From a virus: a stretch of 28,443 bases of DNA. Below are positions 1 through 28,443 of this stretch, piece by piece. The translations under genes were made by a program, and so were the position numbers. The stretch lies in IMG/VR virus record IMGVR_UViG_3300029825_000558, one strand, 5' to 3'. Each line of letters starts with the position of its first letter. Within the stretch, counting starts at the first letter, position 1. Below the pieces are notes generated by a model. The model did not search any database and was not told the DNA's origin. It saw nothing but the letters and a program-made list of their open reading frames with translations.

Positions 1-3000
1 CTCGGCGGTCTGCTTGGCGGTCTGCTTGGCGGTCTGCTTGGCGGTCTGCTTGGCGGTCTGCTTGGCGGTCGGCTCGGCGGTCTGCTTGGCGGTCTGCTTG
101 GCGGTCTGCTTGGCGGTCTGCTTGGCGGTCTGCTTGGCGACACGGGGGAGCGCGGTCTTGGTGGTGAGCTTACCGGGTATCCTGGCGACCTGGATGGCGA
201 CACGGGGGAGCGCGGTCTTGGTGGTGAGCTTACCCACAAACTAGGCGACGGCGACCGGGAAGAGAGGAGGGGTGATGGCCTGGAGCCCGGAGATGTTAGA
301 GTACTCGGGGAACGTTTCGGCGAGTGTGAGAGAACTTGTGAGAGAGATTGAGGCAGGCTTGTAAACAAAGGGTGAGATGTTGTTACTACGGACATCTCGG
401 AGCCTAATATAAGCTGAGTTATAGAGGGGTTCTGCGGTTGTGCTCGCAATCGACGCGGATCGGCGATCAGAACCTTCGGCTCTCCTTTGGCAAGCGCCGT
501 TGCGTATTGCGCTTTGACCGACCGGGCAACATCTGATCCCCATGTCTCCAGAAATCGATTCAAACTTTTCTCGGCACTCGTCGCCCTGATCACCTTTACC
601 GGGCTACGGCTACTCCGCATGACGTCGATCGCGAGTTTCTCTGCAAAGTAATAGTCGGCGATGTCTTTGATACGCCCGGGTTTTTTCGGGAGGAGTCGAC
701 CAGATAGGATGAGATCCGACCCCCTGACATGAGTGGACTCGATTGACGGGCGGAGTTGCATCGAACCTTCCAGTTTCCTTGTCGCCTGTTCGGAGAGGGT
801 GATTGAGTTGATACCTTCCCGGGTCTTTACGAGTTTCTCCCCCTTGATGCCGAAGGCGATGTATTCAGATGTGCTTTTCGGGGTGAACTGCCGCTCGGCG
901 GCTGCAGTTTCGAGATCATGGAGATCGAAAAGTTTCTCCCCAGTGCGTTTGACGAGTACGCCCGCTTTGCCTTCCGGTATGACAACTTCCTGTCCTGCAG
1001 CGCGATTAATATCCGCAACGATTTTCTGCTGGAATGCCTGTGTACTCGTCACCTGTACATCGAAGTCACGCGGGACCCGGGAGAGCCCGACACCTCCGAC
1101 TTCCCGCCCGATCCCGCGCTGTACGACGCTGCCGTAGAGCTGGGCGCCGTCATCGCGGAGGGCGGTCACGATCGTCTTTGAGACTGCTCTGGGGTTTGGG
1201 ATGCCGTGTTGCGTGACGACCTCGTGGATGACAGGTGATGCCTCTTTCAGCGTCAGTCTGGAGGATTGCGTCACGGTGCGGATATCTCGGGCGAGACCGA
1301 TTCGCTCCCCCTCCACGCCACCGAGAGTCTTCTGAACAATTTTTGACTCAAAGGGGGTTGCAGGAGTGAAGCGCTCGGTGCCCAGAGCCTTGGCGATGTC
1401 GACCTTCGGGGTGCCGGTCGTGAACCTGAGCCCTTCGGCCGTTCTGCCGATGCCAACCAGAGGCCTGAACCCGACGACGTTTCCACGCGATATTTCTACG
1501 CCGAGTGAGGCATATGACTCGGCAGGAAAACCCGCGCGACCCAATGTGGGACGTACCGGGCTTACGGCCGCTGCACGAGAGGCGCCGTGGAAGATGAGTG
1601 CTCCCGCCGCGAGTTCTCCGCCAAACTGTAGGGGGTGCTGGGTTGCGTGAGTTGCGAGGTCGGTGGCGTATTTTGCCGTTCCGGGGGCGAGGGCTGCGAA
1701 AAACTCTTGAGGGTGCCGGGCGGCGTACTCGGCGGCGGGAACGGCTAATCCCATGCTCTGTATTCCTAGAAGGGCGCGCCATCCTCCGGTACCGATCTCT
1801 GCCATCCCGCCGGCGACGGCTTTCGGGATGCCACCTTCGGGGAACATCTGGTCGATCACCTGGTGGGTTGATGCGCGCTGCCTCTCTATCCATTCACTCC
1901 CGGCGGCCTGGATCTTCTCTGTGCCGCCGACTACTGGTGCGGTGACGAGCCCTGTTTTGACGGCGGCATCATAGAGTGGGGTGCTGCTCGGCGGCGGCGG
2001 ATAGTCGGATGTTTTAAGGGGCTTCCCTGCTTTGATGATCCTGAATCCAGTCTGATCCGTGAGGGAGTCTTTTAAGGATACTGCGTCCCGCTGCCGTGCG
2101 GCGAAGTCTGAGACCTCACTAAAATAATCCTGATGCCGGGGGTCCGGGAGGATGTTGAAATTCTGTTGTAGCGAGGTCTGCGCAGCCGCTGCCCGCGCCT
2201 TCTGTTCTGCGATCATCTCCCGGGGGTCGCGGCCATACTTGGCGGTTGCTCCTGTGTATCCTTCCCTGGCGATGGTCTGAGCGATGATCTGCGCTTCGGT
2301 AAGGGCCTGCCCGATCTCGTTCGCGCGTTTGATTGCCTTCTCGTCTCTGGCGGCCTGGAAGTTTGCGATATCGGGGTACTGGACGTTGAAGAGCTCCTGC
2401 TGAATGTAGGGCTGTTTCCACTCGTCGTATCCCTGCGTGGTCTCGCCGGCCTTGAACGCCTTGAGGTAGTCCGAGTACGTCACGTCAGTACGTCGGGCGG
2501 CTTCGGCGTAATCCTCGGAATACTTTTTGTACTCCTCGAATGCCGCGTGGCGCTCCGCTGCCTGTTGCGCCATCGCCTGGAGCATCTCGTGATATGCTTT
2601 CCGTTGTGCGGCTACCTCCATAGAGTGCTCTTCTTCCGCCGCCCGACGGGCCTCGCCGCTCATGAACTCGACGGAACGCCGCTCCTCCTCGGCAGCCACG
2701 TTCTCGGCGAGAGATTCGCCCCTCGGGGCGCTGCCGTCCCGGGGTCGCATGCCCGTGATCCGTTCGGCGAGCATCGGGGTTTTGGGGGCGTCGATTGCCC
2801 CTTTGACGTCCGCGCCCCACCCCATCAACCGATCCTTTTCGGCCCGCTGCCGCCGGGCGGCCGCTTCGACCTGGAGTTTGCGGATCTGTTCCTGCCGGCG
2901 CTGCTGCTGCAGTTGCTGCTGCTGGCGCTGCTGCATGACGGTGTAACTCTGCTGCACCCGCTGCTGCTGTTGCCGGGCCTGGATCGTGATCTCGGAGTCG

Positions 3001-3029
3001 GCGCCGATGGGTTCAATGGGGGCGGCCAT
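1..3029 (-). CDS. Giant protein, 5' part (~1009 codons; runs off the contig start). Gln-rich/coiled-coil N-terminus, central nucleotidyltransferase-like motifs, Ser/Pro/Arg-rich repeat region
   Basis: Hand translation from ATG at 3029 (MAAPIEPIGADSEITIQARQQQQRVQQ...) is stop-free to base 1. It starts 4 nt after the stop of 3034..3708. The track lists no minus ORF in this frame, consistent with one unterminated ORF. Confidence 0.85.
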   Translation of the reverse strand, partial: MAAPIEPIGADSEITIQARQQQQRVQQSYTVMQQRQQQQLQQQRRQEQIRKLQVEAAARRQRAEKDRLMGWGADVKGAIDAPKTPMLAERITGMRPRDGSAPRGESLAENVAAEEERRSVEFMSGEARRAAEEEHSMEVAAQRKAYHEMLQAMAQQAAERHAAFEEYKKYSEDYAEAARRTDVTYSDYLKAFKAGETTQGYDEWKQPYIQQELFNVQYPDIANFQAARDEKAIKRANEIGQALTEAQIIAQTIAREGYTGATAKYGRDPREMIAEQKARAAAAQTSLQQNFNILPDPRHQDYFSEVSDFAARQRDAVSLKDSLTDQTGFRIIKAGKPLKTSDYPPPPSSTPLYDAAVKTGLVTAPVVGGTEKIQAAGSEWIERQRASTHQVIDQMFPEGGIPKAVAGGMAEIGTGGWRALLGIQSMGLAVPAAEYAARHPQEFFAALAPGTAKYATDLATHATQHPLQFGGELAAGALIFHGASRAAAVSPVRPTLGRAGFPAESYASLGVEISRGNVVGFRPLVGIGRTAEGLRFTTGTPKVDIAKALGTERFTPATPFESKIVQKTLGGVEGERIGLARDIRTVTQSSRLTLKEASPVIHEVVTQHGIPNPRAVSKTIVTALRDDGAQLYGSVVQRGIGREVGGVGLSRVPRDFDVQVTSTQAFQQKIVADINRAAGQEVVIPEGKAGVLVKRTGEKLFDLHDLETAAAERQFTPKSTSEYIAFGIKGEKLVKTREGINSITLSEQATRKLEGSMQLRPSIESTHVRGSDLILSGRLLPKKPGRIKDIADYYFAEKLAIDVMRSSRSPVKVIRATSAEKSLNRFLETWGSDVARSVKAQYATALAKGEPKVLIADPRRLRAQPQNPSITQLILGSEMSVVTTSHPLFTSLPQSLSQVLSHSPKRSPSTLTSPGSRPSPLLSSRSPSPSLWVSSPPRPRSPVSPSRSPGYPVSSPPRPRSPVSPSRPPSRPPSRPPSRPPSRPPSRPPSRPPSRPPSRPPSRPPSRPP
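4..135. repeat. 12-bp tandem repeat GGCGGTCTGCTT x11 (one variant GGCGGTCGGCTC), encoding (PSRP)n on the minus strand
   Basis: Direct reading; same unit as at 28344-28443. Confidence 0.98.
136..234. repeat. 39-bp direct repeat with 60-bp period (136-174, 196-234), encoding VSSPPRPRSPVSP twice
   Basis: GGCGACACGGGGGAGCGCGGTCTTGGTGGTGAGCTTACC occurs twice. Confidence 0.95.
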
Positions 3030-3033
3030 AGGA

Positions 3034-3708
3034 TCAGGCCCCTCCGCCGCCCAGGACGAGCGCCAGACCTGCCAGACCCATGACGGCCAGCAGGGCGATC
3101 ACACCGATGTTGCTACCGAACCCACCGATCTTCTCGGTCAGGTTCTTGTTGATCAAAGTCTTGACGAGATATGTGCTCTCGACGCTCTCGCCCCGGCTCC
3201 TGGGAGTCATGCCGGACCAGAACGCGACGCTCTGAACGTTGACCTTCGTGAAGAGCGGCACCAGGACTTCGTCGTTCTTGGAGATCTTCTCGCCGTTCGG
3301 TGCAACGCCGTCTTTGATCGCCTGCAGGAGTTCACGGTTGGTCTTGACGCCGTATTTCTCCTGCACCGCCTCAATGGCGGCCATCTTGTTTGGGTCAGTG
3401 AGGACCCCATACGCGTCGTTGACGTGCTGCAGCTGCACGGCGCCGAACCGGGTACCGCCCGCTTCGAGTTGGAGCCAGTCATACAGCTTGTCGCCAATCT
3501 CGGTCCGGATCTTGCCGTCTACCGACCGACCCCGCAGGAACCGGGACGTGTTGTCGGCAAACGTGACCATGAGGAGTGGGGGCTTGATCTTCGCTAGCGA
3601 TGCCTTGATGTACTCCTGACATGGGCCGGCGAGGACCCAGAGGATCACGATGACGAGGAATTCGAGGATTGCGGCGATGCCGAAGACGAGGCTAAGCATC
3701 GCGGGCAC
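3034..3708 (-). CDS. Membrane protein with N- and C-terminal TM segments (probable virion/assembly protein), 224 aa
   Basis: Track ORF; hydrophobic termini; co-oriented in the structural operon. Confidence 0.8.
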   Translation of the reverse strand: MPAMLSLVFGIAAILEFLVIVILWVLAGPCQEYIKASLAKIKPPLLMVTFADNTSRFLRGRSVDGKIRTEIGDKLYDWLQLEAGGTRFGAVQLQHVNDAYGVLTDPNKMAAIEAVQEKYGVKTNRELLQAIKDGVAPNGEKISKNDEVLVPLFTKVNVQSVAFWSGMTPRSRGESVESTYLVKTLINKNLTEKIGGFGSNIGVIALLAVMGLAGLALVLGGGGA

Positions 3709-3747
3709 CTTCTGTCTTGTTTTTTCTGAAGTTTTCGAGATTCATCT

Positions 3748-4242
3748 TCATTTCCTCCAGGGGTTCAGGCGGCTGAGGATGCCGCCCTTGTCCGGGGCGG
3801 TGGTCTGCGGGGCGTCCTCGTTGCGCCGGTGGATGGTACTGTACTGGCTGATCAGGTTGACCCGCTCGTTCGGCGTCCCGCCCTCGTAGGATTTGCGGAG
3901 CAGCCAGCCGACGAAGAAGAGCAGCTGCTGGAGTTCTGCCGGCGAGAGGGCCGGCTGGGAGTCGTCCCAGGACGCCTTCCGGATGATGTCCTCGATCTGG
4001 AGCAGGTGGATCTCGAGATCCGTCCAGTTCTGGATCTTGCCGAGCTGGAGATGGTGGTTCAGGATCGACCAATACCGCTTTCGGAGCGATTCATCGACAC
4101 CAAACTCTTCCAGCAACATTCTCCACTGTTTCTCGGTGAGAACGGGTTGGGGGTCGTATGCCGGCACGTATGGCTGCTGGGGCTCGGTAGGGCCGTAGTC
4201 CAGATCGTAGGGGTAATCGTACGGGTTAGGTGGCTCGCTCAT
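3748..4242 (-). CDS. Hypothetical protein, 164 aa, Pro/Tyr-rich N-terminus
   Basis: Track ORF; GGAGAGA RBS before the ATG; protein-like composition. Confidence 0.8.
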   Translation of the reverse strand: MSEPPNPYDYPYDLDYGPTEPQQPYVPAYDPQPVLTEKQWRMLLEEFGVDESLRKRYWSILNHHLQLGKIQNWTDLEIHLLQIEDIIRKASWDDSQPALSPAELQQLLFFVGWLLRKSYEGGTPNERVNLISQYSTIHRRNEDAPQTTAPDKGGILSRLNPWRK

Positions 4243-4657
4243 GGCGTAATCTCTCCTTTATGAGGGTGTTCAGGGGGCGGATGGCGAGGATGCCCGGTAC
4301 GATGGGTAGGGACGCCGAGAGTTTGACGGCCGGATACACTGTTTCGACCGGGATCGGGGGGGGTAGGGACACCGAGAGTTTGACGGCCGGATACACTGTT
4401 TCGACCGGGATCGGGGGGGGTATGGACGCTGCCTGAATCGTAATTATATCAATTGCGGCCTCCGGAATGGTGCCGACGACGGTCAGCATGGTCAGCTGCC
4501 AGATCGCGATCCCGGCGGCCACCGCTGTCAGGGTTACGACCCCCTTCTGCTTGCAGTTGGTCGGTACGATGACGGCGATGAACAGGAGGGCGAAGTACAG
4601 GAGGATGATCGCGGAGTAGAGCGGCGGGCCGACCGGCAGCACGATGGTGCTCCTCAT
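4226..4657 (-). CDS. Membrane protein (~143 aa, start MRSTIVLP) with an internal 19-aa duplication
   Basis: Two to three hydrophobic segments; ATGA overlap with the stop of the upstream gene at 4654-4657. Confidence 0.65.
   Translation of the reverse strand: MRSTIVLPVGPPLYSAIILLYFALLFIAVIVPTNCKQKGVVTLTAVAAGIAIWQLTMLTVVGTIPEAAIDIITIQAASIPPPIPVETVYPAVKLSVSLPPPIPVETVYPAVKLSASLPIVPGILAIRPLNTLIKERLRHERAT
4304..4422. repeat. 57-bp tandem duplication (SLPPPIPVETVYPAVKLS[V/A])
   Basis: Units at 4304-4360 and 4361-4417 are near-identical. Confidence 0.95.
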
Positions 4658-5136
4658 GGCTGTGCGTCCCCCCGGCTCCGCACCATGGCGAGGTATGCTG
4701 AGAAGAGCGACAGGATTGAGAAAATCATGAGCAAGAACACGATCCACCCGACTCCCGGGATCTCGTACTGGATCAGGACGGGTTGTATGGTGTGGTCGAT
4801 GACGGCCCCCGTCGTGGCGTTGACGACCGGGACGATCTCGTAGGTGACTTCGCGGACGAGGCCGATCAGGTAGGTCGCGGCGCCGGAGAAGACCAGGGCG
4901 AGCGATGCCGTGAGGACGGCACTCTCGGGATCCCCGTCAGGCCGGTTGTAGCGGATGCTGAGCAAGAGCAGGAAGAGGGCGACGCCGAAGATGGTGAGCC
5001 ATAGGGGGAGGGGGATGGCGTTGTGCTGGACGAGCTCTACCGTCGTGGAGACGTTGGCGGCGGTTGCCGGACCGGCGAGCGCGAGAAGAGTGGCGTGGAG
5101 AGCGAAGGTTCGTCTCGAAAAGGAGGATAGGGGCAT
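4654..5136 (-). CDS. Membrane protein with signal peptide and ~3 TM helices (~160 aa, start MPLSSFSRR)
   Basis: Signal-like ...LLALAGPATAA, NxS/T sequons, hydrophobic segments; GGAGG RBS upstream. Confidence 0.75.
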   Translation of the reverse strand: MPLSSFSRRTFALHATLLALAGPATAANVSTTVELVQHNAIPLPLWLTIFGVALFLLLLSIRYNRPDGDPESAVLTASLALVFSGAATYLIGLVREVTYEIVPVVNATTGAVIDHTIQPVLIQYEIPGVGWIVFLLMIFSILSLFSAYLAMVRSRGDAQP

Positions 5137-5155
5137 TCCATAAGCCTCCTTGGTC

Positions 5156-5491
5156 TTAGAACGATCCTCTGATGATGTACAGAATCGCGGCTGCACCGGC
5201 CACGATGACGCCGATCGCGAGCAGGGTGATCGAGGTGCTGCCGTACTGGTTGACGGTCGTGAGGAGCGCGTAGTAGGCGCTCGTTTCGCACACGGTGCCC
5301 TGCGTGGCGGTATCCAGGTTGCCCAGGACGATGACGGCGACGATGAGCGCGACGACTGCTCCAGTGACGCCGAAGATGATCGACTGCAGATCGGCGACGC
5401 CGTTCTCGTCGATGTGGTACTTGGCCATATCCAGCTGGAACATGAGGTTGTGCCAGGCAGCAGTGATGGCGGTTATGTTGATAATAGACAT
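5156..5491 (-). CDS. Putative major capsid protein of spindle-shaped-virus type (111-aa precursor, two hydrophobic helices)
   Basis: 31-aa N-terminal extension ending DENG, then ~80 aa with two long hydrophobic helices joined by a polar loop (SSV1 VP1/His1 MCP topology). Strong GGAGGTG RBS and its own AT-rich promoter; adjacent to an ATPase. Confidence 0.6.
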   Translation of the reverse strand: MSIINITAITAAWHNLMFQLDMAKYHIDENGVADLQSIIFGVTGAVVALIVAVIVLGNLDTATQGTVCETSAYYALLTTVNQYGSTSITLLAIGVIVAGAAAILYIIRGSF

Positions 5492-5494
5492 GCG

Positions 5495-5565
5495 GTTCCA
5501 CCTCCGTTGGAGAGGAGATTAGTACGCAAAAAAGATATATACCGGACACCATTTAAGCTTAATTT
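5495..5565 (-). promoter_or_regulatory. Putative archaeal promoter and RBS for the capsid operon
   Basis: Minus strand reads ...CTTAAATGG...GTATATATC...GGAGGTGGAACCGCATG. Confidence 0.55.
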
Positions 5566-5578
5566 GCTCAGGGCCTCA

Positions 5579-6469
5579 CTACCGGGCAATTACCATATCA
5601 TTGGTATCGATTTTATCATACTTTGCTGTACCAAACCGCCCGTATTTCTCAATCATGTAGTGTCCCGGTTTAACAGATGAGCGCCTCATTCGGAGTTCTG
5701 AATCTTTGGGAATAAGGGCCGCTTTTAAATAGATCCTCATCATGATCTTCTCAAGTATAGTCCAATCAACTGTCCGTGAATCATGAAACGCTATCAGAAA
5801 TGACATTTTTGTCTTTCTGAGGTCTCGGACAATTGAATCCCTAAACCAGTCTTGAAAGTGCCGTTGCGGATTCTTCGCGTTAAGTCTGAGGATGTGATCC
5901 GCCTCATCGATGATAACGGTAACAAATTCGTCTGGATTCTTATTCTTTTTTATAAAGTAAATGACTTCGTAAATGAAGAACGCGCCCGGGATCCGCTTAG
6001 GGGGGGTGTCAAGGAACTGTGACTCCATAATCTCCTCAAGGAGTTCCTCGTCCATAGAGTAGTGTCGTGGCTCGTAGACAATGTTTACCCACCCCCGTTT
6101 TAAATTCTGTGCAATCTCATACCCAGTATTGTATCTCAGCGTTTCTACTTCAATCGGGTTCCCACTTGTATCTAAAAATGAAATATCGTCACCAAAAAAG
6201 ACATGCACGCAGATTTTTTTTCCTTGAATCAGATGCCAGTTGTCTTCTTCTCGCCCCCTCCAGACCACCGTCTCTTTCATTAACCTTTTTTTTGCGTTAT
6301 CGAAATACGCAACTCTGCCAGCGATGGTTACCAGTAGCGACGTTTTCCCCGTCCCAGGGGGAGCCCATATCGCCGCCAGTTCCCCCCCACTCTCCGGGTA
6401 GTGTGTCAATAGTTCTTGTGAGAGGCGGGCACCCTCACGGATAGATATTTGCTCGCCAAACTGAGACAT
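5579..6469 (-). CDS. P-loop ATPase (viral packaging/extrusion type), 296 aa
   Basis: Walker A APPGTGKTS, Walker B VIIDEA, followed by RK..hhhhFH as in FtsK/HerA-like viral ATPases. Confidence 0.85.
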   Translation of the reverse strand: MSQFGEQISIREGARLSQELLTHYPESGGELAAIWAPPGTGKTSLLVTIAGRVAYFDNAKKRLMKETVVWRGREEDNWHLIQGKKICVHVFFGDDISFLDTSGNPIEVETLRYNTGYEIAQNLKRGWVNIVYEPRHYSMDEELLEEIMESQFLDTPPKRIPGAFFIYEVIYFIKKNKNPDEFVTVIIDEADHILRLNAKNPQRHFQDWFRDSIVRDLRKTKMSFLIAFHDSRTVDWTILEKIMMRIYLKAALIPKDSELRMRRSSVKPGHYMIEKYGRFGTAKYDKIDTNDMVIAR

Positions 6470-6470
6470 A

Positions 6471-6839
6471 TCAATCCTCCGGGTCTTGGAGGTTATTATT
6501 CATGCTATTCATGCTTACCATGTCGCGGCTAAGCACTATGAGATCCTCTTTTAGGGCGATTGTTAACATCTCTTTCCGGATATATCGGAGTTCCATTCGT
6601 GCCACCTTCCACCCCCCCCGAAGATCATCTATAGAGGCAACTGCACGGTCATATCTGGACTCAAGCCCCCGGATCGTGTCGGTATATTCACCAACCCCTC
6701 TCTCTGCGAGCATTGCTGGGATCATTGTGAGATATACTTCTGCCTCGCGTAACAGGTCATAGTTACCTATTGCGTGCGAGAAGTTCCCTATTAATTGTCC
6801 TAGGACCTCTTTCACTGAATCTGAAGGCATTGTAATCAT
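6471..6839 (-). CDS. Hypothetical helical protein, 122 aa
   Basis: Track ORF abutting the ATPase; TATA-like TTAAATA (6859-6865) ~20-26 nt upstream. Confidence 0.75.
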   Translation of the reverse strand: MITMPSDSVKEVLGQLIGNFSHAIGNYDLLREAEVYLTMIPAMLAERGVGEYTDTIRGLESRYDRAVASIDDLRGGWKVARMELRYIRKEMLTIALKEDLIVLSRDMVSMNSMNNNLQDPED

Positions 6840-7058
6840 AGATACTTGATACGGAGTTTATTTAATACCCGGACACGAATCACAGAATCCACCGAAACTA
6901 TATGTCCCCTCCCCCCCTCTATCGATCAACTAAATGGGTGGGGTTGCCGGCGGTTGGCAGCTGCTTGTGGAGCGAAATATTTACCCATAATAGTGAGTAT
7001 TGGTGATGTATTAACCATATGAGATAGATTTTTAACAAGATAGGGTTAATTGATATCC

Positions 7059-7406
7059 ATGCAGCCCCAAGCAGAACTGTCTCGTCATGCTGCAAAGGCA
7101 GCAATCAAATATAATCTACCTGATCTAGTCTACCAGTACTTGCAGTTTGTCGGCAGAGATCGAGAATGGATCGTTGCATTTGATATTGCCAAACACTTCA
7201 ACCTCGGCCCTCGACAAACTGCAATCAGTGATGGCTTGAAGAGGCTGCACGACAACGGATCGAAGAGATTGTTGGATCCTAATCTCATTTCAGAGAGTCC
7301 TATTTTTGTACTTCAAATGAAAAAACGGTGGCACACATCGTCACGAAAAAATGTTCGCGTATTCCTGGTGGAGCGCAACCACTTCTACAAACAATCTTTG
7401 GCCTGA
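7059..7406 (+). CDS. Putative winged-helix DNA-binding protein (~115 aa)
   Basis: Pattern EWIVAFDIAKHFNL...TAISDGLKRLHD...RVFLV; divergent from the ATPase operon. Confidence 0.5.
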   Translation: MQPQAELSRHAAKAAIKYNLPDLVYQYLQFVGRDREWIVAFDIAKHFNLGPRQTAISDGLKRLHDNGSKRLLDPNLISESPIFVLQMKKRWHTSSRKNVRVFLVERNHFYKQSLA

Positions 7407-7642
7407 GAGAATCGGCGCCCAAATCTTTGAGTATCACGGCGATTTAAGGGCAGGTGAAAATAGGGAGGTAGTTTAACCCTTCGGACTATGAGATCGTCCG
7501 TTATATGGCTATTGTGTTGATGGTTTTTTAACGGCGGGTGTCGCTTCTCTCAGGGATTGCGCCGCGTTTCGTGCGTTTTAAGTAAATGTAGAAGATTATA
7601 CGGCCAATAACTGGATGGGGCGGGGGGGATCTGGCCCATAAA

Positions 7643-7909
7643 CTAGATGTTGCTATACTCTTTTTCAACTCCGGCCCCCCCACCCGTGAACGTAAAACCG
7701 AATACGCTCGCGCTCTGTGTTGGAAAACGGGAGCCTGTGGACTCGCTCCCGGTGGGGAGGGGGATGAAGCAGGAAGCCCCCTGCGTAAGCGGGGGGTAGT
7801 TCACCTCCACGAAATAATCGCAACCCAGACAATCGTCGTAATCCACCAGTCCATCAATGGGACAGTAGATATGATGCTCAAACTCGATCTCTCGTGTCAT
7901 CCTCTTCAC
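7643..7909 (-). CDS. Hypothetical Cys-containing protein, 88 aa
   Basis: Track ORF; YCP...DCLGCDY pattern; GAGG RBS. Confidence 0.45.
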   Translation of the reverse strand: MKRMTREIEFEHHIYCPIDGLVDYDDCLGCDYFVEVNYPPLTQGASCFIPLPTGSESTGSRFPTQSASVFGFTFTGGGAGVEKEYSNI

Positions 7910-7965
7910 ATCTCCTTTGCTGATTCTTCTGTTCTCGCATGTGGACAGCCATCCAAGTGGTCAGG

Positions 7966-8103
7966 TCATCCAGCCGCCCCAAGGAACTCCCCCGCCAGCC
8001 GGCCGGTGAGGGGTGCGGAGGGGTTGCCGGCGACGGTCTGCACCGCCCCCACCACGGCCCCAGCGATGAGGGCCAGGGTGATTAGGCTTTGGTTATGTTT
8101 CAT
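7966..8103 (-). CDS. Small hydrophobic ORF, 45 aa (MKHNQSLITLALIAGAVVG...)
   Basis: Hand translation; GGAGG RBS 5 nt upstream. Confidence 0.4.
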   Translation of the reverse strand: MKHNQSLITLALIAGAVVGAVQTVAGNPSAPLTGRLAGEFLGAAG

Positions 8104-8306
8104 GCAACCTCCGGTAAGGGGTTATCGGATCGTTCTCAGTCATACTCTTTAACTCACCACCCTGATTGCCTAAACTCTGCAGTAAAGGCACTCTAACAGG
8201 TAATACGCTCGAAAGGTATATTAATGTTTGGCACTTAATTAGTTGTATGGAGCGCGAAGCGGCAACGTCTTGATGGGTATGGATAGGACCAGGAGTTAAA
8301 ATCTAA

Positions 8307-8870
8307 ATGAGACCACGAGGCAAAGCCGCCCCCTACCGAACCGGCGAATACGCCCTGACACGGAAAGAGTATGAGAAAGCCCTGGCCGCCTGCCAGAACC
8401 TAGAGGACCGGGTGCTGATCATGGTCGGCTGCACCCTCGGCCTGCGGCGCTCTGATATCGTGCGGCTCGAGTGGGCGAACATTGATATCCGGGATCCAGA
8501 GAGTGCGACCGTCACCTACCAAGAGAAGAAGAAGGGCAACCGGCTACGGACGGTCCCAATCGGGCCGAAGCTCGCACAAGAACTTATGATCCTGCGGAAC
8601 ACTCAACCCCGGACACAGAAGACAGTGTTCTCGTTCAAAGACCGGCAGGCATACAACCGGTTCCAAAAGGTCTGCTTGATCGCCGGTATCGAGGAGAGGC
8701 CGTTCCACGCGCTCCGGGCGACGGCGATCAAGTTCATGCAGGCGGCGGGGTGGCGGCCGGAGGAAGTCGCGGAGATCATCGGGGATACGCTCCGGACGAT
8801 CCAGGAGCATTACACTACGCCGAGCCGGTCGGAGCTGGCGGAGGCTGCAAAGGAGAAGGAGGTTGTTTGA
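8307..8870 (+). CDS. int: Tyrosine recombinase/integrase, catalytic domain only (187 aa)
   Basis: LGLRRSDI (R), KKKG (K), FHALR (HxxR), IGDT, EHYT (Tyr); TATA-like GGTATATTAA upstream. Confidence 0.92.
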   Translation: MRPRGKAAPYRTGEYALTRKEYEKALAACQNLEDRVLIMVGCTLGLRRSDIVRLEWANIDIRDPESATVTYQEKKKGNRLRTVPIGPKLAQELMILRNTQPRTQKTVFSFKDRQAYNRFQKVCLIAGIEERPFHALRATAIKFMQAAGWRPEEVAEIIGDTLRTIQEHYTTPSRSELAEAAKEKEVV

Positions 8871-9093
8871 AATGGTTTATTCTGAGGCTCTTATCTACTT
8901 GTTTATTGGTGCCGCTATTTTTGGGGTTGCAGCTTGGTTCTATTTCGTGTATGTTTGGTACCGAGCTGAGAAGCGATACATGGCTTACAAAATGAAATTG
9001 CTGCTAAACCATGATTATGAGACCTTTAAGCAAGTATGTGAAATGGAGATGAGGGAGTTCGTTAAAGAGGGGGGGAGAAGGAATGAAGTTTGA
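8863..9093 (+). CDS. Small single-TM protein, 76 aa
   Basis: Track ORF overlapping the int stop; one TM. Confidence 0.65.
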   Translation: MFEMVYSEALIYLFIGAAIFGVAAWFYFVYVWYRAEKRYMAYKMKLLLNHDYETFKQVCEMEMREFVKEGGRRNEV

Positions 9094-9349
9094 TGTCGAA
9101 AAATTAATGATCCTCTCGGGGTTGATTGGGTTAGGCACTGGCGCCGCCATAACTGGCGTGGTAGTGGGGTATATACTGAGAGAGTTTCAGTGGTATGCAT
9201 CAGATGCCTGTGATATGCTCGTGGTTCTTTCGCTGGCATACCTTCTCGGTATATTAATCACGCTCCGGTTGTTAACACCGAAAAAGAGGTTTTTTACGGT
9301 GGAGGATGTCATGAGTGACGAGTGTCCTAAACCGTCTGAAAAGTTGTAA
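9083..9349 (+). CDS. Small two-TM protein, 88 aa
   Basis: Track ORF; GGAGA RBS; two hydrophobic segments. Confidence 0.65.
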   Translation: MKFDVEKLMILSGLIGLGTGAAITGVVVGYILREFQWYASDACDMLVVLSLAYLLGILITLRLLTPKKRFFTVEDVMSDECPKPSEKL

Positions 9350-9504
9350 GATATCGGACAATTCACCTATCACTTTTTTCTGAAACAGATATATCAGTCC
9401 GAGACCCAATAATAAACCATATTCCGCTATATCGAATGGGGCCCTAACTGGCCGTTTTTAGGGGCCAGATGGGTGCTGAGAGATATTTGAAAAGTGATTA
9501 CCTA

Positions 9505-9678
9505 TCATTCCTCGGGGGAAGAGTGATAGATCCTAGAGTGGAGGTAGATCACACCCCCTATGGCGAACATCAACCCCGCGATCAACAAGATTTGACATAG
9601 GAGATCCCCCGCCATCAGTCCGAGAGAGTCAGTATGCGGCAACAGCCCAAAATCATCAGCGGTGATGTTGGATATCAT
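9505..9678 (-). CDS. Small TM protein, 57 aa (MISNITADD...SSPEE), last gene of the early operon
   Basis: Hand translation; ATGA overlap with the stop of 9675..10100; followed by stacked stops and a T-run. Confidence 0.55.
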   Translation of the reverse strand: MISNITADDFGLLPHTDSLGLMAGDLLCQILLIAGLMFAIGGVIYLHSRIYHSSPEE

Positions 9679-10100
9679 GGTGCCCGCGGGAGGGAGCTGA
9701 TCACCTTCATCCGAGCCCTTAACGCCTCCCTCATCAGTTGCTCCTTCGTCTGCTCACATGCGGCTGCGTTGGGAACCACGCCCTGCATCTGCATGTAGGA
9801 GTAGATGGCTTTACCAGCCTCCTGCACGTATTCAGAGCAGGTGATAGATCCTCCTCTGTCCCGGAGGAGCCTGACGTCCTGAATGCCGCTGTAGATTTCC
9901 GCGTACATGGAGAACACCTCGAAACACCGGGCCAAACCAGCCCAATATTCTCCGGTCATGTTGTCGGCAACGTAGCGGCCCAACACATTGAGACAGATCA
10001 ATTCCTGCATGTCTTCCAGGGAGACATGCCCTTCTTTGACCCAGAATACCTTATCCAGCCCTTCAATCATGTTTTGCATGATTGTTTCCCTGCTCAACAT
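9675..10100 (-). CDS. Hypothetical protein, 141 aa
   Basis: Track ORF starting right after a junction motif. Confidence 0.75.
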   Translation of the reverse strand: MLSRETIMQNMIEGLDKVFWVKEGHVSLEDMQELICLNVLGRYVADNMTGEYWAGLARCFEVFSMYAEIYSGIQDVRLLRDRGGSITCSEYVQEAGKAIYSYMQMQGVVPNAAACEQTKEQLMREALRARMKVISSLPRAP

Positions 10101-10103
10101 CTT

Positions 10104-10286
10104 TCACCTCTCTACCAGCCCTTCCGAGTAACCTCTTGCCAGCAGGTCGGCGCGGATATCGCCCCCGGAGTGATCGGGGCAATAGGGGTAGATATCCCCA
10201 TCGGCACACTCGACATATTGCCAACCCACCACAGGCTCTTCTTCGGACTCGCCCTCCTTCCCACACAGCACGCATTTATGGATCAT
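10104..10286 (-). CDS. Zn-finger micro-protein, 60 aa (CxxC...C...YCxxH), ends LVER
   Basis: Track ORF flanked by junction motifs. Confidence 0.75.
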   Translation of the reverse strand: MIHKCVLCGKEGESEEEPVVGWQYVECADGDIYPYCPDHSGGDIRADLLARGYSEGLVER

Positions 10287-10481
10287 CTATTGCCCCTCTA
10301 CCAGCAGATCGATCTGCTGCATAAAATATTCTTGATCGGGATCTTCTCGACGCAGCCGGGCCATGAACGCCCCATACCACACCCCAAATAGGTCGGGGCT
10401 CCCTAGAGCGGTTTCAACCTCCAGCAGGCCGAGGTAGTATGTGGTGCAATCCCCCTGCACGGATCTTAACCATTCAAGCAC
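10287..10481 (-). CDS. Hypothetical protein, 64 aa, ends LVEGQ
   Basis: Track ORF flanked by junction motifs. Confidence 0.7.
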   Translation of the reverse strand: MLEWLRSVQGDCTTYYLGLLEVETALGSPDLFGVWYGAFMARLRREDPDQEYFMQQIDLLVEGQ

Positions 10482-10487
10482 GATCTT

Positions 10488-10685
10488 TCACCTCTCTACC
10501 AGGGCATCAACCGCCCTGCGGTTACATTCGACACATAGCCCCTTTCCGACCTCAATGAAAGTCATCGATGGGAACAAGTGTGCGGGGTAGACCTCGCGGG
10601 CCGCTGCCAGGCTGTCAGCCAGCAGATACCAACCGCCCCGGATGATCTCTTCATTCGCGGATTCAACGCGGAATACTAGCTTCAT
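10488..10685 (-). CDS. Hypothetical protein, 65 aa (CxxC), ends LVER
   Basis: Track ORF flanked by junction motifs. Confidence 0.7.
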   Translation of the reverse strand: MKLVFRVESANEEIIRGGWYLLADSLAAAREVYPAHLFPSMTFIEVGKGLCVECNRRAVDALVER

Positions 10686-10696
10686 CCTTCAGTCCT

Positions 10697-10969
10697 CTAC
10701 CACGGCTTGTAACGGTAGTTGATGTGATAGGACCAATGATACTCACAGTACCTATACCCACAATCAGGACACTCTCTTACTTCCCCGCTGCACGTGGTAG
10801 CACTCATCTCACACATACCCCGGTCTCGTCGCTCCTGCCTTAGTTCTGAATTAGACCCAGGGGGACGGCAGGGGTGATTCACCCAGGCAGCACGATTATA
10901 GGGATGCAGTCGCGTCTTACCATCTGTTCCGACGATGGGAGGATATTTTTCTACCATGCTTTTACTCAT
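10697..10969 (-). CDS. Zn-finger protein, 90 aa (C...C...CPDC...YCEYH)
   Basis: Track ORF; AN1-like Cys/His spacing. Confidence 0.7.
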   Translation of the reverse strand: MSKSMVEKYPPIVGTDGKTRLHPYNRAAWVNHPCRPPGSNSELRQERRDRGMCEMSATTCSGEVRECPDCGYRYCEYHWSYHINYRYKPW

Positions 10970-11996
10970 CTACCATCTTTTCAACTTCTGCGATTGCCTG
11001 GAAGATAGGATAGACCTGTTGAGGTACTACCGCGTTTCCGAGACATCGCAGCCTGTCCACCCGATGGGAAATCCCATCAGCCACTCCACAAACTCCGGAT
11101 TCAAGTACTGGGGATGGCATTTCCCTTTCTCCCCACGATACGGGTTGTGCGAACCGCCCCATTCGTCTATCCTGCCGTTCTGGTTCCCGGAGACCGAAGT
11201 GGGGGTGTAGAACATCCCGCGAATCAGTGCCCCTGGCACCGTGTCCCGGTGCAGTTGCGATGGGGGAAGCGTCGAGTTCTTCGCATCCTGGGCGCAGGGG
11301 GTCGGGACCATCTGCAGGACCGCCGTCTGTAGGTTCAGCCCTCCGGTGCCGTGCTCCCCCGCTCCGGTGTGACAATTCGCGTGCGGAGTGGGATACATCC
11401 TCGCGGCGCCCACGAGGGTCGGTACTGGTTTGGATGGGTCGCCCCTCGAGTACTGATAGGCGTGCCCCTGGGCATCTGCCCGCGTCATCGTGGGCCACAA
11501 TGAATACCCGATCTCGCATGTGCGGGGCACCGACCCCCGCAGCCGGAAGAAGGAACGCCCGGCAGGAGTAACCCGCACACTCCAGGTCAGTAAGCACGTC
11601 ATCGAGTGCCAGACTGACGAGGCCAGCAACATTCTCTCCAATGACCCAAGTGGGCCGGAGTTCCTGCACCACTCTAAGCATTTCCGGCCAGAGGTGACGG
11701 TCATCCTCCGTGCCTCGGCGCTTCCCGGCACAGGAGAACGGCTGGCAGGGGAAGCCTCCGGACAGTACGGTCGGTGCATGTTCGATGCCGGCTTCCCGGA
11801 CAGTGTGAATTGTGACATCCTTGATATCCTCCCATCGCGGCACATCGGGCCAGTGCTTTTTTAGGATCTTGTTCGCGTAGTCGCTCTTTTCGACCTGACC
11901 GACCGTCTGAAACCCGACCCACTCGGCGGCCAGGTCGAGCCCGCCAATCCCGCTGAATAGCGAGAAGTGGGTGAGGGGTATGCTACCGCTTGTCAT
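10962..11996 (-). CDS. C5 cytosine DNA methyltransferase, alpha polypeptide (344 aa)
   Basis: Motif I FSLFSGIGG, IV GGFPCQPFS, VI ENV, VIII PHMRDRVF, X LGNAVVP; motif IX is absent from this frame. Confidence 0.93.
   Translation of the reverse strand: MTSGSIPLTHFSLFSGIGGLDLAAEWVGFQTVGQVEKSDYANKILKKHWPDVPRWEDIKDVTIHTVREAGIEHAPTVLSGGFPCQPFSCAGKRRGTEDDRHLWPEMLRVVQELRPTWVIGENVAGLVSLALDDVLTDLECAGYSCRAFLLPAAGVGAPHMRDRVFIVAHDDAGRCPGARLSVLEGRPIQTSTDPRGRREDVSHSARELSHRSGGARHRRAEPTDGGPADGPDPLRPGCEELDASPIATAPGHGARGTDSRDVLHPHFGLREPERQDRRMGRFAQPVSWGEREMPSPVLESGVCGVADGISHRVDRLRCLGNAVVPQQVYPIFQAIAEVEKMVDE
11027..11818 (-). CDS. C5 methyltransferase beta polypeptide nested in an alternative frame (~263 aa, start MSQFTLS)
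   Basis: Carries the motif IX-like LNPEFVEWLMGFPIGWT and repeated WPT/YPTP/VPTP units; GGGAGG RBS ~10 nt before the ATG. Confidence 0.75.
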   Translation of the reverse strand: MSQFTLSGKPASNMHRPYCPEASPASRSPVPGSAEARRMTVTSGRKCLEWCRNSGPLGSLERMLLASSVWHSMTCLLTWSVRVTPAGRSFFRLRGSVPRTCEIGYSLWPTMTRADAQGHAYQYSRGDPSKPVPTLVGAARMYPTPHANCHTGAGEHGTGGLNLQTAVLQMVPTPCAQDAKNSTLPPSQLHRDTVPGALIRGMFYTPTSVSGNQNGRIDEWGGSHNPYRGEKGKCHPQYLNPEFVEWLMGFPIGWTGCDVSETR

Positions 11997-12198
11997 TGCA
12001 GTCCTCTACCAGCCCAACCGCCTCTTTAAAGCGAATTTCGATCTCATCAACCAAGTCTTCCACTGTTTTAGTTAATTCTCCGTTCCTGAGAGCTTTTTCA
12101 AGCACCTCTAAGACCATTGTTCCGAAATCATCGTTCCATTCTTCTTCCGATGATTTTATATCCATATGGTTGTACCGTTCTATTACCGATTTCTTCAT
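11983..12198 (-). CDS. Hypothetical acidic protein, 71 aa
   Basis: Track ORF flanked by junction motifs. Confidence 0.7.
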   Translation of the reverse strand: MKKSVIERYNHMDIKSSEEEWNDDFGTMVLEVLEKALRNGELTKTVEDLVDEIEIRFKEAVGLVEDCNDKR

Positions 12199-12226
12199 TT
12201 TTCATTAACCTCCGTACTACTGTTTT

Positions 12227-12448
12227 CTACCATTTGCGCTCCCTTTGGCATTGTAGGGCGCGTTTGCCTTCGGCATATTCACACCATGACAAGTAAGACA
12301 CATACGCCAAAGATCCAAGGAATGATGTGGAGTCTTCCGGCTCCGGCTCTGGCCGGTGCGTGGGCTCTACGTGCGTCAACTCCAGAAGTTTCAGCATCAA
12401 TAGAATCCACATTACCAGTGCCGCTAGAATTACTACGATCTCCGTCAT
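12227..12448 (-). CDS. Small TM protein, 73 aa
   Basis: Track ORF; N-terminal hydrophobic helix; its stop is the TAG of the motif. Confidence 0.65.
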   Translation of the reverse strand: MTEIVVILAALVMWILLMLKLLELTHVEPTHRPEPEPEDSTSFLGSLAYVSYLSWCEYAEGKRALQCQRERKW

Positions 12449-12449
12449 G

Positions 12450-12623
12450 CTATCTCTCCTCTACCACGAGCCTGCGGATCTCGTCCCGGGGCGACAGGAT
12501 CGTCGGGTCCGGGCAGTGCTCGTCGCAGGCGTACAGCAGACCATACTCGGCTCCAGCCCGGCGGATCTCAATCTCCCAGGTTGCCGGGCGGTTGCAGCCT
12601 CTGGTTGTGCAGTTCGGCATCAT
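12450..12623 (-). CDS. Zn-finger micro-protein, 57 aa (MMPNCTTRGC...YACDEHC...LVVEER)
   Basis: Hand translation between two junction motifs. Confidence 0.7.
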   Translation of the reverse strand: MMPNCTTRGCNRPATWEIEIRRAGAEYGLLYACDEHCPDPTILSPRDEIRRLVVEER

Positions 12624-12626
12624 GGT

Positions 12627-12761
12627 TCACTCCTCTACCACGAAGTGTTTACACTGCTCACGCCGTATCGGGGGCTCGTTGTAGGGCCAACAGACCCTCA
12701 ATGACGCTCCGGGGCGGAAGCATTTTTTGCCATCTGTGCTCTGATATTTGCACCTCGCCAT
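12627..12761 (-). CDS. Cys-rich micro-protein, 44 aa (MARCKYQ...CKHFVVEE)
   Basis: Hand translation between two junction motifs; four Cys. Confidence 0.65.
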   Translation of the reverse strand: MARCKYQSTDGKKCFRPGASLRVCWPYNEPPIRREQCKHFVVEE

Positions 12762-12763
12762 CT

Positions 12764-13093
12764 CTATCTCTCCTCTACCATCTTGCCCGCGTCCCCGTCT
12801 CGGATCTCAGCGAGGTTGCCAGCGGCGATCTCGTTGAGGTCGAGGATGCAGGCCGGGATCGTGGGGTCGCCTAGACGCCAGTATTCATGCATCGATGCTG
12901 ATATCTCCCGAAGGATAGCCTCTTCGAGATCACAGGCCTCTTCTTCGGAGCGGCACTCGGCCAGGGGCCAAATGTACGTGTGGATGACTGCATAGACATT
13001 GCCTCGGGTGGTGTGCTCTAGACTGCCGAACGCAGAGATCGGAAACGTCGCTACTTTGCCCCCGGAACGGGCACGGATAAAAATTGGTTCCAT
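12764..13093 (-). CDS. Hypothetical protein, 109 aa, ends MVEER
   Basis: Track ORF flanked by junction motifs. Confidence 0.75.
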   Translation of the reverse strand: MEPIFIRARSGGKVATFPISAFGSLEHTTRGNVYAVIHTYIWPLAECRSEEEACDLEEAILREISASMHEYWRLGDPTIPACILDLNEIAAGNLAEIRDGDAGKMVEER

Positions 13094-13096
13094 CTT

Positions 13097-13252
13097 CTAC
13101 TCCTCTACCACTTCAGGCAGCGGGTCTAGCCGCACCACCTTGATACGTAGACCTTGCCACGCTAGCGGGAGGTTGGCGCGGGCGCTATACTGGTTCCCAG
13201 AGCGCACGACCATTTCAATAGCCTCGTACCCCTCAATCTCATAACGATCCAT
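13097..13252 (-). CDS. DUF2080-like (AbrB-type beta) small archaeal protein, 51 aa
   Basis: Hand translation MDRYEIEGYEAIEMVVRSGNQYSARANLPLAWQGLRIKVVRLDPLPEVVEE matches the (F/Y)EIEGYE...LPxxWxGxxhKhVRL pattern. Confidence 0.7.
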   Translation of the reverse strand: MDRYEIEGYEAIEMVVRSGNQYSARANLPLAWQGLRIKVVRLDPLPEVVEE

Positions 13253-13269
13253 TCAAACCACCACGGGAA

Positions 13270-13545
13270 TTATTTGGCCGAGGCTATGACCTTCATAAGC
13301 CTCGTGTATCCTGCCTTGATCTGACGGTATGTGTTTTCTGGGAGTTGGTCCTTCTTGAGTGCAATTGCTTCGATAATCTTGTCTCTCTGCCTCTCGTCAA
13401 AACAGATGCGGTACTTTTTTGAGTAGACTGCTCCCTTCTTACCCTGGCCGCGACCACTTGCTGCCACATCAAACGCTCTGACTTCAACGCCCTCGATACC
13501 TTTGCAGATATCGCCCGCCTCGATGATGGTTGTCTGTACTTCCAT
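13270..13545 (-). CDS. Hypothetical protein, 91 aa
   Basis: Track ORF; GGAGA RBS; downstream of an internal promoter. Confidence 0.75.
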   Translation of the reverse strand: MEVQTTIIEAGDICKGIEGVEVRAFDVAASGRGQGKKGAVYSKKYRICFDERQRDKIIEAIALKKDQLPENTYRQIKAGYTRLMKVIASAK

Positions 13546-13562
13546 TTGTCTCGTCTCCTTGT

Positions 13563-13605
13563 TACAATACCTATATTATATCTATTAGTATAAATAGGTA
13601 TTGTA
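13563..13605 (-). promoter_or_regulatory. Internal promoter with a perfect 12-bp inverted repeat (TACAATACCTAT-N19-ATAGGTATTGTA) enclosing the TATA box TTTATA
   Basis: Direct reading; AT-rich gap in the array. Confidence 0.75.
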
Positions 13606-13638
13606 TGAGGTAAGGATCTATCTATCGATCCTCTACCA

Positions 13639-13827
13639 TCACTCGTCCTCTAATGGGCACCGTGGATCAATCTCATCCAGGCGGTCTTTGTGCAGTACAA
13701 GCCTTTTATCTTGCCCCAAACACCAAACCTCGGTGTAGTGCTCTCCCTCTTCCCCTAACCCAGGCAAGTACTCTTCAGATGCCCAAGGACATTCCCGGCA
13801 AGAGGGAACTTTTATTATTTTCACCAT
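13639..13827 (-). CDS. Cys-containing micro-protein, 62 aa (CRECPW...WC...CPL)
   Basis: Track ORF flanked by motifs. Confidence 0.7.
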   Translation of the reverse strand: MVKIIKVPSCRECPWASEEYLPGLGEEGEHYTEVWCLGQDKRLVLHKDRLDEIDPRCPLEDE

Positions 13828-14022
13828 TCACCTCTCTATCAACTGTTTTTCTTCGATATCCTTCCGTACAGAAGCCCCTTCCAAAAGGACAAGTGCCCCA
13901 ATAATGGCGAAAAGACTCAGTATCCCCAAGTCCTGATCCAATGTAGGCGCGGCGATCAGACAACCGAGCCCTGTGATACCTAGTGCCGTACCTAAGATCA
14001 AATCAAATTTCCATTTAGACAT
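13828..14022 (-). CDS. Two-TM micro-protein, 64 aa, ends LIER
   Basis: Track ORF. Confidence 0.7.
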   Translation of the reverse strand: MSKWKFDLILGTALGITGLGCLIAAPTLDQDLGILSLFAIIGALVLLEGASVRKDIEEKQLIER

Positions 14023-14350
14023 CGTTTTCCTCCGTACTGCTGTTTTCTACCATCTGAAAAGGGTAATTTCTCGCCCTGTTGAGTATGGCAAGTACCTGAT
14101 CAGGAGTCTGGTAACCTGCTACGGCGTCGTCTTCGTCGTTGGTGAGAGCCTTTGTGATTGTTTCTTGGTTGGCGTCCCACGCCATTACTTCAGCCGTCTT
14201 GCTCGCCCAATATCTCCGATCCTGGTTGCTAGTTAATATCTCGTCATAGTTGTCTGTGTGCGTCCCTGGATGGAACTGTACGGAGACAGTCACGCCGTTT
14301 TCAAAGGTGATGTGGAAACCACCTTTCCCAGTTACTTTGAATCCTGTCAT
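14015..14350 (-). CDS. Hypothetical protein, 111 aa (GFHITFENGVTVSVQF...TAEV)
   Basis: Track ORF after a junction motif. Confidence 0.75.
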   Translation of the reverse strand: MTGFKVTGKGGFHITFENGVTVSVQFHPGTHTDNYDEILTSNQDRRYWASKTAEVMAWDANQETITKALTNDEDDAVAGYQTPDQVLAILNRARNYPFQMVENSSTEENDV

Positions 14351-14351
14351 A

Positions 14352-14666
14352 TCACTCCTCTACCAAGCTAGGAATCTCGCCATATTCGCGTGCCTTGGCC
14401 TTCACTCAGTTGAATACCACCTCAGGGTCAACAACTGTCTTGGTGGGGTCGGCCAAGTCTGCGATAATTGCGCTGTAGGTGCGCCGGATGAGGGCCGGTA
14501 ACGATGGGCTCTCGGTAAATGGTCCGAAATCAACTAGGTTATAGCAAGCGCCCAGAACATCCTCTGCAACAACCCGAGTGGGTTCATTCCAGGTACCATC
14601 TATGCAAATTCTGACGACCTGAGAACTGTTCACGCATAATCCCGGTTCAACATGCAACAATTTCAT
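14352..14666 (-). CDS. 86-aa ORF (14406..14666) followed in frame, after one TGA, by 17 codons ending LVEE; possibly a truncated 104-codon gene
   Basis: Reads ...EVVFN*VKAKAREYGEIPSLVEE*. Confidence 0.6.
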
Positions 14667-14680
14667 AATCTACTCCTTTT

Positions 14681-14773
14681 CTACCATTCATTCCACCCGG
14701 GGTCTTGGAGTTCGACAAGTCTTGAGGTCGGCGTTGCGTCATCGCCTTCGCCCAAAAATACCTGATACCACAT
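14681..14773 (-). CDS. 30-aa micro-ORF copy A (MWYQVFLGEGDDATPTSRLVELQDPGWNEW)
   Basis: Hand translation; within a 113-bp unit duplicated at 15444-15556. Confidence 0.6.
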   Translation of the reverse strand: MWYQVFLGEGDDATPTSRLVELQDPGWNEW

Positions 14774-14793
14774 CGTCTATCTCTCCTCTACCA

Positions 14794-14937
14794 TCACGCC
14801 TTTTTTGCCTTCGACCAGACAGCAACCGGGAATGGCATCCCAGGGGTGTCTCGATATACACATTCGGGCGGTACCGCTCGACGAGATGTTTCTACCCGGC
14901 AGTTGTAATTGCACTCTTTGCATTCGTATACAGGCAT
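14794..14937 (-). CDS. Zn-ribbon micro-protein, 47 aa (MPVYECKECNYNC...)
   Basis: Hand translation between junction motifs. Confidence 0.65.
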   Translation of the reverse strand: MPVYECKECNYNCRVETSRRAVPPECVYRDTPGMPFPVAVWSKAKKA

Positions 14938-14940
14938 GTT

Positions 14941-15234
14941 TCACCCCTCTACCCGCCCTAGCGCTGCCTGCTCCTCGTCGCGGTTCCGCCACGTGAGGAA
15001 CATCGTCATTTGCTCGTCGCTCAGGTCTGCGACGAGGAGTACCGCGGGCCCCGGGTATCCATCGCCCGGGCACTCTGCCGTGGGGTAGATCCAGAGGCTC
15101 CCGCCGCAAATCGGGCAGTCATCCGGGCCTGCCGGGTAGCAGGAGCACGGGGCCGCGACCCCGCAGAGGTTCGGCTCCTGGTGCTCACATTTTTCGTAGT
15201 GGATGCAATCCTCGAAACAAGTCATTCCTTTCAC
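14941..15234 (-). CDS. Cys-rich protein, 97 aa, paralog A
   Basis: Track ORF; 73/97 aa identical to 15743..16036 by manual comparison. Confidence 0.8.
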   Translation of the reverse strand: MKGMTCFEDCIHYEKCEHQEPNLCGVAAPCSCYPAGPDDCPICGGSLWIYPTAECPGDGYPGPAVLLVADLSDEQMTMFLTWRNRDEEQAALGRVEG

Positions 15235-15238
15235 TCCT

Positions 15239-15415
15239 CTACCAGGAAGCCCCGACCCTCCGGTCTTCCGCGTCCTGATCGTCCGGACTCAGGCTGTCGT
15301 ACATCGCTTCTGCCTTTGCCTCGCATTCCGAGCACATCGCCCAATCCTCTTCCCAGAGGGCGGCGGTTTCGACAGTCAATTCCTTTCCACAGTTGCATTT
15401 CCTTACTTCTTCCAT
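15239..15415 (-). CDS. Zn-finger micro-protein, 58 aa (MEEVRKCNCG...MCSECE...)
   Basis: Hand translation; GGAGG RBS; its stop is the TAG of the motif. Confidence 0.7.
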   Translation of the reverse strand: MEEVRKCNCGKELTVETAALWEEDWAMCSECEAKAEAMYDSLSPDDQDAEDRRVGASW

Positions 15416-15443
15416 GATTCTCAGTCCTCCATGTTACGATTCT

Positions 15444-15536
15444 CTACCACTCATTCCACCCGGGGTCTTGGAGTTCGACAAGTCTTGAGGTCGGCGTTGC
15501 GTCATCGCCTTCGCCCAAAAATACCTGATACCACAT
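15444..15536 (-). CDS. 30-aa micro-ORF copy B (identical protein to 14681..14773)
   Basis: Hand translation. Confidence 0.6.
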   Translation of the reverse strand: MWYQVFLGEGDDATPTSRLVELQDPGWNEW

Positions 15537-15550
15537 CGTCTATCTCTCCT

Positions 15551-15739
15551 CTACCAGGGACATTCCCCGCTTTTAATCCAGCCATGTACCCAGGTCTGCC
15601 GGTAATCGCACTCAGGGCAGATCAATCCATCATTTGTTGCTATGAGGTCTCCGTGACCGTTCCCGCAGGTTAGCGGGTGGAATTTGCCGGATTGCTGATA
15701 CCTGTTGATATTTTCAACTTCCTCGTCGGTGAATATCAT
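15551..15739 (-). CDS. Zn-finger micro-protein, 62 aa (HPLTCGNGH...CPEC)
   Basis: Track ORF flanked by motifs. Confidence 0.75.
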   Translation of the reverse strand: MIFTDEEVENINRYQQSGKFHPLTCGNGHGDLIATNDGLICPECDYRQTWVHGWIKSGECPW

Positions 15740-15742
15740 CTT

Positions 15743-16036
15743 TCACTCCTCTACCAACTCAAGCGCCGCCATCTCTTCGTCGCGGTCCCGCCACATGAGG
15801 AGCATCGTCATCTGCTCATCGCTCAGGTCCACGGGCCGCAGGACGGCCGGACCCGGGTATCCATCGCCCGGGCACTCTGCCGTGGGGTAGATCCAGCATT
15901 TCCCGCCGCATTCCGGGCAGTCGTCAGAACAGAAGGGGAAGTGGCAGCACGGGGCCGCAACCCCACAGAGGTTCGGATTCAGGTGCTCACATTTTTCGTA
16001 GTAGATACAATCCTTGAAACAAGTCATTTCTTTCAC
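15743..16036 (-). CDS. Cys-rich protein, 97 aa, paralog B, ends LVEE
   Basis: Track ORF. Confidence 0.8.
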   Translation of the reverse strand: MKEMTCFKDCIYYEKCEHLNPNLCGVAAPCCHFPFCSDDCPECGGKCWIYPTAECPGDGYPGPAVLRPVDLSDEQMTMLLMWRDRDEEMAALELVEE

Positions 16037-16284
16037 TCCTCTACCATCTTAGGGGCGTTTGGTTTGCATTCTCCCCAGCGGATTTCTGCCATCTCTTCCT
16101 GCCATTGGTTGAGCTTGGCCTGGGAGACATACCCCTCTCCTTTGCAGAGCGAGCACGGGACAGACTCCCCGCATCCGTCGCACCCTAGATTCTCAGAACG
16201 CCTCTTGCATCCACCCAGATCGGTGGTTTGGCTCTTACAGAGCCTTCCATCTCCCCAACAAAGGGGACATTCAGCACTGTTCAT
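16033..16284 (-). CDS. DnaJ-like CxxCxGxG Zn-finger protein, 83 aa, ends MVEE
   Basis: CPLCWGDG, CDGC, CSLCKGEG. Confidence 0.75.
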   Translation of the reverse strand: MNSAECPLCWGDGRLCKSQTTDLGGCKRRSENLGCDGCGESVPCSLCKGEGYVSQAKLNQWQEEMAEIRWGECKPNAPKMVEE

Positions 16285-16334
16285 CTTCTACTCCTCTACC
16301 AAACTCGATACTCTCAATTCTTTCAGATTCGTCC

Positions 16335-17099
16335 TCAGCCCGACCCACCTCGCGTGATCTCGCACTTGTCGAGGTACACCGTGATATGACAGGCCGGGCA
16401 GGTCGTCCGATATTGCGACCCTCCGCGATACGTCCAGATGTGGCCGCACTTGTGGCACCGGAGCGGGATCCCCTTCATACGGCGGGCCTGCTCCTCACAG
16501 GCCGCCCTCACCTCCTCGACGCTCTCCACCTCGTCGGCCCCGGGACCGATCAGGGCCATCCCGCGCTTGTCAACGGCCCAAACCGGATAGGCCGTATCGA
16601 CCCCCTCCGGGATCGGGGCGGACGGGAGCGAGTCCATCTCCACGTAGTCCTCCGCTCTCCGGTCGGCCCGGTCGGCGGTCTCGTCCAGCCGCGTGAGCAA
16701 CTCCACCAACCGGGATACATCTTCCGTATCCCAGGCTCGGATCTCCCGCGCGATTATCCGAGCGGCCCGGTCGAGGACCTCGAGGTACGCGGCCCGGTCG
16801 ATCCCCTCCAAGGCGAAGAGGGCCTCGTCGTAGTCGTCATCTATCCAGATCGTCGTCGCGGCCGAAAGGGCGGGGAGGTGCTCGGTAGGCTCTCCATCTG
16901 TCCCGATCGCGTACTCTGCGACCTCGCGGAGCGGGACCAGCCGCAGCTCCTGCACCAGCACCCCGCGCTCGCTCTCCGTGAGCGAGTCAAGGACCTCGAT
17001 CGCGTCCTCATCCAGCGCGAGGTACTCCCGCGCTTCGTCGTAGTCGAGCCGGACCCTGATCGCCGGCTCGCCGTACCAGGTTGTTGTTTCGTGTTTCAT
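16335..17099 (-). CDS. Acidic protein with C-terminal Zn ribbon (~254 aa, start MKHETTTW)
   Basis: C-terminal CHKCGHIW...CPAC; GAGGGG RBS; stop codon lies inside the 29-bp repeat. Confidence 0.8.
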   Translation of the reverse strand: MKHETTTWYGEPAIRVRLDYDEAREYLALDEDAIEVLDSLTESERGVLVQELRLVPLREVAEYAIGTDGEPTEHLPALSAATTIWIDDDYDEALFALEGIDRAAYLEVLDRAARIIAREIRAWDTEDVSRLVELLTRLDETADRADRRAEDYVEMDSLPSAPIPEGVDTAYPVWAVDKRGMALIGPGADEVESVEEVRAACEEQARRMKGIPLRCHKCGHIWTYRGGSQYRTTCPACHITVYLDKCEITRGGSG

Positions 17100-17329
17100 T
17101 CTTCCCCTCCGATCTCTCTGAGTGACTCCCTGCAGGCCCAGCAATCCTCGCCGGGATCCATTATCCTCCCGCTGTCGTCGCCGGTCCCGCACATCCATCC
17201 CTCGGGGACCTTCCGCCACATGCGCGGCCGCCCGCAGCACGGACACTCAGGACCATCCTCATATCCTACCACCTTCGTATACAGGATCGTAACATGATCC
17301 TTTGTGATTTCCATTGGCTTATGATCCAT
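17096..17329 (-). CDS. Zn-finger micro-protein, 77 aa
   Basis: CPCC...WMCG...CWAC; GAGGAG RBS. Confidence 0.7.
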   Translation of the reverse strand: MDHKPMEITKDHVTILYTKVVGYEDGPECPCCGRPRMWRKVPEGWMCGTGDDSGRIMDPGEDCWACRESLREIGGEE

Positions 17330-17370
17330 TCTTCAATCTCCTCTCCCGCCCACGGGCGGGGAAATGCGGT

Positions 17371-17951
17371 CCCGGGCCTCGAACCCGGGCGGGGCCTGGT
17401 TACCCTCGCCGCTCAGTCAGTCCACTCGATCTCGATCGTCTCTACAGGCCCGTCCTCATCCTCCATTATCACCTCTTTCAGATACCGGAGTTCCTCCCGC
17501 CAAACCGATTCATAGAGATCTGCGTACTCGTCGATCAGCGCATGCTCCTCGGAGGTCAACTCCGCGAAATCCACCGCACGGACCCGCCCCTCCTTAATAC
17601 GCTCCTCCCGGGCATCATTCCAATATTGGGTTGTATCGTCGTCGAGGTCGGTCTCCACGAACCCCTCGGGGTCGTATATCTCCGGCCCAATATAGGTGGT
17701 TCCGCGACCGACCGCGCTGATCTTCGCGGTGCCGTCCGGCCAGACAAAGACGCCCATCCGGTCGCCCCCGGTCGTAGTGGTCTCATTGTTGTGCAGGATC
17801 GCGTCTGCGATCTCATTTCTAGACAGTTTGATTCTCATTCTCGTTCACCTCATTTTTGTTCTAGTTTTGCCCTTTCGGGCGATTCCTAACGGATTTTCTG
17901 AAAGCGGCCCCGGGCCTCGAACCCGGGCGGGGCCTGGTTACCCTCGCCGCT
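17371..17951 (-). repeat. 43-bp GC-rich direct repeat (17371-17413, 17909-17951) with a T-arm-like hairpin, flanking one gene
   Basis: Minus strand AGCGGCGAGGGTAACCAGGCCCCGCCCGGGTTCGAGGCCCGGG in both copies. Confidence 0.9.
17413..17838 (-). CDS. Acidic hypothetical protein, 141 aa
   Basis: Track ORF; GAGGTGA RBS. Confidence 0.8.
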   Translation of the reverse strand: MRIKLSRNEIADAILHNNETTTTGGDRMGVFVWPDGTAKISAVGRGTTYIGPEIYDPEGFVETDLDDDTTQYWNDAREERIKEGRVRAVDFAELTSEEHALIDEYADLYESVWREELRYLKEVIMEDEDGPVETIEIEWTD

Positions 17952-17958
17952 GTTGATC

Positions 17959-18093
17959 TCAGAGGGAGATCCCAAAAACCCTGTACCCGTACTCCCTCAG
18001 TACATCCCCCCACCGGATTTTTGGCTCCTCGTCCTCGTCCGGGATCAGTCCCCGGAGCATCTCAACCGCTTGGGTCATGGTCATTTCAGTCAT
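17959..18093 (-). CDS. Micro-protein, 44 aa (MTEMTMTQAVEMLRG...)
   Basis: Hand translation; GGAGGT RBS. Confidence 0.6.
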   Translation of the reverse strand: MTEMTMTQAVEMLRGLIPDEDEEPKIRWGDVLREYGYRVFGISL

Positions 18094-18116
18094 GATCGTA
18101 CCTCCACTAATGCTAC

Positions 18117-18422
18117 TCAGATCGAAATGATCCGGGCTACTCGCACACTCTCAGCGCTCGCATAGACTGACTGGCCTGTGCGGAGGGCCTCCAGGAGGTC
18201 CTGCCCGTCGTAACTCTCGTTATCGATCGAGAGGTCGTCCCGGGAGACCCTCACCTCCACCACCGCGAGATCCTCCTCATCGTCGCCCTGGTATGCGTAC
18301 TCCTGTGCGACCGCTCTTCGGGGGGTCAGGTAGACCCGCCCGGGGAAAAACCCGGCCTGCTGGATCCCCTCTGCGTTCCGCAGAGAGGTCCCGTGGTAGA
18401 GTGTAATCGAGTTCATAATCAT
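18117..18422 (-). CDS. ADP-ribosyltransferase-fold-like protein, 101 aa
   Basis: LYHGT...GF...VYLT...AQEYA...VVEVRV, typical of the H-Y-class ART/Tpt1-like NAD-binding core. Confidence 0.55.
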   Translation of the reverse strand: MIMNSITLYHGTSLRNAEGIQQAGFFPGRVYLTPRRAVAQEYAYQGDDEEDLAVVEVRVSRDDLSIDNESYDGQDLLEALRTGQSVYASAESVRVARIISI

Positions 18423-18425
18423 TCC

Positions 18426-18467
18426 CTACTACATACTATGTATGCATAGTATAAATAAGTTTCTATT
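18426..18467 (-). promoter_or_regulatory. Promoter/operator copy 1: 27-bp CTACTACATACTATGTATGCATAGTAT containing the palindrome ATACTATG-N4-CATAGTAT
   Basis: Identical 27 bp at 18896-18922; overlaps the TATA box TTTATA on the minus strand. Confidence 0.8.
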
Positions 18468-18885
18468 AGTCCTCTCCCGGGAGCGTGATCGTGATGCACG
18501 GCTGGCCGCTCGGGTCCGCTGCACCGATCCGCATCTCCAGGGTGATCGTCCTGCGCTGCGCTGCTTTTTGGATGTAGATCACGCGGAACCTCAGCCGGTC
18601 CGCGTCCGGCCTGCACCGCGCAGCCATTCGGGCCACCCATAGAGTATCCCACAGTCGCCCCTCTACACTCTGACCGTACGGGACGGATCGCGGGTCAGGG
18701 GTGATGTACTCGTCCCAGAGTGTGCGGGTCACCGAGACCGGGATCGTAAACCCAGCCTCACGGGCCGTCTCGGATACGTCCACCTGATACCCGTCCCGGA
18801 TCGCGTCCTCGCGGGTGTATGCGTAGATCAGATCCCCCTCTCCGAAAAACCGGGTCTCAAGGGTTGTCTGCACTGTTTCGGTCAT
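18466..18885 (-). CDS. DUF6573-like protein, 139 aa
   Basis: LIYAYTREDAIRDG..VDVSETAREAGF.IPVSVTRTLWD...GRLWDTLW pattern. Confidence 0.65.
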   Translation of the reverse strand: MTETVQTTLETRFFGEGDLIYAYTREDAIRDGYQVDVSETAREAGFTIPVSVTRTLWDEYITPDPRSVPYGQSVEGRLWDTLWVARMAARCRPDADRLRFRVIYIQKAAQRRTITLEMRIGAADPSGQPCITITLPGED

Positions 18886-18895
18886 GATCTTACCT

Positions 18896-18988
18896 CTACT
18901 ACATACTATGTATGCATAGTATTTATTACTTTCTATTTAGCTCAGATAAGGAACCATCTATATGATTCTGGAACCATCTATATGATTC
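18896..18988 (-). promoter_or_regulatory. Promoter/operator copy 2, plus an upstream 19-bp tandem repeat GGAACCATCTATATGATTC (18950-18968, 18970-18988)
   Basis: Direct reading; TAAATA TATA-like element. Confidence 0.75.
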
Positions 18989-19028
18989 GAGAAGGAGGGG
19001 GCGGGCCGTGGCCCGCCAGGGGGAGGGG

Positions 19029-19238
19029 TTAGACGCGGCGACCGCGGAGATCGGATCGGTCTTTCCGGGACTCGTAATATACCCGGCCGCTCGCACTCCG
19101 CCGCTTGCCCGGCTGCATCGCCTTGCGCGCAGAGTCGCGCTTTGCATGCGACGTCCCGGTCTGGCGGGTGGACGCCTTCAGGACCTGGCGCCCGAACTTC
19201 TTTGACCGGAGAGTCTTCTGAGAGCTCTTTTTGGCCAT
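19029..19238 (-). CDS. Highly basic small protein, ~69 aa (…PGKRRSASGRVYYESRKDRSD…)
   Basis: Track ORF; TATATA box ~25 nt upstream just inside the insert boundary. Confidence 0.7.
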   Translation of the reverse strand: MAKKSSQKTLRSKKFGRQVLKASTRQTGTSHAKRDSARKAMQPGKRRSASGRVYYESRKDRSDLRGRRV

Positions 19239-19248
19239 ACTCAATAGT

Positions 19249-19515
19249 CTATACTCCGGAATATATAGTTTTTGATGCTGCTTTCTGTTCTTTCAGATTC
19301 GTCCTCAGCCCGACCCCGGAGAGCAACAGGAACACTCCAAACTGCGCTCCCAGGTAGAGCGAGCCGGTCAACGCTGCGAACGCAACCCAGGCGCTATTTC
19401 CGGCGATCCAGCACCCGAACCCGGCGGCCCGCTGTCGGGGAGTGGGGCCGGCCACCAGGACCGCCCCGGCGATACTGCCGAGTAAGCCAATGGTTTGCAG
19501 GGCGTTATTCAGCAT
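19249..19515 (-). CDS. Three-TM membrane protein, 88 aa; C-terminus replaced by the 3-kb insertion
   Basis: The original tail LRVSSLVEE is found in frame beyond the other repeat copy at 16288-16317. Confidence 0.75.
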   Translation of the reverse strand: MLNNALQTIGLLGSIAGAVLVAGPTPRQRAAGFGCWIAGNSAWVAFAALTGSLYLGAQFGVFLLLSGVGLRTNLKEQKAASKTIYSGV

Positions 19516-19867
19516 TGTGCCCCCCGAGCGAGATCGCCATGTTGTACCGATCCCGCTCCTCCTCGGTCAGGTTCTCGGGCCGCTCCCTGTCGCGCTTGAA
19601 CACCACACGGTCCTGAACGGCCATACGGAGTTTTGCGCTCCTGATGTCGTAAATCTCCCCCACGATATCATAGATCTCCTGGAGTGTCCGGTAGTGGTCC
19701 CGGTCGCGGGAGTGGTCCAGGTCGATGCCTGCGACGGCTCGCCGGGCGGCCTGCCGGTACAGGATATAATAATCCTCCTCGATGGGGGAGAACCCGTCCT
19801 CGGCGCGTTCGCGTTCGAGGATGTTGCTGAGCCGGTCCCGGAGTTCTTCAAGTTCATCCCAGGTCAT
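19505..19867 (-). CDS. GINS (Gins51/Gins15) A-domain-like protein, ~120 aa (start MTWDELEELRD)
   Basis: NILERERAEDGFSPIEEDYY...EIYDIRSAKL...PENLTEEERDRY resembles the archaeal GINS helical domain (hLRxER...L..DFY...hYxxRxxKh...NLTxEEx.hY); no B-domain. Confidence 0.5.
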   Translation of the reverse strand: MTWDELEELRDRLSNILERERAEDGFSPIEEDYYILYRQAARRAVAGIDLDHSRDRDHYRTLQEIYDIVGEIYDIRSAKLRMAVQDRVVFKRDRERPENLTEEERDRYNMAISLGGHNAE

Positions 19868-20054
19868 GACGTGATCCTCTGGCGGCTGCGCGCCGGTCCG
19901 CTTCTGCGAGGGCTGCGGGGTTGTACTCGAGCTTGAATGATTTTCCTCCGCACTGGGGGCAGGACTCCCCCCCGACGGGGATCCGCTGGAGGCATTTTGA
20001 GCAGAGCCAGCGGCCGGTTGTGAGGATAAGTGGTGCCCGGTGATCCTCATGCAC
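19854..20054 (-). CDS. Zn-ribbon protein, 66 aa (WLCSKC...CPQCG)
   Basis: Track ORF; coupled to neighbours. Confidence 0.7.
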   Translation of the reverse strand: MHEDHRAPLILTTGRWLCSKCLQRIPVGGESCPQCGGKSFKLEYNPAALAEADRRAAARGSRHDLG

Positions 20055-20367
20055 ATTCTGACCCCCCAGTAAGTCCGGCAGCGAGGTTTTCCCACCGGTG
20101 ATCGCGCTCGATTGCCCGGCGGCACAGTTCGGCGGCGCGGGGGTGCCAGCGCCAGACGGTCGCCCGGGACCGGGATCCTCCTTTAAGGGGGATGCCGTTT
20201 GGGTCCCGGGCGGGGACGAATATCCCCGGGGTGGTGTAACGGAGCATTACCCCGCGCGGGATGAGGTCTGCGATGTCGGAATAGGTAAACTGTGTGTCAC
20301 CTGTGCGACGGTAGATCTGCACCAAGTGCTCCTCGTTTGCGATCACAGATTGGGATAGGCCTCTCAT
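20047..20367 (-). CDS. Hypothetical, possibly wHTH, protein, 106 aa
   Basis: Track ORF; ATGA coupling; FTYSDIADLI...VWRW. Confidence 0.65.
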   Translation of the reverse strand: MRGLSQSVIANEEHLVQIYRRTGDTQFTYSDIADLIPRGVMLRYTTPGIFVPARDPNGIPLKGGSRSRATVWRWHPRAAELCRRAIERDHRWENLAAGLTGGSECA

Positions 20368-20534
20368 GGGTGCCGCTCCCCCCTATAGTATCCACGGTAC
20401 CAGTTGCACACCGGACACTGCCAGCCGTCATCCAGGGCGAGCATCTCGCCGCACCCGTTCGGGCAGCCAGGGAGGTGGTGAACGGTCGGGGCGTGTTTCA
20501 CAGCCGCGAACGCGCCGCCGGTTTTGCTGCTCAT
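20364..20534 (-). CDS. Zn-ribbon micro-protein, 56 aa (CPNGCG...WQCPVC)
   Basis: Track ORF with start re-assigned to MSSKTGG; GGAGG RBS. Confidence 0.7.
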   Translation of the reverse strand: MSSKTGGAFAAVKHAPTVHHLPGCPNGCGEMLALDDGWQCPVCNWYRGYYRGERHP

Positions 20535-20616
20535 GATTGTGCAGCCTCCCACCGCTCGCGCCGCGAGGTAGCGGGGCCGGGAGACCCGGCGGACGGTGAG
20601 GAGGTGAGGGCTAACA

Positions 20617-20784
20617 TTAGTCCGCCTCCGAGAAGATCGGCCGGGCCCCGATCCAGGTGTTCCGCCGCTTGTAGTAGTTCTTCATGCAAGCGGAGCAGTT
20701 CCAAACCTCCTCGGTGAAGAAGGCGTTTTCCTCGGTACGGATTTTCCGCAGCGAGCGCTTGCAGACGGGACAGAGGTAGCTCAT
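20617..20784 (-). CDS. Zn-ribbon micro-protein, 55 aa (MSYLCPVCK...WNCSAC)
   Basis: Hand translation; ATGA and TAATG overlaps at both ends. Confidence 0.7.
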   Translation of the reverse strand: MSYLCPVCKRSLRKIRTEENAFFTEEVWNCSACMKNYYKRRNTWIGARPIFSEAD

Positions 20785-20909
20785 GCCCGGATCCCCCGGA
20801 TCGCGTCCTCGTTCTGCGGTCTATTCTGAGCCTCGTTTAGAGGCAACAGGCTAAAATAGTAGGGAGTCCCACTAGATTTAGCCCCTTTCACTGGGGTGTT
20901 GCTCGACAT
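20781..20909 (-). CDS. Micro-ORF, 42 aa
   Basis: Hand translation; ATGA-coupled to the next gene. Confidence 0.4.
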   Translation of the reverse strand: MSSNTPVKGAKSSGTPYYFSLLPLNEAQNRPQNEDAIRGIRA

Positions 20910-20959
20910 TTTATAACACACGCTCCGCAGGTTGGGACCGGGAATCCCACCTGCTTTTG

Positions 20960-21072
20960 TTTTGCATATTCTACTACAACAGTCTTTTATTTAAACATTA
21001 TCCTTTGTTATCCTTATCACTCCTTCAATATCCTTAGATAGCATTAAATAATCTACAGTGCAACTCAGTATT
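20960..21072. promoter_or_regulatory. Divergent promoter: TATA TTTAAATA (minus, 20988-20995) and TTAAATA (plus, 21044-21050), with four 10-bp-phased NNNTCCTT repeats between them
   Basis: TCCTT starts at 21001, 21011, 21021 and 21031. Confidence 0.8.
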
Positions 21073-21237
21073 ATGCCAGATGAGGAGGTCCTCACGGTTG
21101 AAGAGGCTGCACGATACCTCAGAGTGCACTACAAGACAGTCTACACACTGATTCGGACTAAAAAACTAAAGGCATCGAAGGTTGGACGACAGTATAGGAT
21201 TAAGATGGAGGATATCCAGAGCTATTTGTGCCCCTAA
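21073..21237 (+). CDS. Excisionase-family (HTH_17/MerR-like) DNA-binding protein, 54 aa
   Basis: Hand translation MPDEEVLTVEEAARYLRVHYKTVYTLIRTKKLKASKVGRQYRIKMEDIQSYLCP. Confidence 0.9.
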   Translation: MPDEEVLTVEEAARYLRVHYKTVYTLIRTKKLKASKVGRQYRIKMEDIQSYLCP

Positions 21238-21259
21238 GGGTTCCCGGCCCTGCACAGAA

Positions 21260-21712
21260 ATGGAGCGTGTAAAAATGGCATTCCGAAAACGTACAGATCA
21301 ACTTTTAATCCGTGTTTTGGTGGGGTTTACCCCGTCACAACTGGAACACATTGATGGCCAGTCAGATTATGGTCGCGGAGCATACCTCCGGTGGCTAGTG
21401 GATCAGGACCGCCGAAGAACACAACTGCAGGAAGGAGCTTATCAGAAGCGACTGGAGGCAGACCCTGATCAACCGTTAGACTATGCGACACCTAGTGATT
21501 ATGAAATCACGTTTGACGCATACCGCGATCACTTTTTCCAACCATTATATGAGGCGTTCAATGATGGCCAGGGGATTGACCATTTGATCCCGACTTTTGC
21601 GGGTTTGATGGAGAAATTGTTACAAAAAAGAGCCCTCGACACCCAGATTCAGGTGTTTTTGAGAGAGAAGATGTTTGAGGTCGGTAACACGAATGATAGT
21701 GAAAGTACTTAA
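21260..21712 (+). CDS. Protein with an N-terminal ribbon-helix-helix-like segment (~150 aa)
   Basis: RVLVGFTPSQLEHID...GRGAYLRWLVDQD; part of track ORF 21182..21712. Confidence 0.6.
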   Translation: MERVKMAFRKRTDQLLIRVLVGFTPSQLEHIDGQSDYGRGAYLRWLVDQDRRRTQLQEGAYQKRLEADPDQPLDYATPSDYEITFDAYRDHFFQPLYEAFNDGQGIDHLIPTFAGLMEKLLQKRALDTQIQVFLREKMFEVGNTNDSEST

Positions 21713-21925
21713 AACTGATATCTATCTATCTATCTATCAGGGGGTTACGACCCCTTTGTCTTTTGCGAGGCTAGTGCCTCGTTTTGCGAGGCTAGTGCCC
21801 GGTTGTAGAGGTTTTTAATTAATAGTATATATAAAAAACTGTAACGAATCTTCATCAGGGAAAAATCGAAACGCATAGAGGTGTTCCCCGGAGGTGATAG
21901 ATAGATAGATGGATATCAGTTTTAA
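21709..21925. repeat. 31-bp inverted repeats (1 mismatch) enclosing 155 bp with two 18-bp direct repeats and an AT-rich TATA element
   Basis: 21709-21739 versus 21895-21925; TTTTGCGAGGCTAGTGCC at 21761-21778 and 21782-21799. Confidence 0.95.
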
Positions 21926-22269
21926 TTAGTTTTAAGGGTGAAAATCAAATATAGTATTACGTTCTAAGGAGATGTTGTTACTTTTCGAGGGGTGCCGCAC
22001 CCAAAACCCCCCTCAAAACCGATCAGAAATGACCCTCGCCCCCTCAAAAAACACCCAACATCTCTAAAAAAGTATAATGTCCGAGAGTCGGGGAGGGACT
22101 GAGGTGGTTGCTCGACACACAAGTTCGGCTCTCCCAACTCGCACTCGTGCAGGCGCTCACAAGTGCCGACAATATCCTATCTCAAAAGGCAGGGCATAAA
22201 CCCCTCACCCCGCGCACCGCGAAAGTGTCCACTCTCATTCACCCGCCCGACGAACATTAACAGATCTGC

Positions 22270-22659
22270 TTAATCCCGCTTCCAAAACAACCTCGTGAAA
22301 AACCCTTCCTTCTTCGCCGGCATCAACGCCAGGATTTTTTCAGATTTCGCCATTTCTGCGTGAAGGAACCCCTCAATCAGAGCCACCCGGTCGCGCAACC
22401 CCTCCCGCTCCAGGTCCGCCAGCCGGGCGACCTGTACATCCCTCTCCTGCACCCGGGCGCGCAGATCAGCCACATCACCAACGAGCCGATCAACATCACC
22501 TGCCGCAGGTGCCTGGCCGAGGGCACTCTCCAGCCGGGCGACCGCTGCGGACAGTTCCTCGATCCGGATATATATGTAGGCTTTGGCAATCTGGATAAGC
22601 ATCTTTGCCGGGTATCTTGAGTACGTGTTCGAGAGGAGATCGGGGGTTCTGGTGTTCAC
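22270..22659 (-). CDS. Coiled-coil protein (start uncertain, possibly 22602), ending KKEGFFTRLFWKRD
   Basis: Track ORF; heptad-like pattern. Confidence 0.55.
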   Translation of the reverse strand: MNTRTPDLLSNTYSRYPAKMLIQIAKAYIYIRIEELSAAVARLESALGQAPAAGDVDRLVGDVADLRARVQERDVQVARLADLEREGLRDRVALIEGFLHAEMAKSEKILALMPAKKEGFFTRLFWKRD

Positions 22660-22674
22660 CGGGCGTCAGCGGTT

Positions 22675-23163
22675 TTAGTAATAAACCGCACCCAACCCAG
22701 TCATATTTACCCCGATAAACACGACATTTCCCCGATATGCTACTATTGCTCCCCCGGTGTGGTCGGGATACAATAAGTTCCTTCGGTGCCCTTCGCTCTT
22801 CATCCATGCATTGATTGCCTGGTGCATATCAGCAGACCGGCCGCCACCGAATAGATTTTCAGCGACGTACTCTCGGCGATTGAACCCGAATTTCCCCTTC
22901 AGTGTGGCGGGATTGGATTTCGTTTTCGGGTTGACGTGCGCGAAATAGCGGTAGCGGTGCAGGTCCCGGAGCCGAGCTCTACCGAGATTGAGTGCTCGAT
23001 CATCAATAGGGATCGGTTTTACGCCGTGCCTCTTGCGGATTTTGTTGATCTGCCGCATCGCTACTCGCAGGTCTTTCGAGTAGTGCCTTCGCCGCCGGTG
23101 GCGGCGGGGGCTGAGGTGGAAGAACGAGAGGAGCGCCCTGATTACCCGACTGAAGAACCTCAT
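22675..23163 (-). CDS. Highly basic CAP/SCP-domain protein (~162 aa, start MRFFSRV)
   Basis: INKIRKRHGV..., YFAHVNP, VAENL, INAWMKSEGHRRNLL. Confidence 0.85.
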   Translation of the reverse strand: MRFFSRVIRALLSFFHLSPRRHRRRRHYSKDLRVAMRQINKIRKRHGVKPIPIDDRALNLGRARLRDLHRYRYFAHVNPKTKSNPATLKGKFGFNRREYVAENLFGGGRSADMHQAINAWMKSEGHRRNLLYPDHTGGAIVAYRGNVVFIGVNMTGLGAVYY

Positions 23164-23200
23164 ACTGTTGAATCGGAAAGCAAGTATTAAAGCGCTCTGA

Positions 23201-23977
23201 TTACCTTCTCTTCTTCTTCCCCGTATCCTTCTTCCGCGCCGCTGGTTTCCGCTGCTGCGGCCGCCGCCCCTGGCGCTGACCGCCGCTGAGGAAACCCGCC
23301 AGGTGACCCATGCCCCCGGGGCGCTCCTGTGGCCGCCGACTGGGTGCTGCGAGAGGTCTGGCGCTGCCGGCGACGAACGAGAGGCCGGGGGCACCGCTCG
23401 GCGGGCGCGGGGCTGCCTTCGCCCGCCCCCCTCCACCGGTTCCTGCGATGAAGTCGAACGAGGGCTGCCGGCGCTGGGGCGGCTCTCGATAGGGTCCTGG
23501 TTGGTGGCCGAGGAGCGGCGGGGACGAGAGGTAGGATGGCCGAGTCGGAGCAGTCCTCGAGGGGCGCTGCTGGGCCTTGACCATCCCCCGGATCCGCTGG
23601 ATCTCCTTCTGTGCCGCACTGACCGCTTCTGGGTAGCGGACGTCAACGTCGATATAGTACTCGTCGTTGATCCAGAACCGGGTATCGACGGAACGATCCA
23701 TCTTGACGCGGTTAGCAGATGCGAACGCGGCACGGGCCTTGTCGTACTCCCGCCGCTCCCGCCGGGCCTCTTCGGCGCGCCGTCGGGCCTCGACAGCCTT
23801 TTCTTCCAATCGATACTGGGTCTCTTTCGCCCACCCCTTGACACGGTCCCCGATCCCGGGTCGGGCCGGCTCCGCATATGCCGGCTCGACTCCAGAGATC
23901 TGGTCTCTCGGGGTAGGGGGTTCGAGGTCGTCGAATCTCACCCGCTCCCCCGGGTAATTTGGATCTGGTGTCTTCAT
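23201..23977 (-). CDS. Arg/Pro/Gly-rich protein with basic C-terminal tail, 258 aa (candidate nucleoprotein)
   Basis: Track ORF; GGAGG RBS; ATGA coupling. Confidence 0.75.
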   Translation of the reverse strand: MKTPDPNYPGERVRFDDLEPPTPRDQISGVEPAYAEPARPGIGDRVKGWAKETQYRLEEKAVEARRRAEEARRERREYDKARAAFASANRVKMDRSVDTRFWINDEYYIDVDVRYPEAVSAAQKEIQRIRGMVKAQQRPSRTAPTRPSYLSSPPLLGHQPGPYREPPQRRQPSFDFIAGTGGGGRAKAAPRPPSGAPGLSFVAGSARPLAAPSRRPQERPGGMGHLAGFLSGGQRQGRRPQQRKPAARKKDTGKKKRR

Positions 23978-24132
23978 TGAAATTTCCTCCGTGCATCGTT
24001 TACCGGCCAGACGCCGTAGGACGCTTTGCTACGCCGGTCAACCACCCGCACCTTGAGCAGGTCGCAGATCTTATCGAGGTCATCAACAGACGGGCGGTTG
24101 ACTACCGTGAATTTCAGGTCTTTTCTGATCAT
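23974..24132 (-). CDS. Micro-protein, 52 aa (MIRKDLKFTVV...)
   Basis: Hand translation; ATGA overlaps at both ends. Confidence 0.7.
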   Translation of the reverse strand: MIRKDLKFTVVNRPSVDDLDKICDLLKVRVVDRRSKASYGVWPVNDARRKFQ

Positions 24133-24557
24133 AATCTATCTCTCAGGTAGAGTTTCATCAGTATAGCCACAATGCAGGCCGCCAGCATGACGTAGCCGAC
24201 GACGAACGTCTCCGGGGGCATGATAGCCCCCCAGACGGTGCCGGAGATCAGGCCGACCGTGAGCGGCATTGTGACGTCGCCGGTGCGCATGTACGACAGG
24301 CCCAGGTACAGGAACCAGAGCATGGCGAAGAACCAGTACCCGAAGATGTTGATGAACGGCAGACAGATGGCGTAGATGAGTCCGTATGTGGGGAACCCGT
24401 TGGAGAAGTCCAGCCAGTACTGAGTGTAGGTGCCGCTCCGCAGGTCGTAGTCGAACTCCGGGGCGGTGAAGTTGCCGTCGGAGATCCCGGCGGCGGCCGG
24501 GCTGACGAGGGCAAGCAGGGCCAGCGCCAACCATGCTAACAGGGTTTTGTTCCGCAT
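24129..24557 (-). CDS. Signal-peptide membrane protein with ~4 TM (~142 aa, start MRNKTLL)
   Basis: AGGTGA RBS; signal peptide ...VSPAAA; NFT sequon. Confidence 0.8.
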   Translation of the reverse strand: MRNKTLLAWLALALLALVSPAAAGISDGNFTAPEFDYDLRSGTYTQYWLDFSNGFPTYGLIYAICLPFINIFGYWFFAMLWFLYLGLSYMRTGDVTMPLTVGLISGTVWGAIMPPETFVVGYVMLAACIVAILMKLYLRDRL

Positions 24558-24562
24558 ATCAA

Positions 24563-25003
24563 TCACCTGATGGTCTTGTCTCCGACGCCCCGCACGAACT
24601 GCATGATGCCCCATCCGTAGGTGAACCAGCAGCCCCCGGTGATCATGAGATTCAAGATCATGGGGATGCCGAGTTCCGCGAGGAAGAAGGGCAGGAACGC
24701 GGTACTGTTCACGAGGGCGTTGATCGCAAGCGCGATCGCTCCAAGCAATCCTATATTTGTCAAGTCGGACGGTTGGTAGTCGATGAAGTCTCGGGTGATG
24801 TTGAGTAATGCCGGATCGTGGCCGGGGACGAAGGTTTCGTTGGAGAGACTGCCGAACACGGACCCGTTGACACCGTAGGAGTAGACGCCTTCTTCGATGG
24901 TCGGCGGGGTTGTATAGGCACTACCAAAGAATTGCGTGCCGCTGAAGAAGCAGAGCGCGTAGTTGAAGAGGAAGAGGTAGAGGGCTATTTTGTATGCCTG
25001 CAT
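24563..25003 (-). CDS. Membrane protein, 146 aa, with N-glycosylation sequons
   Basis: Track ORF; NGS, NET, NIT; TM at both ends. Confidence 0.8.
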   Translation of the reverse strand: MQAYKIALYLFLFNYALCFFSGTQFFGSAYTTPPTIEEGVYSYGVNGSVFGSLSNETFVPGHDPALLNITRDFIDYQPSDLTNIGLLGAIALAINALVNSTAFLPFFLAELGIPMILNLMITGGCWFTYGWGIMQFVRGVGDKTIR

Positions 25004-25004
25004 G

Positions 25005-27800
25005 TTATGCTCCCTCCGCGATGTTTGCGAGGAACGCGAATACTGCCGCTGCGATGACCCAGAACCACGGGACGGTGATCCAGTCGAAATACCGGAACAG
25101 GGCGGCGACTAGGGCGACGATGAGCGCTCCTTTTGCTCCGGTTGAGTAGTAGAAGATCCCGCCGAGTATCATGAGGAAGATGATGAAGACGGCGTTCTGG
25201 ATGTTTTCGTCCCAGAACGGGAGGGCGATGGGCGAGGCGTTCTGGGGGGTGATGAACCACATGTTCTGTATACTCCCGCCGCTGCTTCGCTGGATCTTGA
25301 CGTTGACTTTGTATGAGATGTCGGGTTCGGAGATGGGGTAGGTGGCGGTTACAGTGGTGGCTCCGGATGTGGTATGTGAGTATACTTCGGAATATGTGTC
25401 TGTGCGGACGATTGACCACGAGACGGTGGCAGGCCCTTCGTTGTCGGTGTAGGCCATCTCGATTGCCTGGCTCGATGCGTTATACTGGACGTCGTAGTTG
25501 TATTTTTCGTAGATGAGCGGCGATCGGAACGCTACGCTATATATCGCGGTTGCCGAGGATGCCTGGATGACGACGATCTTCTCCCCGTTGTTGATATTGA
25601 TCTGGTAGTAGTGGCCGGTATGGGTGCTGATAACGATTTTGCCGTCGCTGTCGGTGCGGAGGTTGTTATACAGCGGAGTCCATTCGTCCGGGTCGCTGAT
25701 ATCTGCGGTTGATACTGATACGGTTTTGCCGATATAGGGCTTGCCGTCTTTGATTGTGTAGACTGTCATCTGTGAGTCCGGGGGGGGCGCGTCGGTTGTC
25801 GTGTAGAGGACGACGCTGCCGTCTGCTCGTCCGATGACGGCGATTTCACCGCGCCAGGACATGGCGATGGCCGTAACGGGCTCTTCGCTGTCGCTGCTGT
25901 GGAGGAGATACCAGGAGCTGGATTCGTCTTTGCTGAAGATATAGTACTTCCCGTCGTCGCTCCCGGCGGCGGCGTAGAGGCCGTTTTTCTGTGCGATGGC
26001 GACGTGTTGGACGGGGCCGCCGGCGGCGTAGGTGCCGACCTGCACGCTATCGAACCGGAAGATGTCGGCGAGGATGCCCCGGCCTTCGATGAGATTTGCG
26101 CCGTTGTTGGCGATGGCGACGGCGTAGGGGGTGCCGGTGCGGTCGGCGCTGTAGACGGTGCCGAAGCCGCTGTCGGTGATCTGGATAATGTAGGTCTTGG
26201 TGGTGGAGGAGACTGCCACCCAGTCGCCGGTTTCGGGGGCGTCGATGTCGATGATGGTGCCGTCAAGGGTTTTGGTGTCGAGGGGGGTTAGAACGGAGTG
26301 GACTGTGCCCCAGGAGCGGGGGAAGAACTCAACGGTGTTGTAGGATGTGACACCGATATCATAGATTCGCATATGTCCCGAGACGAACTCGTCGTAATGC
26401 CCTGCACGGAAGACCAAGGGGACGACAGACGCCCCCCCTTCTCGACTGATATTGAAATCTCCACCGTAACTGTATGTTGCGGAGCCTCCGGGGGTATATC
26501 GGGCATCGAGTTGGTGGGGAGAGTCGAGAGTGACGGAGAATTCGGTATAACTCCCCCAATGGAATTTTTGGCCGCCCGCGAAGGCATCGCTGAACACTCC
26601 GGTCCAAGCGCCGTCGAGGGAGGGCAGGGTGTTCCGCTCTTGGTTGGGGGCTTCGTGGAATGAGATGTTTGTGATGATCCGATGTGGGCCGTGTCTGAGA
26701 GTTGGGCCGGAGAGAGTTGCATACGTCGAGGCCAGATGCGAGGCATAGAGGTCAAGATACCCATTGGTCTCCTGAACAGTGGCGCCGGATCCTACGATCG
26801 ATGTGGCCCAGAGCGATGGGTTGATAACTCCGTCCTCAAAATCGTCGTAGAATATCCACCGTGCGTCCGGGTCGGAGGTGGTGGTGGTCGCGGCGGGATT
26901 GGCCCAATACACGTAGATCGTCGTCGTTCCGGGGCTTTTCGGGATGGATGGGATTTTTACATAGAATTTCGCGGTGTTGCCGTTGACTGATTCGAGATAA
27001 TATGGGAGTTGGGTTTTTCCGTCACTGGCAGTGAACCGGATGTCGGCGAAATCCGCGCGACATTCGGGGGCGTAGAGGGTGCTGCCTGTGCTCGTGCCGC
27101 TCCCCCTGATGACGGTGATCTCAATAGGGTAGTTCGTCAGAGCGCCGTCTGTGCTGCCGGTGATGGTGTGAGCTGCGCGATTTTCCCACGCAAAGCCATT
27201 ATATGAGGCGATCCACCCATCCCAATCAGGGGTGTTGATATCATAGAGGTTTAGCGTGGTCCCGCTCGCGGTGCACCCCCAATCCCCCTCTCCGGAGAGG
27301 CAGACATCAGTGTATGTGCCGGTTGCGCGGAAGATGCGATTCCCGTCTGAGTTCCGAAGATCAACTGCCTGACCCGTCCATATCTCTCCGCTAACGTCTC
27401 CCGTCTGCGATATCGCAACCCTTCCCAGAGCACCCCAACCCCCGGCTTGGTTACGCCAGTATACTGATCCTGTGGAAACGTCCCGAACTTCTAGCCGACC
27501 GGGAACACCAAGCGTTGAGATTTTGAGGCGATCCCCACCAACTTCAAGCGCCCCGATTGGACGATTGCCGCTCGGCGTCGTCACCTGCTCGGACCACACC
27601 ACGCTCCCGGCGGAATTGTAGCAGTACACCATCCCGCTCTCGGTGCCGACGAAGATGAGATCGCCGCGCTCGTCGGTGGCGACGGCGGTGATCGCCGAGC
27701 CGGTCTCTTTCGTCCACGCTTCCCCGGCGGACGCGAGGGGCGCGAGCGAGGAGAGGAGCAGGAGGGCGACGAGGAGCAGGGGGAGTTGGCGGCGGATCAT
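25005..27800 (-). CDS. Large adhesin/receptor-binding protein (~931 aa): signal peptide, beta-propeller split by a DUF2341 plus lectin-like insert, C-terminal TM helices
   Basis: Start MIRRQLPLLLVALLLLSS with GGAGG RBS; WD/PQQ-like blades; DFADIRFT...LPYYLE...FYVKIPSIP...TIYVYWANP (DUF2341). Confidence 0.85.
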   Translation of the reverse strand: MIRRQLPLLLVALLLLSSLAPLASAGEAWTKETGSAITAVATDERGDLIFVGTESGMVYCYNSAGSVVWSEQVTTPSGNRPIGALEVGGDRLKISTLGVPGRLEVRDVSTGSVYWRNQAGGWGALGRVAISQTGDVSGEIWTGQAVDLRNSDGNRIFRATGTYTDVCLSGEGDWGCTASGTTLNLYDINTPDWDGWIASYNGFAWENRAAHTITGSTDGALTNYPIEITVIRGSGTSTGSTLYAPECRADFADIRFTASDGKTQLPYYLESVNGNTAKFYVKIPSIPKSPGTTTIYVYWANPAATTTTSDPDARWIFYDDFEDGVINPSLWATSIVGSGATVQETNGYLDLYASHLASTYATLSGPTLRHGPHRIITNISFHEAPNQERNTLPSLDGAWTGVFSDAFAGGQKFHWGSYTEFSVTLDSPHQLDARYTPGGSATYSYGGDFNISREGGASVVPLVFRAGHYDEFVSGHMRIYDIGVTSYNTVEFFPRSWGTVHSVLTPLDTKTLDGTIIDIDAPETGDWVAVSSTTKTYIIQITDSGFGTVYSADRTGTPYAVAIANNGANLIEGRGILADIFRFDSVQVGTYAAGGPVQHVAIAQKNGLYAAAGSDDGKYYIFSKDESSSWYLLHSSDSEEPVTAIAMSWRGEIAVIGRADGSVVLYTTTDAPPPDSQMTVYTIKDGKPYIGKTVSVSTADISDPDEWTPLYNNLRTDSDGKIVISTHTGHYYQININNGEKIVVIQASSATAIYSVAFRSPLIYEKYNYDVQYNASSQAIEMAYTDNEGPATVSWSIVRTDTYSEVYSHTTSGATTVTATYPISEPDISYKVNVKIQRSSGGSIQNMWFITPQNASPIALPFWDENIQNAVFIIFLMILGGIFYYSTGAKGALIVALVAALFRYFDWITVPWFWVIAAAVFAFLANIAEGA

Positions 27801-28051
27801 ATGTAGGCGTCCTCCTGGGCGCGTAGGGATACGACGATCGCCCAGACGATGACCCCGAAGATGAACGGGATCGGGAAGTTCGTCCAGACGGCGACGATGA
27901 AGTCGAGGAGCCCGACGTCGCAGCCGCAGGCGACCCCGAGGTCGTAGAGGACGCCGGTCACGACGTCGTAGAGGATGCCCCAGACAAGCATGACCTGGAA
28001 GATGACGACGATCACCGTCAGCCAGGCCATTCCGATAGATGTTCGTGCCAT
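27797..28051 (-). CDS. Two-TM small protein, 84 aa (possible minor capsid protein)
   Basis: Track ORF; same two-hydrophobic-helix layout as 5156..5491. Confidence 0.75.
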   Translation of the reverse strand: MARTSIGMAWLTVIVVIFQVMLVWGILYDVVTGVLYDLGVACGCDVGLLDFIVAVWTNFPIPFIFGVIVWAIVVSLRAQEDAYI

Positions 28052-28057
28052 TGTGGA

Positions 28058-28443
28058 TCACCAGAACAATGTTTTCTTGCGTTGTTTCCCGGAGAGCAAC
28101 TTCTCCAGCGCCCTCGCCCCGCGTCTGTCCGCAACCGGCTGCCGCCGCTGGTCGGCGACGAAGATGAGCTGCGGGCGGGAGGCCGCAACCCGGGCCGATT
28201 CCCTCACGACCCTCTCGGGCGGTCTGATGCCGAGGACCTCCCACGGGGTGGCAATCGGTGCGATGACTTCCCGCCGGCGATATTTATCATAGCGCCAGGG
28301 GCGGCGGCCGCGCCGGGTAGGGGTCAGGGACATGATGAGGGGCGGCGGTCGGCTCGGCGGTCTGCTTGGCGGTCTGCTTGGCGGTCTGCTTGGCGGTCTG
28401 CTTGGCGGTCTGCTTGGCGGTCTGCTTGGCGGTCTGCTTGGCG
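28058..28443 (-). CDS. 3' end of the giant protein that starts at 3029 (PSRP repeats, then Arg-rich tail ...KKTLFW)
   Basis: The repeat is read as PSRP in frame with track ORF 28058..28333, the same register as at the contig start. Confidence 0.8.
   Translation of the reverse strand, partial: PSRPPSRPPSRPPSRPPSRPPSRPPSRPPSRPPPLIMSLTPTRRGRRPWRYDKYRRREVIAPIATPWEVLGIRPPERVVRESARVAASRPQLIFVADQRRQPVADRRGARALEKLLSGKQRKKTLFW
28344..28443. repeat. 12-bp tandem repeat GGCGGTCTGCTT x8 plus a partial unit
   Basis: Direct reading. Confidence 0.98.

What the first reader, a model, noticed from the sequence alone, without database searches (positions are those of the whole stretch)
1..28443. Probable complete genome of a temperate spindle-shaped-like virus of a high-GC methanogen, with no recognisable replication enzyme
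Seen: both ends lie in the same coding repeat and register; there is a small two-helix hydrophobic protein, an ATPase, a TM-anchored adhesin, an integrase and Xis/RHH regulators; there are no terminase/portal/HK97, PolB, MCM, primase or Rep motifs. Known: Fuselloviridae/Halspiviridae MCPs are small, processed, two-helix proteins encoded near an ATPase and a TM-anchored terminal protein. Inference: an undescribed lineage that relies on the host replisome. The host assignment is indirect.
Basis: partly seen in the sequence, partly recalled or inferred. Interest (0 to 1): 0.7.

Follow-up and report, generated by a model that had tools for sequence, protein, structure and literature searches.

The report
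Circular virus-like genome of Methanomicrobiales methanogens
This 28.4-kb contig is an essentially complete circular genome of a mobile element, most likely a lemon-shaped (spindle) virus, that infects methane-producing archaea of the order Methanomicrobiales in anaerobic digesters; it belongs to a sizeable family that I could not find described in the library I searched.

Summary
The observation largely holds. Both contig ends lie in one 12-nt coding repeat. A homologue in a Methanomicrobiales genome (G037:C16) reads as one continuous gene across the equivalent junction, so the contig is a circle broken inside a gene of at least 1137 aa. The host is now directly supported. Spacers in five verified CRISPR arrays of Methanomicrobiales genomes match the window at 94-100%, including four consecutive spacers in one array, and a host IS fragment is 100% identical. 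The ATPase is a PAV1 ORF375 homologue (30% identity, phrog_22963 at 1e-49) and distantly matches SSV1 B251. Its confident fold resembles FtsK/HerA-type packaging ATPases. In over 30 related loci a two-helix hydrophobic protein follows this ATPase. Its family profile ranks the SSV1, PAV1 and His1 capsid proteins 1st, 3rd, 5th and 6th of 269 ORFs. However, the Pfam capsid models and hhalign do not match, so "spindle virus" is probable, not proven. No replication enzyme was found in Pfam or PHROGs. "Temperate" is unproven: the only recombinase is a 187-aa catalytic-domain protein. RHH/Xis regulators were not confirmed. The scan noted a related methanogen virus window elsewhere (e1-5833296).

The parts
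1..3029 (-). Giant gene, first 1009 codons (ATG at 3029). It encodes a Gln-rich coiled-coil N-terminus, a Gly/Ala-rich hydrophobic middle, a globular region with nucleotidyltransferase-like motifs, and then a Pro-Ser-Arg-Pro linker that runs off the contig start.
   Evidence: ORF. 82% aa identity over 557 aa to a continuous 1016-aa ORF in G037:C16. Homologues of 980-1320 aa. ESM Atlas nearest clusters carry Poly_A_pol_cat (score 0.93, lead only).
28058..28443 (-). C-terminal part of the same giant gene: the Pro-Ser-Arg-Pro repeat followed by a basic domain of about 90 aa (motif KYRRREVIAPIATPWEVLG).
   Evidence: Same reading frame as the other end. 66% identical to the C-terminus of the continuous G037:C16 ORF. 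The same linker-plus-motif architecture occurs in P0202.
4..139 (.). 12-nt tandem repeat (11.3 copies) at the contig start. Its partner array is at 28344-28443 (8.3 copies).
   Evidence: Register analysis: 5+12k missing bases restore both the repeat register and the reading frame.
3034..3708 (-). 224-aa protein with N- and C-terminal TM helices; conserved core gene.
   Evidence: The family was found in 15 related loci and in the G023:C2 circle.
3748..4242 (-). 164-aa soluble protein; conserved core gene.
   Evidence: Family found in 21 related loci.
4654..5196 (-). 180-aa ORF encoding a signal-peptide protein with 3 TM helices; conserved core gene.
   Evidence: Family found in 27 related loci.
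5156..5491 (-). Candidate major capsid protein (P0001, 111 aa): an N-terminal segment of about 35 aa followed by two long hydrophobic helices.
   Evidence: Homologues were found in 34 related loci, nearly all within about 1.5 kb downstream of the ATPase. 511 clusters in the 1.8-billion-protein library. 16 of 105 members hit phrog_16261, 'virion structural protein'. The family HMM ranks SSV1 VP1, PAV1 ORF121, SSV1 VP3 and His1 VP21 at 1, 3, 5 and 6 of 269 ORFs. The ESM Atlas nearest named clusters are VP1_VP3 and His1_capsid. Against: no Pfam hit to PF06281 or PF25665 and hhalign probability of 8%.
5579..6469 (-). 296-aa P-loop ATPase of the PAV1 ORF375 / phrog_22963 family, with an FtsK/HerA (A32-like) fold.
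   Evidence: tblastn to PAV1 at 30% identity, E 2e-24. phrog_22963 at 1e-49. AF2 pLDDT 90. Foldseek top hits are the STIV2 B204 packaging NTPase, HerA, the PH1 ATPase and Zot. The family HMM hits SSV1 B251 at E 2e-5; hhalign gives 69%.
6471..6839 (-). 122-aa protein always found immediately upstream of the ATPase; conserved core gene.
   Evidence: Found in 46 related loci.
7731..7806 (+). Fragment of a host IS200/IS605 element: the last roughly 75 nt of tnpB, including the right-end (omega-RNA) region.
   Evidence: 76-100% identical to copies in many Methanomicrobiales genomes. In hosts it is the 3' end of a 391-aa TnpB-like ORF, and similarity stops at the element end. It is not a tRNA.
8307..8870 (+). 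187-aa tyrosine recombinase consisting of the catalytic domain only.
   Evidence: PF00589 at 3.7e-15; phrog_1 and phrog_216 integrase. 60% aa identity to a 190-aa homologue inside a region of the G042 chromosome that also carries a large integrase.
9675..16284 (-). Run of about 25 small genes, many with Cys4 zinc-binding motifs, joined by a recurring stop-plus-ribosome-site motif. It includes a C5 DNA methyltransferase at 10962-11996.
   Evidence: Repeat families D3-D9; translations; PF00145 at 1.4e-39.
16335..20784 (-). Accessory or early genes: a 303-aa acidic protein with a C-terminal zinc ribbon, a PARP-like 101-aa protein (18117-18422), DUF6573 (18466-18885), and small basic and membrane proteins.
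   Evidence: Segments are 73-84% identical to contigs of Methanomicrobiales MAGs G351 and G198.
21702..22269 (.). Largest non-coding gap. It is AT-rich, with 38-nt inverted repeats and a 21-nt tandem repeat; candidate origin and divergent promoter region.
   Evidence: I1 and D19. GC of 0.44, lying within the broad trough (19-24 kb) of cumulative GC skew. The function is inferred only.
22675..23106 (-). Secreted or membrane CAP-domain protein.
   Evidence: PF00188 at 4e-9.
24129..25003 (-). Two membrane proteins (161 aa and 146 aa) downstream of the adhesin. The first has homologues in the same position in relatives.
25005..27770 (-). Adhesin-like protein of about 921 aa: signal peptide, beta-propeller repeats, DUF2341, and three C-terminal TM helices.
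   Evidence: PF10102 at 2e-18 plus beta-propeller families. Start and TM helices read from the translation. Proteins of the same size class and architecture (signal peptide, three C-terminal TM helices; no detectable sequence similarity) occupy the same position in relatives.
15663..15730 (.). Two adjacent protospacers, both matched at 100% by neighbouring spacers of the G161:C24 CRISPR array. Other protospacers: 4272-4305, 8325-8357, 11759-11792, 23605-23642, 23961-24004, 24278-24311, 24560-24595, 24590-24622 and 27828-27861 (matching arrays verified); 10561-10593 and 21579-21612 (100% spacer-length matches in G156 and G137, arrays not checked).
   Evidence: Arrays verified by their repeats for G161:C24, G121:C11, G055:C1, G117:C1 and G037:C1.

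Best explanation
The window is the near-complete circular dsDNA genome (about 28.45 kb plus an unknown number of 12-nt repeat units) of a virus-like element of Methanomicrobiales methanogens. It belongs to a family that is common in anaerobic-digester and sediment metagenomes.

The long minus-strand operon is a morphogenesis module. In order it encodes a 122-aa protein, the ATPase, the two-helix protein, several membrane proteins, the giant protein, the adhesin and further membrane proteins.

Inferred mechanism, not shown:
- The two-helix protein inserts into the host membrane and forms a lemon-shaped shell, as SSV1 VP1, PAV1 ORF121 and His1 VP21 do.
- The FtsK/HerA-type ATPase drives DNA into, or condenses it in, the nascent particle.
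- The TM-anchored beta-propeller/DUF2341 protein sits at one pole and binds the host surface.
- The genome is copied by the host replisome, probably starting at the AT-rich repeat region around 21.7-22.3 kb.
- The C5 methyltransferase and the many small zinc-binding proteins serve protection and host takeover.
- The small tyrosine recombinase resolves dimers or mediates integration.

Shown here: circular continuity, the gene families, family-wide synteny, CRISPR targeting by Methanomicrobiales, and the ATPase fold class.
For: - Circularity.
- Host: spacer matches at 94-100% in five verified arrays, including four consecutive spacers of G161:C24; a 100% identical host IS fragment; a Methanomicrobiales and a Methanoregula label.
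- Virus-type module: ATPase homologous to PAV1 ORF375 and weakly to SSV1 B251, with a packaging-ATPase fold.
- Capsid candidate: homologues of the two-helix protein found in 34 loci, nearly all just downstream of the ATPase. Its family profile picks the four known spindle capsid proteins as ranks 1, 3, 5 and 6 of 269 ORFs. SSV19 VP1 ranks 13th of 177,635 PDB sequences. 16 of 105 members hit phrog_16261, a virion structural protein. The ESM Atlas nearest named clusters are VP1_VP3 and His1_capsid.
- Adhesin: a lectin-type adhesin with TM anchors, as in PAV1/TPV1-like viruses (PMC12934983).
Against: - No particle has been seen.
- The capsid-protein link is weak. No Pfam PF06281 or PF25665 hit was found in 115 family members scanned. 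hhalign against four known capsid proteins gave 7-8% probability. HMM scores of 5-10 bits are near the noise for TM proteins. The structure model has low confidence (pLDDT 61), and its fold search was uninformative.
- Only one gene has significant sequence similarity to any isolated virus.
- FtsK/HerA-type ATPases and small two-TM proteins also occur in conjugative systems: one family member hits TrbC/VirB2 at E 0.0013, and TcpA ranks 44 in the fold search.
- Physical closure of the circle was not tested with reads.
Confidence: 0.6

Rival explanations
1. It is a non-viral integrative or conjugative plasmid, or a vesicle-borne element, of Methanomicrobiales. On this reading the ATPase and membrane proteins form a DNA-transfer apparatus and the two-helix protein is a pilin-like or channel subunit.
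For: The ATPase fold class (FtsK/HerA) also includes conjugation coupling proteins (TcpA at rank 44). One family member hits TrbC/VirB2 pilin at E 0.0013. CRISPR systems target plasmids as well as viruses. An integrated element with this ATPase but no detectable two-helix protein exists in the G014 chromosome.
Against: No VirB4/TraG-size ATPase, relaxase or VirB6-like family was found. The best fold matches are viral A32-like packaging ATPases. The closest sequence relative is in PAV1, which forms virions. The profile of the two-helix protein prefers known capsid proteins.
Confidence: 0.2
2. It is an enveloped pleomorphic virus, like the pleolipoviruses. On this reading the two-helix protein is an internal membrane protein and the large TM-anchored protein is a fusion spike.
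For: The gene set superficially resembles that of pleolipoviruses: a small membrane protein, a large C-terminally anchored surface protein and an NTPase, with no obvious replicase in some lineages. Unclassified pleolipovirus-like viruses of methanogens are mentioned in PMC12451623.
Against: No PHROG or Pfam hit to pleolipovirus VP3, VP4 or NTPase families. No DUF7845 Rep-Arvir, which betapleolipoviruses carry (PMC13107129). The ATPase groups with PAV1 and SSV1.
Confidence: 0.1
3. The contig is not a complete replicon. It would then be a piece of a larger provirus or chromosome whose ends happen to fall in a repeated gene.
For: The ends do not overlap exactly. No reads were available.
Against: One homologous gene bridges the junction in G037:C16 and in P0202. 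Gene order across the ends equals the contiguous order in L032, L039, L042 and L050. No cellular genes or tRNAs are present. A relative with the same core is a closed circle.
Confidence: 0.05

Closest known systems
Pyrococcus abyssi virus 1 (PAV1) and PAV1-like 'Osirisviridae' of Thermococcales
   Same: Homologous ATPase (ORF375; 30% identity over 93% of the protein; phrog_22963). Circular dsDNA. One long operon of membrane proteins containing a small hydrophobic capsid-type protein, a very large ORF and a lectin-type TM-anchored adhesin. No conserved replicase in the core.
   Different: No other protein is detectably similar by tblastn. The host is a mesophilic Methanomicrobiales methanogen. 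The genome is 28 kb rather than 18 kb. It has no DUF7845 Rep-Arvir. It has one beta-propeller/DUF2341 adhesin instead of two concanavalin-like proteins. The giant protein carries a nucleotidyltransferase-like region and a Pro-Ser-Arg-Pro linker.
Fuselloviridae (SSV1) and Halspiviridae (His1)
   Same: A two-helix hydrophobic capsid-type protein with an N-terminal extension, as in the SSV1 VP1 precursor. Distant ATPase similarity to B251 (E 2e-5; hhalign 69%). A large TM-anchored terminal protein. A tyrosine recombinase, as in SSV1.
   Different: Pfam VP1_VP3 and His1_capsid models do not match. The recombinase is not the SSV type with attP inside the gene. There is no protein-primed PolB, which His1 has. 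The ATPase fold here looks FtsK/HerA-like rather than DnaA-like.
Eurekaviridae (Methanosarcina spindle-shaped virus 1) and contigs C1359/C1697 of Ngo et al. 2022 (PMC9796341)
   Same: Putative spindle-shaped viruses of methanogens recovered from anaerobic digesters by metagenomics. C1359 was predicted by spacers to infect Methanoculleus.
   Different: The only classified family targets Methanosarcina (PMC12451623). No relative of the window's ATPase other than PAV1 was found in the phage collection. I could not compare sequences with C1359, because it is not held by the tools.
A32-like / FtsK-HerA genome-packaging ATPases (STIV2 B204, PRD1 P9 class) and Zot-like assembly ATPases
   Same: Best structural matches of the ATPase model (Foldseek probability 1.0, E about 2e-7, TM 0.63-0.67 normalised to B204). 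Walker A and hhhhDE Walker B motifs are present.
   Different: About 10-14% sequence identity. The protein is larger than B204 because of inserted beta elements. These ATPases are known from icosahedral membrane-containing or filamentous viruses, not from spindle viruses.

Membership tests
Spindle-shaped archaeal viruses with an SSV1-VP1-like capsid protein | Capsid protein matching Pfam PF06281 (VP1_VP3) or PF25665 (His1_capsid) | tested here: not met
   No hit for P0001, for the 15 members of A2, for the 105 members of A4, or for 10 further members scanned at E<=10.
Spindle-shaped archaeal viruses with an SSV1-VP1-like capsid protein | Remote homology of the small protein to known spindle capsid proteins | tested here: inconclusive
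   For: the A4 HMM ranks SSV1 VP1, PAV1 ORF121, SSV1 VP3 and His1 VP21 at 1, 3, 5 and 6 of 269 ORFs; real sequences score 5-11 bits above their reversed versions; phrog_11172 and phrog_5402 hit 3 and 2 members; 7xdi VP1 ranks 13th in PDB; ESM Atlas lead. Against: hhalign probability of 7-8%.
Spindle-shaped archaeal viruses with an SSV1-VP1-like capsid protein | Small protein (about 70-140 aa) made of two hydrophobic helices | tested here: met
   Sequence and hydropathy. AF2 predicts helices 35-64 and 72-110 at low confidence.
Spindle-shaped archaeal viruses with an SSV1-VP1-like capsid protein | Lemon-shaped virion | not testable with these tools
   Needs electron microscopy.
PAV1-like viruses ('Osirisviridae') | ORF375-type ATPase | tested here: met
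   E 2e-24 at 93% coverage; phrog_22963 at 1e-49; family HMM against PAV1 at E 4e-71.
PAV1-like viruses ('Osirisviridae') | Shared set of other core structural genes | tested here: not met
   No other window protein matches PAV1 at E<1e-3 on the right strand. Core-family HMMs give only E>0.07.
Tyrosine integrases of temperate elements | PF00589 catalytic domain with the Arg...His-x-x-Arg...Tyr residues | tested here: met
   56.6 bits against a cut-off of 27.1. Motifs visible in the translation.
Tyrosine integrases of temperate elements | N-terminal DNA-binding domain, an attP site and integrated copies | tested here: not met
   The protein has only 187 aa. No tRNA or att-like match was found. 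The host-identical stretch at 7731-7806 is an IS fragment. No integrated close copy was found in 401 genomes.
FtsK/HerA superfamily (A32-like packaging ATPases) | Fold similarity together with Walker A and Walker B motifs | tested here: met
   pLDDT 90. Foldseek top hits are B204, HerA, the PH1 ATPase, a Corticoviridae NTPase and Zot. Invariant GxGK and DE residues.
Rep-Arvir (DUF7845) rolling-circle initiators of PAV1 and betapleolipoviruses | PF25227 domain | tested here: not met
   No hit in any ORF.
Pleolipoviridae | VP3/VP4-type membrane and spike proteins and the conserved NTPase | tested here: not met
   No PHROG or Pfam match.

The most novel reading that the evidence does not exclude
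The ATPase shared by PAV1, this family and (distantly) SSV1 B251 may not be a DnaA-like replication initiator, as database labels say. It may instead be an FtsK/HerA (A32- or Zot-like) DNA-translocating morphogenesis ATPase. Spindle-shaped viruses would then load their genomes with a packaging or extrusion motor and depend wholly on the host replisome. The conserved giant protein, with its Pol-beta-like nucleotidyltransferase region, would be an unexplained second enzymatic component of the particle or the entry machinery.
Probability: 0.35. Interest if true: 0.7.

Novelty: new member of a known kind. Interest (0 to 1): 0.55.

Why it matters
Methanomicrobiales (Methanoculleus, Methanoregula and relatives) are major methane producers in digesters and wetlands. 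In the ICTV 2025 summary (PMC12451623) the only spindle-virus family classified for methanogens targets Methanosarcina. This genome gives a complete reference for a recurrent family: 55 related metagenome loci and 511 clusters of the capsid-type protein. It also carries a firm CRISPR-based host link. That makes the family testable in culture, for example by induction, by electron microscopy of digester viromes, and by proteomics. The confident ATPase model also offers a concrete hypothesis for how lemon-shaped viruses handle their DNA.

Tried and rejected
1. KQTA frame or TAG read-through for the terminal repeat. The Lys-Gln-Thr-Ala frame has GC3 of 0.94 and is interrupted by a TAG at 241-243. 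I rejected it because homologues carry a diversified Pro/Ser/Arg linker in the other frame, fused to the same C-terminal domain.

2. attP as a tRNA fragment. The 51-nt direct repeat at 17363-17413 and 17901-17951 looks like a T-arm plus acceptor stem, but Rfam gives nothing better than E 5. The 75-nt host-identical stretch at 7731-7806 is the end of an IS605-family tnpB, not a tRNA.

3. IMG/VR scans with single proteins and with an alignment found only PAV1.

4. The first GTDB scan was empty, probably because the generic Walker-A pattern supplied most of the 600 candidates. A second scan without that region found three MAG contigs.

5. tblastn of a capsid-type relative against the phage collection found no match.

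6. phrog_16261 is absent from PAV1, SSV1 and His1. I could not establish which viruses it comes from.

7. The fold search of the low-confidence capsid model gave nothing at E<0.3.

8. PDB sequence searches of the giant protein and of the 176-aa plus-strand protein were uninformative.

9. The genome search cannot reach metagenome loci.

11. G037:C16 has almost the same length as the window, but it is not a full relative. Only the giant gene and one small gene match.

Full report
**What the window is.** The window is a 28,443-bp metagenome contig held by JGI/IMG and ENA. No parent genome is held. Overall GC is 56.6%, ranging from 44% to 64% along the sequence. Nearly all plausible genes lie on the minus strand. 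No tRNA gene and no significant Rfam family is present.

**The ends.**
- A 12-nt unit (GGCGGTCTGCTT) is tandemly repeated at 4-139 and at 28344-28443.
- On the minus strand, the ORF that starts at 3029 stays open to base 3 and reads Pro-Ser-Arg-Pro through the repeat. The same frame is open from 28441 down to 28058.
- A direct join is 5 nt short of the repeat register and therefore out of frame. Adding 5+12k bases restores both. The assembler evidently stopped inside the repeat.
- I first suspected the other frame (Lys-Gln-Thr-Ala, GC3 0.94). Homologues settle the question.
- A Methanomicrobiales genome contig (G037:C16) carries one continuous 1016-aa ORF. Its first 557 residues are 82% identical to the window's ORF. 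Its tail is a diversified Pro/Ser/Arg-rich linker followed by a domain 66% identical to window 28058-28333.
- A distant homologue (P0202, 1064 aa) has the same linker and C-terminal motif.
- The two ends therefore belong to one gene of at least 1137 codons, and the '91-aa ORF' at the right end is its C-terminal domain.
- The gene order on either side of the junction (224-aa membrane protein, giant protein, adhesin, two membrane proteins) equals the contiguous order in related contigs L032, L039, L042 and L050.
- A relative with the same core, G023:C2, is a 37,497-bp contig with a 95-bp terminal overlap, so it is a closed circle.
- Circularity of this particular molecule is thus strongly inferred, but it was not shown by reads.

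**Gene content.** Pfam and PHROGs recognise the following:
- a tyrosine recombinase (8307-8870);
- a C5 DNA methyltransferase (10962-11996);
- DUF2341 plus beta-propeller repeats in a large secreted protein with three C-terminal TM helices (25005-27770);
- a CAP-domain protein;
- DUF6573;
- a weak PARP-like match;
- a P-loop ATPase (5579-6469) that matches phrog_22963 at 1e-49.

No terminase, portal, HK97 capsid, PolB, MCM, primase, HUH Rep or DUF7845 Rep-Arvir was found. DUF7845 Rep-Arvir is the initiator recently shown for SNJ2 and assigned to PAV1 ORF528 (PMC13107129). No tool confirmed RHH or Xis proteins.

**The ATPase.**
- The only hit in 50,697 phage and archaeal-virus records is PAV1 ORF375, at 30% identity over 93% of the protein with E 2e-24.
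- A family HMM built from the related loci also hits SSV1 B251 at E 2e-5 among 269 ORFs. hhalign to B251 plus His1 ORF16 gives 69% probability, but only around the P-loop.
- The AlphaFold model is confident (pLDDT 90, pTM 0.90).
- Its best structural neighbours are the STIV2/STIV B204 packaging NTPase, HerA, the putative ATPase of the haloarchaeal virus PH1, a Corticoviridae NTPase, vaccinia A32-like ATPases and Zot.
- It is therefore an FtsK/HerA-class ATPase. This class drives DNA into membrane-containing capsids or drives the assembly of filamentous phages. That it does the same here is inference.

**The family.**
- A scan of JGI metagenome contigs with an ATPase alignment returned 55 loci, mostly from digesters, bioreactors, wetlands and sediments.
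- In these loci the order is conserved: 122-aa protein, ATPase, two-helix protein, signal-plus-3-4-TM protein, about 160-aa soluble protein, about 230-aa protein with terminal TM helices, a large soluble protein, a large secreted protein with three C-terminal TM helices, and further membrane proteins. A large (about 420-aa) integrase often lies upstream.
- In the closest group (L005-L015) the ATPase is only 50-55% identical while the downstream structural proteins are 85-98% identical. This indicates recombination between lineages.

**The capsid candidate.** P0001 (111 aa) has an N-terminal segment of about 35 residues and two long hydrophobic helices. Homologues were detected in 34 loci, in nearly all of them immediately downstream of the ATPase. 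A profile of 15 of them finds 511 clusters at E<1e-3 in 1.8 billion representatives.

Direct membership tests fail:
- No member hits Pfam VP1_VP3 or His1_capsid.
- hhalign to SSV1 VP1, SSV1 VP3, His1 VP21 and PAV1 ORF121 gives 7-8%.
- The fold search of the low-confidence model is empty.

Indirect evidence points the other way:
- 16 of 105 members hit phrog_16261 ('virion structural protein', best E 1e-6), and a few hit the SSV VP1 and VP3 PHROGs.
- SSV19 VP1 (7XDI) ranks 13th of 177,635 PDB sequences, aligned over both helices.
- The four known capsid proteins score 5-11 bits above their own reversed sequences.
- Among all 269 ORFs of PAV1, SSV1 and His1, they rank 1st, 3rd, 5th and 6th.
- The nearest named ESM Atlas clusters are VP1_VP3 (0.86) and His1_capsid (0.84), which are leads only.

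I read this as probable but unproven homology.

**Host.**
- A second GTDB scan found the ATPase on a short contig of a MAG titled 'Methanomicrobiales archaeon'. That MAG gave a centre for searching 401 genomes of the order.
- Short matches of 33-45 nt to the window, most at 94-100% identity (one at 88%), fall in CRISPR arrays that I verified by their repeats.
- Four consecutive spacers of G161:C24 match window 24278-24311, 27828-27861, 15695-15730 and 15663-15695.
- Two spacers match in G121:C11, three in G055:C1, two in G117:C1 and one in G037:C1.
- Further unverified hits occur in about ten more genomes.
- Window 7731-7806 is 100% identical to sequences in G198 and G225. In the hosts this stretch is the 3' end of a 391-aa TnpB-like gene, and similarity stops exactly at the element's end. 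It is an IS200/IS605 right-end fragment picked up from the host.
- Longer segments of the window are 67-93% identical to contigs of several Methanomicrobiales MAGs. One homologue is labelled Methanoregula sp. by NCBI.
- Sampled loci of the spacer-bearing genomes have about 60-64% GC.
- The host assignment to Methanomicrobiales is therefore well supported.

**Lifestyle.**
- The window's recombinase is a 187-aa catalytic domain. Similar small recombinases occur in relatives, sometimes beside a full-length integrase.
- A 60%-identical copy lies in a region of the G042 chromosome that also holds a large integrase.
- An integrated element with an integrase and a divergent copy of this ATPase sits in the 2.17-Mb G014 chromosome.
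- No att site and no integrated close copy of this genome was found. Integration is possible but not shown.

**Replication.**
- No replicase was recognised.
- There are two caveats. RefSeq calls SSV1 B251 and His1 ORF16 'DnaA-like replication initiation protein', so the ATPase could be read that way. Also, residues about 560-860 of the giant protein carry G-S...D-x-D motifs conserved in all homologues, and they sit nearest to poly(A)-polymerase-catalytic clusters in the ESM Atlas (0.93, lead only).
- The AT-rich gap at 21.7-22.3 kb, with 38-nt inverted repeats and a 21-nt tandem repeat, lies within the broad trough of cumulative GC skew. It is my candidate origin, by inference.

**Comparison with the literature.**
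- Spindle-shaped viruses of methanogens have been predicted from digesters (PMC9796341).
- One family, Eurekaviridae, for Methanosarcina, was classified in 2025. The proposals state that no spindle-shaped virus of a methanogen had been classified before (PMC12451623).
- PAV1-like viruses were recently expanded in Thermococcales. Their core includes lectin-type TM proteins and their replication modules are variable (PMC12934983).
- I found no description of this Methanomicrobiales-linked family in the library searched.
- It is best filed as a new, family-level member of the known kind 'small spindle-shaped archaeal viruses', conditional on the capsid assignment.

Noticed in passing
window 7731-7806: A 75-nt fragment, 100% identical to the 3' end and right end (omega-RNA region) of an IS200/IS605 tnpB found in many Methanomicrobiales genomes. 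It sits next to a 66-nt remnant (7668-7733, minus strand) of the C-terminus of a small recombinase like that of L032. A truncated omega-RNA scaffold in a virus could be a decoy or just debris.
   Followed up: partly
window 17363-17413 and 17901-17951: A 51-nt direct repeat (96% identical) flanks the gene 17413-17838. It folds as a closing stem plus a CCCGGG/TTCGAGG/CCCGGG T-arm-like hairpin followed by a T run. Rfam gives only a weak tRNA-like (mascRNA) match at E 5.3.
   Followed up: partly
window 9675-16302: The recurring motif (T)GGTAGAGG(A/T)GTGA, read on the minus strand, is the C-terminal ...Val-Glu-Glu/Arg codons plus the stop codon of one small gene. It overlaps the Shine-Dalgarno site of the next gene, which starts a few bases later. 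About 13 junctions share it.
   Followed up: partly
L005-L015 versus window 3034-6469: Mosaicism: in close relatives the ATPase is only 50-55% identical, while the adjacent capsid-type and membrane proteins are 85-98% identical. This implies a recombination breakpoint between the ATPase and the two-helix gene.
   Followed up: no
window 18117-18422: A 101-aa protein beginning ...LYHGTS... gives a weak PARP catalytic-domain match (E 0.007). It may be a small ADP-ribosyltransferase.
   Followed up: no
window 10962-11996 and 11027-11845: The C5 methyltransferase matches Pfam only over its first 170 residues, and an overlapping frame is also open. Both frames align to the G023:C2 homologue because the DNA is similar, so a frameshift or split gene could not be judged.
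   Followed up: no
L035/L042 (contig Ga0209509_1000691, 29,069 bp): One contig holds two different copies of the core module (ATPase plus two-helix protein) about 24 kb apart. This suggests tandem elements or a chimeric assembly.
   Followed up: no
L017 and L023: Low-GC relatives carry two tandem, nearly identical copies of the 89-aa two-helix gene plus a longer paralogue. This recalls the paired VP1/VP3 genes of SSV1 and the two capsid-gene copies reported for MSSV1.
   Followed up: no
G014:C1 953,353-966,400 (L111/L112): A chromosomal island in a Methanomicrobiales genome, next to a PCNA-like gene. It carries a 434-aa integrase, a divergent copy of this ATPase and a 1542-aa ORF, but no detectable two-helix protein.
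   Followed up: partly

Follow-up and report, generated by a model that had tools for sequence, protein, structure and literature searches.

The window, by which we mean the whole 28,443-nt stretch of viral record IMGVR_UViG_3300029825_000558, carries on its minus strand an array in which a short linker, TGGTAGA followed by a ribosome-binding site, joins about 24-25 small same-strand genes (Table 1). Their products are mutually unrelated orphans except for one C5 DNA methylase, and the array is probably a set of tightly packed, co-transcribed accessory genes. The element, about 28 kb, uncultured and found in anaerobic digesters, is best explained as a PAV1-like archaeal virus or plasmid-like element whose host is probably a methanogen, an assignment drawn from a single binned MAG contig and from an ATPase that matches PAV1 at 30% identity. 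In every genome compared, a small recombinase gene adjoins the 3′ end of the array.

Table 1. Linker copies and units of the array, with positions in the window
Feature	Position	Strand	Sequence and context
Array	10098-16302	-	about 25 small same-strand genes; motif-to-motif units of 107-1036 nt
First array linker	16291-16301	-	TGGTAGAGGAG, then TAGAAG-ATG; 30-nt spacer after 254-aa gene
Linker, unit A1	16036-16046	-	TGGTAGAGGAG-TGAAAGAA-ATG
Linker, unit X (62 aa)	15746-15756	-	TGGTAGAGGAG-TGAAAG-ATG
Linker, unit B1 (30 aa)	15546-15556	-	TGGTAGAGGAG-AGATAGACG-ATG; upstream gene ends TGG TAG
Long linker, unit Z (58 aa)	15439-15449	-	TGGTAGAGAATCGTAACATGGAGG...ATG; unit Z common to L109
Linker, unit A2 (A1 paralogue)	15234-15244	-	TGGTAGAGGAG-TGAAAGGA-ATG
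Degenerate linker, unit Y (47 aa)	14944-14954	-	GGGTAGAGGGG-TGAAAC-ATG
Linker, unit B2	14783-14793	-	TGGTAGAGGAG-AGATAGACG-ATG
Unit B2	14679-14793	-	motif-to-motif duplicate of B1 (15442-15556), 1 difference in about 114 nt
Linker variant	14676-14686	-	TGGTAGAAAAGGAGTAGATT-ATG
Linker	14355-14365	-	TGGTAGAGGAG-TGAT-ATG; in 40-nt spacer
Long linker	14029-14052	-	TGGTAGAAAACAGCAGTACGGAGG, separate GGAGG Shine-Dalgarno site
Linker	13628-13638	-	TGGTAGAGGAT, then AT-rich palindromic promoter-like spacer (about 13560-13630)
Linker	13100-13110	-	TGGTAGAGGAG-TAGAAG-ATG
Linker	12770-12780	-	TGGTAGAGGAG-AGATAGAG-ATG
Linker	12630-12640	-	TGGTAGAGGAG-TGAACC-ATG
Linker	12456-12466	-	TGGTAGAGGAG-AGATAGC-ATG
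Long linker	12209-12232	-	TGGTAGAAAACAGTAGTACGGAGG
Linker, C5 methylase unit (10962-11996)	12001-12011	-	TGGTAGAGGAC-TGCA-ATG
Linker	10965-10975	-	TGGTAGATGAG-TAAAAGC-ATG; methylase ends ...MVDE*
Linker over start codon of next gene	10946-10956	-	TGGTAGAAAAA (ATG GTA GAA AAA)
Linker	10692-10702	-	TGGTAGAGGAC-TGAAGG-ATG
Linker	10491-10501	-	TGGTAGAGAGG-TGAAAGATC-GTG
Linker	10293-10303	-	TGGTAGAGGGG-CAATAG-ATG
Last array linker	10107-10117	-	TGGTAGAGAGG-TGAAAG-ATG; heads 141-aa gene 9675-10100

Distribution of the linker

The minus strand of the window has 24 exact copies of TGGTAGA and the plus strand one, whereas 100 dinucleotide shuffles of the window average 2.42 and never exceed 7; TGGTAGAGGAG with up to two mismatches gives 36 matches where 6.95 are expected. 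An earlier, sequence-only reading had counted about 24 same-strand copies at gene junctions; we recovered 23 exact copies plus one GGGTAGA variant (GGGTAGAGGGG) at junctions within 10098-16302, and the two long sub-variants as it described them, while the remaining exact minus-strand copy lies beyond the array at 7129-7135. Confinement to the array was likewise confirmed, with no TGGTAGA in the structural genes and none ahead of the 30 long ORFs that lie elsewhere, and the candidate host MAG shows no enrichment of the linker 11-mer (9 copies versus 13 for a reversed control). Across the window and 128 related loci, 600 copies lie on the array strand versus 19 on the other.

Nearly all copies sit 9-33 nt 5′ of the next gene's start and either overlap the upstream stop or come directly after it, the upstream gene ending in TGG TAG, G GTA GAG GAG TGA or ...AGA TAG. 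Four copies are arranged otherwise: the copy at 10950-10956 overlaps a start codon (A-TGGTAGA-AAAA), that at 13632-13638 is followed by the promoter-like spacer in place of a ribosome-binding site, and those at 16295-16301 and 14359-14365 lie within short spacers and do not overlap the upstream ORF. Near the almost identical B1 and B2 units, the A1/A2 pair is clearly diverged and X and Y are unrelated.

A nucleotide-level signal at gene junctions

The ...VEE frame is the one in which two thirds of upstream genes read the core, which would fit a C-terminal peptide shared by a protein family; the repeat could also be compositional or due to chance. Codon-level data already contradict a reading of this kind, to which we give almost no credence. 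Among 460 unique contexts the core is read as GTA GAG in 308, as TGG TAG in 91 and in the third frame in 30, and it also occurs in non-coding spacers; the valine of terminal VEE is encoded by GTA in 119 of 121 cases versus 21% in ORF bodies. Since three reading frames are used and the valine codon is nearly fixed, the linker behaves as a nucleotide-level signal; none of the 100 shuffles reached the observed count, and the unit proteins belong to no common family. Our comparisons show this signal to be confined to the array and conserved across a large virus family.

Within the linker, the base after TGGTAG is A in 600 cases (G 27, T 7, C 5), no constraint is seen at position -1, and G (71%) and A (25%) predominate at position +7, just past the core. 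GGAG(T)GA fits a Shine-Dalgarno site, the 16S rRNA of relatives of the MAG holding a family member ending in ...GGAUCACCUCCU-3′. For the TGGTA core we found no complement at the 3′ end or elsewhere in the 16S rRNA of the candidate host clade, in agreement with the earlier claim that Shine-Dalgarno pairing does not explain it. No hairpin or inverted repeat was found at the linker, and motif-centred 70-nt windows fold less stably than mid-unit ones (-13.8 versus -19.0 kcal/mol). The same 20-23-nt linker can stand in front of as many as 8 unrelated gene families. The distance from the T of the core to the start codon varies, mostly from 17 to 34 nt, and two array genes (13270-13545, with its own promoter, and 13097-13252) have no core, which is hence not needed for translation as such.

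Termination and reinitiation at a Shine-Dalgarno site inside the upstream gene is a familiar arrangement in bacteria and archaea. With GGAG(T)GA among the final codons of the preceding gene and a stop 3-9 nt from the next start, the junctions have the textbook layout for such translational coupling, but ordinary coupling junctions differ between genes, and no invariant 7-nt element precedes their Shine-Dalgarno site.

Gene shuffling between relatives

The linker recurs in more than 120 related metagenome contigs, and homology blocks and assembly-graph branches start and stop at it. Among unique internal ends, 717 of 1976 left ends coincide with the T of the core and 189 lie at position -1, and 334 of 1831 right ends fall on its last A and 958 within +6 to +25, these being counts of unique sequence contexts rather than independent events. 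The window and L109 have a single array segment in common, unit Z from motif to motif (222 bp, 99.1% identity; backbone gene 87%), and genomes with 79-92% identical backbones have single units in common at 97-99% identity (e.g., 96.9% versus 79% in L206 and 97.1% versus 92% in L164). The 460 motif-to-motif units fall into 220 families, 305 of the 348 unit adjacencies observed are distinct, and 53 of the 89 multi-member families have at least two different downstream neighbours. In four public runs from four independent studies, contig pieces correspond to single motif-to-motif units, with breaks at linkers and a depth per bin that spans 8 to 22,350 in a single run; neither excised circles nor motif-to-motif deletions were directly visible in these contigs.

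The sequence-only reading had proposed that single genes are gained, lost or exchanged at a common crossover site while stop and ribosome-binding site are kept. The almost fully scrambled order of units, with breakpoints piled up on the core, upholds this, and none of the observations it had named as fatal (a motif equally common at host or structural gene junctions, fixed gene order or breakpoints away from the motif in relatives, TGGTA acting only on translation) was made. We regard single-gene shuffling at the linker as established by these genome comparisons. What drives it was weighed among three explanations.

The first is a dedicated integron-like system, in which TGGTAGA would be the core site of a viral or host recombinase or nuclease that moves single-gene cassettes, the Shine-Dalgarno leader travelling along. 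The overlap region of tyrosine recombinases is seven nucleotides in size, and the core is an invariant, sharp-edged 7-mer that matches it, with homology ends at both edges, promoterless units in one direction as in integrons, and a recombinase gene always at the 3′ end. For some upstream genes, moreover, the linker that follows is of the TGGTAGA type in one genome and unrelated (GTGCGTAG...) in another, with a break at its 5′ edge, a point at which the two types are not homologous. Several features nevertheless make a dedicated system improbable. The adjacent gene encodes a short tyrosine recombinase in the window, L103 and L106 but a serine resolvase in L108 and L109, with the linker the same in all, so neither is the specific reader. 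The core lacks flanking inverted repeats and any attC-like fold, no circles were seen in the contigs of the four runs, and the core always lies on the mRNA-sense strand adjoining a ribosome-binding site. The 20-23-nt linkers that precede unrelated genes also offer enough homology for non-specific exchange. As no dedicated recombinase is tied to the motif, the earlier term "integron-like" holds for the architecture only.

The second explanation is a pure expression signal, the shuffling being ordinary phage mosaicism. The partner of the core would act on mRNA, as a regulon-wide translational repressor or activator, an aid to coupling or reinitiation, or an endoribonuclease cutting polycistronic RNA, and random illegitimate recombination would leave only recombinants with intact junctions. 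Fixed sense orientation next to a Shine-Dalgarno site, restriction to the non-structural array, and junctions less structured than gene bodies, as expected of open ribosome-binding sites, all favour it, as does the fact that junctions without the motif also break near start codons. Absence from the candidate host recalls the start-associated sequences (SAS) of cluster K mycobacteriophages, which are absent from mycobacterial genomes (PMC3203893). Yet selection on random breaks predicts partial, doubled or missing linkers, and exactly one in-register copy is seen; breakpoints concentrate on the 7-nt core; the many distinct adjacencies, together with branching at every linker in single samples, imply a high exchange rate; and core-to-start spacing varies. 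We consider this explanation possible but rather unlikely.

We favour a third explanation, short-homology recombination at an expression linker (probability about 0.55 for the whole account). Exchange would proceed by short-homology recombination or template switching through general viral or host machinery, with no dedicated recombinase, and the core may be retained through a reader in expression, i.e., translation coupling, a regulator or RNA processing. Against this account, the sharp-edged invariant core is more than homology-driven exchange or ribosome binding needs, and no reader was found; the variable core-to-start spacing sits uneasily with a constant role in the initiation complex; and genes without a core, as well as the linker swap at a 5′ edge without homology, also count against it.

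Known systems and a model for the array

The closest known systems are the promoter-early stem-loop (PeSL) cassettes and the SAS. PeSLs are mobile regulatory cassettes of T4-type phages that their own authors compared with integrons (Arbiol et al. 2010, PMC2839356; Comeau et al. 2014, PMC4122927). As here, small orphan genes of a hyperplastic region lie between conserved junction elements, single-gene insertions, deletions and replacements break within the element, and its expression signals keep recombinants expressed. Linker-mediated modular shuffling is therefore not entirely undescribed, as the earlier reading had suggested it might be; PeSLs are a real precedent. They differ in being about 100 bp long, with a sigma-70 promoter and a stem-loop terminator that make each cassette its own transcription unit, in their bacterial hosts, and in that mini-circles were demonstrated, whereas the TGGTAGA linker (7-23 nt) has neither promoter nor hairpin, overlaps the upstream stop codon, appears to couple genes translationally within a single transcript, has a candidate archaeal host, and showed no circles in contigs.

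The SAS, 5′-GGGATAGGAGCCC, occurs in 11-19 copies and is of unknown function (Pope et al. 2011, PMC3203893). It too is a short asymmetric motif combining a Shine-Dalgarno core with conserved bases unable to pair with 16S rRNA, lies in one orientation a few nucleotides 5′ of start codons, is restricted to non-structural genes, is virtually lacking in the host genome and precedes unrelated gene families. Sequence and host domain differ, however; SAS lie mostly at genes more than 50 bp from their neighbour, whereas TGGTAGA overlaps the upstream stop; half of them have 17-bp inverted repeats (ESAS), which TGGTAGA lacks; and they are not reported as recombination boundaries, the best-supported property of TGGTAGA. 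Integron gene-cassette arrays (IntI, attI, attC) likewise have one-directional promoterless single-gene units with a recurring site between them, in many orders and contexts, but here there is no attC-like imperfect inverted repeat or fold and no IntI-type integrase heading the array, the type of neighbouring recombinase varies by genome, and the recurring site doubles as stop and ribosome-binding site.

Under the short-homology account, each unit starts with a two-part linker, the invariant core and then a leader comprising a Shine-Dalgarno site (GGAG, GGAGG or GGTGA) and the start codon. Because units abut, the linker of unit n+1 also supplies the end of gene n, through the TAG within the core in one frame or a TGA or TAG of the leader in a second, so that every junction is a ready-made stop-plus-restart site. 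In-register recombination between linkers, within one genome or between co-infecting relatives, would then delete, duplicate, replace or move whole units, with stop and ribosome-binding site kept in every recombinant and the genes coupled translationally within an apparent single transcript. As relatives exchange single genes at it, the linker acts as a minimal gene-cassette system.

Linkers at the junctions of the array

The array, a run of small orphan genes on the minus strand, comprises ~25 genes of 30-141 aa and one 344-aa C5 DNA methylase, and holds 23 exact copies of the core TGGTAGA plus one GGGTAGAGGGG variant. Across the whole window, 24 exact cores lie on the minus strand and one on the plus strand (dinucleotide shuffles average 2.4 and never exceed 7), and the core is absent upstream of the 30 long ORFs outside the array, several of which have GGAGG-type ribosome-binding sites. 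These counts bear out the sequence-only reading, which had described about 24 copies almost exclusively at gene junctions of the array and had found none in the structural genes. Junctions run from TGGTAGA through a leader with GGAG, GGAGG, or AGGTG to the ATG, and the linker (core plus Shine-Dalgarno leader) holds the end of the upstream gene, in frame TGG TAG or G GTA GAG GAG TGA / ...AGA TAG; a stop just 5′ of the linker is the rarer case, and at two places in the array the linker lies inside a 30-40-nt spacer. The earlier description, in which each copy supplies both the upstream gene's end and the downstream gene's ribosome-binding site, was accurate on reading the strand. Long linker variants carry a separate GGAGG 12-14 nt past the core, which indicates that the core and the Shine-Dalgarno site are separable modules.

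Other features of the window were observed alongside these junctions (Table). The sole minus-strand core outside the array ends a 52-aa ORF as TGG TAG, and is followed 14 nt downstream by a second GGTAGA, which adjoins a TTATATTT box within the principal divergent intergenic region. The sole plus-strand core falls within the first 30 nt of a minus-strand gene, whose mRNA would contain UCUACCA, the complement of the core, although this may be chance. A probable internal promoter or operator lies within the array, in the form of an AT-rich spacer that contains TATA-like boxes and a palindrome (ATACCTAT...ATAGGTAT); the 91-aa gene after it lacks the TGGTAGA core and has an AAGGAG site of its own.

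In a metagenome scan, at least 120 contigs matched a linker pattern of 20 nt. In these listed loci, eight loci fetched earlier, and the window, TGGTAGA occurs at least 600 times on the array strand and at least 19 times on the other. Among the loci examined, every single-base variant is far rarer than the core, most being near the other-strand level, and the base after TGGTAG is A in 600 cases vs 39 for the other three bases together; position -1 is unconstrained, and no conserved sequence occurs at -15 to -1. Of 460 unique contexts, 308 have the core read by the upstream ORF as GTA GAG, 91 as TGG TAG, and 30 in the third frame, while proteins ending in VEE encode their valine as GTA in 119 of 121 cases (vs 21% in ORF bodies). 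This codon bias and the use of three frames indicate that conservation is not at the peptide level, and the codon usage rules out a C-terminal peptide tag (…VEE). Folding was less stable at the motif (-13.8 kcal/mol for motif-centred windows vs -19.0 kcal/mol mid-unit), which argues against an attC-like fold, and neither a hairpin nor such a fold was found at the linker. A literature search on the motif string returned unrelated primers only, with no paper found that mentions the motif.

Features of the window and of related metagenome loci (L103, L106, L108, L109)
Feature	Location	Strand	Remark
P-loop ATPase, 296 aa	window 5579-6469	-	
Core outside the array, with second GGTAGA	window 7100-7135	-	
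52-aa ORF ended by that core	window 7130-7288		
Phage_integrase-domain protein, 187 aa	window 8307-8870	+	domain match
Array of small orphan genes	window 10098-16302	-	
Methylase segment skipped in contigs	window 11388-11489		102 bp
Long linker variants	window 12209-12232; 14029-14052; 15439-15449		
91-aa gene	window 13270-13545		
AT-rich spacer	window 13555-13640	-	
Unit B2	window 14679-14793		
Unit B1	window 15442-15556		
Single-unit contig pieces (examples)	window 10297-10501; 12774-13110; 14046-14365; 15238-15449; 15546-15756		
Zn-ribbon gene, 254 aa	window 16335-17099	-	
Gene overlapping the plus-strand core	window 18117-18422	-	
Plus-strand core	window 18394-18400	+	
Short tyrosine-recombinase-domain protein	L103:13082-13660; L106:11362-11940		187-192 aa across genomes
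Serine resolvase, 193 aa	L108:11520-12101; also L109		in place of tyrosine type
Second linker type	L103:16500-19200; L109:6800-8900	minus strand of loci	none in window

Exchange of units at the linker

Units, i.e., motif-to-motif stretches carrying a single gene, were compared within the window and among relatives. A 30-aa unit occurs twice in the window (B1 and B2), and its copies are the same from core to core save one base; the neighbouring pair A1/A2 is clearly diverged, and the genes between are unrelated. The window and the related locus L109 have a single array segment in common (222 bp, 99.1% identity), which begins at the T of a core and stops where the following linker ends, against 87% identity for the backbone gene, and two further loci likewise pair a closer unit with a more distant backbone (96.9% vs 79% in L206; 97.1% vs 92% in L164). 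In an all-against-all comparison, the core's T was the position of 717 of the 1976 unique, internal left ends of homology blocks and the preceding base that of 189, while 334 of 1831 right ends fell on its last A and 958 within +6 to +25, these being counts of unique sequence contexts and not of independent events. Positions -4 to 0 of the core, less than 1% of the sequence, hold 56% of left ends.

Cutting the loci at cores gave 460 complete units (median 238 nt) in 220 families, and 305 different adjacencies were found among the 348 observed. At least two different downstream neighbours occur in 53 of the 89 multi-member families, and the largest families reach 8-15 neighbours per side. Gene order in relatives is thus not fixed, and breakpoints lie at the motif. 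The core-centred breakpoints, the unit vs backbone identities, and the scrambled adjacencies together support the proposal, first made from the sequence alone, of a shared crossover site at which single genes are added, lost, or swapped. A pure expression signal would account for the orientation and position of the motif but leaves unexplained the in-register, core-centred breakpoints and the extreme scrambling.

Contigs from public data (three DNA runs, from landfill, wastewater, and leachate, plus a digester RNA library) were also placed on the array, where the pieces are single units. Because the linker falls short of the assembler's word length, an assembly broken at every linker means that each unit has two or more neighbours within a single sample. 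Depth per bin spanned 8 to 22,350 in a single run, and in one landfill run the summed contig depth of units differed by more than three orders of magnitude (22,350 at 10428-10641 vs 8.6 at 13210-13423), which means that some units occur in many more genomes or elements than the window. Motif-to-motif deletions, a further sign of exchange that had been suggested, fared differently: in these assembled contigs no joint counted as a deletion, as the listed joints at linkers match over just 20-30 letters to one side and are explained by the mutual likeness of linker copies (e.g., 12620->15229, a leader variant). Units in one metatranscriptome library, at 99-100% identity, are assembled contigs and show neither transcription nor RNA ends. 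Separately, contigs from all four runs skip 34 codons of the C5 methylase gene in frame, and one run has further indels of 183 and 447 bp close by; this variability falls at the expected position of the target-recognition region. An exact look-up of the methylase returned no record.

Host, candidate readers of the core, and mechanism

Window proteins are mostly orphans, Pfam and PHROGs searches of the unit proteins gave no match above curated cut-offs, and no tRNA genes were found in the window. Pyrococcus abyssi virus 1 (PAV1) has an uncharacterised ORF similar to the P-loop ATPase (30% identity, 93% of the ATPase length, E 2e-24), the sole link between the element and a cultured virus; the ATPase also matches phrog_22963. 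A 254-aa protein upstream of the array has >150 relatives (74-91% identity) in digester, fermentation, and bioreactor metagenomes, several on contigs of 26-30 kb, so the window is probably a near-complete genome. In IMG/VR, an exact 14-mer gave single chance matches only and the 254-aa protein gave no relatives. Of two provirus scans of species-representative genomes, the first found none and the second gave four chance matches plus one family member, on a 23.6-kb contig in the bin of a euryarchaeal MAG (“Methanobacteriota archaeon”). From these sequence affinities, an archaeal virus or plasmid-like element is the best reading, with a methanogen as its probable host. The highly conserved Zn-ribbon gene lies on the array strand in the window and on the opposite strand in L103, L106, and L108, indicating that this module was inverted or re-inserted.

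Six relatives of the MAG have a 16S rRNA that ends in ...GGAUCACCUCCU-3′. GGAG, GGAGG, and GGTGA pair with its ...GAUCACCUCCU-3′, the MAG being a candidate host only; TGGTA has no complement at that 3′ end, nor the core anywhere in that 16S, and the earlier view that Shine-Dalgarno pairing does not explain TGGTA therefore stands for this candidate. Extended anti-Shine-Dalgarno pairing of TGGTA was rejected, as the 16S ends CCUCCU-3′ and neither the downstream spacer (aaugaaauu) nor the rest holds a core complement. In a Firmicute host, TAGA could pair with a UCUA-3′ tail, but out of register and leaving TGG over, and the PAV1-like ATPase and the euryarchaeal bin speak for an archaeal host. TGGTAG presumably matches the end of the archaeal initiator tRNA (UCUACCA resembles acceptor bases plus ACCA), but a complement of the tRNA 3′ end needs C as the seventh base, which is A in 600 of 639 cases, and we regard the match as coincidence. 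As had been expected of a motif confined to the virus, the 11-mer is not enriched in the candidate MAG (9 copies vs 13 for the reversed control).

The sole recombinase gene near the array adjoins its 3′ end and runs convergently to it. Tyrosine and serine types at this one position look like a non-orthologous replacement. The linker is the same in tyrosine-type (window, L103, and L106) and serine-type (L108/L109) genomes, which argues against either enzyme as its specific reader. Relatives also carry a second linker type, in which GGTGA-type Shine-Dalgarno sites come after (T)GTGCGTAG or GTGCGTGA; TGTGCGTAG has 29 array-strand copies and none on the opposite strand. Across genomes, the same upstream gene end (…GACGAGATCCGCAGG) can precede either linker type, and for some upstream genes the break lies at the linker edge.

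Identical 20-23-nt linkers precede up to 8 unrelated gene families, so homology patches exist that viral or host machinery for recombination or replication could exploit. The mechanism we favour is an in-register exchange between linkers, by short-homology recombination or template switching, in which the linkers would be retained for expression. An unlikely alternative, in our estimate, is that TGGTAGA is the site of a putative sequence-specific factor, from the archaeal virus or its methanogen host, that would actively mobilise promoterless genes one at a time: the 7 nt of the core are invariant and sharply bounded, its distance to the start varies, and either it or the second linker type follows the same upstream genes, but the linker is unchanged whichever recombinase adjoins the array. 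If true, this would be cassette exchange with a 7-nt site and no attC-like structure in a translationally coupled array, an archaeal-virus counterpart of the integron with different chemistry.

Comparison with known modular systems

Integrons have an IntI-type tyrosine integrase, attI, and a promoter Pc at the array head. Our array resembles them in its promoterless single-gene cassettes of one orientation and varying order, and the proposed integron-like architecture without attC holds to that extent. The other integron hallmarks do not: the linkers show no attC imperfect inverted repeats (R''-L''...L'-R'), one per cassette and folding as single strands, and no integrase was found at the array head, the near-array recombinase being only at the 3′ end.

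By function, the closest system is the promoter-early stem-loop (PeSL), a ~100-bp promoter-terminator element of T4-type phages (PMC2839356). Both involve insertion, deletion, or replacement of orphan genes with breakpoints inside a conserved junction element. PeSLs have a sigma-70-like early promoter and a stem-loop terminator, whereas the linker has neither; its 7-23 nt overlap the stop and the Shine-Dalgarno site and so leave no room for a promoter, and no stem-loop was found at linkers. PeSL cassettes are excised as mini-circles by recombination between flanking elements; the linker units here are known from assembled contigs. By anatomy, the closest system is the start-associated sequence (SAS) of cluster K mycobacteriophages (PMC3203893), likewise an asymmetric short motif with a Shine-Dalgarno core and unexplained conserved bases, a few nt upstream of starts, in one orientation, at non-structural genes only, and absent from the host (here the candidate MAG). 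This likeness is one of analogy only, as the sequences differ (SAS GGGATAGGAGCCC vs consensus here TGGTAGAGGAG); further, SAS belong to the cluster K phage lineage with intergenic gaps >50 bp, whereas the present junctions are archaeal-virus-like and overlap the upstream stop, and SAS were not linked to recombination (PMC3203893). Both likenesses agree with the sequence-only reading, which had cited these systems as partial precedents, although its proposal of a candidate undescribed system needs narrowing, given that linker-mediated modular shuffling is already known.

“Linker” sequences that separate exchangeable genes were a prediction of the modular theory of phage evolution; to our knowledge, clean natural examples are few, with PeSLs the main one. 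What is new here is an unusually small linker, modularity that is translational and not transcriptional, an archaeal setting, and strong population-level evidence, in which hundreds of contigs show nearly every adjacency to be unique. Since such arrays break short-read assemblies at every gene, digester viral accessory genomes are systematically under-assembled. In this probable archaeal virus, a linker of 7-23 nt merges stop codon, restart site, and crossover point, and thus offers a tractable system for the turnover of viral orphan-gene repertoires, for the minimal sequence able to target recombination, and for what reads the conserved bases beside ribosome-binding sites, a question shared with the mycobacteriophage SAS.

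Follow-up and report, generated by a model that had tools for sequence, protein, structure and literature searches.

We found that a segment of about 3 kb, which an earlier note had taken for a foreign module nested in a membrane-protein gene (M), is the virus family's own segment, consisting of a gene for a basic protein (B), accessory genes that vary and have promoters of their own, and a gene for an acidic Zn-ribbon protein (Z). The joint that now places this segment within M was probably formed by short-homology illegitimate recombination between two related genomes. The window, that is the whole stretch of 28,443 nucleotides analysed, is a circular genome of ~28.4 kb, complete or nearly so, on the basis of an identical coding repeat at both of its ends, and the genome is that of a virus-like element whose methanogen host is probably Methanoculleus.

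The segment is bounded by two identical copies (29/29 nt) of a 29-mer that reads TTCTTTCAGATTCGTCCTCAGCCCGACCC on the plus strand, with a spacing of 2,970 bp. By back-of-envelope arithmetic the chance of a 29-nt repeat in 28 kb is ~3e-9, which is negligible; the duplication noted before is confirmed. The features around the two copies are the following.

19249-19515, minus strand: M, gene for an 88-aa three-helix membrane protein, with a conserved core (residues 1-76) and a hybrid 12-aa tail
19288-19316, minus strand: 29-mer copy A, native in M, whose last conserved codons (VGLRTNLKE) it forms
19270-19287, minus strand: xKAVSK-class tail remnant (QKAASK), 18 nt, cut after SK at the left joint (TCAAAA, then ACTATAT)
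16318-16346, minus strand: 29-mer copy B, part native Z sequence and part start of the orphan M fragment
16288-16317, minus strand: orphan LRVS-class tail, LRVSSLVEE and stop, 87-90% identical to the L022 and L027 tails
16033-16284, minus strand: first gene of the micro-gene array, 83 aa, downstream of the orphan tail

M reads ...SGVGLRTNLKE and then QKAASKTIYSGV before its stop, while the same frame past the far 29-mer copy continues LRVSSLVEE and stops (16288-16317). The usual C-terminus of M is thus lost from the gene and survives as an orphan 2,970 bp downstream (VGLRTNLKE-LRVSSLVEE, 16288-16346), which contains TGGTAGAGGAG, the RBS of the first array gene. Uninterrupted M genes with a fused LRVS-type ending are present in three loci from digester metagenomes (L022, L027 and L018) and in many proteins, which bears out the proposal that the gene can be reconstructed as it was before its 3′ end was displaced. 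The fused ending, whose absence from block-free relatives would, by the earlier note, have refuted its reading, is carried by such relatives: ...LKELRVSNLVEER in L022, ...LRVSNLVEE in L027, and ...ELRVSNLVEE in P0013 and P0015. An identical core with diverged gene ends on either side is also the footprint of site-specific integration at a gene 3′ end.

Across 33 M homologs, conservation ends after ...GLRTNLK(E). At the nucleotide level it is ~95% up to the end of the 29-mer and ~55% beyond, and the drop falls exactly there. The tails beyond this point form two classes, xKAVSK (10 genes) and LRVS (11 genes), which share 27% identity, and gene-body similarity is tracked by neither. Both are native alleles in relatives, the xKAVSK tail being found in uninterrupted M genes of L003, L007 and L010. 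The first 21 nt of the window's tail match the intact L003 tail (QKAVSKLVEKR) at 17/21 positions and the LRVS tails at 29-43%. The two flanks therefore come from different alleles, xKAVSK upstream and LRVS in the orphan, which implies that two parental gene copies were involved and that the 29-mer is neither a target-site duplication nor an att core. Divergence of the tails after a duplication was rejected, both being standing alleles in relatives. An ancestral window layout, with the "empty" genes arising by deletion, was likewise rejected, because intact genes are widespread in both classes and the orphan end lacks its own start codon.

At the left joint, 18 nt beyond the 29-mer and at the TATA box of B, the overlap is 3-4 nt, AAA(A).

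19261-19271, minus strand: TATA-type promoter element of the B unit, AAACTATATAT (conserved form AAACTATAT), 23 nt upstream of the B ATG
19029-19238, minus strand: B, gene for a 69-aa highly basic protein, a conserved family gene by tblastn

The TATA-type element had been noted as the edge of the block, and we found it conserved upstream of B in five relatives (L003, L005, L023, L031 and L044). B itself has tblastn homologs with 62-90% identity in 7 loci (L003, L005, L016, L023, L024, L031 and L044), and in five relatives it sits 0-4 genes downstream of M. M-B fusions similar to that of the window, though non-identical, are found in L005 and L031; in L003, L023 and L044, 1-4 genes separate M from B, and in none of these three is the 29-mer directly before the B unit, where other genes are found instead.

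At the right joint, the segment ends with Z.

16335-17099, minus strand: Z, gene for a 254-aa acidic protein with a C-terminal Zn ribbon, a family core gene whose stop TGA lies in the 29-mer
16338-16346, minus strand: right-hand crossover zone, microhomology GGGTCGGGC, common to the native Z 3′ end (GGSG codons) and M

The Z stop (TGA, 16335-16337) falls within copy B, so that the final gene of the block ends inside the repeat as had been described. At its other end, Z and the 77-aa gene share an ATGA overlap. Z has 165 homologs at E <= 0.001, with 75-91% identity among the 120 matches listed, some of them on contigs of 26-30 kb, and the window has a single copy. Judged by these homologs, Z is a core gene of this ~26-30 kb virus family. 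Together with the conservation of B in 7 loci, this speaks against a nested foreign module. In more than 20 sequences the homologs natively end in ...RGGSG[E/A], and the window Z ends in ...RGGSG; native Z coding sequence makes up the first 9 nt of copy B. The overlap at this joint is 5-12 nt, GGGTC[GGGC], a length inferred from the native protein ends and L044 DNA rather than from the DNA of RGGSG-type homologs. In L044 and L011, the two loci in which the sequence past Z was read directly, a CxxC gene begins before Z has ended and the 29-mer does not follow; allowing up to 5 mismatches, the 29-mer is absent from the Z ends of L044, L011 and L030. The ends of the supposed module are thus not conserved, either after Z or before B. 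AF2 modelled Z poorly (pLDDT 60), VIA-align on this model returned nothing above a Z score of 4.4, and ESM Atlas offered no usable lead on Z or on the 141-aa protein described below; the poor model does not argue against a known fold for Z.

Accordingly, of the interpretation offered in the earlier note, short-homology recombination is retained, as it fits the right joint, and the nested circularisable satellite, or module integrated by Int in trans, is not. The first parent would have carried an M with an xKAVSK-class tail that had already become joined to the B unit, as in L005 and L031, and the second an LRVS-class M with the micro-gene array behind it, the arrangement of L022 and L027. The Z 3′ end of the first would have been joined to M of the second, 56 nt ahead of the M stop, by a crossover within the 5-12 nt microhomology; the mechanism would be illegitimate recombination at short homology, or else template switching in the course of co-infection or replication. 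The crossover would then set the upstream limit of the 29-nt identity, and the divergence of the tail alleles its downstream limit. The recombinant retains a full M, the whole accessory segment and the array, as well as a non-coding orphan gene end that still provides the RBS of the first array gene. We infer the co-residence of the two parents and the direction and timing of events from the allele classes and not from identified donors, since the closest empty site, that of L022, is only ~89% identical upstream.

We weighed this two-parent reading against site-specific integration, in which a recombinase-less cassette or satellite with the 29-mer as its att site would have been integrated in trans, by the tyrosine integrase encoded in the genome (8307-8870, plus strand) or by a host enzyme, and would have brought a replacement 3′ end. 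Islands and prophages that target tRNA or tmRNA genes insert into the gene 3′ end and supply a replacement end, and elements of this kind classically show repeats and a displaced gene end. By analogy, the perfect 29-nt direct repeats around the block, the displaced homologous end at its far side and the target gene, which stays open, would have the same classic look; the family-wide breakpoint coincides exactly with the 29-mer end, and an unoccupied target, ...LKELRVS(N)LVEE, is present in L022, L027 and L018. We nevertheless consider integration unlikely. Unlike such elements, the block holds core genes, including the sole copy of Z in the genome, and its ends are unconserved in relatives, as the missing 29-mers at the Z and B ends attest. 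Moreover, the upstream tail is a native allele and not module-borne, and one end of the repeat is the native sequence of the neighbouring gene. A second 29-mer copy was found at no other of the 54 loci compared, and a repeat search of the window revealed nothing resembling the 29-mer, partial copies included, near the integrase. As the earlier note had stated, the block carries no recombinase domain (Pfam, PHROGs, NCBIfam and PADLOC), and it is devoid of the motif named there: TGGTAGAG has 18 minus-strand copies in 10110-16301, against 0.55 expected for the window, and none from 16302 to 19287.

Quite unlikely in our view is that the 29-mer end is a dedicated recombination site and not just a boundary set by selection, a site at which a trans recombinase or a replication-linked mechanism of these viruses repeatedly swaps the sequence past ...GLRTNLKE and through which the B-to-Z segment can be excised and re-inserted. 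We regard as very unlikely an intramolecular translocation, in which the block of an L011-like genome would have been excised from beside the integrase and re-inserted, inverted, into the M 3′ end. In L011 (28.3 kb) the segment is indeed inverted and adjoins the integrase, and both L011 and L024 have block genes beyond the integrase, which indicates that the block has moved within the family; however, a single gene could not yield both tail classes, and adjacency or near-adjacency of M and B already exists in five relatives. It is highly improbable that the window is an assembly chimera of two co-existing strains joined at the conserved 29-mer, with no single molecule so built, for although strain heterogeneity starts exactly at the 29-mer and the contigs of three relatives (L014, L017 and L020) stop there, the Z-to-29-mer joint requires k-mers absent from both parents (the longest exact strings common to an L044-type Z end and M are ~6 nt), the final k of an assembly usually exceeds the 29 nt of the repeat, and the junction-dependent proteins of 88 and 254 aa are each found, exact, on 3 contigs from JGI and ENA. 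Scans of viral contig collections gave no matches for the 29-mer, the membrane protein, Z or the DUF6573 protein; the single match in the genome-contig scan was a mis-binned 4-kb contig (L001), and the MAG containing it has no Z homolog.

Between B and Z lie the following features.

18950-18989, no strand assigned: tandem 20-nt repeat, two copies, between B and the promoter that follows
18896-18937, minus strand: promoter/operator unit copy 1, 42 nt, with the 16-nt palindrome ACTATGCATACATAGT, found by repeat search
18466-18885, minus strand: gene for a DUF6573 protein (Pfam PF20213), 139 aa, in a variable accessory slot
18426-18467, minus strand: promoter/operator unit copy 2, 42 nt, palindrome hairpin z-score -3.4
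18117-18422, minus strand: accessory gene for a predicted minimal ADP-ribosyltransferase-fold protein, ART-PolyVal-like, 101 aa, by profile and model
17959-18093, minus strand: accessory 44-aa ORF, from the ORF list
17901-17951, minus strand: 51-nt GC-rich hairpin element copy 2, just past the stop of the 44-aa ORF
17413-17838, minus strand: gene for a 141-aa acidic protein, flanked by both 51-nt elements
17363-17413, minus strand: 51-nt GC-rich hairpin element copy 1, beginning at the stop of the 141-aa gene
17096-17329, minus strand: accessory gene for a 77-aa Cys-rich protein, a clean gene-sized gap in L044

The middle slots differ among the window, L011, L044, L031, L005, L003 and L023, and the truly variable accessory genes, with promoters of their own, are confined to this middle part, the DUF6573 and minimal ADP-ribosyltransferase genes among them. 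The 101-aa protein has no counterpart and the 44-aa ORF no homolog in any of the 54 loci, the 141-aa protein has a homolog at 76% identity in L011, and the 51-nt element recurs at 96-98% identity in L011 and L044. The 42-nt unit also precedes unrelated genes in L011, L023, L031 and L044, and it is predicted to act as a promoter. The fold z-scores of the 51-nt elements are not significant. A reading of these repeats as tRNA 3′ halves or att remnants is unsupported, as ARAGORN and Rfam (at the gathering threshold, and at E <= 1 on the block) were negative. Integron-type cassettes do not fit either, as the 51-nt hairpins are near-identical and not cassette-specific, and there is no IntI-type gene and no Rfam match.

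The DUF6573 assignment made previously is upheld by a match to PF20213 that spans the full domain (profile positions 4-138 of 138) and scores 73.9 bits, where the cut-off is 27 (E 1.7e-20). Its tblastn matches are to 253 plasmids and 0 phages, and homologs lie on 159 conjugative plasmids amid runs of small unknown genes; the literature searched contains no mention of DUF6573. The 101-aa protein had been called ART-like. In Pfam it has only a weak PARP match (E 0.007) and falls below the PF18760 threshold, while 10 of 33 aligned homologs match PF18760 (best E 1e-4). In its family H10-G11 is invariant, a VYLT(P) motif is present, and a nearly invariant D67 is followed by the E of the consensus D-x-E. 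The family profile matches Tpt1/KptA structures (E 9e-5), and the AF2 model (pLDDT 83) has top Foldseek matches that are all of the ART fold (Tpt1, PARP14 and TreTu; best E 2e-3, TM 0.5-0.65). The H-Y-[D/E] core and these profile and model matches support an ART fold. PADLOC gave no matches for the block genes, and PHROGs and NCBIfam only weak, uninformative ones. The accessory genes may have an early or anti-defence role; neither the DUF6573 nor the ART-PolyVal family is known to have such activity against defences.

Novel joints formed by illegitimate recombination have reportedly been described in mosaic tailed phages (lambdoid phages and mycobacteriophages) by Hendrix, Juhala, Pedulla and colleagues. 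The present joints resemble them in the abrupt change of relatedness at gene ends or close by, the few bases of homology, the survival of recombinants that keep gene function and the clustering of population breakpoints at gene boundaries. They differ in their setting, a methanogenic archaeon with a virus that is not of the head-tailed kind, and in that a 56-nt partial gene duplication remains here in two allelic versions, which makes both parents' alleles readable from one genome. Morons are autonomously transcribed accessory genes located between phage core genes. The DUF6573 and ART genes are like them, each having its own conserved promoter/operator unit, with hairpin elements after genes, and the block's accessory genes show presence/absence and slot-wise replacement among relatives; unlike in morons, the promoters are of predicted archaeal TATA type and one 42-nt unit is re-used before unrelated genes. 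The 101-aa protein shares its core with ART-PolyVal proteins and itself has homologs embedded in polyvalent proteins of 2-3 kaa, and the DUF6573 gene recalls accessory or leading-region genes of conjugative plasmids, but both are found here in an archaeal virus, the former under the PF18760 threshold.

Taken together, these results identify the locus as a probable case of viral mosaicism, ordinary though clearly documented, and not as a new kind of mobile element. Methanogen viruses are poorly known, and gene exchange between their genomes is hardly documented. Because a single genome preserves both parental gene-end alleles, the crossover can be narrowed down to about a dozen bases. The virus family has a fixed scaffold (M, B, Z and re-used promoter and hairpin units) around slots that swap accessory genes, including a putative minimal ADP-ribosyltransferase and a plasmid-type DUF6573 protein. 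Annotation is helped, as core and accessory genes can now be distinguished, and the accessory genes of the locus are candidate host-interaction genes. If the 29-mer end were truly a dedicated site, it would amount to a recombinase-less module-shuffling system in archaeal viruses.

An exact 29-mer occurs twice in the window, with a spacing of 2,970 bp (reading of 15900-19700 together with a repeat search), in a region where the ORF map places every gene on the minus strand. The features concerned are as follows:

19249-19515, minus strand: membrane-protein gene, 88 aa, with three hydrophobic stretches
19288-19316: 29-mer, copy A
19029-19238, minus strand: basic-protein gene, 69 aa
16335-17099, minus strand: Zn-ribbon protein gene, 254 aa, terminating at a TGA within copy B
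16318-16346: 29-mer, copy B
16288-16317, minus strand: orphan tail LRVSSLVEE*, in the same frame as the membrane-protein gene

The membrane protein reads ...LLLSGVGLRTNLKE through copy A and then QKAASKTIYSGV*, and its frame is taken up again beyond copy B by the orphan tail, which runs out in the TGGTAGAGGAG junction motif ahead of the micro-gene array, whose first gene has its ATG at 16284. The motif TGGTAGAG has 18 minus-strand copies in 10110-16301 (0.55 expected for the window), and a motif count over the window found no minus-strand copy inside the block between the two 29-mers. The 29-mers, the gene ends, the stop within the repeat, the absence of the motif and the other sequence facts listed in the earlier note all hold on re-reading.

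Next we examined the membrane-protein gene in relatives. The alignment of its 33 homologs is conserved as far as G-L-R-T-N-L-K and variable beyond, the commonest endings being ...ELRVS(N/K)LVEE and ...E(R/Q)KAVSKLVEE. A metagenome scan for related loci returned 53, and at one of them, L022, the gene passes directly into a tail that matches window 16346-16291 at 98% identity across 56 nt; the uninterrupted genes of L027 and L018 are similar to that of L022. The gene rebuilt in the earlier note as it stood before the rearrangement is thus sound, since relatives without the block keep the fused LRVSSLVEE-type end. The contigs of three relatives (L014, L017 and L020) stop no more than a few bases from where the 29-mer ends, which suggests branching of the assembly graph, and so strain heterogeneity, exactly at that point.

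Gene body and tail were both readable at 25 loci. Of their tails, 10 are of the xKAVSK class, 11 of the LRVS class, two are short LVEx tails and two are others, and the class does not track the similarity of the gene bodies. The two tails of the window belong to different classes. Upstream, the first 21 nt past the 29-mer, starting CAGAAAGCAGCATCAAAA, are identical at 17 of 21 positions to the intact QKAVSKLVEKR tail of L003, and merely 29-43% identical to LRVS tails, while the orphan tail matches the LRVS tails of L022 and L027 at 87-90% identity; between the two window tails, identity is 27%. Nucleotide conservation in relatives stays at ~95% along the gene body up to the last base of the 29-mer and falls to ~55% at the base that follows. 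On these comparisons, the downstream edge of the 29-nt identity is the point at which two standing alleles diverge. Tails of different class call for two parental copies of the gene, one of each class, and neither a target-site duplication nor divergence after duplication explains them.

On the left side, the xKAVSK tail runs 18 nt past the 29-mer and then joins the conserved promoter region of the basic gene at TCAAAA/ACTATAT. This promoter region (…CATAAACTATATG…AGAGAATAGACTATTGGATATGG) also precedes the basic gene in L003, L023 and L044, and there between one and four other genes, with a …TGGTAGAAAACTGTAAGGTGGACTGA gene end, come before it; the AAACTATAT element is a putative promoter element. 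Two other loci, L005 and L031, carry fusions of the membrane-protein gene to the basic gene that resemble the one in the window and are cut four codons later (after …SKL). The number of genes between the two forms a series of 4, 3, 1 and 0, which shows that a basic gene just downstream of the membrane-protein gene is a normal, variable layout of the family rather than the border of something inserted at the 29-mer. The intervening genes of L003 include slot-specific cargo (L003:1875-2645), a 256-aa gene with an SGGKDS PP-loop motif, which we take to resemble the PAPS-reductase/DndC family.

On the right side, the Zn-ribbon protein has 165 homologs at E <= 0.001, proteins P0102-P0220 among them; identity is 75-91% for the 120 listed, and several, including P0118, P0132, P0140 and P0210, sit on 26-30 kb contigs. 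The gene ranks among the most widely sampled of the virus family, ahead of that for the membrane protein, and the window has a single copy of it; we therefore regard it as a core gene of the family. A few copies carry the JGI label 'Zn-ribbon and HTH regulator'. Beyond …DKC(E/K)I its C-terminus is hypervariable, with more than 20 homologs, P0122 and P0128 for instance, ending in …RGGSG(E/A), and the window copy ends in …TRGGSG, that is, the native ending less one residue. The codons GGT GGG TCG GGC overlap, out of frame, the C GGG GTC GGG CTG AGG of the membrane-protein gene, and for this reason the first 9 nt of copy B (GGGTCGGGC, 16338-16346) are probably native Zn-ribbon gene sequence and the microhomology that holds the crossover. 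We read the DNA at the end of the gene in two relatives, and in neither is it followed by the 29-mer: L044 has CGGGGTGAGTCTGAGGCATGA, L011 has unrelated sequence, and each time the gene runs into, or directly up to, a CxxC gene. The joint of the Zn-ribbon gene to the 29-mer is found only in the window and is located inside a coding end, which argues for a trace of illegitimate recombination and against a cassette boundary. An assembly chimera is unlikely, because this joint requires k-mers that would be absent from both parents and because both proteins that depend on the junction are on record on three contigs.

The gene content between the two copies also varies within the family. In L011 (L011:16384-20155 of 28,330 nt), a relative of almost the same size as the window, the DUF6573, 141-aa and Zn-ribbon genes lie beyond or adjoining the integrase and are inverted relative to the membrane-protein gene; in L024 and L016 the basic gene is placed after the array or the integrase, and the gene that follows the basic gene is a different one in each of L003, L005, L023, L031 and L044. 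These arrangements show that the segment moves within the family, although it does not do so as a single unit with constant ends. Its slots and repeated elements are as follows:

Slot from the DUF6573 gene to the 141-aa gene: ADP-ribosyltransferase-like (ART) gene and a 44-aa ORF in the window; an unrelated 'TENTEGY' 141-aa gene in L011
Slot from the 141-aa gene to the Zn-ribbon gene: 77-aa gene in the window; 179-aa gene in L011; empty in L044
18426-18467 and 18896-18937: 42-nt promoter-like units before the ART and the DUF6573 gene, respectively, with a perfect 16-nt palindrome ACTATGCATACATAGT
17363-17413 and 17901-17951, minus strand: two GC-rich elements of 51 nt, 96% alike, beginning at or just past a stop codon and flanking the 141-aa gene
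18950-18989: two tandem 20-nt repeats (GGAACCATCTATATGATTC[T/G]) between the basic gene and the DUF6573 promoter, a candidate binding site

The borders of the slots are repeatedly marked by the conserved 42-nt promoter/operator with its palindrome and by the 51-nt hairpin. The 42-nt unit also stands ahead of unrelated genes in L011, L023, L031 and L044, and the 152-aa gene of L023 matches DUF6573 over its first 20 residues only, a pattern suggestive of genes exchanged through homologous recombination at the 42-nt unit. The 51-nt elements of the window recur in L011 and L044 with 96-98% identity, compared with ~80% for the adjoining coding DNA. One copy folds, with weak z-scores, into a closing stem and two hairpins, the second of which is T-arm-like (CCCGGG-TTCGAGG-CCCGGG); no tRNA or Rfam match was found for these elements, which may be terminators, processing signals or recombination linkers. 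A paralogous, divergently transcribed 'TENTEGY' gene lies at the contig end of L011.

Regarding the cargo, a domain match confirmed the earlier DUF6573 call. Homologs were found on 253 plasmids, 159 of them conjugative, and none among phage records; on a Xanthomonas plasmid the gene sits within a run of small genes without known function. Members of the family to which the 101-aa ART-like protein (18117-18422, minus strand) belongs are free-standing proteins of ~100 aa and are also found as domains within proteins of 2-3 kaa, and the family alignment retains H-G-T, V-Y-L-T and a D-x-E motif. ART-PolyVal is matched by 10 of 33 family members, the family profile picks up Tpt1/KptA structures, and the top-of-list structural matches of the model (pLDDT 83) are exclusively ART folds. 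An early or anti-defence role of the cargo is a reasonable inference.

The 28.4-kb contig is probably a circular genome broken in a repeat, because a single long ORF with a 12-nt coding repeat, (AKQT)n on the minus strand, holds both of its ends (1-211 and 28295-28443) within that repeat; the copy number of the repeat is uncertain. Other genes of the window encode a tyrosine integrase (8307-8870, plus strand), a C5 methyltransferase, an AAA ATPase matching phrog_22963, large surface proteins and a CAP-domain protein. Within 7871-8870 (plus strand), the integrase ORF is just 187 aa and spans the catalytic domain, and the 450 nt upstream are 88-89% conserved with L011, yet are not in a continuous open frame with that ORF; the gene itself may be unusually short, or else split or frameshifted. 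The relatives come from anaerobic-digester and fermentation metagenomes, with contigs of up to 28-29 kb, and one member of the DUF6573 90%-identity cluster comes from a Methanoculleus horonobensis MAG.

Taken together, these results indicate that the reading of the block as a nested, circularisable satellite or module is largely not correct, and that the structure of the window is best explained by a single microhomology-mediated joint between two related genomes. Such a joint would have left the 56-nt orphan gene end, and the limits of the 29-mer would be set by the crossover on one side and by the divergence of the alleles on the other. In principle, the segment could be deleted through the 29-nt repeats, at the cost of a core gene of the virus.
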